This document shows positions 1-64,000 of a stretch of DNA of 64,000 nt, in pieces. Made by a program: the position numbers and the translations under genes. How positions within the stretch are numbered: the first letter of the stretch is position 1; every line of letters begins with the position of its first letter. The notes under the pieces were generated by a model, which saw only the letters and a program-made list of their open reading frames with translations, had not been told where the DNA came from and made no database searches. Location: the NCBI GenBank assembly GCA_003971905.1, contig RSEE01000035.1, positions 1-64,000 of the forward strand. The letters are read 5' to 3'. This DNA is from Moniliella sp. 'wahieum' (Eukaryota).

Positions 1-27
1 CCTAACCCTAACCCTAACCCTAACCCT
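1..27 (+). repeat. Telomeric repeat (CCCTAA)n, chromosome left end
   Basis: Window begins cctaaccctaaccctaaccctaaccct (4.5 units), the C-rich strand of TTAGGG telomeres. Confidence 0.93.
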
Positions 28-498
28 GCGGGCGCGACGATCATGAACGTTTCTTCCATCCTTGGTATTGTTCCCTTTAGCATCATCAATCCCGGGTACG
101 TCCTCTGGTGCAATGGTGCGGCGGGTGAGACTGACCAGGCCGGGGCACGATGGTGCGCACGGATGATCAGGTATAATGGCACCAAGGCGTATTTGCACTT
201 CTACACCATGGCGCTTCGTGCGCAGCTGAAGGACACCAACATCAAGGTCGTCGAGATTATCCCGCCGGGCGTACACACCCATCTGCATCGCGACCGTCGC
301 GACCCGGACGACAACAAGCACACGGCACTGACGGCGGATCAGTTCATGGCCGAACTGGCGCAAGGATGGCAGGCGAATTTGGACGAAGTCTCAGCGGGAC
401 CTGGGCCGGCGATGGTCCAGGCTTGGGACCGGACTTTCCGCGCCCAATTCGACGCGTCTGCCCAAGCATATGATCCCACAACCGCTCGTCCCATGTGA
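28..498 (+). pseudogene. 5'-truncated short-chain dehydrogenase/reductase (C-terminal half only)
   Basis: Reads AGATIMNVSSILG, then an in-frame intron (96-170, gtacgt..cag), then the YNGTK catalytic YxxxK motif and LRAQLKDTNIKVVEIIPPGVHT. The N-terminal Rossmann GxxxGxG part is absent and the telomere abuts directly. Confidence 0.85.
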
Positions 499-962
499 GC
501 TGATGCGCGGGGAGGGGCTGCCATGTGGAGATCAGAAGGGCAATCCATCCTTGACGATGGGGTCCTTATCCTCTTGGAATCCAGCAGGCACGACGCACTA
601 CACCGCGTCTTTTAAATTGTCAGCCAGGAGGACAGCCTGAACGGCAGTGAGGGGGAGGTGGGTGTTGGCCATGCAGGCGATCATTGATCCTCCCCCAGGG
701 TGACTAACATGGGTTGTTTCGGTCCTCCCTCCAGCCGCGTGTGCTACGAACAACTGCATTCCTTGATTGGCATCATGCACATGTGCACTTTCTCATCGAA
801 TTTGTTCTTAAGTGTGGCTAGAAAAGTGAGGTGCCGTGTGCATAGGAGCAATGTACTTTGGATAGACAGGAGATGGATCAGAACAGGCAGGTGCACGAGA
901 CAATAGGAACAGGGCTAAGTTTGTTGGTGCCAAGACAGGTTGAACACCGGGTTTGCTTTTTT

Positions 963-3243
963 TTAGTCATGGGCCAAAACAAGGACGGTACGGGTAGGGA
1001 TGTAGAGTTGGAGGAAATGGTCGCGTCCGTTCCAGGGCAAGTTGGTGGAGAAGTATTCGGTCGAGTGATCCACGCGGCCATGCCCGCCTACCTCTTTGGC
1101 ATCCGAGTCGAGCACCACCTTGTACTTGCCCGGCCAGGCCGTGCCCACCCGATAGTCCGTGTACGACCGCGTCGCATCAAAGTTAAACACAAACAGCAAG
1201 TTGGCCCGCTCAAATACCAGCACCGGTCTGCCTCATGCTTTAGCGATACATACGCCTGCGGTGCAGCGAGCCATTTGTAGGTCGTCTCGAGGTCGTTCAT
1301 GCTCTTGTCCCACAGCCATAGATACTTGTACCGCAGCAATCCGTCCTTGACCAAGTTGAACTGCCGGCGAGCATGGAGGAAGGCTGTTCCCGTTGCCTTC
1401 GCGAGGAAAGTCGAGCCATTCGGGATGACCAAACTCATTTCCAATAAAGTTGAGGTAGCCTTCGCCACCCAAGGCTGAAGTGAGGAGGCGGATCATCTTG
1501 TGCAACGATAGGCCACGGTCAATGACCGGTGTCCGCTCGGTCAAGTCCGACATGTTGGTGTACATTTCAGCGTCCATGAGCCAAAAGGCAAGTGTCTAAG
1601 GGAAAAGGAGGGTGTGTGAGCAAGTCTTGCAAGGCAGTTCAAGGCAGGGGAGAAGAGAAGAAGCAAGATAGAGCGTACCTTATCTCCAACCAACGCTTGA
1701 TCGTGGCTCTCAGCATACGCAATCGACTTTTCCCCATGACGGCGATTGGTCAACGTCCACACAATGCTGCCCAAATCCCAGTCTTCGTCAGATTGCTCCT
1801 TGATCAGTTTGATCCACATGTCAGGCACAGCCATGCTGAGTCGGTAGTCGAATCCCACGCCACCCTCCGCGACGGGGCGGCACAAGCCCGGCATGCCCGA
1901 CACGTCCTCCGCAATGGTCGTCATGGAGCCTTGGTGAAGAGAGTGGAGCATATCGTTGGCCAACTGCAGGTAGCACACGCTTTCCTCGTCCACGTCAGGG
2001 CCAAAGTACTCGTGGTATCCACCGCTGAAGCCCGTTCCAATCCCGTGATGTCTGCATGTGAAAAGAGAGGCCGGGGGTTCAGAGTCAGCAAACCAAGTTC
2101 GTATGAAGAAAGGAGAGGGAGGAGAGAGAAGAGACGTACGTGTACAACATGCTTGTCACCATCGAAGCGGAAACCATCAAAACCGTATTCGTCCACCCAG
2201 TATCGGCAATTGGACAAAAGGAAGCGGAGCACCTCCCAGTTGCCATAGTTGAATGTACGAGAGTCCCAAAGGTCATGGCGGCCCTTGGGCCCTCGTGAAA
2301 GTAGAGGTGGTCCGTTCCGTCAAACATGTTGAGCCCGTCGAGAACATTTTTGGACGAGTGGCTATGCACAATGTCGAGGAGCACTGTGAGGCCCAACTGA
2401 TGGGCCGTGTCGACGAGTTGCTTGAGGTCCTCGGGAGTGCCGTAGCGGCTGCTGGGGGCAAAGAAGGACGTGACTTGGTAGCCAAAGCTTGCGTAGTACG
2501 CGTGTTCCTGCACAGCCATGAGCTGAATCGTGTTGTACCCCAGGTCCTTGATCATAGGCAGAACGTCGCGGGTAAATCCTTGTACGTGCCTACGCGCTCG
2601 TGGGGGGTGGCGATGCCCACGTGCGATTCATAGATCTTGATGTCGACGGGAGCCTTGGGCCGCGGATGCTGGAGCACGTACCGCTCCTCGGGCGGAGGGT
2701 TCCAAAACACCGCATCGTACGCCGGCGACACACTAAGGTCTTGGGTCACGCGGTTGATCCAGGCGGGCAGACGGTCGATGCGCTCGCCAGCGGGGGTGGT
2801 CATGCTGATCTTGATCTTGGACTGGTGGGGGATGGCCGGCTTGCCACCCACGGGGGGGACAGTGACGGACCAGACGCCAAACTGGTCGCGGGTCATGGGG
2901 TTGGCATGGGGGTCCCAGTTGTTGAAGTCGCCGATGAGCGAGGCGGTCTCTGCGCCGGGCGCCCACTCGCGGTAGACGATGGCGCCGGTGGCGGGGTCGG
3001 GGTGGAGGCCATAGCGCTGGTAGCCCAGGGAGAAGTGGGCGAGGCTGCCCTCGGCGGCGACAATGCGCTGCTTGTAGTCGGCGTAGCGGGCATGGCGCTT
3101 GCGCAAGACGGGCGCGTAGGGCTCCAGCCACGGGTCTTGTGCGATGAGGCGCGTGCCGTCGGTGGCCTTTGCGTAGTCCGGGGGCGGCGGGGGGCGGCGG
3201 GAGCAGCAGCGGCAGCAGCAGCAGCAGCAGCAGCAGCAGACAT
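963..3243 (-). CDS. GLC3: 1,4-alpha-glucan (glycogen) branching enzyme, GH13; introns and frameshifts
   Basis: Motifs [96 protein letters not shown] across stitched frames. N-terminal poly-Ala from a CAG/GCT repeat at ~3202-3239. Confidence 0.96.
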
Positions 3244-6200
3244 GGTGGACACGCAGAGCAGAGCCAGGCGGGCGGCGGGCAGAGGAGAGGATGGGTGGCC
3301 TGCGTGCGTCTGTTTGGGCCGGCAGGATGGATCGATGGGTGGTCCATCCACTATCGCCCCAGATGCACCGCCGAGCACCCCAGCCGAGCCACGGGGGGCC
3401 CGTGCGCTGGACGCCAAGGCTAGGGTTGCATGTGCCACTGGCACTGCGTACGTACTGAGTGGGCAGGACTGACTGATTATCGATTATCGTTCAGGTTGAA
3501 CGTTGCGCCAGCGTTCGACAGAAGGAACCGGTGCTCGGCTAGGCCTGGCCAGGCGCGTCCCCGCCCTCCCCGCCGGCCCACTTTGACGCACCGTGGGGGT
3601 GCGGGAGCAAGCAGTACCCCCGTGGGGCCACGTGCTGTTGCCACGTGTGACCATCACGCCGGGAGATGAGGGAGGCAGGAGGCAGGATGGTCGATGGGCT
3701 GCGAACGTAGGCCGACACGGTTTGAATCTGGATCCGCTTGTCTCCCGATCAACGATTGGATCGATTGGATCAGCGTCGGGGGGACGTTGGCGCTGGGCAT
3801 GAGATCTGAGTATCCGGGTGGGAGCGCTTGGGAACCCACATGTCAAACGCCCTGTTTTGCCACTCCCCAACGGGTGGCACCTATCGACTCTGGCTCGACC
3901 AGGGCTGCGTGTGCGGGCCCTCTGCGCGCATCACATTGCAACCCTCCTAGTGGGCCCGATGGCCCCAGCGCTGAGGCAGCTGGGCGCCTCCGTCCCAACG
4001 CCTCTCGCTGCATGTCAACCCTAGCATGCTCACACCCGCCCTCCCGTCTTCCCCCCGCGTCAGCCATCAGATCATCCACCCCTCCACGCAACAACCGACC
4101 ATCGCCACACATCGCCCCGCCCGCCTCCACTCCTGGTGTCCTCTGCAGGGCGAACGCCACTTGCGCTGGACAGCTGACAGAGTTTGACCCGCAACAAACC
4201 CCCGCGGTGGCGATGATGGGGTTACGATAGGCTACGACCACACCCTCCGTACAATCACCACCTCGCACCCGCATCCGGTCGGTGTCGGTGGCAGGCCGGT
4301 CGGGTCGCGCAGGTCCAATTGAGGTGGCACAACGCCAAATGGCCAATCGCGCCTCGCCCACTCCGTGGCACTGGCTAGGACAGCGCTGGTTGCCAGTTAC
4401 AACTCACTGTAGCCTACACGCCATCGTTTGTACACACCAGGCGGGGCGTCGGTACGCAGAAGCTGCGTCTTTCTTGGGGCGCAGCCGTGCTTGTCGTACT
4501 GTGAGAACAGAGGGACATATGTGCCTCCGGCTCAAAGAGGCGATAGGGCGACCCGAATTCGCAGCGAGGCGAGCGTGGTCAATGTGTTCCTAGGCACACT
4601 GATCACGTTGGTCAACACAAAACACGAGATTGTAGGCCGGTTGACTGACTGTGCTTGCCAGTCAACCCGGGGCGGGAATCTGAACCACGAGAGGGGGGAA
4701 GGTATGCCGCGGATGCCAACTGAGCACGGTCGTTGGCATGCATTTTTGAGATGGACGAGAAACGAACATAGGCCAGTGGCAACGAGGCGGTGGGGACGGA
4801 GGAGACAGAGAGTACCCATGGCGTCTCCTCATTCAGCATGTTCGGGAACCCGGGTAAGAGAAGCATGAGGGCCAACTGGGTCAGAATACGAGCAAATGCC
4901 ATCTGGACCGCTATCTACCCCAAGTTACCGCATGGTCGAGGGTATGTTCGAAATGGGAGGAGTGCGCCCAGCACCGCAATTGGGAGGCAGAGAGCACTTG
5001 GATTTGCCCGTCGAGTGCCTCCCGCCCTCCAGTCCCAGTAGGCGGCCAAAGTGCACCTACACGAGTCCCATGCCTGGGGCCAAAGGGGCGAGGAACTCTC
5101 GCGGGGAAAGAAAGAAAAGTTAGTGCGCCTCTTCGAGGGAAAATTGAAGCTAGGAGTCTTACGCGGCGGTACATGTGGGCGGGCGGACCAAGCTTCTTCA
5201 CTGGAATGCCACCCCCCCCCATTCGGGAGACCAGCACAATGTCCACTCAACAGCCGAGAAACGTTGCTTTCCTTTGCCTTGAACCCAGCTCTGAATGTAG
5301 GTAGCAGAATCCAAATCCGAAGCCACAACAGAGGGATAGCGTCCATAGTTCGTGCATCCCTTCGGACCAACGGCATATAGCTGCATAATGGAGACATAAA
5401 CAGGTAGCGAAAGGGGATTGGACGAGGACGAGGATACCAAACCGGGGTCGAGGTCGGTAAAGAGGTATAGTCAAAAACTTGTTAGCGACGGAACTGAATG
5501 CGCATGGTTCTCGCTATGGCATCCCAAACGGTTTTTGCTGTGTTGTTGTTTCTGTGCTTGTAAGGCCGAGGGCATGGCTAGGGGTGACCGGTGAAGGCGT
5601 CCAAAATATTCTTTGTCTCTTCTGCTAGTAATGTGAAAAGAACGCTTTGATCGCAACCGATGGATGGAAAGCGAAAAGACAAAAAAGCAGCACATTGACA
5701 GAGAATAGCTGTGGCTCAGTGCGAGCTTCTGAGAGGGGGGTCAACTGAAACGCCTGGATTGCCGTGTCTGACGTACTTGATGGTGGGGTCAACGGTCCCC
5801 ACTGCACCAAAGCCAGCATGTCAGCACGGGGACAGACAGGAAAAGTGTTGTTGCTGCTGCTTCGGGACCAACAAATGGTGAGGCCCACTAGATGCTTACC
5901 CCGCGTGACCGCTCGATCTCATATTATAGTTTGGCTGATCTCGCCCCCATTTCCAATTCCTTCGTCTCGAGCGTATCGCTCCTTCCCTGTTTCTTCCACT
6001 TCGCACCATGTCATCTGTTCTTGCTTCTTCCCCACGAACGATTGCTCCATCCCTTAGCCTAGTCCCGACTCTGGTCTCCCTCGCCTTTTAGCCCCTACCT
6101 TGACACGCACCCACCAGTTCTTGCAATCAGTTCTTGGACCTGGGCTACAATTTACCCCGCTCTTTCAGAATGTGGCCAGAGCCAAGACCAAGTGTTGAAT

Positions 6201-7737
6201 AATAGAGGCGTACCCAGCGGGGCCCGACGAGGCAACCAAAGGAGGTAAGGCAAACGGAGAATCCCTTGGACTAGTGAAGCTTGAAGCTTGCAGCCGCAAG
6301 CGTTAGCCGCTCAGGCTGAGCGCTGACAAAGGAAGAAGGGAAGACAGCTTAATTTGAGCGCTGAGCCTCGGCGCTGGCTGATGCGTGATACAGCGGATAT
6401 TCTCGTGGGGGGATCCCTATCACATGCATCAATCAAGGGGGTTGCGACGATCACATGCGATGACGCACAACTATCAGAAAACTGAGCTGAGACTGAGCGC
6501 TGAGGCTGAGAGGCTCAGAAGTGCAGAAGCGCTCAGAAGCGCTCGGGCCTCCTCAGGGCTGGCTCAGGAACCACAGTCCAGAACGTTCAACGTTGCAGGA
6601 AGGTATTGAGAGTCTTCTCCATGTTGCGTCCATTTCATTGACAGAGCTTTAGGCTGGGACAGGGGGAACGCTACGTCTAAACCTAACCGTTCATCTTGCG
6701 GGGGTTACTTAGTCCATTGTATTGAGAGGGTGTCGCGATCGTCTGTGGTTATAAAGGCCTTTTAGGTATTTATCCTGTAATCAACTTTCCTTCGTCTCCC
6801 GGCCCTTCCTGGCCATGTCTACTCCCCTCAACCCACGAATCCTTTTGTGGGTCTACTCATCTTCCCCAGACTCTTAAATAAAAGGAACCAATAAGCATTG
6901 CAGCGGCGTACTCGTCCCACACTCCTTTATAATTCCCACTCGCACTCTGGCGTAAACACAAGTGACAGGCACTCAGGCACACTCCAGCCAAAGAACAATA
7001 GTAACTAGTAACTAGTAACTAGTAACCTGGTACATGGTAGCCCCAATATGATGGCACTTTCGGGAGGGGCAATATTCAATCGGGTATTGCACTTTTGTTA
7101 GATCACCTGATCGATCACGCATGTCAGGGTTAGGTCTTGGCAGGATTAAATAAGGCCTAAAGGCCTAAGGGAGACGACGATGCCGATGACCGATGCAATG
7201 AGCGTCTGAGGTCTACTCTAGTGATCGGCATGCCTGAATGAAGCACTGTGCGAATGCACTGAGAGTACGAAGGTACTGAGAGCACTGGGGCCGATGAGGC
7301 CGATGAGGATCGACGCGCAACGAGAGCCTCTCCCTTTCTTCGTAGGCTGTTTTCACTGTCTCGACTTCGGCGCTGTGTGGTGAAGGTCATCGTGCATGAC
7401 GTCACACAGTGGGCGAGGGGGGGGCAGTAGGTAGTGTGCTGGTGTTGAGGCGGTCAGCTTGAGAGCTCCGACACAACCTGCATGACTGGCAGGACCGTCT
7501 TGATGCGCCTGAGGTCGGGTGGCCCCGTGTGTGACCGAGACATATGGTGACTTATTTGTGACTGCATGACGTGTTGTCGAATCGTTGATGCTCTCGGGCT
7601 CCTTCTTCTGGCCCCCAGGATCAAAGCGCAGTGGCCCCAACAGAAGATAGATATAAGGCCCACCCCCCTGCCCAACCCTCGACACCCGCCAGCGTCTCCA
7701 TCGCCTTCGTTGCTCTCCTCCGTCCACCCTTTCCGTT

Positions 7738-8936
7738 ATGGCTCCGTCCCTCCCAACTCCCTGATCCTCGTCACCTCCGGCAGCGGCTTTGTCGGTGCGT
7801 GGGTGTGCGAGTACGCGCTGCGTGCTGGCTACCGTGTCCGCACCACCGTCCGCTCCGCCGCCAAGGGACAATACCTGCAGCAGATCTATGCCAAGTACGG
7901 AGACAAGTTTGAATATGTGATTGTGGAGGACCTGCGTACCAAGGGTGGCTTGATGCCGCCGTTCAAGGTGTGAAGGGTGTGATCCATACCGGCTCGCCCG
8001 TCGACAGCGACCCCAGCCTCCACCCAGACGACAGCTTGATTGCCCCCGCAGTGCAAGGGACGACGAACGTGTGGAAGCTGTGCAAGCCCAGGGTTCTGTC
8101 TCCCGTATCGTCCTCACCTCCTCCACCTCGGCCATCATTGAGCCCGACGCTGCCGCCAACGCCGTCTTCACTGCCGACGACTGGAACACGGCTGCGCTTC
8201 AGCTCTACCGCGCCGACCCAACCGGGGAAGGCAAGAAGCACGGCTACGAAGCTTCCAAGGTCCTTGCTGAGCGTGCGTGGGACTTTATTGAAACCCACCA
8301 ATCCGCGTTTGACTTGACCACCATCTGTCCCACCGTCATCTTTGGCCCGCCCATTCAAGCCGTCGCAGCGCCCGAGAAGCTCAACTTTTCCCTCCGGATC
8401 CAGTGGGAGCTGTTTGCGGGTAAGGTCCCGTTGGACAAGTACCAAGAGCCCATGGGAGGGTATGTGGATGTGCGTGACGTGGCGGAGATGCACGTCAAGT
8501 CCCTTTCCGTGCCTGCAGCAGGCGGACAACGGTACGTCCTCCTCCTTTTTGAATCATGTGGTGAACCCTGTGTTTGGCTTTGTATCTAACCCATCTTGTC
8601 TTATCCGGAACAGCATCCCCGCGTATGCCAACACCTACACGTGGCAAGAGTTTAGCGATGCAGTGCACGCCTCCGAGGTGGCTACGCCCGAGTTGAAGCA
8701 GCGCGTTCACGAGGGTCGTCCGGGCAGCGGTTGTGGGCGTGATTCAGACTCGTGTGGATGGTAGCAAGGCGGAGAGTGTGCTCGGTGTATTCTACAAGAA
8801 TGTTCAAAAGATTGTGGATGGGGAGATTGTTGCGTTCAACGACTATTTAAGCGTGGCTGGACAGGCGTACCGAGCGCCGAGGTTCTCGCACTCAACTAAG
8901 CGTCTGCCGACCCATCAAAGAACTATGAATTCATGA
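7738..8936 (+). CDS. NAD(P)-dependent epimerase/dehydratase family, aldehyde reductase II / Gre2-like
   Basis: LILVTSGSGFVG, GYRVRTTVRS, VIHTGSP, PAVQGTTNV, RIVLTSS, YEASKVLAERAW, YVDVRDVA. Intron near 8532-8613. 3' end uncertain. Confidence 0.88.
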
Positions 8937-9360
8937 TAATGGGCGCTGAGCTACTAAAGCCGCGGTCTAACTTTAGAAGGACGTGAAATCAGACTGAGGA
9001 GCGAGGTAGAGTAGGTGCATCCCATCATAGAGGTGGCGCGCAGAGAGTACGAGGACGTGCACGATGATTCTATACATGATGCACGGGGGGGGGATGGTGC
9101 GAGGTAGCAGAAGCCCCCAGCAAACGGCTCCCTGACAATGGGATGGTCATGAGTGCTCAATGCTCAACAGGTCTATCGTAGGAAAGCGGACGAAAAACGC
9201 AGGGTATGTTGGCACGGGATGATAAAAATTACAGTTTCCTGAGGTAGGGGAACATTATGCCCGTTGAGACAACGAGAGCCCACAGGCCGCAAGCCTGATG
9301 AGCCAGACGCAGAAACCTCTCCAGAAGCAAAGAGAGGCCGCAGAATGATCACCTTCCTCA

Positions 9361-10785
9361 TTAGGGCGCAGGCTCTGCGATTGGCTCGGGGAGGCGGTAC
9401 AGTCGGTGTTGATTAATGTAGTTAATCACAGAGTTGGGCAAGAGGTACTTGACGCTCATGCCCCTCTTGATAAAGAGGCGTACCTTGCTGGAGGAAATGT
9501 CGTTGTACTAACACGGAAGCCCACGTCAGTGCCACAATTTACCACAGTTGCAACGACGGGGGAAACGGGGGAGAGGTAATACGTACGATCGTCTGTTTAA
9601 TAACAAGCAGGTGTTTGCGCTCAGCCCAGAGCAGGTCATGGGACAAGAGGAAGGACCAAACGTCGGCTCCCGTGCGTTCAACGATCAAGCATCCAAACTG
9701 ACCCAGAATGTGTCGCAAATCGGCCTCAGCCCAGACCCCGGGCTCGCCCATGCTCTGGATCAAGTCGCCGCCGGCCAAGAGCATGATCCGCACGGGCTTA
9801 CGAGTGCCATCACTGAGCAAGATTCCACCCTCGGTACATTTGTTGAGGCATTCATCGAAATGGTCCAGGACGACAGCCGTGCGCTGGTACTCGTCTTGAA
9901 GCGATTCCCATGCGTCCACCATGAGCCAGGTGGACGTCTTCTCCACTGCTAGCTCACACATGCGCACTCTGTGCGTAGAAGGCGCCAAGCCGGCCTTTTT
10001 GTAATGGTCCGAAACGGGCGAGTAATACCCGGCCAACAGTTCGTATTTCCCCGACTCCAAGATGGCATCCTTGGCCATCTCAAAGATACGCAAGTGGAGA
10101 TAGGTGGGGGGAGAAAAGGAACCACAGGCCACAATGACGAGGGGGGTCTTGGATTCGTCGTGCATGCGTTGAGGCAGGCGATGTTTGGGAAAAGAGTACT
10201 CTGCTTTGGTCTGCGCCTGTACCGGCACTCGAATCTGGGAGAGATCTGCGTCGGCATCCACCTCGTCTTCGCCGGTCAGGACCGAGGTGGAGTCCTCAAT
10301 GCCATCGACATCGTTGTGGAAGCTGGAGTACAACGGGCGCTCGGGATCGGCGCGATGTAGCCCGTCGAGATTGAAGGCGCTCACGTCGGCATTCCGATGC
10401 ACGTGGGGCGAGAGAGGCGTCGCAGCAGCAGAGCCAAGCGGGGCGGGAGGGTGAGGGTGTGGCTGGGCATACGGCGTCGTGCCGGGGGAGTGGGCTTCGG
10501 CCTCGGGGCGTCGGGGAGCGCCTGGTCGGGCAGGACGCCGTCGGAGCCAACGGCGGTGCCAATAAACGGAGGGCTGTCGAGCTGGAACGAGTTGACGCTC
10601 AGAGCGGCAAACTTGAGTGACGACGGCCCGCCGGGACCGGTGGTGCTGTCGGTCATGCGGGGCATGGCGCGTTGCATCTGCGCCACCGAGGGCGAGGGCG
10701 AGGCGTGCGACGACGCGCGGCTGGCGGGACCAGTCGTCTGTGGTCGGCCTCTCTCGGGGCTCTCAGGGCTTGCGACGGCCGGCAT
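9361..10785 (-). CDS. NMA1: Nicotinamide/nicotinate mononucleotide adenylyltransferase (NMNAT)
   Basis: PLVIVACGSFSPPTYLHLRIFEMA, RVRMCELAV, WLMVDAWE, IMLLAGGDLIQSM. After an intron the last exon reads YNDISSSKVRLFIKRGMSVKYLLP...PAP*. Confidence 0.95.
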
Positions 10786-11565
10786 GGAGACGAGGACAGG
10801 GTGGACGGGGATAAGGACGGGCGGCGATGCTGGTGGGAGGAGCGGGCGGTAGTCGTCGACCAGGATGACTGAGATGATCGGTGATTGATGACGATGAACG
10901 GGGCTGGTGTGCCCCAATCGCAACAGTGCGCTAGTACGGCCAACCCTAGCTGCGGTTATATCCATAGCCCCGAATCACCTCGATCATCGATCATCGATCG
11001 CTGTTCGGTTTAACGTTTAACGTTTACGATTAACCCTGTTCTGCCTTGTGAATTGCTTCGGCAGCCATCGGGAACCCCGAGGAACCACCGGGAAACCCAT
11101 CTAGACTGCGGCGAACCCGGCGGGGTCGGGTTAGATCTTCGATTCGGACGCAATTGGGCTGCGCACTACCCCATCAATAGGACCAATAACAATGCGGTTA
11201 GCGGTGCATCTCTCTTGAACGTGGCAGTATGAAGGTGTTGAAGCACCCCTCCTTGCCCACCGAGATCGCGCTCTCGCCAATGCTTCGCCCACTAGCCTTG
11301 GCCTATACGGCCTAAGCTAAGGCCCGAGCTATTATTATCGTCGAAATGTGCATTGGAGCAAGTAGAGCCAGCGCGGGGAAGCGCCACGGGGGGGCAATCG
11401 AGCCCGGCTCAGACTGGAGCTGAGCGCCAAGAGACCGGTGGAACGGTATACAGTCTGGTTCAATGGAGAGGTCTGATGAACAGCATGCAAAACAGACCAA
11501 ACCTGGCCGGATGTGGTAGAGGGAGGAAGCAAGGGACGAAAGGACACTTGCACGCGTGATGAGGC

Positions 11566-12183
11566 TTAGGCGTCGGACTCCTCCTCGACAAGCGTATCGT
11601 AAGTGTCCTTCTTGAGCAGCGTTTCCACCTCGGCCGGGTTGGCCAGGCGAACCTTGAGTAGCCACCCCTTGTTCTCGGGGGACTTGTTGATCAAACCGGG
11701 GTTGTCCTGCAGCGCCTCGTTCACCGCCTCCACAATGCCCGACACGGGCGCATAAATGTCGGAGGCGGCCTTGACGGACTCAACACCTCCAATCGAGTCT
11801 GTCCATACGGATGAGTTAGTATGAGCGGCAGGTGGATCACACGTAATAAGAAGATACGTACCACCGGCCTCAAACTCGACGCCCAGGCCAGGGAGGTCAA
11901 TGAAGGTGGTGTCGCCCAGCGTGTTCTGGGCATGGTCCGTAATACCAATCGTGCCAATGTTCAGTTCAGTGTCGTAAGCGATCCACTCATGTTCCTTGGT
12001 GTAGCGCGTGACGATCTCCAAAGCCCGGGGCGAAGTGTGGAGGGCGCGGGCGGACAAGGCAGACACGGCGACGCGGCGAGGCAGGGCAGCGCTGCGTAGG
12101 GCTGAGGGACGCGCGGCGGCGGCAAGAGTCGGAGCAAGACGGGCCCCGAGAGCAGCGCGGGCAAAGACGGTACGAGCAGCCAT
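11566..12183 (-). CDS. GCV3: Glycine cleavage system H protein, mitochondrial
   Basis: Arg/Ala-rich presequence, RYTKEHEWI, GITDHAQNTLGD, lipoyl motif VESVKAASDIYAPVSG, INKSPENKGW. One in-frame intron. Confidence 0.96.
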   Translation of the reverse strand: MAARTVFARAALGARLAPTLAAAARPSALRSAALPRRVAVSALSARALHTSPRALEIVTRYTKEHEWIAYDTELNIGTIGITDHAQNTLGDTTFIDLPGLGVEFEAGGTYLLITCDPPAAHTNSSVWTDSIGGVESVKAASDIYAPVSGIVEAVNEALQDNPGLINKSPENKGWLLKVRLANPAEVETLLKKDTYDTLVEEESDA

Positions 12184-13703
12184 GATGAGAAGAGTGGTGC
12201 GGGGCCTGGCTGTGGTGGTGGTGAGGCGGCGCTGTTTGGCGTGGAAGCTGGAGCTACTTGCCCAGTGTCCAGGTGCTGTCTCCGCTCCTAGTCGGCTCAG
12301 TGATTGCCAGCTAGTATCAGCCGCCGCTCTGGCTGACAATTCCTTGCGTTCGGCGCAAAAAGAAAGCAGCAGACAAGTCTCTTGCAGCCCAGCTGGGGGC
12401 CTCGGTGAACACAGCCGCCGTGCCTTGACCACGTGACAACGCACCAGGGCTCAGCCAGCCGGCACGTGACGTGGCCGTGAAAGAAAAGACGAAGCTGGAG
12501 AAGCGGTCTTCCGCCAAACCGAAGCCAGCATCCCGCTAATAGCAGGTTTGGGGTGGTGGTTGGGTGCAATACTCCATCCGTTAGGTACGCCTTCTGAATA
12601 ACTTCCATGTCATCACTCAATGTGCGTGCGCAGGTGGACCAAAAAACTCCAGTTAGGGCGCATCAAGGCCATCATGAACCATCACAGGACGGTCTCGTGC
12701 CTGGCGAAGAGATAATATAGTGGACATGATCAAACTGTTGATAACAACAACAGCAAGTCCTCCGTCAAGGGATCTATACTTGACGACTTCTCTCTAACTA
12801 TGCCACAAGCTAATAAACCGGATGACACACTAGACAACTGACGAAGAAAAGCCCCTTTAATTCGAGTCGGCCATCGAGAGATCGATATTCCCTGACCCTC
12901 TCACACAACACTGAGGTGGGTGGATCGATCCTGCCTCTGGTCGAGAGGCCGCGGAAGCGGAAGGGAAGGAGGCTGGTATCAGGGATAATCGATAACCGGA
13001 ATAACCAGCCCTACGCGCATGGGATGTCTGGAACAAAATGCGAAGACTTCCGCATACCTGTGGTTTCGCTGTAAAAGTCAATGGCATGTGTGTTATCCGC
13101 TCACTCCATTCTCTAACAAACTTCAATCATAATATAACCACGTTTTGTCCCCTGTTATTGGCAGGAAACGTGTACTGGGGGTTGGAGAGGAGTGTGCGTC
13201 TTTAGATTGAAGTAGATCAACCGACAGGGAGAGAGTCGAAAGTACTGAGGGATGTTTTGGTCTGTAGGGAATAAGAGAAATGTGATGCATAGAAGCCATC
13301 CTTGTCAGCCTCGTGTAGGAGAGGTACATTAAGTACAGGAAGAAAAGATGACATGCTCCACCAACGAGACATGACTGGACGTGAGGCGTGAGGCCTGAGG
13401 CCTGTGAGGATCCTAAGGGGAGTGGGGGAAAAGACCTTGGTAAACCTATAGGGAGACCTCGGTGATGAGGTAATTTAGACCACATATGGTCATGTTACAC
13501 TGTGTGTGACTCGGATAACCACAGGGCAGTCTTGACGTAGACACAGCCCAGGCAAGGGATACAAGAGGAACGTGGATGAGCACAGCCGGGATCAGCACTC
13601 AGCCCCTGCGCAAGCTCATGGCTCATCCGCTCGCTGTCGCCCCGTGGCAAAATACCCGTATAACGAAAATACGGGCGCTTATAGTACAAGCGCCACGCCA
13701 TGT

Positions 13704-13820
13704 GTGAACCGTCGCCCTTTCATGTTGAGCCTGCGGCTTTTATCAATCGTCGTCCTTGCATGTTGGGCCTGCGGCTTTTGTGATGAACCGTCGCCCTTCC
13801 ATGTTGGACTGTGGCTTTTG
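13704..13820. repeat. Three degenerate tandem ~39-bp units
   Basis: aaccgtcgccctt(t/c)catgttg(a/g)(g/a)c(c/t)g(c/t)ggctttt repeated three times head to tail. Confidence 0.75.
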
Positions 13821-16537
13821 TACATGACACCCTCTGGTGGGATTGGATCGTGTCCGATCTTCGACTGGAGGCCCATCATATAACACCTATGATGGTGAAA
13901 AGTCGTTTTGTCACTGCCACCGCTACGCTCGTAGTGCTTAACCTGCCCACCGGCTGCAAGAGAATAACTCAAGATGAGTTGTAAATTGACTTGTAAGTTT
14001 TGTCTTGTTTGAAGACTATGTATATGTTGTGATGCGAACCTGTCTTTCTTCTGTGTTGGCGGCGTCGAAATGTCGTCCTGGTGGCATCTCTCATTGACTC
14101 ATCCCCATTAGCCAGCCGGCCTGCTTTTGCTTCGACATCAAACGGACGACCACCGAAGCCAGCATTGTCGTGTACGCTTGCACAAAAGCCACCGGCAACC
14201 CTCCAATCGGAGACCAAGTTGAAGGCCGAAGGGGGGTGGAAGGGGGGGCGTAGGATCGGCGAAGTGAGTTTTTTCTACCCTTAGGCCTCAAAACAACTCG
14301 CGGCAAAAAGGTGCAGGCGTGAAAAAATTTCCGTTGTATATTTTCCCAATTTAACCTCGCGCCACCCGTGTGGCCCTCGCCGGCAGATGTCACGTGTCAC
14401 TGTGTGTGAGAGCATCCATGACGCCGTCTGTTTGCACTCTGCTGCACGACCCCTCTACCACATGCCCTCTCTCAAAGATATACAAGTACTACTAAGTGGC
14501 CGCTACAACCCCTTGCCTCTCAGACAACAGAAACTCTGTTTAGCTTTGCTATTGACCACAGCACGGGTGACGTTCAGTTCCTCGCGGGCCGGGCATTATC
14601 ACCGGTGACCGGCTGTCGCCGACAGAGACGTACCATTACTCAGTATCTCTCGAAACACGCACCAAATCGTCGTGCGCAGTGGGCGCTGTATCTGGTTGTC
14701 CCTCCCCTATAGGCCCCAATGCGCCATGTGGCAGTTTCGTAATGAGGGCGGCCCAACAAAACCACTCACCATACGTTTAACAGCACGTATAACGTGCCAG
14801 TGAGGTACCATGCTAAAGCATATCTGCCCCTTATAGGGGGGGGTAGCTATATGGGAGAGCCGAGTTGTATATATGCCCGGCACGACACGAAGCCGTCGCG
14901 AGGAATTCGTCTCTCTCGTCTTTCCTGTTCATCACGGACATGAAGGGCCCTCTCCCCCCCCACCCACACTGCTCCCATGAAGACCGTCAACCAGGGTTGG
15001 GGATGGCCCAGCAGCAAGGCATTAGAAGAGGCCGAGATGTTGGCCTTCCCCCATTGGCAAGGGCTGCATCAAACTCAACCCCTCGTCGCGATGGAAGAGG
15101 CTACGCATTGTACTAAGGTCACGGATTCTCTCCTTGTCCCGTGTCTCCCTCTCTTCGGACCCGAACTCCCCTCGCCAATCATGTTGACCGAGGAAATGTC
15201 CACCAGTGGGCATCACCTACGTCGGAATGTCGTGTGGCAAGTAACAGCCTATCATGTTATGCCCCCCTCCTTCGGTCGGCTGCCTTGCGGGGCAGAAGAA
15301 AAGAAACGGTGTTGGAGAGGGGTTACCTCCCAAAGGTGCCGATCCAACGGTTTTGCTCGTGACCCCATCCAATCCGAACAGCTGTGGACGTCTGGGTCCC
15401 TCTCCGCATCCCCACAGGAGCATCTGACTTCCTCCGACCCGGCTGGCAAGACTCATTTACGGGAGTACTCTACTAAGAACGAAGAACACCCTCCGCAATG
15501 ATCAACATTACAGTTGGGGGTCCAACCGCAATCTGTTCCCACGGCCGCCGGTAGCACTGCCTCGACGGGCAACGGGGCCAAAACAGGTCTCGTCTTGGAC
15601 CTAAGCGAGAGTGGACTCGCAGACCAAGTCTTTGAGTGTCAATGGGGTGGAGTCAGGTGCAATACCGCAGTGCCCTTCGCCTCGTGACCATGTAAAGCGA
15701 AAGCATCTTGCGCTCCTTCTTCCTCCCGATGTGAAACCAGCCTCCGATGCGCAGGTTCATCAGCCCAGCCATCAGTACCAGCCCCCCCCACCTCCGTTCC
15801 CTCCGACCCATTCATTCACACCAGCTGGCCAGGAAGGTGCAGCCTAGCGAGGGACTTTCGACTGTTGAATAATGACACAGGCAACACTGTTCCATTCACC
15901 TTTTCTCGACTCTTCTCTTCTTCCGATCATTCCCAGGACCTTCCCTACTACTTCTCCGAACTCTTTCCTTCTCCATCGTTTCCGATGTTCTTCTGTACCG
16001 CCCTCGACGGTTTCATTTTTGTCCATACGGCGGACTTCGTCAGTCCGCTTTAAGTTTCCCTCTCTCGCATGCGCAGTTGCTCGGCCTCACTTATTTTTGT
16101 ATTCATATCCCTTTTGCCGTTCTCTCGTCTATGTACGTGGCTTGTTACATTTTAATTGCATCTCCATCATGATCAACCGCATCCGTCTTTCGTTAGAAGT
16201 TAGTGGGTCTCTCCCCCTTGTGTATCTCCGACCGTCTCTCGCATCCCCAGACTATCACAAAAGAGCGAACGTTGTCGGTATCAAACATGCTTTTGCTGGG
16301 GACGACCAGGGGCACCTTGTTCTTTTCGTGAGAAAATATTCATTGACACCACAGCTGATGCTTCATGATTGGTTTATGATGGAACGGGGGCACACAGTTG
16401 GTCGGTATCGTCTCTGAACTGCATTATCATCATGCAGCCCGCGAACTGCTCGAATATGGGTTGTGGAGCGACACAAAATGGACAGGAATGTTGGGACAAA
16501 TCACGGAGAAACGATGAATATTGATTGACAATAAGCA

Positions 16538-18050
16538 TCAATTCGAACAAATAGAAGAGAAAGGAGGATGAAGGAAAAGGGGAGAGGGAATGAGAGGGAG
16601 AAAGGGGATGGCACGGGCAAGAGGCGTTTGGGCAGCACTCTTCGGGACCCCTAGCGCTGGCGCAACTCGCCGCTGTGGTCGGAGGCTAGAGCCGTGGTGG
16701 CTTTCGCAGGAGCACAATTGCGCCTCTGTAGACTCCGCAATCTGGGCACTGTGCTCCATAGCACGCGTCTCTTGGACTTGCTTCTGGAGGGCGATCAGTT
16801 GCTTTTCAAATTGGCGGCCAAAAACTTCAATGTAGAAACTGCCGCCATTGTAAGTCGCAACAACAAAGATTACCACCAAAAACCCTGTGGCGATGTGTTG
16901 GTGCCGATAAAAGATGAGCGGGGCAGGGAGGATCGAGAGGAAAGTGTAGACAAATTGGATAACTAGAACCAGCGAACGGGGGTCAGTATGATAGATACAA
17001 GAGCAAAAGAAGTAACGGAAGCATGCAACGCACACATGAAAAAGGGTTCGCGCCATTTGTTTGGCACCGACGAGATGAGATGACCAATCGCTCCCTTGCC
17101 AGAGCTCATAGTCGAAAACGAGTTGATGCGCTTGCCGGAACGGATCTTCTCCCGCTTACGGTAGGAGATGAAGTAGTAGTACCCAGCTTGCCACAGTGCA
17201 TAGACAACAAAGCAAAATCCGATCGAGGTGCCCAGGTCCAGCGATGCGGTTGCGCGGCCGCGGGTACGCTTGGCTCCGTTCTTCGTCAGAAAGCAGCAAA
17301 AGTGGATGTGTGGAAGACGACGGGCGGGGTCATGTGGATAAACACGCTGGTCATCTTATCAATGTTGTGCAGGACGAGGCTGTTGCGCCATGCGGCTACG
17401 AAACAGCAAGGGACCGTGGGCGGAAGCAGTACGACACGGTCCAGAGGAACTTGGAGTCGGGGGCGATCCAGAGGTAGGTGAGGGGCAAGCAGGTTGGACG
17501 CATAGCAATAGTCCAGTAAAAAGTAGCCCCATGGCCGCTGGATGCATACTGGTAAAAAAGCAAGTGGCAGATACACTGCTGCCAGCCCCGTATACATCAC
17601 CGGCACCCATGTAGGCCGACCAAAGATGGCCATGGAAAACCCAACAATGATCATGACGCCCATAACAACGACACCACTTGTGCGAAGGAAACGCACGTTG
17701 CGCGTATCGTTCCAGCTCTCGGACAGGACATCGATCCGCTTCCCCACATCCTCCGGAAGCGCTGGAGGTCTTCATGGAACTTTTGGCTCTGTTCGTGGTG
17801 CAATGGGAGGCATGCTCGGCAGCATGCTGCACCCGGCTCAGTGCTGCATTCTTAGCTCATTCGCGCGTGAGGGCAGGTCTGCCTTAGATGATGCAGGTGA
17901 AGCGGCGTGGTCGATCGAGTTGGGCGCCGCGGCGGTGAAGGTATTCGAACAGGTCCAGTAGGCCCGAGCTGCCCTCTTCTGCGTCCGAGTCGCTGTGGCG
18001 TCGATGTCCACGATGCTCCCGAGGCTGCTGCCCCACGTCTGACCGGACAT
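16538..18050 (-). CDS. GPC1: Glycerophosphocholine acyltransferase (DUF2838 family)
   Basis: WGYFLLDYCYASN, AWRNSLVLHNIDKMTSVFIHMTPP, ATYNGGSFYIEVFGRQFEKQL; multi-TM. 3' end uncertain because of frameshifts. Confidence 0.85.
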
Positions 18051-18780
18051 GGTTGTGGTGGGGAGTGTCAAAGCGGGGGGAAGAGGGGGATGGATGGGAT
18101 GCAGTGGGACTCGTGGGAAGGGGCGTGTGTGCCTTGAAGGACCCTGGCGCGTCTGTGGCTCTTCTGGGGCCCCTGAGGCGGCCTGTCCAGGGTTAAGATC
18201 CAAGTTTAAGTCTTAACCCTGGCGCAGCACCTCAACGGCAGGGGGCAACGTGGATCCATTGATTGAACGTTGAACGTTCAGTTCAGTTGAACGTTGAACG
18301 TTGAACGTTGCATGGACGTTGCATGGTGTTACTAAGTGCTAACTGAACGTTCAGGGCTGAACAATAATCCTGTGCAAAGCGGCACCGTTCCGCCCCTGTT
18401 CGCCCTACTGTCGCGCCTGTGGACTGCTTTCCCCTGTTAGCATCGCTTCTTCCCCTGCCTTGCTCCTTCAAATTGTCAACTTCTGCCGGCGGTTACGTGA
18501 GCATGTCGGCGCGGGGTAAATTTAAAGTCATTTTAGACCTTCTGTGACTCAGGGACAACGGCCCCCTTGCTGTGGTTATAGCCGCCTAGGCATACTTAGG
18601 GAATGCGTGGGACAACATATCCCATTTCATAGGGGGCTGAGGCGGAAGCGTGGCGAAGCCGCTGCCCGGCAATGCAGATGTGACTGGGGGGAGAGAGTAC
18701 TGAATGCGCGGGCCTGATGCATGGGGGATGAGACGGTGAGTTTATTGAGAATCCAGAAGATCGAGTCAAGTGCATGCCAG

Positions 18781-19042
18781 TGATGAGACCTGGAGTCCTG
18801 AGGCCTGAGGCCTGATGCACCTGATGGTCCTCAAAGGTGATGCAATCGCACTGGGGTTGGTGGTGGTGATCTAAGCCAGCCAGCAACGCCTACAGAGGAA
18901 CATCGAGCAGCGAGTCGCCACCAGTAGGGGCTAAGCTGCAGAACAAGGAAAAAAACAGGAGAGTGAAAATATGGAACTCCCAAGCCTGAGGAGGAACTGA
19001 AGGGACATTGGCCAAAGCACAGCCACCCGATGGCTCAACAGC
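18781..19042 (+). repeat. Dispersed ~260-bp repeat family, copy A
   Basis: Aligns by eye with 46959-47213 (+) and 33355-33571 (-). Shared blocks: tgatgagacctggagtc, caatcgcactg, ctacagagga, gcgagtcgcca, ctgaagggac(a/g)ttggc. Confidence 0.85.
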
Positions 19043-19838
19043 ATGTCCACGCCTCCCCGGAATTGGAATCGGCGATGACATGAATGACACCGTCTCTACT
19101 ATATGTGATGCCAAGCCACAGGGCGGGGAGGGGCAATATCGGAAGACAGGGAACGAACAATGGACGGGGAGTCGAAAGGGGGCACGGCCGCGGATATAGA
19201 AGGGTGGTACAACGGAAGCCGTGAGGGACGCGAGTCAAGCTGCAATAAGCTTGAAGCTCCGAACAATTGTCTCGAATTTGGTTCGGCCGCCTGTCGTATA
19301 GTTTTGCTAACAGGTAACCGGTAACCCCACCAACCCGCCGGCCGGTAACCCCGGTGACATGTGACATGCACAAAGCATATGCGTGATGTGATCGATGATC
19401 GATCATACAGATCATCGAGATCACGGCCACTGGCTAGTGTGTGGCTCCATGATGCATGATCTGATGCATGACACGCGACGCATGTGACATGTGACATGTT
19501 ACGGATTATCGATTATCTCCGCACGGCGAGTTTCGGAATTTGGAGGATGACTCTGTCGACACGGCCCTATACCGTGCGGCCTCTGGCAGAATTCTCACCA
19601 TGCTCTGTCAGGCTCTACCATCGTCATCGCCATCATCACGACCAGCCCTGGTAGCGTATAAAAGACAAGGCCTGGGCGGTACGCTTCGTAATATCAGCAT
19701 CCCCATCGTCAAATACCCGTTGGCACACCTTTGCTCGCTTCTTTCTGGGGTGCGTTGTGGGCCTCCTATCTACCCCCTCCATTCACTTTTTTCTTTGCTG
19801 ATCTCTTCGATGCGAGCAGTCCCAGTATCGTCCGCATC

Positions 19839-20635
19839 ATGTCACTTCCTACCCTGCCGTCCCCGCGGCCCGTGCGCCCGCGCCGCTGCGCCCAGCACAC
19901 AGGGCAAACGCATCGGACCGGCAATTGACTTTACGGGTGCCTTGGCACCCTCCCGTACGGAGCCATTGGTGGGCAAATATGTGAGCTTAGTGCCTCTGAA
20001 CTACGAAGCCCATCGCCCCGACTTGGTCGAGACGCTGTGGAAGATGACGGATGAAGGCCATTGGAACTACATGCCCCTGCATCCGGAAACGGAGGAAGCT
20101 TTCAACGCGTGGCTCAAGGAACGAGAGCAGGACTCGTCCATGTTTACCTACGCCATTCTTGCTTCGCCCGTCCAGCGTGGCGTGCCAGGCAGCAAGGACA
20201 CCCAACAACAAGTGGTGGGTATTATTGCGCTCATGCGTTTCGACTATGCGAACGGAACCGACGAGGTGGGGCATGTGCTGTTCAGCCCCTGTTGCAACGC
20301 ACTCGGTCCTCCACCGAGACAGTCTACCTTCTTCTTTCCCTTTCCTTTGAGAAGCTCAACGTGCGCCGAGTGGAATGGAAGGCGGACAATTTTAATGAGC
20401 CGTCGAAACGAGCAGCACAGCGATTTGGCCTGACGTTTGAGGGGTCTTCTACAACCATGTTATTTACAAGGGACGCTCCCGCGACACGGCGTGGCTGGCG
20501 ATGATTGATGGTGAATGGCCTGTGGCCAAGGCCGCATTTGAGAAATGGTTGGAGCCCGCAAACTTTGACGCTCAAGGCAACCAGATTCAAGACTTGGTCT
20601 CTCTTCGCCAACAGTTGGCCGCGCAACGCGGGTAA
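19839..20635 (+). CDS. GNAT acetyltransferase, RimJ/RimL-like (YIR042C-like)
   Basis: LVGKYVSLVPL, EVGHVLFSP, RRVEWKADNFNEPSKRAAQRFGLTFEG, YKGRSRDTAW, WLEPANFDAQGNQ across frameshifts. Confidence 0.88.
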
Positions 20636-21877
20636 TGAACTTTTGCGAAGGCCACGAAGGCCCATTGATGTTTTCTATATAGAAGTGGTTGTTAGTGATA
20701 CGACGTCGGGCCCGGAGGTTTGGCCCCGCAGGTATAGCCTGGAGCATCTCCGTTATTACGCGACAGCTTTTGTGAAGACAAAACCATTAAGCAACCCGGG
20801 ATGGGAAGTCGGGTGATGGGCGCTGAAGAACCGTTGAGGAGGTGATATGCAAATGAGACGGTGGTGGGATCTTCTGGTGGGGTGCGTGAACGATGTGGGT
20901 GAGCTCAGGGAGGGTCGTTAGAACGAGGCTTGTCCCAGGCAAGAACTAGGTCGAGGCCGCCGGGAACGTCTCTGCAACTCAGCTTCAGGCGTTGGTCTAA
21001 ACGTCCAGAAGAATTCAGACCAACGCCCACACACGTCCCACAGCCACTGTGGCCAACGCGAACGGCGCGTTGCACACTATCCTCCCCGCCTCCGCCACTG
21101 CCACCACTGCAGCCAGTGTTAATGTCTCCGCCGCTGTCTCCGCGCCCGCAGCGGCGAGGGCGGAGGCATTTCAGCGACCATGACGTTGACCTCATTATCG
21201 ACCCTCTCCGCTCCCACCAGATCACCCGAACTGTCTTCCCTCTCTCCCGAACTCGCCGACCCCTATCCATACCACACTTCTCCCGACTCTCGAGTCCTAT
21301 CGGTGGGATTGCGCTTTTGCCCTTCTCCCCTCGGGTGCCACCGGTTGCCATCGGGGTATAGTATTAAACCGTCCTTTGTAGTCTCCACACCGTAGTTGCG
21401 AGCAAGATGGTTGATGTTACGACCAGTGGAGTTGCTATATCTGTGATAGAGCACAGTAGGAAACTGAGGAAAACAGGTTTGGGACATAGCATTCATGTAA
21501 GAAAAAAAAACAATGCTGATACATATAATCGACAGATGAAAGTGCAAATACGTGAAGCGTGTGCGACGACAGGTGCGGATCAAGAAACGGAAGAGAGAGA
21601 TGAATGTGAGAGAGGGGGGGGAAGGAGGTGGCGACGATGAACGGCAGCGGAACGTGGGGGGACCAGGGCGGAGCAGCGCTGGTATCAATACCAACCACAT
21701 GCTAACTGCACAAACACCCGTCTCCAAGCCAATGGTCGACCGCTTCGGCATCAGAGAGAGATCTGCTAGCTCAACGCATGTCCCAACAAGGCGGGCTGTG
21801 GCTCGTAGGAGGAAAAGAACAGGTCGGAGGGTCGTAGAATGAAACCGGCGGAAAGGGGGAGGGGGAAATGCCACTCT

Positions 21878-24800
21878 TTAGGGCTTGAGTGTCGCTGATG
21901 AAGCGCCTTGGCGTTCCCATCGGCTGATGGGCAAGACAGCAGGGGAGGGGAGGACGATGCTAGAGCTGTGGGCCGAGTCGAAGGGCAACTGGTAAGTCGG
22001 GGAAGGGTCGGTCATCTTCTCCTCAACGGAACTTATAACCACGACGGAAACGCAATTGGCGAGCAGGCCAACCGGCATAGGTTTGGCCCGCCTCAGCAAT
22101 CTCCCCGGATGCCACGAGAGTGTGTTCGAGCAGGATCGAGTGGGGCTCCATACTCGCACCCGAGAGGAGACGCGATCCGGTGCGAAGGGCACAACCATCA
22201 CCAATACTCAACTTGTTGAGGCTAAATCGACCACGGGAGTTAAGGTGAGCAACCACCGAAGCGTCGTCAATGGCCACCCGGTTGCCGATCGTGACCAGTT
22301 CCGGCTCAGTGATTTGCAAGCTGGGCCGACCGCCGGCCCAGATGGCGCAGTCCTTGCCAATGTCAGCGCCAAGGAGGCGGAGATATGTGACGGCGTACCA
22401 GGTGCCCGAAATGCAGCCTAACAACCGCCCCCCAAATCCTTGACCTAGCAAGCGGGGAGAGAGAGAGGTGCAATTGCCAGCGCTGGCAGTAGGAGGATTG
22501 GTCCCAATCGTATCGCCCTTCCTGCCTTCTTCCGATGAGGAGCCACTTTGTCCCAATCACCCACGCAAACGCCAGCAACGCCTGCACCGTCATAATCACC
22601 ATAAACGAAAGTGCAAAAAAGACATAGACCAAAGCCGGGCGGTACCAATGGTCCGAAAGAGCCCGGGGGCCTTGTGGTCCCATTCTTTCCGGCATCGATT
22701 GAGGATGAGGATGGTGGCCGCAGCTGGTGTGGCCCAATACACGGTGCTTAGCACCGAGACGAACGTATTGATAAAGACAATAAGGGGATAAGGGATAACG
22801 AAGTAGGGCGCCTTCCGCTGATAAAACGCCCGCCCAAACGGCCGGATCGTCTCCTCTGGGTTGGGGGGAGGAAGAGATGTGCCAAAGCTAACGGCCTCGC
22901 CTTGCCGGTTACCCATCCAAACCGACAAGGGCTCATAGTACCCATTTCGCCTGGTCAGCGCGCCTGAGCCCATCACCGCGTACCGGTCCACCGTCGTTCC
23001 CGGCATCATCGTCACCCTGTCGGCTACCATCGCACCGGACGCAATCGAGATCCGGGCGAATCCGAGCGAATCCGATGTAACTAGTTCGGAGCGCGAACCA
23101 AACACAACGTCATGGCCTACCCTGAGCAGCTCGGGGTCGGGACAGTAGATGCCACTGCCAGGCCAGTAGACGCGGCGGCCAACTTGGGCGCCCATGGCCC
23201 GGTAGACGACCGAGGTCATTTCGTAGTGCGTGCCAATAACAGCAAACCCACGCCGGAGTTGGGGTTGGGATAACAATTCGGCGCATAGCCAACGGCGGAA
23301 GAGCACCCACTGCGACGCGTTTTGCATCGAACCTTCTTTGTTGAGCCCGAGAAAGAGACGTTTGACCACGATGCCAAGTAAGACCTCCGACAGCGGCGGT
23401 AGGCAGTTACGCACAATCCGCGCCACGTAGTGCCACTTGATACGCCGTCCGTAAGCAAACCAGGCGACAACACCCTTGACCGAATCGGAACGGCTAAAGA
23501 GGAACGGCTGAGAGGCAACATAAACAGGGAAGCAAACCAAGGTACGTAGCAGAGGAACATGATGCCATACTTGATTGGCAAGCCCAGGAGAAGAATGAGG
23601 AGCATGTGAGGCTGGGGAACCTCGCCCTTATTGTACGCTGCAAACGAGTCGGGTGAGGGTTGTTCATGGGGGAAGCTTGGGGTCCCCAGACTGTGCCGTC
23701 GGCGAGGTACGCGCCAGGACTGATCTGGGTATAGGTGTTAACGATGCACTGGCGGCCGACGATGATGGGTTCAAGCCGAAAGTACGAGTCGCGCTCGACG
23801 CAAAAGCCACGGAGGAGGAGCGATCGATGCGAGCACCATCAAGGATGGTCAGCAGGTCAAATTCGGCGAGTTTGGCAAACTTGTCGATCTTGACATCCTT
23901 GCCGATCGAAGCGCCAAGCAGACGATAGTAACACTGTCGCGTCCAGGGCGTCAAATTAAACAGTCCCTTGCCCGCCATGTCCAAGGATTGATTGACAATC
24001 CACCAGCGCAAGTAGTTGCACCACATGGGGTACTTCCCGGGCCGATAACGACCAATGACAAGCCATTTGAATGCAATTGCCGTGATGGGGCAGAGAATGC
24101 GACTGGAGAGGCCAGCGACAAAGAGGGACGCGAGCAGCACCCCAACCCGCTTCCAAAAGTTGTCATTGATGTAGTAGGCAGAAAACCCGAGACCGTGAAT
24201 GAGCACCGTCCAAGTCCACGCAGCTTTGAGGGGGTAAAAGTCATAAGAGGAAGCCATTGAATCAGGAGGACAAAGGGGTTGGTCTGGCTGCGCGCAGTTT
24301 GCCCGTGATTCGAAAGGTACTCCGGAACATCGCCATCGTCTTCGTAGGCATGAGCGGAGCTGCGCAGCAGACCCACATCTTCGTCCCAATACTCATCCTC
24401 CTCCTTACCCTCCTCGCCGTAGGACCCGAGCTGCTGATCGACCAAACCGGCAATCCCTTGTACCGTCGAATTGGTAAAGACCGACGAAACTTGCGCACAG
24501 CACCTGTCTCTTTCTTGATCGAATGGACCAATCGGCCAAGTAAAAGCGAGGTTCCGCCCAACAAGAACAAGTCTGACTCGGCCGTCAGGCCGGCGGGATC
24601 CATAGCAAGCAAATGGGCCATACAGTTGCGCACGATGCGGGCCGTCCTGCTCAAGTCGGCCGCACTAATCAACCGAACCTCCTCTTCCATCGTTTCAAAG
24701 TCGTACTTGCCATCTTTCGTACGGGCCAAGGGCTGGCGAAAACATGGAGCGGATTGGGAACAAGGTACCCCGGCAGTACCTTCGTTAGAGCATGGTCCAA

Positions 24801-26845
24801 GTCAGTCGCCTGGTACGGCGCAGCCTGAGCGAGACAAAGAAAAGCTTCAGGAGATCCATCGGGACAGAGACGAAGCGCAGCCTCGTGTACACCGGGTACG
24901 CGGTGGCACGCCTCTGCAATCACTCTCAAGTCCATGGCCACTTTCCTGCAAGGGATGGGGGCGGTGAGAGGGGCATTAGGGTCTGGCACCTGAGCTTCCC
25001 AGTGCCGCTCGGACAAGGGCGTATCGTCGGTCAATGGTCCCAGATTGAGACGCTGGCTGAGCTTGATGCGCAACGCTTTGCCCGCTTGGTTTTTGGGAAG
25101 ATCGTCCATATAGACCAGCGCAAAGGGCCATTTGGACGGATGGAGCACATCCCGCAATCTGTTTTGTAAGTCCAGCAGGCCAATTCGAGGCAAGTCGGGT
25201 TGAGGCACAATCACCACCCCAATCGTTTCCTGAAGCACAGTGTGGTCGATGGAGAAGGCCAGGGTAGCTTTAACCCTGTCCTTGAGGTGGGCCATAATGG
25301 CCTCCTCAATCTCCAACGGGGATATAACTTACCACCCTTGTTGATGATCTCTTTGGAGCGGCCTGTAATGAAGAGGAAGCCGTCCTGGTCCATGTGGCCC
25401 ATGTCCCCCGAGTCAAACCAGCCACCTGAAGTAAAGCAGGAAGTGTCTAGCGTGCCGTCCGGCAGTTCATACCCATCAAAAGTGGGAAGCCCGCGTACGC
25501 ACACGGCTCCTGTCACACCAATGGGCATGACGCGCTCCAGATTGGATGGGTCACGGATGGCCAAATCAGGGCCGCACGCCACACCGAGCACCAGGCCGAT
25601 TCAGACGGTACGATGTGGGTGGGGAGGCAATGGGCATACTGAACCACATTCACGGCAGACCAGACGAGAGTCAGCTTGCATCAAAAGTGTGTTAAGAAGG
25701 GCCAAAGACGTACCATTCGGTCATGCCATAAGAAGGGAGCACCGCACAATGAAACGTTTGACGCATTTGTGCCGCCAGGGACGGTAACAGGCCCGCAGCA
25801 GCATTCCCAATCATATTGATCTTGAGATCCCGCGCTGGATTGATTCCCGAGGGCTTGGTCGAGAGGATGGCATGGTGCTGGAGGTGCCGCGTAGTACCAC
25901 GTAGCACCCAAGCGTCGAGCGATGGTCCACAACTTGAGGGTCAAATCCCGCGCCATGATGGAGCTTCCGCCAGAGAGAAGGGGGCCCAAGTTGCGCACGA
26001 TGCCGCCGACATGGAAGAGAGTGGCATCATGTCACTACCAGTGCCAACAAGGAGCGGGGTTAGTATCTCGGAAAGACCAACACGATATGAAGACAGGGAA
26101 ATGGACGTACTGTTGACCGAATCAGGAGTGAGCTTCCATGATTCAACGACACAGCAGGTACCGACAATAAGATGCCGGAGCGTATAAGGACGACTTTTTT
26201 GGTGCCGGATGTGCCAGAGGTGTGGAGTACCAAGGCCTGGTCGCTTAAGCCATTTGGTCGCAGTGGGTTAGAGTGACGATCAGACGGCGCGGCAACAATA
26301 TGGCCCTGGTCAAGGACAGCAAGGTCGAACAGACCCGCTGGCCGGCGTGTCGGAAATCGACGAAAAATGATTCAATCCCCTCGGCATAGCGGGCAGCGAG
26401 TCGAGGCGCCAACTTTCGCGGGTGGTGACGATAGCCCGGGCAGAGAGGCGATGTGCATCGTCACGGATTTCTTCGGCAGTGCAAGCAGCGTTGACGGGGC
26501 GGCAGTGTGTAATAAGCTGCGATGGCCATCAAGACCAAAGCATTTTCTGGGCCCGTGGGCAGGGCAACGACCACACGGTCGCCGAGCGCAAGGGCCGGTT
26601 CAAGGTGCGGGTACTGGAGGGCAGGCGAAAGGAGGAGATGATCTGGCGCGCTGTCGCATGATCCAAGGCGGGCGCTCGAGGTCGGAGGACCAAAGCGGGG
26701 CGAGGACCATCGGCAAGACAGTACAGCAACGAGCGGACCCCCTGAGCGCCATCGGTAACGTAGGTCGATATGGTCACCAGAGAGGTCGTAGGACCCCGCT
26801 GCGGGAGGGGCGCAGGAAGGACCAAACACCGTCGGGGGCAGACAT
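21878..26845 (-). CDS. Membrane-bound NRPS-like enzyme: adenylation + carrier (T) + TM/hexapeptide-like terminal domain (polymalate synthetase / Pls-type architecture)
   Basis: A domain: LVLHTSGTSGTKK, PLFHVGG, ATWYYA, PSYGMTE, WFDSGDMG, ITGRSKEIINKGG, LPKNQAGK. T domain: FLLGGTSL (Ser codon ~24547). Three terminal repeats LLGASIGKDV, AMGAQVGRRVYWPG and LLGADIGKDCAIW, each preceded by TM segments (KWLVIGRYRPGKYP, KWLLIGRRQEGRY). Stop at 22023 or, with one frameshift, 21878. Confidence 0.88.
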
Positions 26846-28943
26846 GAGGGGGGAAGGAGAGCGGGGCAAGGGAGATGGAGATGGAGGTGGAGATGGAGAT
26901 GGTGAGCATAAGCGAACGCTGGGTCGCGTGGGCTCTAATCGACGGGCTGCTGCGGTGCTAGGATGGAAGGGTCGCTGATGCGATGCTGGCGATGCGGGAC
27001 GGAACAAAAGACGGATGGTGCGGCGAGCGAGGGGTTTGGCCAGCCCCCACTGGCCTAGCCTATGGTCTGGCCTGTTCTACAGCCTAGCTGGCGCGGCCTG
27101 TCGCTATCGTAGCCATAGTAGGAGCCCTCGGGTGCGAACCAACAAGGCGCTGCGAGAGTCGCGAAGGCGGTCACTACGCGTGTGCACACACCCCAGCATG
27201 ACGCATGTGGCGCGGGAGGCCAGAGGGCTCACATGCACATGCGTTCAGGCTCACATTCACAGGCGCTGAGGCGCTCCGGCCTCATTCGGAAGGCAGAGGC
27301 TCTGCTGAGGCTGATGAGCTGGCGCGCTATCAATCACACGCCCAGCGCTCCGATTGAGATCTGACATCTGATCGAGCTGAGTATCTCAGTGCGTGTTGAG
27401 CACTGTAAACGTACTGAGCTCGCTGAGGACGGTGATGCAGGAGGGGCCAGACGGTCTCCAGCACATGGTGTCCATGCTGGGAGACGCACGTCTCCAGCGT
27501 CCCCCGTGTGTGGCAGCGGCGAGAGGGATGCAGCGTGCGTCCAAACCTACCAGGTTGGTGGTCTCACTCCTTGATTTAGCCACTAGTTCAGTGTGCTCCC
27601 AGCGGGCAGATCGCGGGGGCAATGAATTGGTGCGTCATTTTTTGCCCTACATATTTTGCGAGCGTCTCAGAACAGCACCGAGGTACCAAGGGTGCCTGGC
27701 CATTAGATAAGCGCTGCCCGACCTAGAGTCACTAGTCACTAGAAGACCACCCCCAATCAGGTATCTCGCCCGCCACTAGCCATTCCAGATTCTGGGACGG
27801 GTATTGGCCAGCAGAGGGCTGTGGTCTGCTGTGGTGCGGGTGCCGCCAAGGCGGACAGGGGCCTAGCAGGCCCTGCAGGACTTCACAGATCTATGGCAGT
27901 GGCAGACCTCGGCTGCCTGACAGGGGCCCAGACACCCTCTTTGCGGGAGAGCGGGATATGAGGGGGGAGTGTACCCTACTAGTGTATCCCGCGTGCATAC
28001 GTCACCGTGACGTAGCCGCGGTTCAACGTTCAACGTTAACGTTCCGCTTTACGAAATTCAGACGTCCGTTACGCGTTATGGTGAGATCCGTTATGGTGAG
28101 ACAGCAACGTTCGAGTTCAGATCAACTGCAAACTACTCAGGCCTCCCGGAAAGGTCACTTCAAAGGTCACTTCAACCAACAGACGAGGTGACAGTAAAAA
28201 CTCCGCCATTGGTGCAGATGCAAACGTAGGCAGATGATCGATGAAGTCGATGAAGCTTGAAGCTTGAAGCTTGAAGCTTGAAGAGAGGAAGGGCGGAACT
28301 GGTCCGTCGGAACCCGTCCCCGTGTTCGTTAGTCGCCTACCGTCTGTGCTTTCGCCGATCTCTCTCATAGTGTCATGCTGTCATGCCTATACCCTCTGGT
28401 CTGCTGGTGGGAGCCACACCATCATAACCATCATTCTTCTTTTTTAAGGTTGATTCTTAGAGGCTCTTCTCTCCTTCTCTCGTCCACCTCAGCCTAGCAT
28501 GCCATATGGTGTCTAATGGAACAATATATTTGACAACTGCCCTCCTGATTAGTGCAGAGCCAGGAGGATAGGAAGATGAGAGGGGAGAGGAGAGCGAACG
28601 AAACATAGAGGAAAAGGCGGAAGCCACCTGGCCTCTTTTCAACAATTGTCCGATACGATTCCGTCATATCGCCACACGCTGGTCGGTCGTTGCTCGCTAG
28701 GCAACCTGTCATCCATTGGCGGTTGGTAAGAAGATATGTCTTCACAGGTGTCAGAGAGGGTGGGGAGACAGAGAAGGAAACCGTCGCTAAACCCAAAAGT
28801 TCAATGCATTTGTCCTCGAGTGCGTTGGTTGACGATGGTATAGTCGATAACACAGCAACGAAGGACGGAAAGGAGATAGGAGCTGTATAGCGCGGGTGAC
28901 CAAACAATATTCATCTAAGTCCATCTTTTCTATAGGCGGTATT

Positions 28944-29801
28944 TGTTACGGGGCGCTCCGGCTATCTCCGGACGCTGAGCCCCGCATGTCGTAGACATCT
29001 CAGCCCAACATGCGTCAGTTCGGTTAGACTAGCGAGAGAGAGCCAGTCGACACCTTATCCTTGTTGCGGATATCTTCCGCGGCCCGCCATGGCCGCATGA
29101 TCTTATCGGTACGATGCTTTGTGCCTATTGCGTCCAGTCTTGTCAGAACCCTTCCTGCTGCGCCCGACTGCGCAGCGTCAACGCCTTGGAAAGCAAGGGC
29201 TGTGCATTAGTTCTTTACCTTTCTGGAAGTGCCCCGCATTCTGTCTATACCTGTCATGAGGCACTTGAGGCCTGGTTCCCTCTGCTGTATATAAGCAGCC
29301 ATGTCTAAGGCTTGCTAGCTGTGGTCCTTGTCGACCATCCTGTCTATTACCGTTGGTCTCCCCGACTACCAGTTCCTCTCTCGCCCTTCCACCTTCTACC
29401 ACCCTTACGCTTACGAATTGACGACTTACGTCGAGTGCACTGCAAGCCGCGGTTACTCACATCAGTAGCGCTTGCTCTTCTTTAGGACTCTGTCTGTTCC
29501 CGCCGGCTACAGCGTACCGAGTGTGGTAACGCGGCGAGGAACAGAGTAATTCCGGAGCTCCTGGACCCCTTCAGCTGGTTTAACGACCTACGTACACGGC
29601 TCCTACCTCGCAGGGTCTGGACTGCGGCCTTTGCACGCAGGCAGCCACCCAAACTAGAGGGTCTCTCCCTAGCCTCTACACCCGCTCGGTTCAACCAGGA
29701 TCTGGAGCAGGACCTAACGTACGAGCCACCGATTGATCTGTCCAAGGGTTTACACCCCTAAACTACACGGGGGGTTCCCACCTCGGGACCCCCCCATGAC
29801 A
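28944..29801. mobile_element. Solo LTR (858 bp) with 5-bp TSD
   Basis: Termini TGTTACGGGG...CCCCATGACA. Flanked by direct repeat GTATT (28939-28943 and 29802-29806). Internal TATA-like gtatataagc at ~29287. Confidence 0.85.
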
Positions 29802-29987
29802 GTATTGCCAAATGGGAGGGCAAGGGCTATGCCGGACTCGCCCCCCGCCGTCACCCGATACTACCTTCGGCTCTATACTCTCCTATACGTACCTCATTGG
29901 AAGCCGAAGAGACGGCGTAGGGAGTGGCACGCGGTCATGAAAAGCTAAGCCACTCAACCGGGTGATAGGGTTCGTAATAATTGTTGC

Positions 29988-30239
29988 TGTTGCCCACATC
30001 ACCCACCGGTGGTGCCTTGCCTGATTCGTAGATGTGAAAGCTAGACCTAGAGTGGCCGCGCGCAGGCCAGCAGGCCACGTGTCTACTTCTGTCCCACTAC
30101 GTGTTCTGTCCTCTTCGCCACCACCTCTCCTCCCCCCTTCCCCTTCTTCTCGCTCACCTCGTTACTTGATTACTACTCGCTGTTCGTCTGTGGTTTAGAG
30201 ACTAGGTGTCTCAGGTCAGAGTCTTTACGCGTCGATACA
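29988..30239. mobile_element. Short solo LTR (~250 bp) with 4-bp TSD
   Basis: TGT...ACA termini flanked by TTGC on both sides. Shares tcgctca(c/a)ctcgttac, tctcag and the 3' end pattern with 56356-56620. Confidence 0.65.
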
Positions 30240-30359
30240 TTGCCTGAGAATATAGCTGAGCGGATGTATCCCTGTTTAATAAAGCGGCGTGGACGTTTGC
30301 GCAATGTTCTGACGTAAGCCGGGCGTGCCACGGGCGTAAGAGGGAGTCACCCGCGCACA

Positions 30360-30500
30360 TGGGTGATAAGTTCCTTCCAGCGTGGAATGGTGGACCGGTG
30401 GCTAAGGTGGCGACGGGGGAACGGTGGCTACGGGGGCGAGCAAGCACCAAGCACCAAGCACCTGAGGCCTGACCGGGCCGTAGGCCCGGTGGCCCTCTAG
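30360..30500 (+). mobile_element. Helitron-like 3' terminus
   Basis: Hairpin accgggcc-gta-ggcccggt (30472-30490) ends 6 nt before terminal CTAG, which is followed by T. About 140 bp is homologous to 44393-44515 (inverted). 5' end not located. Confidence 0.72.
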
Positions 30501-32013
30501 TATAGAGATGATCTCGACGATATCAGAAGATGACATTGATATCGGAAGATGGCATTTTGATACGGCATTGATATATCGGAAGATGACATCGGAAAAGATG
30601 CTGTGACATGTGTGAGAGACACCACAGAAGAAGCAGCCACAGGCGACTCGGGCCGCAGCGCTAACGAGACAATAGCATACATTCGTTTAGCCTATAACGT
30701 GCTTTTTGACGGAGAGTGGAATGGATCCGTTAGGTCAATTGAAAACGCTTTGAAGAGTTGTGTGAGGACAGCAAGGCAGGGGCAGAAGTGGTGGGGATAC
30801 AATCAGGGGGAGAGGCAACCTGGAGGCGCAACAAGGAGGGGCGGACCACAGAGGCGGCCGAAAGGGGGGGCCGCGCACAAGAGCATGAGTCCGTTATTCG
30901 CGCAAATGTCTTCATCGGCGGTCGTAACAGGCCGTAGCAGCCGCACCGTAATAGTCCGAACGCTCTATGTAATCGGCTGCTGATGATTCGGGTTAAAAGC
31001 CTTTTCTTGTTGCCGACGGAATCCGGGCCTGTGTAGGCCTAATTCGCGGCATCGTTAAGAACATGGGACTGTGGATCCACCTCATATGCTTTTCAATTGA
31101 AGCTTGAAGGTTGAAGCTCTTCCCAAGTCAACTTCACAGCGAGATGGGCGATGCCAGACTTCTGTCTCACAGACGAGAGCGTAGCAGAAGTCGCTGACGT
31201 GTGACATGTGACATGCGATTAAAGATTCGCGATGCTGATGGTGACGCGGTGACGCACAGCCATCGGTCAACTCGGTCAGTTCGGTCAAATGACCGGCGAT
31301 AAAACAGCCGTTGTCACCGACCCAGTAGATGCATCTACGACCTTCTCCGACTCCTCACTTGAATAACCCCTGCCAACAAAACAACATAAGCCAGGGACGT
31401 TGCAGTGGGACAGAGGAAACGCTTGGTCCACCAAGTTGGGGACAATCTGGGGCAGCACTGGGGCAGCCTACGCTGGCGGCGTGGAATTTTCGGCTCCGAC
31501 GTGTGGCTTGTGGCGCTGTGCATCACGATGCGTGACGCGTGACGTGGGCTGAAGCAGGCTGAAGCAGAGGCACTCAACAGTGGTAACTCCGCTCTACGCC
31601 CGTCCATTCCATCCTCTTCCCTCGCCGATGAATTCGTTGAACGCAGGTCACACGTCACATTATACTTTGCTAGTTACCCACGTAACAATTGGATTGTTGA
31701 TCATGCATCATTGACATCATTGATGCATGATGACCGCAATACAATCGAACCACCCTGTTGCCCGCTCCCTTCGGCGGTCAACAGGCCCTCAGGATGCCGC
31801 CTCTCACGTCCTCAGCAATGCTGGTGGCAGCCTGTGAGGCCAAGCCGCACGGGCAGTGGTACCCGGCCCAGGCACTAACATCGTGACGCTGTTACGCTGT
31901 ACAGGTGCCTCACAAGCCAGGCCGGAAAGTATTTAAAGGCCTTTGTGTTTCTGTCAGCTGGTGACCACCACATCGCGCATCTCCTCCCACCTCTAGAGGC
32001 AACTACTTTCCAC

Positions 32014-33185
32014 ATGTCCAACAAAATCCTTACCCCGCTCAAGCTTGGAAGTATTACGGTGTCCAACCGTATCTTCCTTGCTCCGCTCACTCGGACCCGG
32101 GCGACGGAAAGCCATGTTCCGACTCCTGTGATGGGGGAGTACTATGGTCAGCGTGCCACGGCCGGCTTGATCATCAGCGAGGGAACAGCCATCAGCCCAA
32201 TCGGTGTGCCTAACCCCAACATCCCTGGATTTGGACGCAGGAGCAGATCGCCGCGTGGAAGCCCATTACCGACACTGTCCACCAAAAGGGGGGTAAGATG
32301 TTTGCCAGCTTTGGCACGGAGGCCGGATGTCGCACTCCTCCCTCCTCGGAGGACAGACCTGTCTCTTCTTCGGCCACTACGCCGTCGTTGAAGGTCTTTA
32401 CTCAAACTGGCTTTGCTGATCCAGAGCAAGCGCGGCCGTTGACTATTGCTGAGATCGCCGCTACTGTCAAGGACTACGCTCAGGCCGCCAAGAACGCGAT
32501 TGAAGCTGGATTCGATGGCGTGCAGATCCATGGTGCCAACGGTACGTGCTGGATACATTGTTAGGATCTTCATTTTACTAAGCACTTAACTGACCACGTC
32601 TTCTGTGTAGGCTACTTGATCGACCAGTTCTTGTGCACCTCTACCAACACTCGTACCGACGAATACGGTGGCAGCCCGGAGAAGCGGGTGCGGTTTTACA
32701 GTGAGGTAGTCAATGCTGTCGCTGCTGCCATTGGCGGAGACAAGGTTGGCACGCGTTTCTCTCCCAATGGAGACTCGCAGGGCGCGATCGACGACCAGTA
32801 TGAGAAGACGTACCCGCTTGCTGCTGCGGCCGCTCGGGAGGCGGGGACTGCTTGGATCGAGCTGCGTGAGACCAAGGACAAGAACGCCTTCTGGGACCAG
32901 TTCACTGGTGAGAAGAAGGGCGACATGGGGCAGGCCCCCATCCATGACCTGATGCGCAAGGCGTTCCAAGGCCCTGTGTGTGAACGAATCGTTCACTGCC
33001 GAGACGGCTAAGCAGGCTGTTGACTCGGGCGTCGCTGACGCCGTTTCGTGGGGTCGGTACTACATCTCTAACCCGGACTTGGTTGAGCGCATCAAGCAGG
33101 GCAAGGAATGGGCTCCCCAGCGCCCAAGGAGACGTGGTACGACTCGTCGGCGAAGGGCTACACTGACTGGCCTACTGCAACTTAA
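32014..33185 (+). CDS. Old Yellow Enzyme / NADH:flavin alkene reductase
   Basis: [55 protein letters not shown] (intron 32542-32610), [24 protein letters not shown]. Confidence 0.95.
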
Positions 33186-33354
33186 TAGCGCTTCCAACTG
33201 CCGAGACATTATCTGCAATCGGTCTGCTGCCGTCTGATACGAGGGCAGGAGGTGAAATGAAGGCTGTAATCAATTGCTTTTCTTGGACTTGTGCGCCCGT
33301 ATTGCAGAGTGAGAAGCTGTAGCTGTTTTCGTATCACTTCCTCTTTCTATGTGT

Positions 33355-33571
33355 TGAGCTAGGTGGCTCGTGCTTTGGCCAATGTCCCTTCAGCTCCTCC
33401 TCAGCCTAGGAGTTCCGCGGTTTCCCCTCTCCTGTTTTCCTCGTCCAGCAGCTTAGCCCCTGATGGCGACTCGCTGCTTGATGTTCTTCTGTAGGCATTG
33501 CTGGTGGCCACACTACCACCACCAGTGCGATTGCATCACCTCGAGGACCATTAGGACTCCAGGTCTCATCA
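33355..33571 (-). repeat. Dispersed repeat family, copy B (inverted), ~110 bp upstream of the tRNA
   Basis: Reverse complement aligns with 18781-19042 and 46959-47213. Confidence 0.82.
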
Positions 33572-33679
33572 GTATGGAGGGGAATGGGTGGCAGGCTTTT
33601 AGCAGGGCGGTGAAAACAGCAAAGGCGACTAAGCTCAATGTGCTCAACATTATGAGTAGCACCGTCGTGCTGCATAACA

Positions 33680-33765
33680 GCCTCGCTATTTCAATCGGTA
33701 GAATTGAGACTCTTATGCTGAAGAGGTCGATCTCACGGTTGTGGGTTCGAGTCCCACGTGGGGCG
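33680..33765 (+). tRNA. tRNA-Lys(CTT) with 14-nt intron
   Basis: Acceptor stem GCCTCGC/GTGGGGC; anticodon arm TGAGA-CT-CTT-A-[intron 33716-33729]-A-TCTCA; T arm GTGGG-TTCGAGT-CCCAC; oligo-T Pol III terminator immediately after. D arm slightly irregular. Confidence 0.92.
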
Positions 33766-34289
33766 TTTTTTTTATAGCTGTTGTGATGGTGGACTAGAGC
33801 TAGGACTGGTGGAGACGGAGCAGGTTCCTTTGCCTCAGTTATGCCGGACAGGACGTGCTTGATTAATGAAAGCAGCGTCAAGATGAAGTTCGTCTCCCAT
33901 TCTTTGCGCCTCTGAGCGGTGCTGGTGCACAGCGGCGTCGCGCCTCACGCGTCACTTGTCACGTGACGTATTGTCGGAATTTAACCAGCTACGATCGGTG
34001 CAAGTTCCCTTTCCGCTGTGCAGGCGGTCCCGAAACAGCAGCAATAAGCAGAGGGGCAGTGTTGTGCACGAAGTGGGTCTGGGTCCATGCATGATCATCG
34101 ATCACCATCTGTCGTGGGCGGATCTGTGGACGGAGTGCGTGGACCCTAACCACTTTCTCCCCGGTTTCACTGGCCCAGCTGCAAGCTTCACCCGCCACCA
34201 TCACTGCCAAACCTCACCAGGGCGAGGACAACAACGCCGTACCGCGCCCCCGTTCGGAGCTACTCGCAGGTTCAACTGAACGTACAAGG

Positions 34290-35871
34290 TTGATTATGGC
34301 ACGATCCAACCCCTTGCTCCGCCTACTGGTACGTTGCACCATCTGTTTGGCCCCAATAAGAAAAGTGGCTTACCTTACATTAAGATTAAGGGCGGCTCCA
34401 ATTACAACACAGGCGGTAACACCAATGGTCGCGTCTCATGGGAGGCCATAGAAACAGAAGTGTTGCTTGAATCGTTGGACGAGATTTGTGCGTACAAGCA
34501 GGCGCACCCTTCAATTCGTCCCTATAATGTTGTTTTGCGCTGGCATGGCATTGGGGGCGAACGTTCCAATATGCTAGCAGGACGCAACAATGTGCAACTC
34601 AAGGACAAGTCGCGTAATGAGCTATTGCGCATGAAACGCTCGAACCAAGAGATCCCCTTTTGGAAGAACATTTCACAAGACTCTGTGGGTAAGTACCAAG
34701 TTTCGAGTCTGACCCGTTACTTTCCTTTCGTTGGTACTAACCTTGGACTTTGTTGGGTGGTGATGATAAGGAGGAGGGTGTCTGGCTTCAACCAGCACCA
34801 CCGGTTCCCTCTATTGAGGAGGGGCTGCGAAACGGGTTTCTGCGCAGCGAACTTGGGCTTCCCAAAGACGAGAGAAAGGCGGACAGTGGCAGGCACATCT
34901 GAGGCTGGCGACGCGTCGTCTCCGCTTACCCACCCCCAGGGCTCCCAGATGATGATCCTCTGACCCCTGTACCCAAAAAGAAGCGCACGAGCGAGAAGCG
35001 CAAGTATAACCAGCGCAAGACGGGCGGCCGTCCCCGAAGGACGAAGAGACAAAGAAGCGAAAACGGCTTGAGGCCCAAGCGACAAAGAAGCGACAACGGC
35101 TTGAGGCCCAAGAGCAAAGATGCGACAACAGCTTGAGGCCCAGACGGCTTCCGCTGTTGAAGAGGCAACCCAACTGCATTTACAAGCCCACCAAGCTGCC
35201 GCCGCATACGCGTCAGTGATGAATTCGGTGCCTGTCGCGCGTAGTCCAGGCTCACAGCGCAGCCGCAAGACTACGATCACGCAGTTGCATGCTGCGGCCC
35301 ACCAGACGGCCCAGGCGGCAGCCCGTGCCAGTATCCATGCTTGGCTCCTGTATTTGTAGCGTTTTGCGCCTGACGCTTTGCAGGATCGCCAAGCAGCCGA
35401 TGACAGCCAGATGACGACCGGGATGGACATGGCACAACTGCAGGCACAGATGCAGGAATACGCTGCTCAGCATCCGGCCATCGTGGCGGATAGCGCAGCG
35501 GCATGCTGAGCCAAACGCTGAGGGTGCAGAGGCCATTGCTGCGGCTGCTGCGTCGGATGGTGTATTCGATTTATGGCCCAGGCAGCAAGCTATGCACAGC
35601 AGCTGCTCGAGACGGAGGAGAGGAGGGAGCGGAGACATGAAGGCAAGCGGGAGGCTGATGAAGCATGCGTGTGTTGATTGATGACTGGTCGGGGCGTCCG
35701 CAGACGGTGGCAGGCCAGGGGATAGACCTGGGAATGGAATGGCAGTTTGAAATGCTGCGTGGGCTGGCGGTGTGGGGGGCGGGGGCAGCTGAGGGACGAG
35801 TGACGAGTGCTAGTCAGGGCGAGTGGCGCGTGCGGGCTGCGTACACGGGGCGCGCGCGATGGCCCGGCTGA
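34290..35871 (+). CDS. Protein with a Tbf1/TRF-type telobox Myb domain followed by a coiled-coil region; boundaries uncertain
   Basis: 34430-34663 reads RVSWEAIETEVLLESL..VVLRWHGIGGERSNMLAGRNNVQLKDKSRNELLRMKR..IPFW. Probable intron ~34688-34770. Three ~33-bp tandem units (KKRxRLEAQ) at ~35051-35145. Confidence 0.65.
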
Positions 35872-36022
35872 GTGTAGTTTCAATTTGCACGTGTCACACC
35901 GCGCCACACCGCAGCACCTTCTCATGGCGTCCGACCCCCATCAGTAGCGCCTGCGCAGCCTGCATCTAACCCCCTCCCCCCCTTCTCCCCGTCTCCCACC
36001 ACCATCCACCGCCGCAGCCCCC

Positions 36023-37949
36023 ATGAGCTCCCGCATATCCACCCGCCCCCTTCGTCTTCGGCTCGCATGCCGCGCGCAGAGCAGATGTTGAAGACGCCCG
36101 CGCCGCGCGAGAAGCGATGCTGGCCGCAGCCACAGTGCCCCTGCCAGCAACACAGGTCCACCACCGACTCTCCCACCATCCTCCCGCCTCCTCCCAGCAC
36201 CCAATCCAGTAGGTGTTTCCGCCGTCCCTTCTCTCTGTGAACACTGACATATCCCCCTGCCGATCCAGCCGACCGGTCCGCCCGCATTCCGAACTGAAAG
36301 CAGCCCTGGAGGACCGCAACGCAAGGTTGCGAATGCATTTCGGCGGGTGCGCGAGCATTGCTTCACAGCAAGTTGAGGGGCGCGTCCATCCGAGCACCGG
36401 ACAGGCTCTGGAGCGGCCTCTCCACCTACGCGGTGCCCTCGCCACTGAGGACAACTGACTGCACAGGCCCCAGTGAGAAGGAAGGGGGAACGATGCGGAC
36501 GGCTTCCCAACCATCGGGATCAGAGCGTAACTCTGCTTCGCGGCCATCTCATCGTCATCGTCACATGCCGACGTGTCCTCTTCCACCTCCACCTCCACCC
36601 TGGTTGCCCCATTGACTCCCAAACAGCCTGCCGCACCACAGCCGACGACCCCGGCTCAGGGCGAGGGGAGTCCATTGAGCAGTCAGGGTGGCACGCCCTC
36701 GTCCTCTGGTCTTGCTCCGCCTAGCGCAGTAAGCTCAAATCCTTCGGGCCGCGGGGAGGGAATGCAGCACCAATCCAAGGGTTCGTGGGGGCGCAGCAAC
36801 AAGGGCTTGCGTACTGCTGCCACATTACCTTGGAAGCGCGCTTCGCTCTCGGCGGCTATGGCTGGAGCCAGTCGCTCGCTTTGGCGGAGTACCTCCCCAT
36901 CTCATTTGCGCACTGCCTCTTCGGTTTCTTCTTCGCCTGCCGCGCCTCATGGCTCGTTACCCCACTCCCCGCCTCGGGCTCTATCCCACCTTTGTTGGAG
37001 CAAGTGGATAAGGAGCCACCTTCTCATTCCCAAGAGAGGGACGTACACCGAGAAGAAACCAGTCTCCCTCCCTCTTCTGAGACGGCTGCCAAGGAACCCG
37101 AGTCCCTTTTGGAACCACAAGGTATTTCCCATCCTCCCATTTCAACTGGTGCCGTGATCCGATACTTGACCGACGAGGTCCAGGAAGCTCGTGAAGGTCT
37201 GGCCTCAACCCAACGTGCCTTGGTGAGTGTGCAAGCTGAGCAGCGCGACATTTCCCGCGCTCTCGGCGACGCACGAGAAGCCCGAGCGCGGGCGGAGGAG
37301 GCTGTGCAAGCAGCCGAGCGCATGTTGGCTCGGAGAGAACGGTTATTGGCCGATGCGCGAGACCGGTTGCGTGGGGCAGAACACCGGGCCCGGACCTTGG
37401 GCGCCGCCTCGCGCGACAAGGGAACGCGTCTACGTGAGCTGGAGGCAAAACTGGGCAAGCAGCGAGGGAAGCAGCCCGGCAAGAAGCTGCGTACGAAGCG
37501 CTCCGGACCAAGTGGGATGCTGCCCGAACCGCCCACCGCCTCGAACTGGCTGAGATCAAGGCCCACAATGCACGAGACGCTGAAAAGGTCTGCGCTGAGC
37601 TCGCTGACCATAAGACCCGATGGACCACTTTGACTGCCCCCTCTACGACCGCCGCATTTGCTGCTGCTGCCTCTTCTGGAGGGATGTCTTTTGCGGCTGC
37701 CTCTGGCACGGGCACGGGTAAAGGAAATGCCAAGTCGGATCCTTCCCTCCCGAGGATGGGGTGGCAGCGGCAGTGGCTTCCTTGCGTGCAGAGCAAGACG
37801 CAGCAGCGTTGGCGATTGGCACGTTACTCGACCCTTTGGTTGCTCAAGCACAGGAGCTTGAAGACCGTGATAAGCGAGTAGAGGCTACCCTTCTTGACAC
37901 GCTCCACGAGATTCGTCGTCTTCATCGCTTGTCCCTGGCTGCGCCCTAA
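36023..37949 (+). CDS. Hypothetical protein, Ser/Pro-rich with C-terminal coiled coil
   Basis: Coding-like stitched frames. Heptad-rich segment YLTDEVQEAREGLASTQRAL...RLRELEAKLG and C-terminal ELEDRDKRVEATLLDTLHEIRRLHRL. No family recognised. Confidence 0.45.
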
Positions 37950-38614
37950 TACGCCTGGCAGGATCTGTCTCGACCCCGCTGCAGTTTCTCCTCGCGCCTT
38001 TACATTGGGGATGTTGTCTGTATCAGTGTTGAACAGTGGCCCACCCGCTCCCTTTCCTCCAAGGTAATCCTGCCATTCGTGCTTCTTCTGAGGGCTATCA
38101 TCACGTTTACCCCGCAACGTTCTTCTGTGCTGCCTCGGTTGTTGCCCAGGGGTACATCCTTGGTGATGCTGCCCGTTTTGCATTCCTGCTGCTCTGCGGC
38201 CCCTTCCATCCGCATCCCATTCTATCCTGACAGACCCTCATGCGCAGCACGCCTCTGTTCGCGCTTAGCGTCCACCATCATTCATTCGGACCCGATGCCA
38301 CATTCGTCTCTTCCGTGATCGTTTCCAACCTGCAGAGCCTCCATGGGGGGGTATAGTCACCAGCGGTAGCATGTAAATGTTGGGGGGTGGCTGCCCCAGC
38401 AAGTTGGACATGAAGCTGGCGATGAGTGGCCGTCACGTGGGGACATGAAACGGCGCTTGTAAAACTTTCAGAACGTCGGTCTGCTCGGGTCCACCTGGGT
38501 TAGTAATGGGCTACTGGCATCGTGCCTGCCAGGTCCGCTGACTGCAAGCCCACCTCCACCTCTGCCTCGACGGCCCCCCCACCCACCGCCTCCCGCCGCG
38601 CCGCGCCGACAACC

Positions 38615-39518
38615 ATGGTGGCCCTTGCCGCTCTCAGCATCCGCGCCGCTGCGCGTGCGACGCCTAGGATTGCTCCCCGCATCCCCCTCCGCGCTCTTCC
38701 TCTGTCCGCGCCCTGGCCCAGCCCCCGTACCCGGCCGGCGGTGACCGCGTCAAGCCCGACTCGCCCTTCATCGAGCCAGCCGGCATCAACCCAGCGGAAA
38801 AGTACCAGGCGATCAGCCTTCCCCTCCACGACTATGGCGCCTACCTCACCAGCGTGCTGCCCAAGTTCATCCAGCAGTTCACAGTGGTCAAGGACGAGTT
38901 GACCCTCTACATTGCTCCGGCCAGTGTCACTCCCGTCCTTGAATTTCTGCGCGACCACCCAGTGCCAGTACACCCAACTGCAGGACCTGACCGCCGTTGA
39001 CTTCCCCTCGCGCTCGCAGCGCTTTGAGATTGTCTACCACCTCCTCTCGATCAACTTCAACTCGCGGATTCGCGTCAAGACCTACGGTGACGAGGTGACC
39101 CCCATTCCCAGTGCGACCGGCCTCTTCCGCTCGGCAGACTGGATGGAGCGTGAGGTGTACGATCTGTTTGGTGTCTTCTTTGTTGGCCATCCGGACCTGC
39201 GCCGGATCATGACTGACTATGGTACGTGTTTTCCTGCCCTGCGCTGCTATGCACATGTCTAACCCCGATTGGTGCACAGGCTTTGAGGGTCACCCGCTGC
39301 GCAAGGACTTCCCCTTGACGGGGTACACCGAACTGCGGTACGACGAAGAGAAGAAGCGTGTGGTGCAAGAGCCCTTGCAGCTGACCCAAGCTTTCCGCAA
39401 CTTTGAGGGCACCTCTCCGTGGGAACAAGTGGGCGAGGGGGTGTCGTACCTGCCCAACGAATACCAGCTGGTCCCGCCGCCCAAGGAGGAGGAGCCACCC
39501 AAGGACGCCAAGAAGTGA
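38615..39518 (+). CDS. NDUFS3: NADH:ubiquinone oxidoreductase 30 kDa subunit (complex I, NDUFS3/NuoC)
   Basis: [54 protein letters not shown], intron 39222-39279, [29 protein letters not shown]. Confidence 0.97.
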
Positions 39519-39754
39519 TGGTTCGGCGGTATGCATCAATGCGTCAAGGATCGATTTTCCCCCTCTCTGAGAGGTGTGTGGCGCAGAGTTTCAGTACTAT
39601 GCAGCAGGCAGAGTGCGGGGCAGGGATGATTAGATGGCTTGTGCGTCTGACGCTGTGCTTGCGACATGGAGGAGCAAGAGCCAAGCTACCAAGACTGGCC
39701 TCACTGATGGCCTCACTAGCCAGCCAGACGAAAGCAGGTGCTCCCCAGGCATTT

Positions 39755-40505
39755 TTAGAAGAACTTGATGTACACAATAAAGACAAACAGAACGCCAATG
39801 GCACCCACTCTGACGAGAGACAAGAAAAGTTAGTCCATTTCGCAGAACATGCCAATCAGCCTAAGCTTCAGAAGCTACGCACGGTGCCCATTTGCGGATC
39901 ATGGCGTCAATGTTGATCTTCCGTGCCGACCTGCGGTACTTCAACGACTCGTCCCGCAGGGAGCTGGACATGGTTGACATTTGGTCCAGACTGTCCCCGC
40001 GCCAAAGAAGGTCCTCCATGTTCTTGGTCATGATGCGTGTTACGTCGGCCAGGTCCTCGTTGAGCTTGTCCAGGTTGCTCGACTTGACAGATTGGGCGGT
40101 GCGAGCATCGGCATAGAGTCGGGTGGTGCGTTGGATGAAGGTGTCAAACGCGACAAACGCATATGGTCGAAGTGTCCGCTGGGCTACTTGGGGTCCATGC
40201 GACTGGCCAAACTCCACAGCCAGTTCGTCGAGGTAGGCAAAGGCGAGCTTGCGCGGGTACGATTTTTCGCAAATGGCCACATACACTACCGCCGCTGGGT
40301 CGGGGGCGGGAGGGCGGACAAGGTAGTGAAGGGTCATCGCGCCACTTTCGATGCTGCAGCGCGGCTCGCTTCCGGGCCCCAGGCGACGGACAACGAGTTT
40401 GGCCTGCGCCGCATACTCGGCGAGTTGGGCCGAGTTCTGGTCCTCGCTGCTCTGCGCGAGCGGAAGACCATCGCTCACGCGCGCAATCAATGTGCCGCGC
40501 ACCAT
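39755..40505 (-). CDS. SEC22: R-SNARE Sec22 (longin + SNARE + C-terminal TM)
   Basis: MVRGTLIARVSDGLPLA, SYPRKLAFAYLDEL, RPYAFVAFDTFIQ, DVTRIMTKNMEDLLWRGDSLD. After an intron the TM reads VGAIGVLFVFIVYIKFF*. Confidence 0.96.
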
Positions 40506-41650
40506 GCCGGGCAAGGAGAGGGGCAGATGGCAACGGTGGGCGTCCGGGGATCTTCCACGTCTCGAAATCGGTCTGGGGCAGCCAGTAAATACCGCAGGAT
40601 CCCTTGAATCACACCGGAGGCCCGCCAGGCCCACACCCACCCTCGCCCACTCGCCCACCTGGCTGCAGCTGGCACGTGGGGATGCAGATTAGGTAAGACT
40701 CTCCTTCCCCCTAGTCCAAACCAGCTTTCGAGGCGGACGAGGGCGGACGCTGGTCGCCCATCCGCCGCAGGTGCTTACAACTAGCACCGTGCTGTTCGCA
40801 TCCCGCGCCGTCTTCTCCAACATTGGGAGAGCAGCCCTCTCTTGCGGCTGACACTCACTGGCGGTCACCGTGCGGAAGAGCCTTGCTGTTTGGTCCCCCG
40901 CCTGGCGTTCCTCGTACCGCGCCCGGGCGATGCTCCCTTCGCCCCTAGACTCAAAGTCGAAAGGCATTCCCAATCCCAGGCCCAAATAAGGCCATTTCTT
41001 TCCCGACATTGAAGAGTGCACCCACCAGATAGGCCGACTTGGCTCCCTCCGCCCTTCGACACCAGATCTCGTACCCGTTTGTTACCATATTACCCAAAGT
41101 ATTCGTCCAACGACGTCGTGTTTTATCGCAGAAACCACACGTTCTCTACCTCCTCATTCAGGCTTTCTTTTCAGTGCGCAATTATAGTCAACCACCCATT
41201 GACACATGTCCACCCCCCGAAGGAGTCTTGCCTCCTGTTAGTTCCAGATTCTATCACATCATGACGGGCCATTCGTTTTTGTAGATTGTGTGGTAGCGCC
41301 CTTTTTCATACTTGATGGGCATGGGAGATCGGCATAGGATCACGTCCACAGACGTCTCTCCGTATGACTTGGCACTGGGGTTCAAGCAAGACAATTGTAG
41401 GTCTCGCAGAGAAACCACACCAAGGTTGGAGAATTTTTTGCCGGCCCGGAAACAGCAAGTCCCAAGTGATAAAGCGTAGAGATCATCGGCTTCCGGCTAG
41501 GAAGCCCAAGAGAAAAGGATGAAGTGATGCGACTGTATTTGCGAGGCCCAGTTGGTAGGATGAAATGGGGGAGGTGACAAGGGACAGCGGCGATTTGGTG
41601 GCCATAACTGCCATTGATGGCCCCTCTTCAAGGACGGAAGAGACATATGC

Positions 41651-41944
41651 TTACTTGCTGCCCTGTTTAGCGGCAGCGTCCTCGTTCAAAGCAGTGCGCA
41701 GGCGAGCAAGTTGGCTGGCCATGAGGACGCGCTGGGGTGTCGCCCCTTCATCCTGAGCACTTCCCTCGCCAAAGGCGGCCGATGCAGCGTCGTGGGTCTC
41801 GGCATCGGGGGTGCGGGTTCGGGTGGCGTGCGCCGAAAGGAAGGAGGCAATTTCGGCAGCAGCAGCGGCAGAAGATACGGGAATGCCGCTTCCGGGAGCA
41901 ACGTGGATCTGCAGTGGTGGCCTCAGCGGTTCGTCAAGCCTCAT
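41651..41944 (-). CDS. Small protein resembling RNA polymerase I subunit Rpa14
   Basis: Pattern PPLQIHV..AAAEIASFLS..SQLARLRTAL resembles my recollection of Rpa14/Ker1. Clean 97-aa ORF. Confidence 0.5.
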   Translation of the reverse strand: MRLDEPLRPPLQIHVAPGSGIPVSSAAAAAEIASFLSAHATRTRTPDAETHDAASAAFGEGSAQDEGATPQRVLMASQLARLRTALNEDAAAKQGSK

Positions 41945-43003
41945 CCTGGTCAAGGTGGGGGAGTGTGTTACCGTTGCGGTCGGCACTGTCAGGTGGGGTG
42001 AAGAAAAAAAATGGAGCTGGAAAGGCGGAATTGCGCTGAGGATAATAAATGAGTGGTGATCGGTGATCGGTGAGGCCGCGGAATTTGCCTGGCGCCACTC
42101 CCCTGCCGCTCCCGCTCGAGCTGGCTACGCTAGCGGCTGAGCAGGACAGTGCCGCAAGGGTCTGTGGATCCTCATGGATAACTCAACTGAACAACTGGTC
42201 ATATCCATATGCAGTCGTTGCCTTTCTTCCTTCGAAGCACATCGATGGGTAAGCCGGGCAATTATTATGGGGCCAGTACTGAGCTGTGCGCGCTCACAGC
42301 TCAAATAGTGTGTGTGGGTGCGCGAGGCGATATATAACTCCGACTTATAATTGTAGCGACGATGAAATGCTCTCGGGGATCTCGCTTATTAATCTCGGTT
42401 CAGAATAACCGGAATGAAGGGGGAGAAGCATATCAGAGGATGTGGAGTGTATGTGGCTTAGGCTGTCACAGTCGGGACTAAGGCGGGCAGGGAGGCCAGA
42501 GTCGGGACTAGGGCAAGGACCGTATAGAAAGCGTTCGTGGTGTGGGAAAGAAGCAAAAGCAGATGACATGGTTCGATGTCGAATAAGAACAGGAAAGGAG
42601 CGATACGTTCGGGACAAAGACATTGGAAATGGTAGCGAGTCAGCCAAACTATGACAATTGCACCCTCCACATTATCCTTAGTAGTATAGGGTCAACAAAA
42701 CCCAAAACTCGCTCCGTCTCCACAGTTTAGAGAGAGGGATCGCGAGACACACAGACCAAAAGGGAAGCATCTGGATGTTGAAGCATCATCATGGTAAACA
42801 ACGTCCTCAGTCAGGCCTCTGATTCAACGGTATTATAGTCATGTTGCCCTTGAGGGGCATGTGGCAGCTAGTGGAGCAGACCTGTGGCCGTAGTGGATAT
42901 ACGCGGAGCATGATTCATGGACGGGGGGTAATCGCCGGCCCCTTCCGCCTCGGGCGTCCCGGGTCTTTCGTGATTTTTCAATTGTTTCGTTGTCATTTTT
43001 AAC

Positions 43004-43125
43004 GGAAGGAAGGAGAAGGAGAAGGAGAAGGAGAAGGAGAAGGAGAAGGAGAAGGAGAAGGAGAAGGAGAAGGAGAAGAGGAGAAGGAGAAGGAGAGAAG
43101 GAAGGAGGGAGAAGGAGAAGGAGAA
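43004..43125 (+). repeat. (GAGAAG)n polypurine microsatellite
   Basis: About 120 bp of near-perfect hexamer repeat. Confidence 0.95.
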
Positions 43126-44392
43126 CACAGCATCACCATTGGCATTGTAGCCTTTAGGTGAAAGCTTGTAACGTTCTGGATACACAGCGGACATCCGTGT
43201 TCCACATTATCAACACTACCTTAGGGTAATTGAGCGAGCAGCTGGTCTCACCGTACCATGATAACGTTCCAGTTTAGTATAATCCGAAGGCAGATCGAGG
43301 GTGCCTAGCATTTGTATGCAAGAACCCCTACTAGTCTGAAGATGATGTTTTTATCACGGGAACTTCGCCGTATGGTGGACGTTGAACCCATTGTGTTTTG
43401 AGTCTCAGAAGAGGGGAGAGACTTACCCATTTCCCCTGGGTGGTTGGCACTTTCGATACATGAAGGTGAAATGGGGAAGACGGATTGACGGTGCTGTGTG
43501 AATTACGCGAGAGCCAGCGGAGTGCGCTGGCTCTTCCCTTGCCAATCCCCATACCTGAGTTGCGGGCCGGGTGATCTTTGGCAAATATCCAGAAGAGCAA
43601 ATCTCTCTTCCAATGTGGGTCGCGTGTGTCAAACAGAGAGAGCCCCTCAAACCCCCTTTCGTTTCCCCGCCCCCCAACAAAACCCTTTTTGGCTCTGGCA
43701 CACCCGACGCGCCCGAAGCAAGCTAACAATCTCACTTACATCCACTATAACCAAACGAAAGAAAAAGATGAGCCAAAAATCCAATGCCCACTCAGAGGTT
43801 GGTCGTATAGAACAGACAGGAACCTGGCGCCGATCCTATATAGTATGCGCGCCCAACGACCGAGAAAATCAAAGACCTTACCCAGATGGCTTTCTCATGC
43901 ATAGCGTGTGGTTGACGGAGAGAAATAATGTGCGCATGCGGGTAGTAAGCACAACCCTCTCTCACACTTTGAGAAGCATATACCATCAACCTCACTGAGC
44001 CGAGGCTCCAGGTATTCCGCGGTAATTCCGTACCCCTTCCGTGGTATTCCGTAGTATGTCGTGGTATGTCGTGGTATGTCGTGGTGAATCCGTGTCATTT
44101 CGTGGCCATCGGGTTCTTGATCTTTTTTTCGTTCCGTGGTATGTTGTGGTGTTCCGTGGTATTCCGCGACATGTGGTGGTAGTCCGCGACATGTCGTGCC
44201 ATGTCGCGGTATGTCGGAGTGTTCCGTGGTGGGTTTTGCGAGGCGGCTAGAAATTCAAGGAAAGAGTCAGGCTCAAAAATCTCGACCTGGCAATCGGTAA
44301 TCAAATTTCATTACTGCAATGAAATGTTGAGAAAGAGCAACACTTGCGAGCGTGCAAAAATTTCGACCTGGCAATCAAGTAATGAAATTTCA

Positions 44393-44620
44393 CTAGAAGA
44401 CCACCGGGCCTACGGCCCGGCCAGCTGGGGCTTCGCCCCAGCTTGGTGCTTGGGCTTGCTCGCCACCGTAGCCACCGGCCCACCGTTCCACGCTGGAGGA
44501 TTTTTATCACCCACAAGGAGACCACCGGGCCGACGCGAAGCCCCAGCTGGTGCTTGGTCGCCACCGTAGCCACCGTGGAACCTTCGCCACCTTAGCCACC
44601 GTTCCCCCTTCGCCAACACT
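44393..44620 (-). mobile_element. Helitron-like 3' terminus (second copy, with partial tandem duplication)
   Basis: Reverse complement ends ccgggcc-gta-ggcccggtggtcttCTAG|T. Homologous to 30360-30500. The block is partly repeated at ~44520-44610. Confidence 0.7.
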
Positions 44621-45129
44621 GACACTTGCGAGCGTGCGACTTGGGAGCACACTCGGAAGAAGAATCGTTAGCCCGGCGTTGGGCTTGGAGAAAAAATGGT
44701 AGAGTGCAAAAGGGCAGCAGCACTCTCACTCAATCCTTTTCAAGGCTATTAAGAGCGCTTAGCACCTTATACACCTACAATAGCAGTCTTCTGCGTGTCT
44801 CTTTTGCACCTATGCCAACAGCTTCTGCTCGTGAGCCTTCGTCTTCGATCGATCCCAGTGCTTGATAGCTTCCAGTTCCACTGTGCATTTCTGATGCCGA
44901 TCTCCATTTGATTTCCGTTTCGTTTCACCAACAAAACAGTACCCAACAAAGGCAGCACGCATATTGTTTTGCCCTTCTTTTTCCTCGGGAATAAAATGTA
45001 CCTTGGCACACGCAACACTTATAGTGTTTTTTGTCAGACACCAAGTTCGGCACCCAATGGGTGAGGGTAAATCCAAACCTCCTCGTCAGAAACGTCGTCA
45101 TCCGCTGCAATTCGTGCTAATGCATCCGA

Positions 45130-46310
45130 ACTCAGAACTTCCTTCTCAAGGGTATGTGTCCCATGACCCACCCAATGTCGGCAAGTGGGACGACAATGTT
45201 GTTTACTGATGCGAACGTCGCTCTGTGAAAGCCTTGTTCATCGCGTGGTAGAGACGCATTACCTTCAGCATCAATCGGATGAGTTCTACCAACAATGTAG
45301 TATTCGGAGCCCGCTTCATCGGTCTCCACCCCAATGTAGTAGTCAATCAACATGAAAAAGTGCCCATCGTGCGCCAATTGCTATACAATGCCTGCATTTG
45401 TTGTGAGTAGTTGCACACAGTGTCCTAGACGGGACGAGGCATTCTGACCCTGTTGCCCTCGAACACGTTGCCTGTTCTCATTTTTGGCCCCCACTCGGCT
45501 ACTGCCCAGATCGATAAATGGGCGGTAGGGTCAATGTTGAACGAGCACAGCAACGCCGCATCCCCCCTTGCACCATCGAGCCCATCAATAATAGCTTCTC
45601 GTTTGTGATTCAACCCAACCGAAAGTGTGGTCATAGCTTGGGGAGCATGGAATCCATGCGAATGCCAACCAAGTTATCCTGGTTCCTCCTGCTCGCCTCG
45701 TTAGCAAGGACAGGATACGGTTTGGTAAACGAACGGATATGGCGGCCCAACCATCCCTGTTCCCATTCTGCCGGGGCGGTCCATATCGCCTGCCAATTGC
45801 CGTATCTCCACATGTTGTCAGCCCAATGAAGAGTGTTGTGCACCGAGATCGAATGTGGTTGATCTCTTCGTTCAGACCGTTTGGAACAGTGAAGTCGTGA
45901 AACCGTGACAAAATGGCAGGGCCGTTGTTCGGAGACGTTCGACGTCGGTAGCATACATTTCCGTTTGACAAACAGCCTAAGCATCACGCTCCCACCAGAT
46001 CGAGTATCTGCTGAGGCAGATAATGCAACTTGACGAACGGATAAAGCATGCAACTCATATTGACTGCAATCTCAAACATGCGCATGCCGCTGTTACAAGC
46101 AGAACCAATCGAACGAGGCACTCCACTACAAAACGAAGAAGGAAGAAACCTAATCGACCTGTGTTTCAAGGTTAGCTCATTCAAATCAGTATAAGAAACA
46201 CAACTGTTTCGGGAATGAGGACGCACACTTCATCTGAAACTCGTTAAAAAGGTCAACATGAGCGGCACCCAAATGTATGGGCAATCTTGGATCACGTAGA
46301 CCGTTCTTCT
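45130..46310 (-). pseudogene. Unidentified, degraded intron-containing coding sequence inside the TIR element
   Basis: Successive coding-like frames (e.g. HDGHFFMLIDYYIGVETDE, REAIIDGLDGARGDAALL) and a gtgcgt..gctaac..cacag intron-like segment. No family recognised. Confidence 0.35.
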
Positions 46311-46958
46311 CAGATTGAGAAAGGTGGTGTGCATGGGCTCAACAGGATGAAAGGAAGGGCACATATGATGATGAGAGGCGCTTTCAGGTTGAGGTAATGT
46401 CGGCCATCCTGTATCTGCCTTGAAACAATTCTGGCTTGCGACTGACCCATGGTCTTCAAGCTCTTGTGCGTTGTACTCTGCAGTTTGACCCAGTCTTCGG
46501 GTATGCGCAACGGAGAATGGATGGTATCAATATCATCGCTTCCGTCGCCCAGCAGCGGGCAATTTCAGAGGGATGTGTTGTCGTTGGCCAATATACCCCA
46601 CCCCCATGCCTCTTGCGCCCAACAATATCGCAAGGGCGGCACGCTCGCTCGGGACACACTTGCCATAGATGTGCTTGCTGTGCTTTAGCGTCAGCGATGT
46701 TGTACATTACCGTGGTCTGAAGAGTAAACGACTCCAGGGGGCGGACCAGGGGGCGGACCAGGAGGCGGACATGATGATGGAGAGGACCGAGGGGAAAACC
46801 TGGCGAAGACGTGGAGAGTGGACCATCATGAGGGCCAGAGGGTGATATGTACTCCTTTGGAGCTCCGCGGACGTTCCCGGGGCCTCATTTGCCGCATCGC
46901 ACACGGCTATATACTCCACAGGAGCGTACATGTGCCGGCCCTCGGATGGGTGGACTTT

Positions 46959-47213
46959 TGATGAAACCTGGAGTCTGGATGGTCCTCGAGGGTGATACAA
47001 TCGCACTGATGGTGGTGGTGGTGATGGTGGTCTAAGTCAACCAGCAACCCCTACAGAGGAGCATCAAGCTTCAGACAGCGAGTCGCCACCAGGGGCAAAA
47101 CTGCGGACCAAGGACAACCAGGAGGGAGGAAACAAAACGGAACTCCTAGGCCGGCTTGAGGAGGACCTGAAGGGACGTTGGCAAAAGCACGGGCCACCCG
47201 GTGGCTCAGCAGG
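46959..47213 (+). repeat. Dispersed repeat family, copy C
   Basis: Aligns with 18781-19042 and the reverse complement of 33355-33571. Confidence 0.85.
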
Positions 47214-47685
47214 ACTGTTGGGACGTAATAAATGGTACGTTTAGAGCTCTTTGAGGCGCCAGGAGCTCTCGGAGCTCGGTGGCGTGTGGGTATGCTGCGG
47301 AGGTTGCCAGGGGCTGTTCCCACACGACAGCGCAGGGCTAATATGCTGAGCTGTGGGGGGTCCGTGCGTCGGCGTTACTGGTCTGTGCACCTTCCCACCA
47401 GAACCACACTGCTTTTGCTCTGTTGCATCAGTCCTCCTCTTACCGCCCCTTTCACAGTTGAATGATATATATACCCCCCCCCCCTCCCCCCCTCCACACC
47501 GGTCTCTCTTCCCCCTAACAACCGCCTTCCCGACATGCCTATCACTATAATTTCCACACTTCCTGCAGACCAACCGAAGACCAAAACTGGGGTAAGGTGC
47601 TAACCAAAGATCTGTCGGCATCTCAACAACTGATGCCTGCTGTCCTGTTGGCGACCAACCAATCGTCCCAGTACTGTCTTTGCTA

Positions 47686-47806
47686 GGTGTACTGACCTGC
47701 TGGGTGTACTGACCTGCTGTTGGGTGTACTGACCTGCTGGGTATACTGACCTGCTGCTGGTACTGACCTGCTGGGAGTACTGATCTGCTTCTTGGGTACT
47801 AACCTC
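47686..47806 (+). repeat. Minisatellite, ~7 copies of 17-20 bp gggtgtactgacctgct(gtt)
   Basis: Direct reading; copies are contiguous with no unique spacers. Confidence 0.9.
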
Positions 47807-48900
47807 TTCCTACAAGTGGGTACTTACATGCTTGGGCACTGACTTACATGGTATGCATGTTGGTATCATATATCAACCTCTGATGTGCTTGGTATGTTAA
47901 CCCGTACTTCCGCAGTGAGAATTACCGATAGCATGTCAAAGGGAGCATGCCACCATTTGTGATATCAAGCAACGGTACGATCGATTGCTGTGTGGATGGA
48001 ACTTGCGCGCGAGGCGGCCCCATTCTGCCTGTTCTGCCCCTTCCTGTTGCGCCTTCACGCTGCGTTTCCCTGATTAACGGCCTGAGGCCTGATTGCATCT
48101 TCTCCACCAGTATTGCCTTGCCTTGCTTGCCTCCCGTAGCACACCTTAGTAATACAATCACTATTAGCCCAACAGAGATGTCCCATATATCTAAAGGATC
48201 TAAAGTAACACAACTGCCAATGAGGCTAGTGAGGGCCGCATATAGGCCCCCAAAGTATTGAGCAATGTAACCCTGTACCGATACATTGCATTATAAGCTA
48301 ACCCTAAGGCTTATAAGCTAACCCTAGTGTAACCCTAGGACGCCATTTCCATTCCGTGGTAACCCGTGGTAACCCTTGGTAACCCGTGGAGTTCTGTGGT
48401 GTTTCCGTGGTTGAAAAAAAATTCTAACCTGTGTGGTGTGTCTATGGATTTCGTTCTCACTTTTTTTCAAGATGGAGGGGCGCACTTATCCCATAGAATA
48501 CAACAGTATGAACACGGAACGGGCACGGAAGAGGTACGGAAGAGGTACGGAAGAGGTACGGAAGTGGTACGAAGGGCACGGAAGTGGTACGGAAGTGGTA
48601 CGGAAGAGTACGGAAGTGGTACGAAATGGGCGGAAGTGGTACGGAAGTGGTACGGAAGAGGTACGGAAGTGGTACGGAACGGGCACGGAAGTGGTACGGA
48701 AGAGGTACGGAAGAGGTACGGAAGTGGTACGGAAGAAGTACGGAACGGGCACGGTATGCCACGGAATCCAAACTACGGAATACTACGGAATACCACGGGA
48801 GGGGTACGGAATCACCGCGGAATACCTGGAGCCTCGGATCAGTGAGCATCAACAGTACACCATATATAGCGTGCTCAATGATCGGAGTGTGGTGTACATG

Positions 48901-51900
48901 CCATAGCTAATCGAAATTTCTAGCCCAGAACCTTGCCGGCCACACCACAAGCTTGTCTTTAGATTTGAGGGGCACAACCTTGTCACAGCCTCGCCAACAC
49001 AGCTAGCCCCAACCTCTTGGACCACACTGCGGCAAGGCCGCCCAGCGAGGTTGTCCCTAGATTGCTGCCTATAAAGCTCGTCACAACCTTGCCCGCTATT
49101 CTAATCACAATATATTGTGAACGGCGGCCAGCCTCGAGCCATCTTAAAAAAGATGGCCCACCCACGAACTAACCTGAGGTTTCTCCAGCCAACAGTAGGA
49201 ATTGGCCGTTGCACCATTGGAGCCTAAGACTCCCGCAGCAATTTGGCAATCTTTGGGCAGCCACACGTGCTGTGTCCGCTTTCAGCCAAATCGCTAAAAA
49301 CTGATAGACTGATGGTGTAGAGTATACATCAACAGTGGTGACTACCATCATTAGTAGCCATTCGGGAAATATCTAAACATCCATTGCGGATTGTACTGCC
49401 TCCAAAACATCGTCGGCAGAAGGGACATTCTCGCCCTCGACCGCCCAGTCCTGGGCAAAAGCCAAGTCCGCAAGTCGCAGAATATCGGTGTGGGGAGAGA
49501 CAGAGTTGACAAAGTGGTTGAGCACGTAGCGCTGCACCGCCGACGTCCCAGACAAGTTGTTGTGCTGGACCCCATCGAACGTCAAGCCAGTGGTTGTATC
49601 CGTAATGCTGTTGGGGACAACCCGGCACTTGGCCTTCACGCAATTGTGCTGGACGTTAAGCGGGCCAAAGATGGTGTGGATCTGTGAAGCCGGAATGTAA
49701 GTCATGCGTCGGGCGGACGCGCGCGGTAGCTCCAGGCCTCGCATGTCATATGCCGAGTCGATAGGCATGATGCGAGCCAAAGCGACCTTGACCCAAAGCA
49801 CAGGGAGCACAAGGTTGGAACCAGTCCTCGCTGCTCCCGACCCCCCCTCGCGAGTCGGATTGGCCCGCGGGTGCACAGCAACCATATTATTAGGCCGTTG
49901 GGCGGCAATGTGTTCTATCCGGCCAATGGAGAAGGGCGGTGCATCAGGATTCTGGGCATGGCGGGGTGGGGGACTTCACCAATATCCTGTTGGGCAATAA
50001 GCACCCAGTCCCCCCTGGCACAAAGCTGGCCATGCTGTACGCGGACCAACGGCATGTCGACAATATCTTCGACCGGCCCAGTGGCAGAACGCCCCTCTGC
50101 TGTCACTTGTTCAGGAAGCCCAACCTTGTCGTGCACCGATATGACTTTGGCCTTAGCCACAGTCTGGATCGAAGCCGGACACGATCCAGCGCTGGAAGGG
50201 CTGTTGCGGCCCATACCGGGTGCGGGAGGGACTTGCCACACACTGCCGAGCCCTTGGCCCAAGAGCTGAATCGTCGTGCCAGCCTGAGGCGGCGCAACAT
50301 TCAATTGCAAAGCTGCTCGGCCCCTGCCGATCCAGACGTCTGCGGACAATTTCTTGGTGTTCCACCGGGCAGACCCTGTTCGCCTCCTCCCCTTCATCGT
50401 CAGGGGTTGTATCGCGGGACACGAGTTTTGCACGCGGCATGTCGATTGCCCGCCCTCCACATAGCAGGTTTTGCAGGTTCTCCTGGGCTGCTACCTTGTA
50501 GTTCAAGTCGCGGCAGATATCTTTGCGGTTCGTAAATATGACGGCCTTGCGCATGACGCGGACAAACTCCTCCTCACGCTGCGTGTCAGCGTTCTTGAGA
50601 GGACCCCACAACAGCGCCTGCTGGGAGAGGTGACTCAGAAGGTGGAACTTGGGGCGATGAACGAGCATGGCCGGGTCGATGGCAGCGATGGCCATGAAAT
50701 GTGAATCACCGCCTTGTCAAGCAGTTCCTGTGGGACATATGTACGGGGCAAAATGTAAGCTGCGAACTAGGACTATAGCGAAGATGATCACGGGCCTAGG
50801 AGAGCGATAGCAGTTTCAGACGTACGCCATATGTAGCCCGGTCTTGAAATGCGAAGCCATCGATGTAGCAAAGCCACTTAATGCGTGCGGCGGCCACAAT
50901 GCACTTGCGGACATTCTCCAGCCTCTCAATCTTGCTCAGAAGTCTCTGTCTCGCCATTTCCGTGACGCCGGGCTTGGTGGAGTCCAACCGTAGCATGGCC
51001 GCCAAGTTGGGCAGCACCAGAGGGAGAGTCTGGCACAATATCTTGCAGTCGACCCCCGTGACTGAGCGCATGCTGTGAACCACTTTAGTGCCATTGAGCC
51101 GTCGACGCACCGATTCCATGCCCCGCGAGTTGAGCGAATCCAGCCACAGCGCTAGCGAGGACCCCTTGTCGAAGTTCGAGTCCGTCAGCAGCTCGATCGA
51201 GGCCTTGACTGGTCCAAGGAGAACTGTGTGCATGACGTCGATCGCCAGGCTCTTGCCGACCGAGAAACTCGAGCACCCCTGCCATTCGTGGACAGTCAAA
51301 AGGGGGTTGAACACGTAGCCGTTGTTCTTGAACTCATCCAGCAGCTCACGAACGTCGGAGTCCAAATTGGAAAGCAGCCTCTTGCGCTTCTTGCCATTCG
51401 TCGCCCCTGCTGAGTCCTCCAGAGTCTTGCGGAACTTGAACAGGATAAAGGATACGTCTTTCATGTACTTGTCGTTAACCCCGGTCTGGCTCCCCCGGTC
51501 GTCGACACGGCCGTCGTTCTTGACGACCATGTCGAGTTGGTGATCGACTTCGCGCCTAGTTTCGATACTTGAACGTAGATCGCCTCCCATCTTGATGTGT
51601 CCGCCGGTAATGGTCAGTCCCATATTTTGATATGCACAGCAGTAACACCAGTGGTGTCGTATACGCACCAGACAGTCTGCCACGTTCTCCGCCAACGTGT
51701 TCGTTCCCCGTTGCCGTCCGCAATCGCAAAAACGGCAGCACACGTGGGCAGTCATGCCCATAATGGAAGCCATCTCGTTCGCGGCCACGTTGTCGCCCTT
51801 TATCATCCCGCAACGGGCTGTACAAGGATCCATCCCTCGGTGGTCGAATCCCAGACAGGGATGAGCTCTTCGTGATCCTGCCTGCAAGTTCGAAAAAGAC

Positions 51901-53805
51901 GTTAGCATGCTGCTTTTGCCCAGGAATCACGGCGACTTCAAAGGCAACTTGGCTTAGATTGCGATACTCACTTAGGGTTCTAGCTGTTTTACCAACTGCT
52001 CACACAACGGGAGGAGAGACTTGGCCGTTTCCGATGCAAAGAGGAAAAGGTTCCTTGCCCATCTAGACTGCGACCGTGAAACGTGCATGTTGCCCAGCAG
52101 CATGCTGTTCAGAGAGCTTGGCCGATTGGACACATTGTCTGCAAAACCATCAGCCCAGCCCACTAGCTGGAGACGGACCAGAGCTCGGCCACAGGCCTTG
52201 GCTCGAAGGGGATTGACGCTCTTCCCAATTTCCTCACCGTCCCTTGTTCCTGTGTCGTACCAGGATGTGGAAGTCATCAGTCAACCCGACAAGAATTGCC
52301 GCTGCGTGAAGAGCAAGAAAACTTACTAATGGTATAGTCGTCGTAGAGGCGCAACTTGGTTATGTCCAACTGAGTAAGAATGAAGGCGCGTGTCCTGTTG
52401 CCGGTGAACTTCAGCAGGTTGGACGTCTCGTCTTGGACCAGGTCGATTCCGATCCCGTGCCACGAGTCGCTATCAGCGTCGTGTTGCCACAAGACGGGAA
52501 AGATAGGCGCGAAATGCTGACCAGGTGAACAGATTCGCCAAGGTACATGTGAATGGCCAGATCGCGTGGATGCTTATTGAGCATGACCATCGGCTGAGTC
52601 CTTGTGCCGATCAGATCCCATCGTCCCTTGTGTGGTTCTTCAATGAACCCGTCCTTGAGGGCCTGGACAATCGCCCTGAGCGACCAGGGATTGGGATACT
52701 GTGACATCTTGGAGCGGATGGACGAGTTCGAGGACATGTATGAGGTGGAAAATGCGGTCTCGCCCGCGAAGGACCCAATGTATATCGTCTCCTGATACAA
52801 ACTGCTCGATACACACGAGGGCTGGCACACCGTCTCGATTGCCTTTTAGTTTTGTTGAGCGAGTAAAGAGAGGCAATTTCCCTTCGCTCTTGACCGCGAC
52901 TTGTGCGAATGCGGTTCTCTCGCAACGAGACGGTTGGACTGGAGTATCGTGCTGTATATAGCTGCTGTCACGACTATCTCAAGTGCGTAGCTTAAAAAAA
53001 TCTATATATATACTAAACGCTCAGGCTGCAGGTGGGCGCCTTGAGCTGGCGGTGGCGTGGGGGGGCAACACTGGCGCCATGCGGGTGGACCACCGGTGGG
53101 CCACCGGTGGTTGCGCCTATAACCGCACGGATCATCGTTCGCCGTATGGTTGCGGGACTCATTCTCCCTCTCGAACGCGATGACGCTTCGTCCCCACGCC
53201 GCAAGTTGTATGGCTCTTGTATCTTTGCCCTTCGATCCCTATCATCTCCGTGTCCCCATGATGTTTTTGGTCTGCGATTAAACGACGAAGGCAAAATTCT
53301 GTGGTTGCCGCCGTCCCGAGGCTCCTCGAACAACCTGCCGTTGCCTTGGCGCTCCTCTACGTCTCTGTGTCTAAACAACCATGGCAATGCATGCTTTTAA
53401 AGATAATCCACTGCCTGATCTGATAGCATCGTGGCACCCTAGCCGCCACCCTAGCCACCACCCTAGCCACCACCCTAGCCACCACCCTAGCCACCGCCCT
53501 AGCCACGCCCTAGCCACCGCCCTAGCCACCGCCCTAGCCGCCAGTCTAGTGAAAAATCTGTGGCTAGCCTTGCCACCAGCCTGCCAGCAAGGCTGCGGAC
53601 TGTCCGGGGATAGGTGGGGGGTAGCTGGGGGTAACCTGGGGCCAAGTTGTCGGGTATAGATTGTCTCGACCTTGGCGACCATCTTGCGCAAGCTTTTCTT
53701 GTACAGGGTTGTGGCACTTCTAATCATAGACTCACGGTATCAAATTCTTACCTTGAGGCGAGATCGGCGGCAACGTTGTGACTAGAAATTTCGATTAGCT
53801 ATGTG
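48901..53805 (-). mobile_element. CMC (EnSpm/Mirage-like) DNA transposon, ~4.9 kb, probable 2-bp TSD TG
   Basis: TIR C(A)CATAGCTAATCGAAATTTCTAG at 48901 and reverse complement ending at 53805. TG flanks both ends. Subterminal (CCCTAGCCACCA)n at 53436-53545. Internal transposase. Confidence 0.87.
49373..52950 (-). CDS. Fungal EnSpm/CMC-type transposase, divergent, with introns and frameshifts
   Basis: Ordered family motifs WADGFADNVS, GDNVAANE..CCRFC, FNPLL..IDVMHTVLLGPVK, RPKFHLLSHL..WGP..TQREEEF..TNR..RD, NVQHNC..C. 5' end uncertain. Confidence 0.8.
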
Positions 53806-55796
53806 TGATCATGCAGGGACCCAGGCCAGGACGACTTGGAGGTCGTTGACCGATTGTGGATGAGAGGTCTTTCCGAGTCTCCTACGCCCTGTCTCTGTGG
53901 TAGACGCCTATAAACCTTTGCTTCATTGAAAAGTATTTCCTTCTCCCTAGCTCGGTTTCGATCCACCGCCAAACCCAAGCACCAAATTGTCGCAAGTCGA
54001 GACCCCACTGCAGTCTTCAGGAAGACATTGCACCCCTATAAAATATCCGGGCGGACTCCCAGGATGGGGCCCACCATGACATTCTGTCTATAGGAAGCCA
54101 TGCTCATACAAGATTGTGCCATTTATTCATTGTCAGGGGTGTCTCGGTTCATACCGTCCGTGACATACTCAAGAGGGTGATCCCCGTCAAATTCTCAGGC
54201 AAGCCGCGGGGACGACGTTTTTGTCGAGATATGCGTCACCCTATCATTGACCCCGCTGTCGACTGGAGCCCATAAACACGCTTAGGTGTTGAACATGTGA
54301 TGGCATTAATTGAATCAAAACAGTTGAGAGGAAGCAGCCATGTTTGGTGGTGATATGGTTGCGTGTTTTCAACGGAAGTGAGGTCTGCTACAGTTGTATT
54401 ATGGGATGATATAGGTGGGTGTCGTAGTTTGGTGGCAAAATGAAAGTCTTTGGGTGACAGCATACCCCCGCAAAACAATCCATCCTTCAGCGAAGAAACC
54501 GACTTGTGTACGTGGCACGTTACTGATTCACCTCACTCGATGACTGTAGCGTATTTGGCTTCCTTCTTTAGCGTTGCAAGAGGGAGGCAATCCAAAAGGA
54601 CACCTCTCTGTTGCTCTAAATGCGTGGGGCGATTAGAGCATTGCTGGCTTCCCTCTGTGAGATTTATATACGGTTGAGAGCAGCAGGGCAGATCATCAAA
54701 AGGCACGGTGGCAGGCGCCGACACAAATAATGGGCGCAAATTCGTCATATATGGAGCCACAATCAGATGGAGAGACCCAACTCACGAATTTATACAGCTT
54801 GCGCGACCGCCGACGTGCGAACACATTGAATTGTACTCGCACTAGTAAGTATGAACAGTATACTTGGGCTGGTGCTGTGCTGATGGGCTTTCTTGATGCG
54901 ACGGTAGCACAGCCCATCTTATAGCGAGTGCCACACCGTGCTCCAAATAGGGGTGTGCTCTCCGATATGACGAGCTACGAAACTGTCGGTGAGAGACTGT
55001 CTATTCCTCCCATCCGCGTTGCCGATGAACTGAAGCACAGGCAAAGCACAGCGGAAGACGCGTATATGATACAAAGGCTACGGTAATGGTTTGACAGTCG
55101 GGGCACTAAGGCGAGGGAGACCAGAGTTGACACAAGGTCGATGAATGTACGAATCGTTGGTGGGGAAAAAACATGCCAAAACAGAGGTCGTGGAGCGAAA
55201 CAGAAAAACAGGGAAAGAGCGAGACGCTCGAGAGGCGAAGTACTGTTGCTACCCTATACTCTCACATAGGAGTTGCCTACAGCGATGCCGCGCGAAGCCA
55301 AAGAGAGGTGTTTTTGTGTATGCCGGGAAACATGAGAGGTAGGGAGGAAAAGAAGGCAGATGGGTTGGATAAATTGGGGAACGGACAGGAGGTATATGTA
55401 CTTCATGAAGGAAGTGGGAACAGCTGAAAGGTGGTCGCAGGAATTCGTGCATGTTATAAATAGGAATCACGCTGTAGGGGCCCACAGATTGGGTCAAGAC
55501 CCTCTCCCCCAGCATATGAAGCGAGTCTGACACTCCCAACGATGCTGTGGGCACCTTTTTGGGTCTCTCCTTCGACGATGTTCAAATCGTAAACCGACAC
55601 TAGCTCGACGATAACGAGTTGATGGACAATTCTCCACACTAACCGTAAGGTCGTAAGAGGAGAAAAACGCCATTCAGATATTAACTGATAGTACAGATCT
55701 ATTTCACTTGTGGGCCAGAACTGATGACTGAAGAGGAGTTTGGCTTTGTTTTATGGACTGCGGAAAGTCACCGTCGTTCAATATCAATTTTCCATC

Positions 55797-56184
55797 AAAG
55801 GGAAAGGAAAGGGAAAGGGAAAGGGAAGGGAAAGGAAAGGGAAAGGGAAAGGGGAAAGGGAAAGGGAAGGGAAAGGGAGAAGGAAAGGGAAAGGGAAAGG
55901 GAACGACTGTTGCTTTGAGATCAAAAAAGGTGACACAAGAGTATTGCGAGAGAGACTGATTTTTGGTCTTGCGAACTACATGCACCATAGCAATGATATC
56001 TGAGGGGGGAAAGGGAAAGGGAAAGGTAAAGGGAAAGGGAAAGGGAAAGGAAAGGGAAAGGGAAGGGAAAGGGCCGGTGATACGACTGTTGCTTTGAGAT
56101 CAAAAAGGTGACAGCAAGAGTATTGCGAGGAGAGAGACTGATGTTTTGGTCTTGCGAACTACATGCACCATAGCATGATATCTG
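55797..56184 (+). repeat. Two (GGGAAA)n tracts, each followed by the same ~100-bp unit (tandem duplication)
   Basis: Tracts at ~55797-55902 and ~56004-56072. The unit acgactgttgctttgagatc..gatatctg occurs at ~55903-56002 and ~56082-56184. Confidence 0.92.
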
Positions 56185-56355
56185 CAAAAGGAGAAACCAG
56201 AATCTGGGAGTGAATAAACTCAGCGACCTTATCGATATCGCTCGTCCTCTTTTTGCTGAAAGCGCGTTGTGAGCGCACTGCTCCATTTCCTTTCGTCGAA
56301 TGATGGCCCACAAAACTCTACACCGGAGAGTCAGGCCGGGTCTCATATATATTTC

Positions 56356-56620
56356 CGTTGCACCGTGGCTGCTCTGAGTAGTAGCACTGCCCTATAGTTG
56401 GAGATTTTGGTCTAGACTTGGCCTGCGCCGCGCCCCCACGCGCCACCTCCACTTTATTCCAATGGGAAACCGCCCGTGTATAGTAGACACCGCTGGCGCA
56501 TCCCTCCGCTGTTCTTCCTTACCACCCCCACTTCGCTCAACTCGTTACCTCGTTCTCGATCATGCTTCTGGTAGCTCAGATCTCAGACCACGCATCTGCC
56601 TGCCGTAGTACGTCGCTGCA
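56356..56620. mobile_element. Short solo LTR related to 29988-30239, 4-bp TSD TTTC
   Basis: cgttgc (TG changed to CG)...gctgCA, with TTTC on both sides (56352-56355, 56621-56624). Shares internal motifs with the 29988 copy. Confidence 0.6.
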
Positions 56621-56874
56621 TTTCACTCGCACTTTTGTCACGGCGTATTCAGACAACCGCTTTATTAGGGCTTTTGCGATCTATTAGGTACAATGCGATC
56701 AATGGGTCGATGAGCGCTCCAAGATCGTGTGTGCTGGAGGGGCGTCTTTGGGGGTGCTAGCAATGCATGGGTGTGGCGCGTGGATCGTGACGCGTGGCTG
56801 GTGGAGGTTGGAGTGGCAATTTAAGTTTAGGTGATTGTGGCTGTAGCCACAGCCGCAGGGCATTCTAGAGCGGC

Positions 56875-59800
56875 TGTGACATGTGACATGCGTCATCACA
56901 TGTGAAGCTTGAAGCTTGCAGCTTGAAGGCTGTCCGAGACAGCAGAAAACTTACCAATAGCAGCCACCAGCATCAGTGCATCAGAGCCAGACAGCGAGGG
57001 CATGAGTACGCCCAAACTGAGTTTTCTGATAGTGTACCTGCGCATCAAAGATGGACGTCAAGGCGTCGCGTCAGCCTATATTATTTGCTCTGTGGCTCAG
57101 CGCGCTTCGCTCAGGCTGAGCATGACGCTCATATCAATATTCAATGGACGGTTTAGGACGGGGGAACTTGTATAGCCCAAATTAAAACGTGCGAATGCCG
57201 CCAATGGTCGCAGATAGAACCAGCACGGCAGCTGCAAGATCCACGACTCGGTACTCAGGCTAAGGCCCTAGGCCCCAGGCGGCCTGGCCTGACCGTGACC
57301 GGGGCCTGACGGTGCCCTGGCCCTGACCGGACTAACATGTAACAGGATGTCTGCGACCCAGGGTACCTAGCATCCTAAGGTCTAAGATCAAACCGGTAAC
57401 CGGCAACCGGTAATCTCGGGGATGTAAGGCCCAAGGACCCTTCTGTTGGGCCCTTTTTGGGGCTTGATGACATGCATGATGCATGATGATGATGCATGAT
57501 ACATGATGCATGATGTTGATGCTTGATGTATGGAGAATGGACCTCCAGAGACACTTTGCCACATGAAAGCGGTCTACTGCTAATCACTGGTCACCGTCAC
57601 TAGTCATAGTCACTAATAGCTTCAGCTTCACTCGCTTCAAGCTTCAAGCTTCAAGCTTGAATCGACTGGTATAATGAGTGCATCCTACGGTGCCCTGCCG
57701 GTGCCCTGCCAGCCCTGCCAGCCCTGCCGGGGCGGCCTCGCACGAGGCGCTAGCGAGCTCCACCAAGCTCCACTCCTGCGGCCGAAGGCGCTGTGTGAGT
57801 GGTGCCCAAGCCACCCCCATTGCAGCGAGGGCGCGGGTCCCTGTGTCGCATTCTGAAAACTGTGCCAGGCGCCAGCCCAGGGCTGCGATCTGAGATTATC
57901 GAGACTATCTGAGATCTGAATCTGAGATGGATCACCGATTGTCGACCCCCACTCCCGTCTCACGCGTCACGTTCACACGCAGAGACGACGATCTGGGCGT
58001 GCCCGATCCAGGATTCTGGAGAACAAGGGTTTGGAAGGGTCCCGAATTCTGGGCCAGACTAGCTGGTTGCACGTTGCTCGCAACCTGGCTAGTCGTTACA
58101 TGTTTCTTGTCGGAATACATGATGCATGATGCATGATGCATGAATATGAATGGGGCTCTGGCGACCGGATGTTGGATGTCCTCGATCATCGATCATCGAT
58201 CATCGATCATCGGCCATGCATCCACCCCGTACCACGCCCTTCTACGCCCTGCTCTGCCCTGTCCTGCCCTCCCAGGCCCTTCCATACACCACCCCACAAG
58301 CCAAGGTATGACATGTGCGTGCAATCTGACTCACATGTGCACGTGCCGGGCAAAGCAGAAGGACGTGCGAGGTTTGTGATGCGAAGGGTGAGATCTGAGA
58401 ATTGATCATCGATCAAATGTCACACATCGACGTGTGGCTGAGTACGCGAGTGCGCTGTGACCGTCAGCTCTCAGGATGAGGCAGGCATACGGCCCTGAAG
58501 GGCCGAAGCCCTAGCGAGGGTGGTTATATAGTGTAGGGGAGCCAACCAAAACGACACCTACTCACGGGACGTCACCAGCCAGTTGCCTCTAGGTCTGGTC
58601 GGTGGACCAGAACAGCAGATGCGAGAACCATGGGCTTAAACCTGAGGCGTAAGGCTCTGGCGTGAGGCTCACAGGCTTGACAAGATGTGCTTCAAGCTAT
58701 TTCGAGGTGAAGGAGCGAAGGAGCTTGAAGAGTTGGCCACAGACCCGACCCACTCGGTGACTGAGAAACGTATCGATGAGGCTGGATTCCATGTACGATG
58801 CGATGAAGTCACACCATTCCGCATCATGAGCATCATGCATCTTCATGCACACCGAGGGCCATACTGAGTGTTATTGCCGCGTCAGTCGAGGGAGCGATGG
58901 GAACATTCTCGACCTCTCAACGGCTGAATCCAGGAATACCCCATGCTCGACTGTAGCCTGTCTGTTGGTGTATAGCACCATCTATCTACCTTGCCTTGTC
59001 GCTCCGTGTATCCAGAAAGAGCGCACTGGTTTTTAATGCTGTGTGTGGTTACCGGTTACCGGTTATATCGCGGGTATATACCCACAATACTCCACCGTCC
59101 ATCTCATCCACTATACGTGACGCATGTGGGATGCTGGACTCGGACCGATGAGAGGGCGATTGAGGGCCCCGCGCGAAGACTGTGATACATGTGATGCATG
59201 TGAGCGTGAGCGGCTGAGCGCGCGGTAACCCGGTGACCCGGTGACAAGACTACACTAAACACACGTTTAACGTTAAAACGTTAGCGATACGGAATACTTC
59301 TTTAGGTGTCCGAGCCATGTGGGCCGAGCTGAAGCGCGAGGCGCTGATGCCTCAAGCTGAGGCCCTCTCGGGCCTCAGGCGCCTCAGGCCGCCTCAGGGC
59401 CGCGCCCGCCGCGAGAAGGCGACGGATGAGATGCGCGTGAGGGTATTGTGAGCACACGGGGGCACATGTGTTTCTTCCTGGAATAGGCTGCGGTTGCCGC
59501 TTGCCCCGGTTATTGAGTTGCGGGGTACGGGGTACACGTTAGATACATGAGTTGCAAACGTAGGACTGTTTACTAGTTGGCTGCGGCGAACCTCCTGTAA
59601 AAATGCATAATGCGGTGGAGCCCTTCTCATAACCGGCATAACCTCTTTCCTCAGGATTTGGGTCGCGACCTGCCGCTGCCCAGCGCTATGCGCTATAGAA
59701 TCCGTTCACGTTCACCGTTTGGCCTTCACGCGGTATGGAGGGCGACCTGTATTATGCCACACACTTGTATTAACTATACCCAAGCGCGGCAGCCCACGCT

Positions 59801-60300
59801 GAGGCGCTGTGATACATGTGAGCGCGCTGAGGCCATAAGCTTAAGTTTTAAGAGCTTTAAGATCTAAGATCTAAGAAACTGGCCACGGTTATGTGGTGAG
59901 CAGTATGATTAACGGCCTTAAGGTCTTGGTCGCGCGGTGAGGGCCTGCCTCAGGCGGTCGGCCGGTCAGGAACCCTCAAAGACTCAGATCGCGAGATCAG
60001 AGCGGGGAAGAGATGACGCGTGATGTGTGAGGAGCGATGCATGATGCATGATGCTCTGATGAAGTCGAAAACGCGTTCCCGCGTTTATGAGCGCAGAGCA
60101 GGCATCATGCATCATGCATCTCGTATATATCATCGATCACTAGTCACTAGTCACTAGTTGCTAGTCACTGATCTCGATCATTGATCACCAACACTATGAC
60201 ACATTAAAGATTGACGCGTGACGTATTAACCCATCACTCGATCGTAGTGTGACCGGCAATACTCTACAGTACTAAGTACGCAGTCTGAGTGCTAAGCTAA
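56875..60300. repeat. Dense field of period-7 palindromic micro-arrays (ANNNNT-N)n
   Basis: Examples: (AAGCTT-C)n 57635-57660, (ATGCAT-G)n 58118-58143, (ATCGAT-C)n 58183-58211, (ACCGGT-T)n 59047-59065, (AGATCT-A)n 59858-59875, (ACTAGT-C)n 60137-60160. Confidence 0.9.
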
Positions 60301-61235
60301 CTAGCGGTGCGTGATGGTGATGGGTTTGATTATCTCGAGTATCGATGGGCACTGGGGCCGAAGGATGCACTCGCAGGGAGGGCGAGCGCAGGCCAGCGCC
60401 GCCAAGGCGACGCAAGGCTTGCGGGAAAACTGCAGGCGAGGCGATCGAAACCAACAAAGCTCGGTGTAGCTCCGAGACATGAACTAGACATCACCACCAG
60501 CGCTCAGATCTCTGACCACCCCACCGCCGCCACCGGCCATGCCGCCACGGCAGCCATGGGCCAGAGGAGCGGTGCCCTGCTGTGCCCTGCTGTGCCTGCT
60601 GTGCCTGCTGTGCTGCTGTGCCCTGCTGTGCCTGCTGTGCCCTGCTGCTGTGCTGGCGGCGGTGTGTGTGAGTCTGTGCACAGCTGCCCATTTATCCATT
60701 CTGCATTCTGCATCTGCATTCTGCCCCGGAACAGCCTGGCCCAGGCGCAGCGCGGCAGTCGCGAGAGCTAGGAGCGTGCTGCACATAGCAGGCTGCCCAG
60801 CCACTGTACGTAGCCAGCGTCCTGGAGGCCGGGGGATGGAGGGCTGCGTACTGCGTATGCCTGCCCGGTTGCTATCGGAGGTTGTGCACCAGGCGCCCTC
60901 GGGAACCTGTGTCGCCCCTCCGACCCACCCGGCTTCCTGTCCTGCCACCACCACCTCCCAGCCCCCCCTCTCCCTCCCCCTCGCCTGGCCCTGCTCCCCG
61001 CGCCAGCCCTTCCCCCCTCGTCTCAGGCCCCCTGGCCTCAAGGTCCCGCTTTTGTCCCTACCCACCGCCCTGCCCTCTCCGCCCCAGCACTCACCCTCGG
61101 CTGCAGACATCCAGCGCCCCTCCAGTCACTAGTCACTCCAGTGCTCCGCCTCCACCCCCAACAAGCGTCCTCGGCACGTGAGCTCCACGTTAGCCCATCG
61201 TCACTTTACCCCACCCCCCGCCCCCACCTTTCGCC

Positions 61236-63248
61236 ATGTCCACGCCTGCCCCTGCCGCTTCCACTGCAGCCTCAGCGCCGCCCGTGCCCTCCATCCGCAG
61301 CCAGAGCAGCCTGCCTCTGAACCTACCCCCAACAGCATGTCGGCCCCGAATCAGTACTTGCCCCTCGTGGCCTCTCCCTCTCGACCGGGGCTCCTGTCTC
61401 CTGCCTTGCCTCCCCTGGCGCCTGCGCGCGCTGCATCGTTTGACCTCGCTGCTGCCCAACCCTCCAACGCTTTCCTCATGCGCGACTGGACTGCGCCAGG
61501 CTTGACCTCCATCATCAGCCCGTCTAACATCCGCCCCGCCAGGCCAGCACCTTTTTATGGCCCCGCCCCTCCTCCGTCCCCCCGTCTACCCTTTCCGCTT
61601 TCCCTCTCCCTGCCACGCGTCCACCTCCGCCAACGTTTGCCTCTATGCCGCCTCGAGCCCCTCGTGAACCCACGGGCACGCTTGTCGGTACACCTCAACT
61701 GCAATGGTGCGATATGATCTGCCAGACGCTTGCTGAGCTTGCCGAACCGCGCATGGTCGTCCAGGACCTCTTTCTACGCATGTGTCAGCTGTTCCCCGAA
61801 ATTCGTGAATGGGCCGTGGGTAAAGATTGGGAGGTATGTATTGTTCCTTGGACCCGTCTCTTTCGCTACAAGGTCAACTCATTAACTCACACATTCCTTC
61901 TCTGCTCACAGGGCAAAGTCAAAAACCGGATCAAGTCGACTCTGTCTATCAAGAACGCCTACTTTACCAAATTGCCACGACCATCCCACGTGCCGGGTAA
62001 GGGTTCTTGGTGGACTCTTACCCCCGATGTGTTGGCCGAATGGCGCACAGGGAAGAAAGCGGTTGTCGTTCGGACCCAGCTAGGGCACATTGACGCGCCT
62101 CGACGCCCTACAACGGCTACTACTCAGGCTGCCGCGTCGGGTGGGTCGGTAAAGCATGATCGCAAAGCGCCACGGACCGTACCTCCGCCGTCTTCTGCTG
62201 CCAGTCGCGAGTCGAGTGTGCCAGGTTCCAGTCCCATGGGCAATGCCACTGTCCCCGCGCCGTTGCCACCGCTGGGCTTGGGCTTCTCGACGGGCTTACC
62301 TGGGTCAAGTTTATGACGCCCATGGTCACTTCGCCGGCGATTCCCCCGCCAACGTCTTTACCCCTTTCTGGCCTTCCTTCACCCGAAGTTGCAACCACCC
62401 CGTTAGGCCTGCAATTTGGCACACCTTCCTTCGATTCCGTGCCACCTGCACAACGACTGCCCGCATTTAACAGCCCGCTGCAGCCCGTGTCAGCAAGCTG
62501 GGCAACCCCTTCGTCGGTGTCAGCGCCTTCCTTGGCCCATAGCCCGACTCAGCAATTGTAAGCACACCCTCCCTTCCCTTCGCTCGTTGCTCGTTGCTTG
62601 TCGCGCAATCCTTCTTTCTGTTGTCTGTCGCCTGCTGTTGGAGTAACGGCTCTTCTCCTCTCCCCTCCCCCTATTGCCACCTAGATCACGCCCTGTGGGT
62701 TAAAATATACATGATGCTGATCCCCACTTTTTTATCTTTGCTTTTTGCAGATCAGCGAATACGATAGGCGTTACAACGCCCGCTTTCGGTACCTTGCCTG
62801 CCGCAAGTTTAGCCCCCGCCCCAGATGATGGTCCAACCAACCCCATCCGAGCTGAGATGGACATCATTTTTGGTTGGTCTGGTGGTGACGAACTCAAGAA
62901 GGATGGGTGGAATGAACCAAGAGAGTCGACCGAGACAACACCCCCTTGGTGGCAGATAAAGCCATGGCCGGACCATTTCTGGCTGAACACGAGTCAATCC
63001 TAAGCCCCAGCCCTTCCGACTCGAGCGGTGCGAGCGTACAAACGTGGTTTGAGCGCACGAGCGATGAGGCACCAGAGATGGCGGGTCGCAGCCTTTCCTT
63101 TCTTGGTATCCCACCAGATGTGGTGTTCGCCTCCTTGAGGGAGGGGGCGAATGGTCCCGGTCCCAAGCCCTTGGTACCCGATTCGGACTCCCCCCTCCCA
63201 CGCCTCCTGACCAATCCGAGTCCGACGATCGGGACTGAACGCTGGTAA
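61236..63248 (+). CDS. Divergent forkhead (winged-helix) transcription factor
   Basis: PQLQWCDMICQTL..VQDLFLRMCQLFP..W..WE, in-frame intron 61834-61911, then GKVKNRIKSTLSIKNAYFTKLPRPSHVPGKGSWWTL. Pro/Ser-rich flanks; second intron ~62558-62750. Confidence 0.8.
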
Positions 63249-64000
63249 GCGTTGCTGCCAGTGCTTACATCCCTCCTCTGCTGTGAGACGCGATTCCCCC
63301 AACTGCCAGATGCACGCCTGCAGACATTCCGTCCTGTCCCCCCAAGTCTTCCTATTGGAGTAGCCTGGCAGCTGTCCCTCTTCCCCCGTCATCCTCGTCT
63401 TGGTTTCGAAATCGCTCTGTGCAGTTCTGTACGATTAGTCCTTGTTCTCGTCCTGGTTGTTGCCTTCCCCACCCCTTATTAGTAGCACTGCACTGGCTTC
63501 TTTGTCCTGTCGCGCTGTCTACGTTGGAAAAAACGTTCTATTTTCCTTGGCTCTCGATCCGCCTGACCCGGTATGATGGTCAGCACCTATCTTCTCTTCA
63601 CCTACCTTTATGAAAACCCCTTCTATGAAACGTCGTTCTCATCGCTGCCCATTGTTCTGTGTCGAAGCTGTGTGGCCACAGGATATATCGGCTTGCTAGC
63701 TTGGCGCTTCGTCAGCGACTTCTATATTTGAGTATCGACGGTAAACAATATGACTTGGTGGCAACCTGTTTGCTTAGTTGAGTGTTGTTTGGTACCTATC
63801 ACATCATCCACATCTCGACCCAATTCTGTGATATCCCATTGGACTCTTCTCAGGCCCTGGGGAATGGCCCCAACTCAGATCTCACGTGTAATATACCTTG
63901 GTGGCCTTTGTTTTGCCCTCCGCCCGCCTCACCGATTCGACCAGGGTGCGAGATACCGGCCAAGAAAAGACCAAAGGGGTAGCTCTTCTCCTTTGTCTGA

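Follow-up and report, generated by a model that had tools for sequence, protein, structure and literature searches.

Period-7 palindromic micro-arrays in the intergenic DNA of a Moniliella species, probably stacked scars of transposon excision

The intergenic DNA of Moniliella sp. 'wahieum', a smut-related fungus, holds short arrays in which a TNA triplet and a 4-bp palindrome alternate with a period of 7 bp, and these micro-arrays are probably scars, stacked one on another, from the excision of a cut-and-paste DNA transposon or transposon family. The analysis covers one stretch of 64,000 nt, here called the window (assembly GCA_003971905.1, contig RSEE01000035.1, positions 1–64,000, forward strand). 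The anatomy of the scars, their statistics, and one resident element flanked by a matching 7-bp duplication are all seen directly in this stretch.

Enrichment and Specificity of the Repeat

The original prediction for this DNA was that one grammar, TNA plus a 4-bp palindrome at period 7, runs through the whole window. The grammar is real, its count lying far beyond the shuffled expectation: the 10-mer TNA-pal4-TNA (pal4, a 4-bp palindrome) with the same N on both sides occurs 85 times against 2.7±1.7 in 100 simulations; restricting the simulation to DNA outside long open frames gives 78 against 1.43±1.03. Copies with differing N number just 12 as against these 85, and the 15 other X-N-Y flank types yield 1–12 pal4 10-mers each. 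Among palindromic hexamers, those bounded by A..T are in excess (327 vs 182±13, 50 Markov-1 simulations); in the same simulations no excess is seen for other outer pairs, T..A being at the simulated level and C..G and G..C below it. Identical palindromic hexamers lie exactly 7 apart in 31 cases for A..T and in none for the other outer pairs. The effect is also particular to its period. Identical 4-bp palindromes recur at spacing 7 in 90 cases (16.4±4.2 expected) and at spacings 5, 6, and 8–12 in 16–38 cases (about 16 expected), so that by these counts neither period 6 nor period 8, the equivalents against which the prediction was to be set, shares the behavior of period 7.

All 24 positions at which the prediction placed a hexamer carry it, and 21 of them lie in an exact period-7 run of at least 15 nt. 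The other three are shorter: 6582 is a pair of AACGTT hexamers spaced 7, 19316 a 14-nt run, and 6318 a lone TGA-GCGC-TGA. In the window as a whole there are 37 exact period-7 arrays (threshold at least 2 copies + 1), of which 27 contain a 6-bp palindrome plus one base; every one of these 27 hexamers has the form A....T.

Flank Templating and Array Ends

The elementary event can be written TNAxy -> TNAxy·y'x'·TNAxy. The unit that repeats comprises TNA and its two neighboring bases, the 4-mer palindrome is templated by the two bases that adjoin TNA, and N is copied along the array. This flank signature is present in 53 of 68 arrays, against about 12% by chance: 18 arrays have xy after the last TNA only, 17 have y'x' before the first TNA only, and both signs are present in 18 and absent in 15. 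The 12-mer TNAxy·y'x'·TNAxy occurs 52 and 51 times in its two orientations on the plus strand, where 0.2 are expected. Array ends are quantized as well. The overhang to the left of the first T is 0 nt in 23 arrays, exactly 2 nt in 24, and 1 nt in 10, and array length equals 5 mod 7 in 28 of 68. Fifteen different cores were seen, and the central N is G or C in 57 of the 68 arrays.

The spectrum of the P-length k was taken on 14-mers, with sites counted on both strands. The sequence is diagnostic of k=2/3 at 29 sites, 6 further sites fit k=1 too, and the target is palindromic at 68. A rarer product with N complemented (k=4/5), which the excision model predicts, is found 5 times against 0.3 expected, and simple duplication (k=0) is found at three loci. 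At one of these, 13380–13404, CG-TGA-GG is doubled without a palindrome and is followed by TGA-GGCC units; at 42055–42073, GG-TGA-TC stands in 2.7 copies, a simple 7-bp duplication centered on TGA whose junction has no palindrome.

Many arrays have a single core (left flank before the dot). At 6999–7026, AG·TAA-CTAG x3-TAA (28 nt) has its core CTAG templated by the left flank AG. Others are CC·TGA-GGCC x2-TGA at 18797–18815 (19 nt = 7n+5), CA·TGA-TGCA x3-TGA at 58118–58143 (26 nt = 7x3+5), GG·TTA-CCGG x2-TTA at 59047–59065 (19 nt), and TAA-GATC x2-TAA-GA at 59858–59876 (19 nt). Within 28233–28283 a TGA-TCGA scar is followed by the longest homogeneous array, GA·TGA-AGCT x4-TGA-AG (33 nt = 7x4+5). 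Centers with N = C are represented by TCA-CTAG at 27727–27742 (16 nt), TCA-ACGT at 28021–28037 (17 nt), TCA-AGCT at 57634–57658 (25 nt), and TCA-TCGA x3-TCA at 58182–58212 (31 nt). Two arrays adjoin at 10980–11026, TCA-TCGA (20 nt) and GT·TTA-ACGT x2-TTA (19 nt), and two ATGCAT arrays of 19 nt each lie in opposite orientation within 60036–60120 (60036–60054 and 60102–60120; 100% complementary, gap 47 nt). A long decaying TGA-TGCA tract at 57472–57532 contains the run TGATGATGA.

Different cores may also share one array, in phase and with a single N, as they do at 6270, 56898, 59187, 60125, and 60499. The mixed, partly decayed tract at 6275–6326 reads ACTAGT-G-AAGCTT-G-AAGCTT-G and then passes into degenerate units, with a terminal TGA-GCGC-TGA still in phase 42 nt (6 x 7) on. 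At 56875–56928, TGA-CATG x2 precedes ACATGT-G-AAGCTT-G-AAGCTT-G, with a TGC variant unit, and at 60125–60169 N is C throughout ATATAT-C-ATCGAT-C-ACTAGT-C-ACTAGT-C-ACTAGT and a decayed continuation. At 18263–18326, TGA-ACGT arrays of 16 and 25 nt precede a twice-repeated 11-bp unit, ACGT+TGCA+TGG.

Genomic Context and Other Fungi

The arrays had been described as intergenic and mostly promoter-proximal. Stop-free frames of 150 codons or more make up 48.6% of the window, and 79 of the 85 TNA-pal4-TNA sites lie outside them; the hot zones fall between Pfam-supported genes, and a mainly promoter-proximal placement is plausible. One cluster of seven short scars and arrays at 19313–19517 (TAA-CCGG, TGA-CATG, TGA-TCGA, TGA-TGCA twice, TGA-CATG, and TTA-TCGA) stops about 25 nt short of an ORF beginning at 19540. 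Another, at 31097–31732, lies upstream of an OYE-family gene and holds TGA-AGCT, TGA-CATG, TGA-CGCG, TCA-TGCA, and TGA-TGCA. In the gene-flanking scar zones identity at lag 7 is 0.33–0.34 against about 0.25 at neighboring lags. The repeats form a noticeable share of some regions upstream of genes, and in some intergenic regions the lag-7 excess, by a rough estimate a tenth of positions, would point to stacked scars. Judged on 35 loci of other fungi (about 305 kb), the pattern is lineage-specific. These loci have no TNA excess, the TNA type accounting for 9 of their 395 pal4 10-mers against 85 of 183 in the window; the closest related locus has 74% protein identity and is 1.6 kb long.

A Resident Element with a 7-bp Duplication

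A non-autonomous element of 4,856 bp lies on the plus strand at 43991–48846. It is bounded by 78-nt terminal inverted repeats (TIRs) that are 91% complementary and begin CTCAC, and it has subterminal tandem repeats of 10–11 bp. On both sides stands the same 7-bp target-site duplication, CATCAAC (CA-TCA-AC), at 43984–43990 on the left and 48847–48853 on the right. The duplication has TCA at its center; this is a single element, and a central T-N-A has a chance of 1/16. No Pfam match (E<=0.1) was obtained in the element's 28 frames of at least 70 codons (44183–48290), nor did Pfam detect a transposase in the rest of the window; if the element has an autonomous partner, that partner lies beyond the window's ends.

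A Model of Stacked Excision Scars

The original prediction had one enzymatic process repeatedly rewriting NN-TNA-NN sites. At its core that prediction stands: a single enzymatic process acts again and again at these sites. An unknown 'rewriting' enzyme need not be invoked. Most simply the process is of a known kind, namely the insertion and excision of a DNA transposon with a 7-bp duplication, after which the host repairs flanks that are capped as hairpins. From the anatomy of the scars, together with the single element that has a matching 7-bp duplication, we infer an origin by excision, and with it the hairpin chemistry, the nuclease involved, and the identity of the transposase.

Insertion would begin with a 7-bp staggered cut at ab-TNA-cd (NN-TNA-NN), mostly with G or C between T and A, so that 7 bp are duplicated. 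On excision the transposase would cap both flanks as hairpins exactly at the element boundary. Host nuclease activity (Pso2/Artemis or Mre11-Sae2 type) would open each hairpin 2–3 nt past its tip. The left end would then read ...ab-TNA and carry cd·d'c' as a 3' overhang complementary to itself, and the right end would read TNA-cd... with its own overhang b'a'·ab; joining would give either ab-TNA-cdd'c'-TNA-cd or ab-TNA-b'a'ab-TNA-cd. Because both 4-nt overhangs fill one 4-bp gap, the gain is always 7 bp, and because T and A are complementary, the scar reads as an A-xyy'x'-T hexamer. Each scar would also create a perfectly palindromic new 7-mer target, d'c'-TNA-cd. Overhangs left by excision from a palindromic target would be fully cohesive, and repeated insertion and excision would therefore add identical units, while a new insertion at the edge of an array would add a different core in phase.

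Several observations sit less easily with the excision model. Fifteen of the 68 arrays are without the flank signature, and published footprints vary far more than these scars do; both count against it. Of the possible side products, TNA-TNA is not clearly in excess (56 vs 43±7 in simulations) and TNA-pal4-pal4-TNA is not clearly present (1 vs 0.2 expected). For certain mixed arrays, among them the one at 60125 at its left edge, a clean reconstruction requires that point mutations be assumed. Finally, in 15 of 42 signed single-unit scars (36%, where 6% are expected) the target was palindromic at the outset, a surplus that needs an extra assumption: a preference in targeting or in repair, or the decay of longer arrays.

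Alternative Explanations

Breaks made at NN-TNA-NN by an enzyme independent of any transposon, either a domesticated transposase or another nuclease, and either 7-bp-staggered or hairpin-capped, might also be repaired by the host to the +7 product. Any single enzyme could account for the site specificity and the stereotyped product, the window yielded no transposase gene, and uniformity beyond that of published excision footprints speaks for it too. We nevertheless think this origin unlikely. A nuclease by itself makes no target duplication, a direct duplication of 5–7 nt is a hallmark of integration, and an element with a 7-bp TCA-centered duplication is present in the window. We know of no precedent for such an enzyme.

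Microhomology-mediated tandem duplication is reported as a conserved process (PMC13167724). Replication slippage, or such duplication of palindrome-bearing heptamers, perhaps favored by hairpins, would need no site-specific enzyme, and once TNAxy repeats stand 7 nt apart it could add identical units; homogeneous arrays do reach 4.7 copies. It leaves the first unit unexplained, however, as well as the restriction to TNA: the generic 12-mer pqrst·t's'·pqrst has 103 copies with a TNA center and at most 9 with any other p-N-r. It does not account for a spacer reverse-complementary to the two bases that flank it, for ends quantized at 7n+5, for in-phase mixed cores and the lack of effect at periods 6 and 8, or for the pattern being missing from 35 other fungal loci. 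A micro- or minisatellite born of slippage has identical units with unconstrained unit and phase; here enrichment is confined to TNA centers, the ends are quantized, and mixed cores keep phase. The original prediction had argued that ordinary slippage could not fix both the 7-bp period and the TNA, and its argument holds, since only TNA centers are enriched and mixed cores are in phase. The flank-templated 12-mers rule out slippage as the sole origin, and as an account of the arrays we regard it as quite improbable; it may contribute to their elongation.

Elements of the IS5/PIF-Harbinger lineage classically target the 3 bp TNA, for Harbinger usually with A/T at the center. If a PIF/Harbinger-like element, or another that duplicates a 3-bp TNA, left 2 nt of each inverted terminus (xy...y'x') behind on excision, the product would formally be TNA-xyy'x'-TNA; duplications of 3 bp are indeed given for Harbinger in PMC12730594. 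This origin predicts a core unrelated to the flank, yet the two are related in 53 of 68 arrays, and with 15 cores seen, at least a dozen families, each with its own termini, would be required. The center here is G/C in 57 of 68 arrays, and no such element was found in the window. It is strongly disfavored by a duplicated block that reaches 2 nt beyond TNA and by a flank-templated filler, and we consider it very improbable.

The arrays might instead be selected cis-regulatory elements, binding sites of dimeric factors kept by function, as their non-coding, gene-flanking location and the resemblance of palindromic hexamers to typical binding sites would allow. We give this very little credence: 15 unrelated cores obey one grammar with no core conserved across loci, decayed copies are common, and flank templating has no regulatory rationale. 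Secondary regulatory co-option of the arrays may occur. An assembly or consensus artefact is extremely unlikely, as the pattern is sequence-specific, flank-templated, confined to non-coding DNA, and accompanied by decayed copies, and we are aware of no error of sequencing or polishing by which templated 7-mers would be inserted.

Implications

If the micro-arrays are stacked excision scars, they document the excision of transposons and the repair of hairpins in nature with unusual clarity. The genome sequence by itself would then give the target preference NN-T[G/C]A-NN, the 7-bp length of the staggered cut, and the offset at which the host opens hairpins, mostly 2–3 nt and sometimes 4–5 or 0. 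Excision scars could then be more than rare blemishes: in quantitative terms they would matter as a source of intergenic DNA and of the short palindromic repeats found close to genes. The k-mer TNAxy·y'x'·TNAxy could detect past element activity elsewhere, even in genomes from which the element has been lost. A bolder possibility, which we put forward as speculation and think rather doubtful, is that a stereotyped reaction of transposase plus repair, focused on DNA upstream of genes, acts as a generator of promoter sequence, its agent perhaps now a domesticated enzyme. Each scar would be an ideal palindromic target for the next strike, making hot spots self-reinforcing, and the resulting arrays of palindromic hexamers would supply material from which dimeric factors could gain new binding sites.

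Comparison with Known Systems

As in hairpin footprints, both copies of the target duplication are kept as direct repeats (same-N TNA at lag 7, 85 vs 12), and the junction is the reverse complement of the adjoining flank (P nucleotides) in 53 of 68 arrays. In V(D)J recombination Artemis opens RAG hairpins a few nucleotides off the tip, which yields P nucleotides. A perfect boundary hairpin opened off its tip, giving a self-complementary overhang and a palindromic junction, is what we propose here and what PMC5499845 cites for coding joints. V(D)J joining differs in having no target duplication, re-insertion, or arrays, and its joints are diversified by trimming and N-addition, whereas the scars here are stereotyped. 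The scar of Tc1/mariner elements such as Sleeping Beauty is of fixed length, two duplication copies with a short palindrome-like filler. Such elements duplicate TA and draw the filler from their own ends; here it is flank-derived and depends on the site.

Among transposons, the same paper, PMC5499845, lists flank hairpins as demonstrated for MULE, hAT, Transib, and RAG. For the MULE Muta1 it describes a flank hairpin with both strands complete (43+43 nt) and long TIRs of subterminal tandem repeats, an architecture that the element at 43991–48846 resembles; Muta1, however, makes 8–9-bp duplications and excises mostly precisely in yeast, whereas the duplication here is 7 bp and Pfam shows no MULE transposase in the element's frames. 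A 7-bp duplication in the same phylum, Basidiomycota, is given for hAT7 and Kyakuja in sections of PMC12730594, where they are known from Pucciniales and Agaricomycotina; a word-start search of the text available for that paper returned no 'Ustilag', and its passages on the two groups give no target consensus or scar pattern. Kyakuja termini are CA..TG without TIRs (same passages), unlike the 78-nt TIRs starting CTCAC here. By Pfam the element's frames contain no hAT or KDZ transposase domain, and we do not assign it to hAT7 or Kyakuja.

The Ac/Ds and other hAT footprints of plants, Saccharomyces cerevisiae, and Candida albicans are like the scars described here in keeping both duplication copies and a flank-templated P-nucleotide palindrome, and PMC5873905 also ascribes them to host hairpin opening, involving Pso2, and end joining, as in our model. 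According to that paper, hAT palindromes are odd-centered, on the complement of the base adjoining the element; here they are even and lie exactly at the duplication boundary. The hAT duplication is 8 bp and the footprints are varied, with 28 types in 128 events in C. albicans (same source) and few 'perfect' excisions in rice (PMC4423477); here the duplication is 7 bp, the product is nearly always +7, and scars are stacked into arrays. For stacked arrays of this kind we found no description in the literature searched; the footprint chemistry that underlies them is already well described.

A Seven-Base-Pair Grammar Centered on TNA

The original prediction described short intergenic arrays of period 7, each unit being TNA plus a 4-bp palindrome, the core xyy'x' (primes denote complementary bases). 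The hexamers it named are present at all 24 of its positions: at 21 of them the hexamer repeats exactly with period 7 over 15 nt or more, and the other 3 are shorter instances. The window holds 37 exact period-7 arrays; in 27 of these the unit combines a 6-bp palindrome with a single base, and every one of the 27 palindromes is A....T. The predicted preference for period 7 over its neighbors was also borne out: at a run threshold of the period plus 3, 22 arrays are seen at period 7 and none at period 8, and the 17 at period 6 are mostly purine-rich simple repeats. Palindromic hexamers with A..T outer pairs number 327 in the window, versus 182 ± 13 in simulation, with T..A at the simulated level and C..G and G..C below it. 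Identical A..T hexamers at a spacing of exactly 7 form 31 pairs, and other outer pairs none. For identical 4-bp palindromes, the count at spacing 7 is 90, compared to 16.4 ± 4.2, and spacings 5, 6, and 8–12 give 16–38.

The 10-mer seed TNA-pal4-TNA, with the same N on both sides of a 4-bp palindrome, occurs 85 times versus 2.7 ± 1.7 in simulation, as expected from the original prediction of an excess over shuffled DNA; with simulation limited to DNA outside long frames, the figures are 78 and 1.43 ± 1.03. The remaining 15 X-N-Y flank types around such palindromes occur 1–12 times each. As an outside control we used 35 loci (~305 kb) around SEC22 relatives of other fungi in metagenomes, where TNA accounts for 9 of 395 such 10-mers versus 85 of 183 in the window; the statistic itself is unbiased and the pattern is lineage-specific. 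All pattern counts are from this single 64-kb window and the control loci. An excess of TNA-nnn-TNA (71 versus 42 ± 6) was traced to telomere and coding repeats, and among the larger duplications in the window, none accounts for the arrays as mutual copies of one another.

Three regularities are absent from the original prediction. The N is inherited: in TNA pairs around a core, the same N is found 85 times and a different N 12 times, where chance predicts a ratio of 1:3. The core is templated by its flank: in 53 of 68 arrays (~12% expected), the core's first half recurs as the dinucleotide following the last TNA, or its second half as the dinucleotide preceding the first TNA. This flank signature is on the right only in 18 arrays, on the left only in 17, and on both sides in 18; it is missing in the other 15. 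The ends are quantized: runs extend 0 nt left of the first T in 23 arrays, exactly 2 nt in 24, and 1 nt in only ten, they stop on the right directly after TNA in 26 and after TNAxy in 17, and array length is 5 modulo 7 in 28 of 68. Together these regularities yield one elementary event, TNAxy → TNAxy·y'x'·TNAxy, identical from either strand. The generic 12-mer pqrst·t's'·pqrst is found 103 times with a TNA center and at most nine times with any other, and 57 of the 68 arrays have G or C as the center base.

Several arrays join different cores in phase with a single N: ACTAGT-G-AAGCTT-G-AAGCTT at 6270, ACATGT-G-AAGCTT at 56898, ACATGT-G-ATGCAT at 59187, ATATAT-C-ATCGAT-C-ACTAGT (the last core three times) at 60125, and AGCGCT-C-AGATCT at 60499. 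The junction 7-mers of such mixed arrays are not palindromic, so the arrays cannot in general have arisen by duplicating a palindromic 7-mer in tandem. Elsewhere, two 19-nt ATGCAT arrays at 60036–60120 are perfect inverted copies separated by 47 nt; one may be an inverted duplicate of the other, or the two may have arisen independently on opposite strands. Adjoining arrays at 6300–6560, 57090–57125, and 59330–59400 are dense runs of palindromes of the CTGAG/CTCAG and GCTCAGGCTGAGC types (C-TSA-G motifs); these could be what is left of scars at TSA sites with GC flanks. Variant periods built from the same pieces occur at 18305–18326, 59181–59245, and 7152–7168, with units of 11 bp (two 4-bp palindromes plus TGG), 9 bp (a hexamer palindrome plus 3), and 8 bp (CCGG+TGAC, AGGCCT+AA); these may be off-size scars.

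Genomic Setting of the Arrays

CCTAAC repeated 4.5 times at the very start of the window marks a eukaryotic chromosome end. An open frame beginning within the first 500 nt (window 1–495) carries a fragment of a short-chain dehydrogenase (adh_short, E 2.5e-06), so that coding-like DNA almost abuts the telomere repeat. G+C content is ~55%, and open frames are broken up as intron-bearing genes would be. The best named protein matches of a SEC22 exon at 39864–40688 (minus strand) are in Ustilaginomycotina (Tilletiaria anomala, 77%; Moesziomyces, 75%), with unnamed matches up to 94%, which identifies the organism as a smut-related basidiomycete. Open frames at 22599–25328 (minus strand) have a PP-binding domain as well as a match to AMP-binding_C that, at 23.0 bits, falls short of the 24.5-bit cutoff, suggesting that an adenylate-forming gene of NRPS-like type lies close to the chromosome end. 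Long purine-rich microsatellites, (GAAGGA)n and (AAAGGG)n, lie at 43009–43125 and 55797–56184, the latter repeat inside a 179-bp tandem duplication.

Of the 85 seeds, 79 fall outside the stop-free frames of 150 codons or more, which occupy 48.6% of the window. Seeds cluster at 6–8, 18–20, 28–32, and 56–62 kb, between Pfam-supported genes. At least one zone separates diverging genes (DUF2838, minus strand, and an ORF starting at 19540, plus strand); another is bounded by an adenylate-forming/PP-binding gene on the minus strand and an OYE-family gene on the plus strand, and a third is a 3.9-kb ORF-free stretch at 56.4–60.3 kb, upstream of a forkhead-domain ORF. Lag-7 identity is 0.34 in this stretch and 0.33 in 18.0–19.55 kb, versus ~0.25 at neighboring lags; from this excess, we estimate that period-7 structure makes up about a tenth of both regions. 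The repeat-rich, ORF-poor region at 42–56 kb has only four seeds.

Origin of the Arrays

From the anatomy of the scars we infer transposon excision and the enzymes involved: the arrays are probably stacked excision scars of one or more cut-and-paste DNA transposons. Insertion at a target ab-TNA-cd would duplicate 7 bp, and excision would leave both flanks hairpin-capped exactly at the element boundary. A host nuclease would then open each hairpin k nt past its tip, so that k bases switch strand (P nucleotides) and the end carries a 2k-nt 3' overhang complementary to itself. With k = 2, the left end would be ...ab-TNA with overhang cdd'c', and the right end TNA-cd... with overhang b'a'ab on the other strand. 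Head to head, the overhangs would occupy one 4-bp gap. Every joint would therefore be +7, with the sequence ab-TNA-cdd'c'-TNA-cd or ab-TNA-b'a'ab-TNA-cd, according to the strand kept. Since T pairs with A, k = 3 would give the same product, its palindrome read as an A....T hexamer; k = 4–5 would complement the second N, and k = 0 would leave a plain 7-bp duplication. Each scar would create a perfectly palindromic 7-mer, d'c'-TNA-cd, from which excision would produce fully cohesive overhangs, so that repeated hits add identical units; hits at an array edge would add a new core in phase. The proposed scheme reproduces the constant period, the arbitrary 4-bp palindrome, the inherited N, the one-sided flank signature, and the 7n+5 lengths.

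A search for the products as exact 14-mers, with sites counted on both strands, found 29 sites explained only by k = 2/3 and six more that also fit k = 1, 68 with a palindromic target, and one explained only by k = 1. The k = 4/5 class has five 14-mers versus 0.3 expected, and plain 7-bp duplications occur at three loci (CG-TGA-GG at 13382, GG-TGA-TC at 42057, and TT-TAA-CG at 11011). Predicted side products show no convincing enrichment in the window over simulation (TNA-TNA, 56 versus 43 ± 7; TNA-pal4-pal4-TNA, 1 versus 0.2). A 5-bp duplication with two P nucleotides is disfavored: every occurrence of its mirror product TNAxy·N'A·TNAxy is also one of the main form, except at two sites, one of which (GGTGATC at 42055) is better read as a simple 7-bp duplication. 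Some mixed arrays fit the excision scheme only with point mutations. Palindromic targets are over-represented (15 of 42 signed single-unit scars), so that a targeting or repair preference, or decay of longer arrays, must be assumed.

Among other origins, a transposon-free nuclease breaking NN-TNA-NN sites is unlikely, since it yields no target duplication by itself. Slippage is less likely still as the origin of the arrays: in-phase mixed cores with non-palindromic junctions are evidence against it, and under slippage both the first unit and the specificity for TNA go unexplained. Homogeneous arrays may have lengthened by slippage or microhomology-mediated duplication, which is not distinguishable here from re-insertion. 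We consider it highly improbable that an element with a 3-bp duplication left its own terminal dinucleotides, as this does not predict flank templating and needs many families, and we give just as little credence to selection for binding sites, which have no reason to obey the flank rule. An assembly or consensus artefact is unlikely, the insertions being templated, decaying, and confined to non-coding DNA.

A Resident Element and Other Candidates

An element at 43991–48846 (plus strand) has 78-nt terminal inverted repeats that are 91% complementary, contain a 22-mer unique within the window, and are adjoined by subterminal tandem repeats of 10–11 bp. It is flanked by a 7-bp target-site duplication, CATCAAC (43984–43990 and 48847–48853), whose T-C-A at positions 3–5 conforms to NN-TNA-NN; only this one case is available, and chance alone would place TNA at the center in one of 16. 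None of its scanned frames of at least 70 codons matches Pfam, which points to a non-autonomous or decayed element, and its terminal motif had 0 matches in the metagenome scan. A scripted search of the window for further such elements with duplications gave only chance inverted pairs of 9–10 nt; the same script overlooked 43991–48846 because of a mismatch at position 9 of its inverted repeat. Just right of the scar array at 18797–18815, 48 nt (18823–18870) are 88% identical to 46978–47025 inside the element, and may be either captured host DNA or an element remnant.

A second inverted pair, at 48902 and 53803, consists of perfect 22-nt repeats (CATAG...CTATG termini) 4,858 nt apart, with no clear target duplication. 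For a 376-aa ORF inside it (50799–51926, minus strand), 13 distant relatives were identified, with a best E of 1.9e-11; two of them have sub-threshold Transposase_21 matches, and the protein atlas points to Plavaka/Transposase_21 clusters. A search for longer homologues of this ORF found none. The 48902–53803 stretch is possibly a divergent CACTA/Plavaka-like transposon.

Comparison with Known Systems

In open-access text we found no described genome with stereotyped scars (+7, even palindrome) at one center triplet stacked into micro-arrays that account for a visible share of gene-flanking DNA. The chemistry of flank hairpins and P nucleotides is already known. In Basidiomycota, 7-bp duplications are reported for hAT7 and Kyakuja (PMC12730594). 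Hairpins on flanking DNA are described as left by MULE, hAT, Transib, and RAG alike; for Muta1, both 43-nt strands of the flank hairpin are complete, and the element's terminal inverted repeat combines a terminal motif with subterminal repeats (PMC5499845). Ac/Ds scars in yeasts are reported to contain P-nucleotide palindromes that depend on hairpin opening (Pso2), at a distance from the tip that differs by species (PMC5873905). Compared with published excision footprints, the scars seen here are far more uniform.

Follow-up and report, generated by a model that had tools for sequence, protein, structure and literature searches.

How does a single copy of a dispersed repeat come to hold a run of near-identical heptamers at a site where its relatives have just one? 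The question is raised by a MITE-like repeat of ∼230–260 bp that self-BLAST finds in three copies in the window (the whole stretch of DNA analysed here, 64,000 nucleotides long). Copy A lies on the plus strand at 18783–19041, with ends TGATGAGACC ... GGCTCAACA as placed by self-BLAST and three-way alignment (its span in self-BLAST is 18820–19041). Copy B lies on the minus strand at 33352–33571, and copy C on the plus strand at 46959–47212, nested inside a larger element at 43991–48846 that we describe below. In copy A, GGAGT is directly followed by a 23-bp insert that only this copy carries (18797–18819, plus strand), consisting of CCTGAGG (18797–18803), CCTGAGG (18804–18810), CCTGATG (18811–18817) and CA (18818–18819); then come the resident 7-bp target CCTGATG, of the form NNTNANN (18820–18826, plus strand), and the unchanged flank GTCC, which ends at 18830. 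The site holds four copies of the CCTGA core. Copies B and C each have a single site, an unexpanded CCTAATG at 33549–33555 and CTGGATG at 46975–46981, respectively, and the alignment shows one 23-column gap, common to B and C, exactly at the insert site. The pattern GGAGTCNNNATGGTCCTC matches the short sites of B (33543–33560, minus strand) and C (46970–46987) and nothing else in the window (2 matches against 0.12 expected). The length difference described in the initial annotation is therefore confirmed by sequence, pattern search and alignment alike. A metagenome scan with a gapped pattern for this site gave 0 matches.

Because the three copies are paralogues ∼20% apart and not alleles, the direction of the change rests on parsimony, by which one gain in copy A appears preferable to two identical 23-bp losses. 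It is true that three paralogues alone cannot prove polarity, and one could suppose that the long form is ancestral and that B and C each lost 23 bp. This history, however, would require two independent deletions with identical ends, and the extra segment is built of copies of the adjacent target. Copies A and B are also closer to each other (81% identity in self-BLAST) than either is to C (77% for A and C, 76% for B and C), and yet B and C both lack the segment. We find the ancestral long form scarcely credible, and the initial annotation, which had named it as an outcome fatal to its own reading, is upheld on this point by parsimony among paralogues.

What process would add 23 bp in this way? 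The reading we favor, to which we assign a probability of roughly 0.7, is that the segment is a stack of scars, left behind as a cut-and-paste DNA transposon with a 7-bp T-N-A target duplication excised. Insertion would duplicate the target, and excision would leave both copies behind, their ends sealed covalently into hairpins, as happens with hAT, Transib/RAG and MULE transposases. A host nuclease would then open each hairpin ∼2 nt off its tip, giving 4-nt 3′ overhangs: with target positions numbered X1 to X7, the left overhang would be X6X7 plus their inverted complement, and the right overhang the inverted complement of X1X2 plus X1X2. End joining that keeps one overhang and trims the other would add 7 bp with a 2-nt exchange (CCTGA-GG-CCTGATG), and an alternative joining that keeps the full copy and the 2 added nucleotides would add 9 bp (CCTGATG-CA-CCTGATG). 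Wherever the target is a perfect odd palindrome, its two overhangs would be complementary and could be ligated cleanly. Because each scar restores TNA targets, palindromised sites could be hit again and arrays could grow; the model would likewise account for long arrays whose interior units are palindromic while the outermost ones still show the non-palindromic ends of the starting target. PMC5499845 reports excision through flank hairpins, with opening by host factors and subsequent end joining, for hAT, Transib, RAG and the MULE Muta1; what we infer here is that opening takes place 2 nt from the tip and that joining retains one overhang while trimming the other.

At positions 18797–18826, an ancestral CCTGATG that underwent two +7 events and one +9 event would gain exactly 23 bp. 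In a +7 event the left copy would be cut back to X5, and GG, the inverted complement of the CC in the right copy, would be added; in the +9 event the whole left copy would be retained together with CA, the inverted complement of its own TG. The complementarities pointed out in the initial annotation hold: GG is the inverted complement of the CC that follows it, CA is that of the TG that precedes it, and the two CCTGATG units on either side of CA agree at 7/7 positions. Up to three rounds at the site had been proposed, a number that two +7 scars and one +9 scar would fit, although one of the +7 units, and with it the third round, could be a slippage copy instead.

The insert site is not a chance oddity: it is a member of a window-wide class found 40-fold above expectation. 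Period 7 accounts for 41 of the 138 tandem-repeat rows reported by TRF, with period 9 second at 17 rows; the period-7 consensus is a perfect odd palindrome of the form NNTNANN in 32 of the 41, and 22 of the 41 are 100% pure. Perfect arrays with two or more copies occur 47 times at period 7, where 30 resamplings under a second-order Markov model give 3.2. Odd palindromes with T at unit position 3 and A at position 5 (T3/A5) make up 33 of these 47, a form taken by 3.4% of 20,000 random 7-mers from the window that served as a control. Junctions between such units can be counted as 10-mers in which a 4-nt palindrome is enclosed by two T-n-A cores with the same centre, and there are 85 of these against 2.1 expected (40 resamplings, maximum 6). 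When all core-base pairs were compared, T..A gave 85 against 2.3 expected, while the other 15 pairs gave 1–12 against 1.6–5.6. Since these 15 pairs stay low, the sequence requirement for T3 and A5 is genuine, and the initial annotation's suggestion of a fixed 7-bp/TNA register is borne out. The centre of the core is G or C in 69 of the 85 junctions.

The same register emerges from independent counts. Direct pairs of T-n-A cores with the same centre at period 7 number 136 against 36.3 expected, while the inverted-centre control gives 33 against 36.4. Among hexamer palindromes the excess is limited to the A....T type, and it is strong only when T stands at −2 and A at +7 relative to these hexamers (97 against 7.2 expected); with one flank or with neither it is modest (88 against 61.6 and 142 against 119.9, respectively). 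Palindromic junctions at periods 8 and 10, examined as controls, stay at background level. There is also an excess of T-n-A pairs at period 6, which is not palindromic and is seemingly unrelated. The ends of the arrays are skewed: perfect arrays end at unit phases 3–4 in 13 of 38 cases and start at the mirror phases 4–5 in 3 of 38 (p = 0.0098), a left/right asymmetry that a strand-symmetric model does not predict. Some of these ends consist of the unit in inverted orientation and amount to longer palindromes.

Where do the palindromes at the junctions come from? To answer this, we merged the 85 junctions into 68 chains and compared the outermost dinucleotides of each chain (X1X2 of the left unit and X6X7 of the right unit) with the junction. 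The outer dinucleotides agree with it in 71 of 136 comparisons, against 1/16 expected, which supports the claim in the initial annotation that the nucleotides at the joint correspond to one flank as its inverted complement. Both sides agree in 18 chains, the left side only in 17, the right side only in 18 and neither side in 15. With one-sided agreement in 35 of the 68 chains, about half of the total, the targets must often have been non-palindromic, and the junction is the inverted complement of just one flank. It would follow that in these chains the other copy loses 2 nt as the junction forms. The insert site belongs here, its chain 18797–18817 agreeing with the junction on the left flank only. 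Further examples of such arrays are AGTAACT ×3 + AGTAACC (7000–7027), GATGAAG + CTTGAAG ×4 (28249–28283), GGTTACC ×2 + GGTTATA (59047–59067) and TTTAAGA + TCTAAGA ×2 (59856–59876). Reconstructed targets are complementary at X1/X7 in 26 of 68 chains and at X2/X6 in 31 of 68, and X2 favors R; the target consensus is roughly N-R-T-S-A-Y-N. Decay of arrays that were once perfect was considered as a source of the one-sided chains and rejected: at the 28% divergence per site that it requires, only 4% of the arrays would still be detectable, yet 22 of 41 are 100% pure.

The 15 chains that agree with neither flank do not fit the model, and one of them is the second case put forward in the initial annotation. 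This is CATCAAG CTTCAGA at 47062–47075 (plus strand), where the three-way alignment shows a 7-column insertion private to copy C. The case stands as far as its TCA core, its palindromic junction AG|CT and its 7 private base pairs are concerned; its outer dinucleotides, however, agree with neither side, so the part of the claim that concerned the flank does not hold. Alignments of two other repeat families were too divergent for insertions and deletions to be tabulated.

These chains bear directly on the most familiar source of short tandem repeats. If the arrays were ordinary minisatellites, slippage would have expanded palindromic, hairpin-prone heptamers, and the 23 bp would be slippage copies altered by point mutations. 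Palindromic arrays could indeed stabilise slipped strands. Perfect arrays exceed chance at other periods too (12 against 0.8 for period 8 and 8 against 0.3 for period 9), and 14 of the 47 perfect period-7 arrays lack the palindromic TNA form, all of which slippage would accommodate. But slippage copies faithfully, and faithful copying is what the data fail to show: in the 35 one-sided chains the junction is one flank's inverted complement, and the periodic run is only 12 nt. Palindromic junctions account for 85 of the 136 same-centre pairs at period 7, and the remaining 51 are about as many as the background supplies; identical non-palindromic units occur in 3 of the 136, and one of these is a palindromic array read out of phase, which leaves 2 true cases. 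With just 2 exact duplications of non-palindromic TNA units, faithful direct duplication, whether by slippage or by simple fill-in, is rare; as a rule, the duplications carry a palindromic joint derived from the flank. Slippage also gives no reason for a core restricted to T..A or for complementary 2-nt spacers, and at the insert site it would need an additional T-to-G change and would leave CA unexplained. The faithful, register-independent copies that characterize a slippage minisatellite are thus not what the window contains, and we consider slippage an improbable origin for the class, while allowing that part of the growth of the arrays may be slippage of hairpin-prone units.

The CA spacer of copy A can be placed in a class of its own. 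Pairs of T-n-A cores at a distance of 9 bp, one of the two cores being adjoined by a 4-nt palindrome, number 14 and 13, against 2.0 and 2.3 expected. Among exact TNA 7-mers separated by a 2-nt spacer, the spacer is the inverted complement of an adjacent dinucleotide in 5 of 9 pairs (p = 0.0025), in keeping with the inverted 2-nt joiner described in the initial annotation; the other 4 of 9 show no such fit. The five are GATGAGG-CC- at 7293, CCTGATG-CA- at 18811, GATGAAG-TC- at 28240, TCTAAAG-GA- at 48190 and CATAACC-GG- at 59628. CA at the insert site thus appears to be a second, +9 form of scar that recurs in the window.

How are these putative scars distributed? Telomere repeats (CCCTAA) occupy positions 1–27 in the tandem-repeat listing, and we interpret the window as the end of a fungal chromosome, probably that of a basidiomycete; being subtelomeric, it may be atypical of the genome. 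Its genes are of ordinary eukaryotic type, broken into short exons, and include those for glycogen branching enzyme, NMNAT, the glycine-cleavage H protein, an NRPS-like protein, OYE, NDUFS3, a Sec22-type SNARE and a forkhead protein. A weak Pfam match to DUF6699 was also seen and, with the gene content, underlies the tentative placement among basidiomycetes; scans for Rfam families and tRNAs returned tRNA-Lys alone. The density of scars is about one chain per kb, and they are concentrated between genes. One cluster of TNA heptamer scars and arrays lies at 6273–7162 and includes the array at 7000–7027 given above. The cluster around the insert site (18262–19517, with 12 junctions in the 18–20 kb bin) sits between a DUF2838 gene on the minus strand and an ORF on the plus strand at 19495–20430. 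The cluster at 27353–28283 contains GATGAAG TC GATGAAG followed by CTTGAAG ×4 (28240–28283), which can be read as a +9 scar plus four +7 scars, all on one non-palindromic target. Another, at 30461–31732, lies upstream of an Old-Yellow-Enzyme-type gene (31879–33008, plus strand), and the densest, at 56574–61137 (33 junctions in 56–62 kb), lies upstream of the forkhead gene (61528–62313, plus strand).

This distribution, intergenic and in several instances upstream of genes, together with the dyad symmetry of the units, is what would be expected if the arrays were selected cis-regulatory elements, that is, tandem palindromic promoter sites for a dimeric factor. The sequences of the sites speak against it. 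Only T3 and A5 are fixed, the junctions use 15 of the 16 palindromic tetranucleotides, and all four centre bases occur, which leaves no single recognition sequence; with so many tetranucleotides in use, the outer symmetry is not a recognition sequence or a fixed protein site. Moreover, half of the chains are palindromic at the junction only, and one array, that of the insert site, lies within a degenerate dispersed repeat. We give a regulatory origin very little credence.

If the arrays are excision scars, a site still occupied by an element might be found, and the initial annotation had called for such a search. One is present in the window: an element of 4,856 bp at 43991–48846, retrieved by a search for inverted termini with identical 7-mers on either side, the 7-mers in question being the target-site duplication CATCAAC (left copy 43984–43990, right copy 48847–48853), which carries T3 and A5. 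A search with a TNA requirement found this one occupied site against 0 in each of 10 resamplings, and a relaxed search for further occupied TNA sites in the window returned the same single element. Its terminal inverted repeats are 78 bp long (43991–44068 and 48769–48846) and 91% complementary, start with CTCACTGA, and give the element CT..AG ends. Subterminal arrays of TTCCGT/ACGGAA-type motifs occupy 44040–44198, 48354–48400 and 48514–48745. The ORFs of at least 90 aa within the element contain no Pfam domain, and we therefore class it as non-autonomous. A metagenome scan with its terminal repeat gave 0 matches. Together, the retention of both target copies, the P-type joints and a matching occupied element would place the scars in the hairpin-type class of footprints.

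Could an element supply the enzyme from within the window? Pfam domains of hAT (BED, RNase-H or dimerisation), KDZ/CxC and MULE transposases were absent from ORFs of at least 90–100 aa at 1–56.5 kb and of at least 200 aa beyond; 28 ORFs of at least 100 aa, at 39.2–41.1 kb and 59.4–63.6 kb, lie outside the Pfam scan. The sole transposase-like relic in the ORFs scanned is at 50366–52217 on the minus strand. Word-index protein searches with its ORF (50796/50799–51926) gave no match, and a HMMER search found 13 distant homologues with the consensus D..D..CxxC..HxxxH..E. The first 9 of these 13 contained no meaningful Pfam domain when scanned, a profile of the relic family found nothing among solved structures, and weak matches to tnp2 were seen in 4 of the 13 family members. 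From these matches the relic looks EnSpm/Plavaka-like, a group with duplications of 2–3 bp according to PMC12730594, and as a member of this type it was rejected as the maker of the 7-bp duplications. The label "hAT or RAG/Transib-like" used for the scars is accordingly a claim about mechanism and not about family, the transposase being absent from the ORFs scanned.

The scarcity of elements and of a suitable transposase could also mean that no element is involved. A site-specific nuclease might repeatedly cut T-N-A sites, with a 7-nt stagger or through hairpins, and the repairs would leave the duplications; the enzyme might be a transposase of this type that has become domesticated, or the cuts might stem from integration that aborts and is reversed at once. 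Such an enzyme would suit the excess of scar chains over occupied sites in the window (at least 68 to 1), the absence of a transposase of a suitable family from the ORFs scanned and the strong clustering of scars in a few intergenic tracts. An element with exactly the expected duplication is nevertheless present, a cut-and-paste element that excises frequently should in any case leave more scars than copies, and a candidate nuclease was not found. We therefore judge an element-free nuclease unlikely. Excision of a transposon, the reading proposed in the initial annotation, is supported: the outcomes that would have told against it, such as a missing register or an ancestral long form, were all tested in the window, and all came out in its favor.

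It is instructive to compare the scars and the occupied element with known systems. One likeness is to hAT footprints (Ac/Ds, Tam3, Hermes), which also retain both duplication copies and have joint nucleotides that are the inverted complement of the flank. Elements of the hAT superfamily usually duplicate 8 bp at targets of the form nTnnnnAn and have short terminal repeats starting with YARNG, and classic Ac/Ds scars are mostly single-nucleotide changes; here, in contrast, the duplication is 7 bp with T3/A5, the terminal repeats are 78 bp and start with CTCAC, and a 2-nt exchange preserves the period. Ac carries arrays of subterminal repeats that resemble those of the element at 43991–48846. 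To our knowledge, no hAT host has been described with arrays of several units and a density of about one scar chain per kb. As to membership, a 7-bp duplication fits hAT7 only, and in place of short YARNG termini the element has 78-bp repeats that begin CTCACTGA.

The palindromic additions templated by a hairpinned flank are also reminiscent of Transib and of the P nucleotides at V(D)J coding joints, where RAG hairpins are opened off-centre, with the ∼2-nt off-tip opening being the part we suggest for the present case. V(D)J joints, unlike the scars, are formed without a target duplication, and Transib duplicates 5 bp. MULE elements duplicate 8–11 bp, and the T-N-A core is the target of PIF/Harbinger, which shares it with the scars described here while duplicating 3 bp only, not 7. 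P-element-type excision leaves nucleotides of the element ends, whereas the joint nucleotides observed here follow the flank; members of the Galileo/P superfamily are listed with 7-bp duplications and long inverted repeats.

Published descriptions add further comparisons. The CMCT clade has duplications of 2–5 bp and PIF/Harbinger of 3 bp (PMC12730594), and RAG and Transib are grouped with hAT and MULE as flank-hairpin reactions (PMC5499845). Muta1, a MULE, forms flank hairpins and has long terminal repeats as well as subterminal repeats that it needs for transposition, and its excision in yeast is >90% precise (PMC5499845). On that description the long terminal and subterminal repeats are as here, as the hairpins would be, while precise excision is unlike the scars. 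Cryptococcus KDZ elements have long inverted repeats and 8-bp duplications (10.1101/2024.08.15.608186), and a paper on the Agaricus mating locus that describes a 9-bp duplication proved to be unrelated (PMC10051438). Fungal families with 7-bp duplications in Basidiomycota are hAT7, in Pucciniales, and Kyakuja, in Agaricomycotina; Kyakuja-1/2_LB have 5′-CA..TG-3′ termini, with terminal inverted repeats absent (PMC12730594). The present element shares the 7-bp duplication with Kyakuja and differs in its termini (CT..AG, with 78-bp inverted repeats); these termini match neither fungal 7-bp family as that source describes them.

Excision scars with palindromic nucleotides are textbook knowledge. 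In the literature searched, most subscription journals aside, neither arrays of palindromic TNA heptamers nor footprints left by fungal families with 7-bp duplications are described. As far as that literature shows, what appears to be undescribed is the 7-bp TNA register, the 2-nt exchange that preserves the period, the stacking of scars into arrays and their density of about one chain per kb, concentrated in intergenic DNA. We suggest, tentatively and at somewhat less than even odds, that a single lineage with 7-bp duplications, either hAT7-/Kyakuja-like or a domesticated descendant, acts as a standing intergenic mutator whose scars outnumber its copies by more than 60:1 and whose palindromised scars breed arrays.

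If this is true, excision and not slippage would be the main source of the commonest class of minisatellites in this genome, and the arrays would disclose the excision chemistry of the family. The palindromic heptamer arrays, the commonest class of tandem repeat in the region, would be a fossil record of transposition, from which sequence alone would give the target consensus N-R-T-S-A-Y-N, the 7-bp size of the duplication and an excision chemistry based on flank hairpins with an offset of ∼2 nt. Excision scars would then both seed and extend minisatellites and would remodel the DNA close to promoters, with roughly one event in every kilobase.

The perfect period-7 TNA arrays, the tandem heptamers in the NNTNANN register that occur throughout the window, are not symmetric: read along the plus strand, the 38 arrays of this kind across the window differ between their left and right ends. 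Thirteen of the 38 end with an extra partial unit, stopping at phases 3-4 of the 7-bp unit, while a start at the mirror phases is seen in only 3 (Fisher p = 0.0098). Some odd array ends are formed by a unit in inverted copy, as at 57635-57662, where three CTTCAAG units are followed by CTTGAAT. The irregular end ...TGAAG CTTGAAG CTTGCAG is common to two separate loci (6273-6296 and 56901-56928), which may reflect coincidence or a small duplication.

Other arrays lie in the subterminal regions of the non-autonomous element at 43991-48846 (48514-48745, 44040-44198 and 48354-48400), with units of 10-11 bp (ACGGAAGTGGT, repeated 21.5 times, and CGTGGTATTT). These repeats probably bind the transposase, and their class is different from that of the 7-bp scars, the putative excision footprints. 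The TNA register is absent from two purine-rich hexamer arrays: (AAAGGG)n at 55797-56184 lies within a tandem duplication of 179 bp, and (GAAGGA)n occupies 43009-43125 with 19.5 units. Both are ordinary low-complexity satellites.

The relic of a large transposase-like gene is spread over two frames of the minus strand at 50366-52217. It has 13 distant homologues (211-1266 aa), and none of the 9 scanned contains a meaningful Pfam domain at E 0.001 or better. The consensus motifs are DDxSG, DNPM, CRxC, KPKxHLLxH and ERFES, and 4 of the 13 members give weak matches to Transposase_21 (tnp2). The relic is probably EnSpm/Plavaka-like and without relation to the 7-bp scars.

The dispersed A/B/C repeat (A, 18783-19041; B, 33352-33571, minus strand; C, 46959-47212) looks like an old MITE, with imperfectly inverted termini (TGATGAGACC ... 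GGCTCARCA). GGACTTT and GGACTGT stand on either side of copy C; at copies A and B the flanks are too decayed for the duplication length to be read. About 110 bp from copy B lies a plus-strand tRNA-Lys (CTT) gene (33680-33765), which probably bears an intron, because it is 86 nt long.

The window begins with a telomere-type repeat, (CCCTAA)n, at positions 1-27, and opens at a chromosome end; all of the features described here are therefore subtelomeric.

Follow-up and report, generated by a model that had tools for sequence, protein, structure and literature searches.

Transib and RAG make hairpins in flanking DNA, and joints that form even palindromes are of the RAG/Transib type. Together with CACTA and Plavaka, Transib falls in the CMCT clade, in which an H(3-4)H motif precedes the last catalytic E, target site duplications (TSDs) are 2 to 5 bp long, and the termini of most members read 5'-CA..TG-3' (excerpts of PMC12730594). 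Among the literature matches listed, 7-bp TSDs occur in Galileo/P, hAT7, Kyakuja, and Dada, with single mentions elsewhere. Galileo, a member of the P superfamily described from Drosophila, has a symmetric 7-bp TSD consensus, GTAGTAC, as well as long terminal inverted repeats (TIRs) and many copies without coding capacity (PMC2775673).

The window, by which we mean the whole 64-kb stretch of DNA that was analysed, contains a cut-and-paste DNA transposon that is old, inactive, and without an intact gene. It spans positions 43991-48846 as a single unit of 4,856 bp, and its TIRs, directly flanked by a TSD, confirm it as a generic cut-and-paste TIR element. The boundaries are as follows.

43984-43990, unstranded: left TSD copy, CATCAAC (direct reading and TIR-pair scan)
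43991-44068, plus strand: left TIR, whose tip, CTCACTGAG, is a 9-nt palindrome centred on C
48769-48846, minus strand: right TIR
48847-48853, unstranded: right TSD copy, CATCAAC (direct reading)

The two arms, each 78 nt long, are 91% complementary. In a gapped alignment 64 of the outermost 67 nt agree, and further in the arms decay into repeat arrays, which bears out the TIR length of about 65 bp given in the first-pass annotation. The terminal 22-mer has two matches in the window, which are the two ends of the element, and none in 100 shuffles. No other inverted-end pair in the window has a flanking direct repeat of at least 4 bp; in 10 shuffles, pairs with a 4-bp repeat averaged 0.1, and no longer repeat occurred. 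The 7-bp duplication is exact at both flanks, as had been claimed, and the 8-bp length raised in the earlier caveat does not match the sequence as given (CCATCAAC versus GCATCAAC, CATCAACC versus CATCAACA). With T as its third base and A as its fifth (T3/A5), CATCAAC also has the NN-TNA-NN form that had been deduced for the target, though this is a single observation and T3/A5 would arise by chance about once in 16. We rejected a TIR-like 15-mer 28 nt outside the right end, which has three mismatches and is of a kind found at chance number in the window. We also rejected insertion into a coding exon, as the rebuilt empty site restores no long open reading frame (ORF); the longest one over it is 184 aa, with 50 nt of it right of the junction. 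The host is a fungus-like eukaryote, and the element lies close to one of its chromosome ends.

Inside the TIRs lie arrays, pieces of dispersed repeats, a gene remnant, and three footprint-like sites.

44027-44238, plus strand: left subterminal array of ~10-nt units, core TTCCGT / GTCGTG, numbering 12 and interrupted once by a 65-nt gap
44392-44615, unstranded: small dispersed repeat B, 78 to 91% similar over pieces to window positions 30360-30501 on the opposite strand
45135-46821, minus strand: decayed, frameshifted transposase-like gene remnant, with colinear matches to protein P0001 in different frames
46978-47212, unstranded: small dispersed repeat A, 76 to 77% similar to window positions 18823-19041 (plus) and 33362-33571 (minus)
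47681-47797, unstranded: internal 17-nt tandem repeat, ~6 copies
47864-47875, unstranded: footprint-like 12-mer, TATCA TA TATCA
48079-48092, unstranded: footprint-like run, GG CCTGAGG CCTGA
48190-48205, unstranded: footprint-like TCTAAAG GA TCTAAAG (7-mer, two inverted-complement bases, 7-mer)
48342-48400, plus strand: short internal array of 10-nt units, oriented like the left end
48492-48764, minus strand: right subterminal array, units of 11 nt (plus strand: ACGGAAGWGGT), ~21 copies; the repeat call at 48514-48745 has 21.5 copies with 84% matches

Transposase binding sites usually appear as a short motif that is arrayed inside both ends in inverted orientation. In this element the core motif TTCCGT/ACGGAA takes opposite orientations at the left and right ends, and nowhere in the window except in its subterminal arrays does the motif reach six matches per 200 nt, against a background of 0.25. 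Subterminal tandem repeats had been noted at both ends, and we find them with 10-nt units on the left and 11-nt units on the right.

Ends of this build, a 9-nt palindromic tip followed by 10- to 11-nt subterminal repeats, resemble those of Muta1, a MULE/foldback element of Aedes aegypti whose TIR comprises a 10-bp imperfect palindromic tip and 12-bp subterminal tandem repeats, and for which a flank hairpin cut is reported as 43+43 nt (excerpts of PMC5499845). The element could be a Muta1-like Mutator or foldback element whose lineage has a shorter stagger. However, the same excerpts give Muta1 a MULE transposase, a TSD of 8 to 9 bp, and precise excision in more than 90% of cases in yeast. The TSD here is 7 bp, against at least 8 bp in the MULE/foldback group, none of the 77 ORFs of the element has a MULE domain in Pfam, and the look-alikes of its gene remnant, as leads, are of CACTA/Plavaka type. 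We regard this origin as improbable.

The interior had been described as cargo. Instead, it holds the frameshifted remnant and the dispersed-repeat pieces, and a Pfam search of 77 stop-to-stop ORFs of at least 45 aa, following one of 18 ORFs, found no recognisable host gene and no domain that reached the cut-off. There is no intact transposase either, as expected from the earlier description of the element as non-autonomous. The remnant came to light through the ORF at 45634-46071 (minus strand), which has two protein matches (E values of 6e-4 and 8.8e-4) among 1.84 billion representatives, with 37% identity across 71 aa by BLASTP. In a tblastn search of the window, residues 218-288 of P0001 match 45852-45640 (E value of 7e-10), residues 116-144 match 46151-46065 in a different frame (E value of 0.007), and a further colinear match at 46821-46777 is weak. 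These matches moderately support the view that the interior retains the element's own transposase-like gene as a frameshifted remnant, in which case the copy would be decayed or internally deleted. Alternatively, the remnant could derive from another element, a piece of which became trapped here. The window holds no second such remnant by tblastn of the element ORFs, which matched the small repeats A and B only, and Pfam found only housekeeping genes and no transposase among window ORFs of at least 140 aa (97 of 106 scanned; three overlapping ORFs at 2.5 to 3.5 kb were left aside, and the six inside the element fall under the element scans above).

At about 45852-45770 the remnant encodes a putative H(3)H motif with E at +20, shared with P0001 and P0002; in the three-way alignment SVH..LH.AD, a following G, and the E 20 residues past the second H are invariant. 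This may be a likeness to the CMCT clade, with which the element shares the CACTG at bases 3 to 7 of the tip and the subterminal repeat arrays. Among 30 named Atlas clusters of P0001 look-alikes, which serve as leads only, 13 are Plavaka, four Transposase_21, two DUF4218, and none KDZ. Together, the look-alikes point weakly to CACTA/Plavaka-type transposases. Other features depart from the clade: the TSD is 7 bp rather than 2 to 5 bp, and the termini are CT..AG where excerpts of PMC12730594 give mostly CA..TG. Neither the element ORFs nor P0001 match Plavaka, Transposase_21, or DUF4218 in Pfam, where P0001 has no match even at an E value of 10. P0001 is also without a C(2)C motif, while the remnant has CRPC at 46641, upstream of H(3)H. 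A further homologue search with the 82-aa ORF, P0001, and the alignment (A5) returned nothing except P0001 and no cluster names; a PDB sequence search with P0001 gave chance-level matches, and an AlphaFold2 model of A5 was unusable (mean pLDDT of 34).

The nearest look-alikes of the remnant are, again as a lead, mostly basidiomycete proteins, and a basidiomycete group with 7-bp TSDs does exist. Kyakuja elements of mushrooms (Agaricomycotina), exemplified by Kyakuja-1_LB and Kyakuja-2_LB, have 7-bp TSDs, but in the excerpts of PMC12730594 they have CA..TG termini, no TIRs, and a KDZ transposase with a CxC domain. The TIR of 67 to 78 nt seen here is at odds with this, as are the 14 Kyakuja consensus starts listed there (CAC.., GAG.., GAC.., or CAG..), none of which resembles the tip of the element. 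Given also that PF18758 has no match in the element ORFs or P0001, and KDZ none of the 30 named clusters, we consider membership in Kyakuja very improbable.

Of the known 7-bp groups, hAT7 and Galileo, like Kyakuja, fail on termini. Galileo shares with our element a 7-bp TSD, long TIRs, and a symmetric consensus, but CATCAAC and the footprint rule nnTnAnn described below differ from GTAGTAC, and no P-type (THAP) domain was found in the element. Dada inserts in tRNA or small nuclear RNA genes; scans found no tRNA genes at 40000-52000 and no Rfam families at 42000-51000.

Footprint-like repeats occur throughout the window, and their enrichment is confined to periods 7 (72 versus 8.7) and 9 (8 versus 0.3). 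There are 30 period-7 runs of at least 16 nt, against 0.18 in shuffles; 24 contain palindromic units, every one of the form nnTnAnn. Array lengths obey 5+7n (12, 19, 26, and 33 nt), with peaks at 12 (31 versus 4.45 in shuffles), 19 (7), 26, and 33 and none at 14, 21, or 28, and the core unit is xyTNA + y'x' + xyTNA. Loci of the corresponding 5+2+5 form number 74 (7.7 in shuffles), 49 with T..A (0.24 in shuffles) and 25 without (about 7.4 expected). Five whole 7-mers are doubled around two inverted-complement bases, against 0.07 in shuffles, with non-palindromic T3/A5 7-mers at 7293, 18811, 28240, 48190, and 59628, and whole 7-mers are doubled around one such base at 28371 and 31240. The joints of period 8 and period 9 are even palindromes (GG|CC, TG|CA). 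In one paralogue copy, 23 nt (7+7+9 nt) are inserted at CCTGATG; the insertion is absent from two other copies. Clearly, a 7-bp process aimed at nnTnAnn has been at work throughout the window.

Several other accounts of the arrays were rejected. Stacked intact 7-bp TSDs would not give lengths of 12, 19, 26, and 33 rather than 14, 21, and 28; a 5-bp TSD with two P-nucleotides suits the 12-mers but neither the doubled whole 7-mers nor the 7+7+9 insertion; a 3-bp TNA duplication would yield period 3 or perfect even palindromes; and a hAT duplication of 8 bp overlapping by 1 nt would yield A-N-T, not T-N-A. The 5+7n rule instead needs two inverted-complement bases per joint, which implies that the palindromic flanks were made by repair and not by target choice, so the non-palindromic CATCAAC fits. 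Some runs lie outside the rule, among them GGTGATC (2.7 copies at 42055), whose spacers are not inverted complements, and CAAGCAC (three copies at 30441), which has no TNA. No neighbouring units that differ by a complementary centre base, the expectation for 4-nt P-addition, were found. In the inferred ancestral targets, position 1 is C or G in 22 of 29 and its mirror, position 7, in 13 of 29, an asymmetry that a symmetric target does not predict.

The form of the joints bears on a further candidate. The element could be a non-autonomous fungal hAT7 member, with arrays written by hAT excision: hAT7 with 7-bp TSDs is present in rust fungi (Pucciniales; excerpts of PMC12730594), and short subterminal repeats and P-nucleotide footprints are hAT features (excerpts of PMC5873905). 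However, in the same excerpts of PMC5873905, Ac/Ds joints in yeasts and plants are centred on the complement of the element-adjacent base and form odd palindromes, where the joints here are even, and tandem arrays are not among the footprints reported for Ac/Ds. The hAT7 consensus starts in the supplement rows listed (CAACGGTGGG, CAACACTGGG, CAACAGTGGG, CAGCGATGGG) differ from the start of the element, the H(3)H-20-E motif is not of hAT type, and none of the 77 ORFs has a hAT domain at E values up to 0.1, a search that a decayed gene could escape. An hAT7 origin is thus improbable, and the even P-nucleotide joints suit the flank-hairpin chemistry of Transib/RAG.

We propose that insertion by the responsible family takes place at nnTnAnn with a 7-bp stagger, and that the family's excision cut may seal the flanking DNA into hairpins. 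The host would open these about 2 nt off the tip, adding two inverted-complement bases (P-nucleotides), and ligation to a flank that has lost 2 nt would give xyTNA-y'x'-xyTNA. The new palindromic heptamer would again be a target, each repeat visit adding 7 bp and building up a period-7 array. The decayed copy would be mobile only with enzyme supplied from elsewhere, and that enzyme might, more tentatively, belong to or near the CMCT group.

The first-pass annotation placed this element in the family that wrote the arrays. A 7-bp nnTnAnn process across the window lends this link indirect support and makes it plausible, and the TSD fits. A search for copies sitting inside period-7 arrays found no copy of the TIR adjoining or inside any array in this window. 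The arrays could instead have been written by a second family that shares the stagger. It is also conceivable that the element is real but unrelated, that another family or slippage at hairpin-prone palindromes wrote the arrays, and that the T3/A5 of its one TSD is chance, as the lack of physical association would allow. But slippage leaves the fixed T..A, the inverted-complement spacers, and the period-8 and -9 whole-7-mer forms unexplained, and few DNA transposons of eukaryotes have a 7-bp stagger, yet the element and the arrays share one 64-kb window, which favours a link. We hold an unrelated origin unlikely, though less so than a hAT7, Muta1-like, or Kyakuja identity. Beyond the window, a metagenome scan with a 20-nt TIR piece gave one match, on a GC-rich coding-like contig, which shares only 21 nt and is thus attributed to chance, and a search of sequencing runs listed X1 alone, a DNA run whose word share was 0.07, and no RNA run.

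The 7-bp duplication of the element matches dozens of small scars in its surroundings, which to us resemble traces of similar elements that inserted and left earlier. We think it somewhat probable that the whole explanation holds, namely, a dead TIR transposon, a hairpin-excising family with a 7-bp nnTnAnn stagger that wrote the arrays, and an enzyme in or near CMCT. The more specific idea, that a fungal relative of the CACTA/Transib/RAG group evolved this stagger and hairpin excision and left scars at about one site per 1.3 kb of the window, each resembling a coding joint with two P-nucleotides, the stacked scars giving rise to palindromic heptanucleotide microsatellites, with the element as its dead copy, is a possibility that we put forward tentatively.

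Taken alone, this is a dead copy of a transposon and nothing out of the ordinary. If the link to the arrays holds, this genome preserves a natural record of excision through hairpins and of the end joining that follows. From it the host's hairpin-opening preference could be read without any experiment, and it would show how heptanucleotide microsatellites can be started and lengthened by a transposon. The lineage that bears these TIRs would then join the few eukaryotic groups with 7-bp duplications. If the remnant is truly of CMCT origin, the known stagger range of the clade would widen, with a bearing on the cut spacing of RAG-like enzymes.

The element at 43991-48846 (4,856 bp) is very probably a genuine transposon copy, now dead, flanked by a 7-bp target site duplication (TSD). 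Its borders carry the features described in the first-pass annotation: 43991-44068 pairs with 48769-48846 as inverted ends (78 nt at 91%), subterminal repeats are found inside the left and the right terminal inverted repeat (TIR), and a perfect 7-bp TSD, CATCAAC, stands exactly at 43984-43990 and 48847-48853. A gapped alignment of the TIRs shows 64 identities over the first 67 nt; further inward, both ends break up into repeat arrays. The terminal 22-mer occurs in only two places in the window, which are the two ends (0 in 100 shuffles), and CTCACTGAG, at the left tip, forms a 9-nt palindrome centred on C. When the window was scanned for inverted-end pairs with a flanking direct repeat of at least 4 bp, the element was the only one; in 10 shuffles, pairs with a 4-bp repeat averaged 0.1 and pairs with longer repeats were absent. 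An 8-bp TSD, entered earlier as a caveat, does not match the sequence in its present form.

Subterminal arrays of the element
44027-44238, left subterminal array, 10-nt unit, about 12 copies
48514-48745, right subterminal array, 11-nt unit, about 21 copies
48342-48400, short extra array near the right end

The core TTCCGT/ACGGAA is common to both subterminal arrays and inverted between the ends, and core-motif clusters of this kind occur nowhere else in the window. Beside the right arrays, at 48293-48340, the element contains three telomere-like words, AACCCTAA, AACCCTAG and AACCCTAG. At 48874-48888, 28 nt past the right end, lies CTCAATGATCGGAGT, a word similar to the TIR tip (3 mismatches); there are 5 such words in the window against 7.7 by chance, and only the position of this one is odd.

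Long reading frames are absent from the interior, where no stop-to-stop ORF exceeds 185 aa, and none of 77 element ORFs of at least 45 aa reaches a Pfam family cut-off. The minus strand is protein-like from about 46820 to 45135. Here, ORF 45634-46071(-) matched two proteins among 1.84 billion representatives searched (E 6e-4 and 8.8e-4), one of them designated P0001; BLASTP aligned 71 residues at 37% identity. In tblastn against the window, P0001 residues 218-288 fall at 45852-45640 (E 7e-10) and residues 116-144 at 46151-46065 (E 0.007), colinear and with nearly the expected spacing, in different frames. A third, weaker match, at 46821-46777 (E 21), has another residue in place of the D in P0001's D..H. 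These alignments mark the remnant as a frameshifted pseudogene. No host gene was seen in the interior, which holds repeat pieces and this transposase-like remnant instead, so the earlier description of the element as cargo-carrying is unsupported. Among the repeat pieces are a 17-nt tandem repeat and two segments with paralogues elsewhere in the window: 44392-44615, which resembles 30360-30501, and 46978-47212, which resembles 18823-19041 and 33362-33571.

The remnant points weakly to the CACTA/Plavaka/Transib (CMCT) clade. The stretch S-V-H-x-x-L-H-x-A-D, a G, and then an E at +20 from the second H are invariant in three aligned sequences. In a language-model Atlas, P0001 adjoins unnamed, mainly basidiomycete clusters, and the named clusters near it include Plavaka (13 of 30), Transposase_21 (4) and DUF4218 (2), with no KDZ; these positions are leads and not a test. 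Counted against a CMCT assignment are the lack of any Pfam match to P0001 even at E 10 and the absence of the C(2)C motif from it; word-indexed protein searches also added nothing, and the AlphaFold prediction had too low a confidence (pLDDT 34) to be of use. A CMCT-like enzyme is a tentative reading for the element, a little short of an even chance.

A telomere, CCTAAC x4.5, opens the window (1-27). Gene fragments begin 0.5-2.5 kb from this telomeric start. Among the eukaryotic housekeeping genes of the window are a CBM48/alpha-amylase pair (glycogen-branching), GCV_H, longin-synaptobrevin, Forkhead, an oxidoreductase of the old-yellow-enzyme type and an AMP-binding/PP-binding enzyme. Together with the telomere, these genes mark the window as one end of an opisthokont chromosome, most probably a fungal one.

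Other repeats of the window
18820-19041, 33352-33555 and 46978-47212, dispersed repeat of about 220 nt, 76-81% identity, without inverted ends
5926-6105, 42464-42652 and 55097-55240, second small dispersed repeat of about 150-190 nt, 75-78% identity
53435-53543, 12-nt array CACCCTAGCCAC x9
43009-43125 and 55797-56184, GA-rich hexamer arrays

Two copies of the 220-nt repeat are inverted and 14.3 kb apart, and the third lies within the element. One GA-rich hexamer array sits only 0.9 kb left of the element.

The period-7 arrays of the window are genuine. Perfect arrays of at least 3 copies number 8 at period 7 and 1, 1, 0 and 1 at periods 4, 5, 8 and 9. Period-7 runs of at least 16 nt number 30, against 0.18 in shuffles; the unit reads as a palindrome about its central base in 24 of these, every one of which is nnTnAnn (T3/A5: T at position 3, A at position 5). 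For several 16-nt runs the best reading, an assumed one, is an array of three copies that has undergone a point change. Among palindromic-unit runs, the favoured lengths are 12 nt (31 runs, 4.45 expected) and 19 nt (7 runs); lengths of 26 and 33 nt are represented once each. Stacks of intact 7-mers were rejected as a description of the arrays, because there is no peak at 14, 21 or 28. Instead, the basic 12-mer has the form xyTNA + y'x' + xyTNA, with y'x' standing for the inverted complement of xy. The window holds 74 such 5+2+5 loci (7.7 in shuffles), 49 of them with T..A (0.24 in shuffles), and enrichment of this type is confined to periods 7 and 9 (72 against 8.7 and 8 against 0.3, respectively). 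The heptamer loci are strongly clustered at 56500-61200, and also at 18200-19500, 27700-28300 and 31100-31700; the densest patch has about 30 loci in less than 5 kb, including neighbouring arrays of different units.

What tells the models apart are the cases with period 9 and period 8. In these, a whole, non-palindromic T3/A5 7-mer is doubled around 2 or 1 inverted-complement bases, respectively.

Whole duplicated 7-mers
7293, 2-base form, GATGAGG-CC-GATGAGG
18811, 2-base form, CCTGATG-CA-CCTGATG
28240, 2-base form, GATGAAG-TC-GATGAAG
48190, 2-base form, TCTAAAG-GA-TCTAAAG
59628, 2-base form, CATAACC-GG-CATAACC
28371, 1-base form, TGTCATG-C-TGTCATG
31240, 1-base form, GGTGACG-C-GGTGACG

The five T3/A5 2-base forms compare with 0.07 in shuffles. 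One paralogue copy, at 18797-18826, reads CCTGAGG CCTGAGG CCTGATG CA CCTGATG, where two other paralogue copies have one 8-nt counterpart, making a 23-nt insertion of 7+7+9. The paralogue comparison thus supplies one 'before and after'.

We propose that the duplicated unit would measure 7 bp, fixed for T3 and A5 and free at its outer positions. Hairpin-sealed flanks, opened off the tip, would leave inverted-complement bases (P-nucleotides), and if one flank were trimmed by 2 nt while the other gained 2, the net change would be +7 bp with the joint y'x'xy. This joint would yield a fully palindromic heptamer, itself a good target, to which later visits would add perfect 7-bp steps, accounting for the lengths 12, 19, 26 and 33. 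Because the joint creates the palindromic heptamer, we infer that the palindromic flanks of array units are a repair product, not a target requirement. CATCAAC has T3 and A5, with outer bases that are non-complementary; among array units it would stand out, yet it is typical of the 29 inferred ancestral targets, which include CATCAAT (31721) and TATCAAC (47864). Overall, the heptamer loci are quite likely footprints left on excision by a hairpin-type system with 7-bp duplications at nnTnAnn. A limited literature search, which is no proof of absence, found no paper that explains palindromic heptamer arrays by excision footprints stacked on one another.

Several observations do not fit. Inferred targets have C/G at position 1 in 22/29 and at mirror position 7 in 13/29, an asymmetry. 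The rule is broken by the GGTGATC x2.7 array (42055-42073), whose spacers are not the inverted complement, and by the CAAGCAC x3.1 array (30441-30462), which has no TNA; 25 of the 74 5+2+5 loci also lack T..A, above the roughly 7.4 expected. No neighbouring array units differing by a complementary centre base were found in the window. The element contributes one copy and one TSD there, and T3/A5 alone arises about once in 16 by chance. The first-pass annotation had suggested a search for copies lying within period-7 arrays; no array in the window touches the TIR.

How does the element compare with known groups? In the passages returned by full-text search, the eukaryotic DNA transposons described with 7-bp TSDs are Galileo/P, Dada, hAT7 and Kyakuja, and 7-bp TSD phrases also appear singly in Mutator, RAG-like, GingerRoot and Repbase papers. 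Galileo, described from Drosophila, has 7-bp TSDs with consensus GTAGTAC (PMC2775673, in excerpt); the TSD of the element differs from that consensus, and the element has no matching domain. In excerpts of PMC12730594, CMCT lineages are given mostly CA..TG termini and duplications of 2-5 bp, and hAT7 consensus starts among the supplement rows shown are CAACGGTGGG, CAACACTGGG, CAACAGTGGG or CAGCGATGGG. The same excerpts describe Kyakuja without TIRs, unlike the element with its 78-nt inverted ends, and the 14 Kyakuja consensus starts shown are CAC.., GAG.., GAC.. or CAG... Cryptococcus KDZ elements have 8-bp TSDs (4-8 bp for KDZ2 and KDZ3), EnSpm-like CNEST a 2-bp and CNIRT6 a 3-bp TSD, according to excerpts of bioRxiv 2024.08.15.608186 and 2025.05.19.654958. 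Dada targets small RNA genes, whereas none was found at the site of the element. Each named group thus has at least one tested defining feature that the element fails.

The joints themselves bear on the kind of enzyme. RAG/Transib hairpins are even, and the array joints are even palindromes. A flank hairpin of 43+43 nt is reported for Muta1 (PMC5499845, in excerpt). Ac/Ds joints, in contrast, are centred on the complement of the element-adjacent base, i.e., odd (PMC5873905, in excerpt). Even joints thus argue against an enzyme of the hAT type and favour one that resembles RAG/Transib or MULE enzymes. The element would work like a hairpin-type cut-and-paste element, and we consider it moderately probable that it belongs to the proposed nnTnAnn system behind the footprints.
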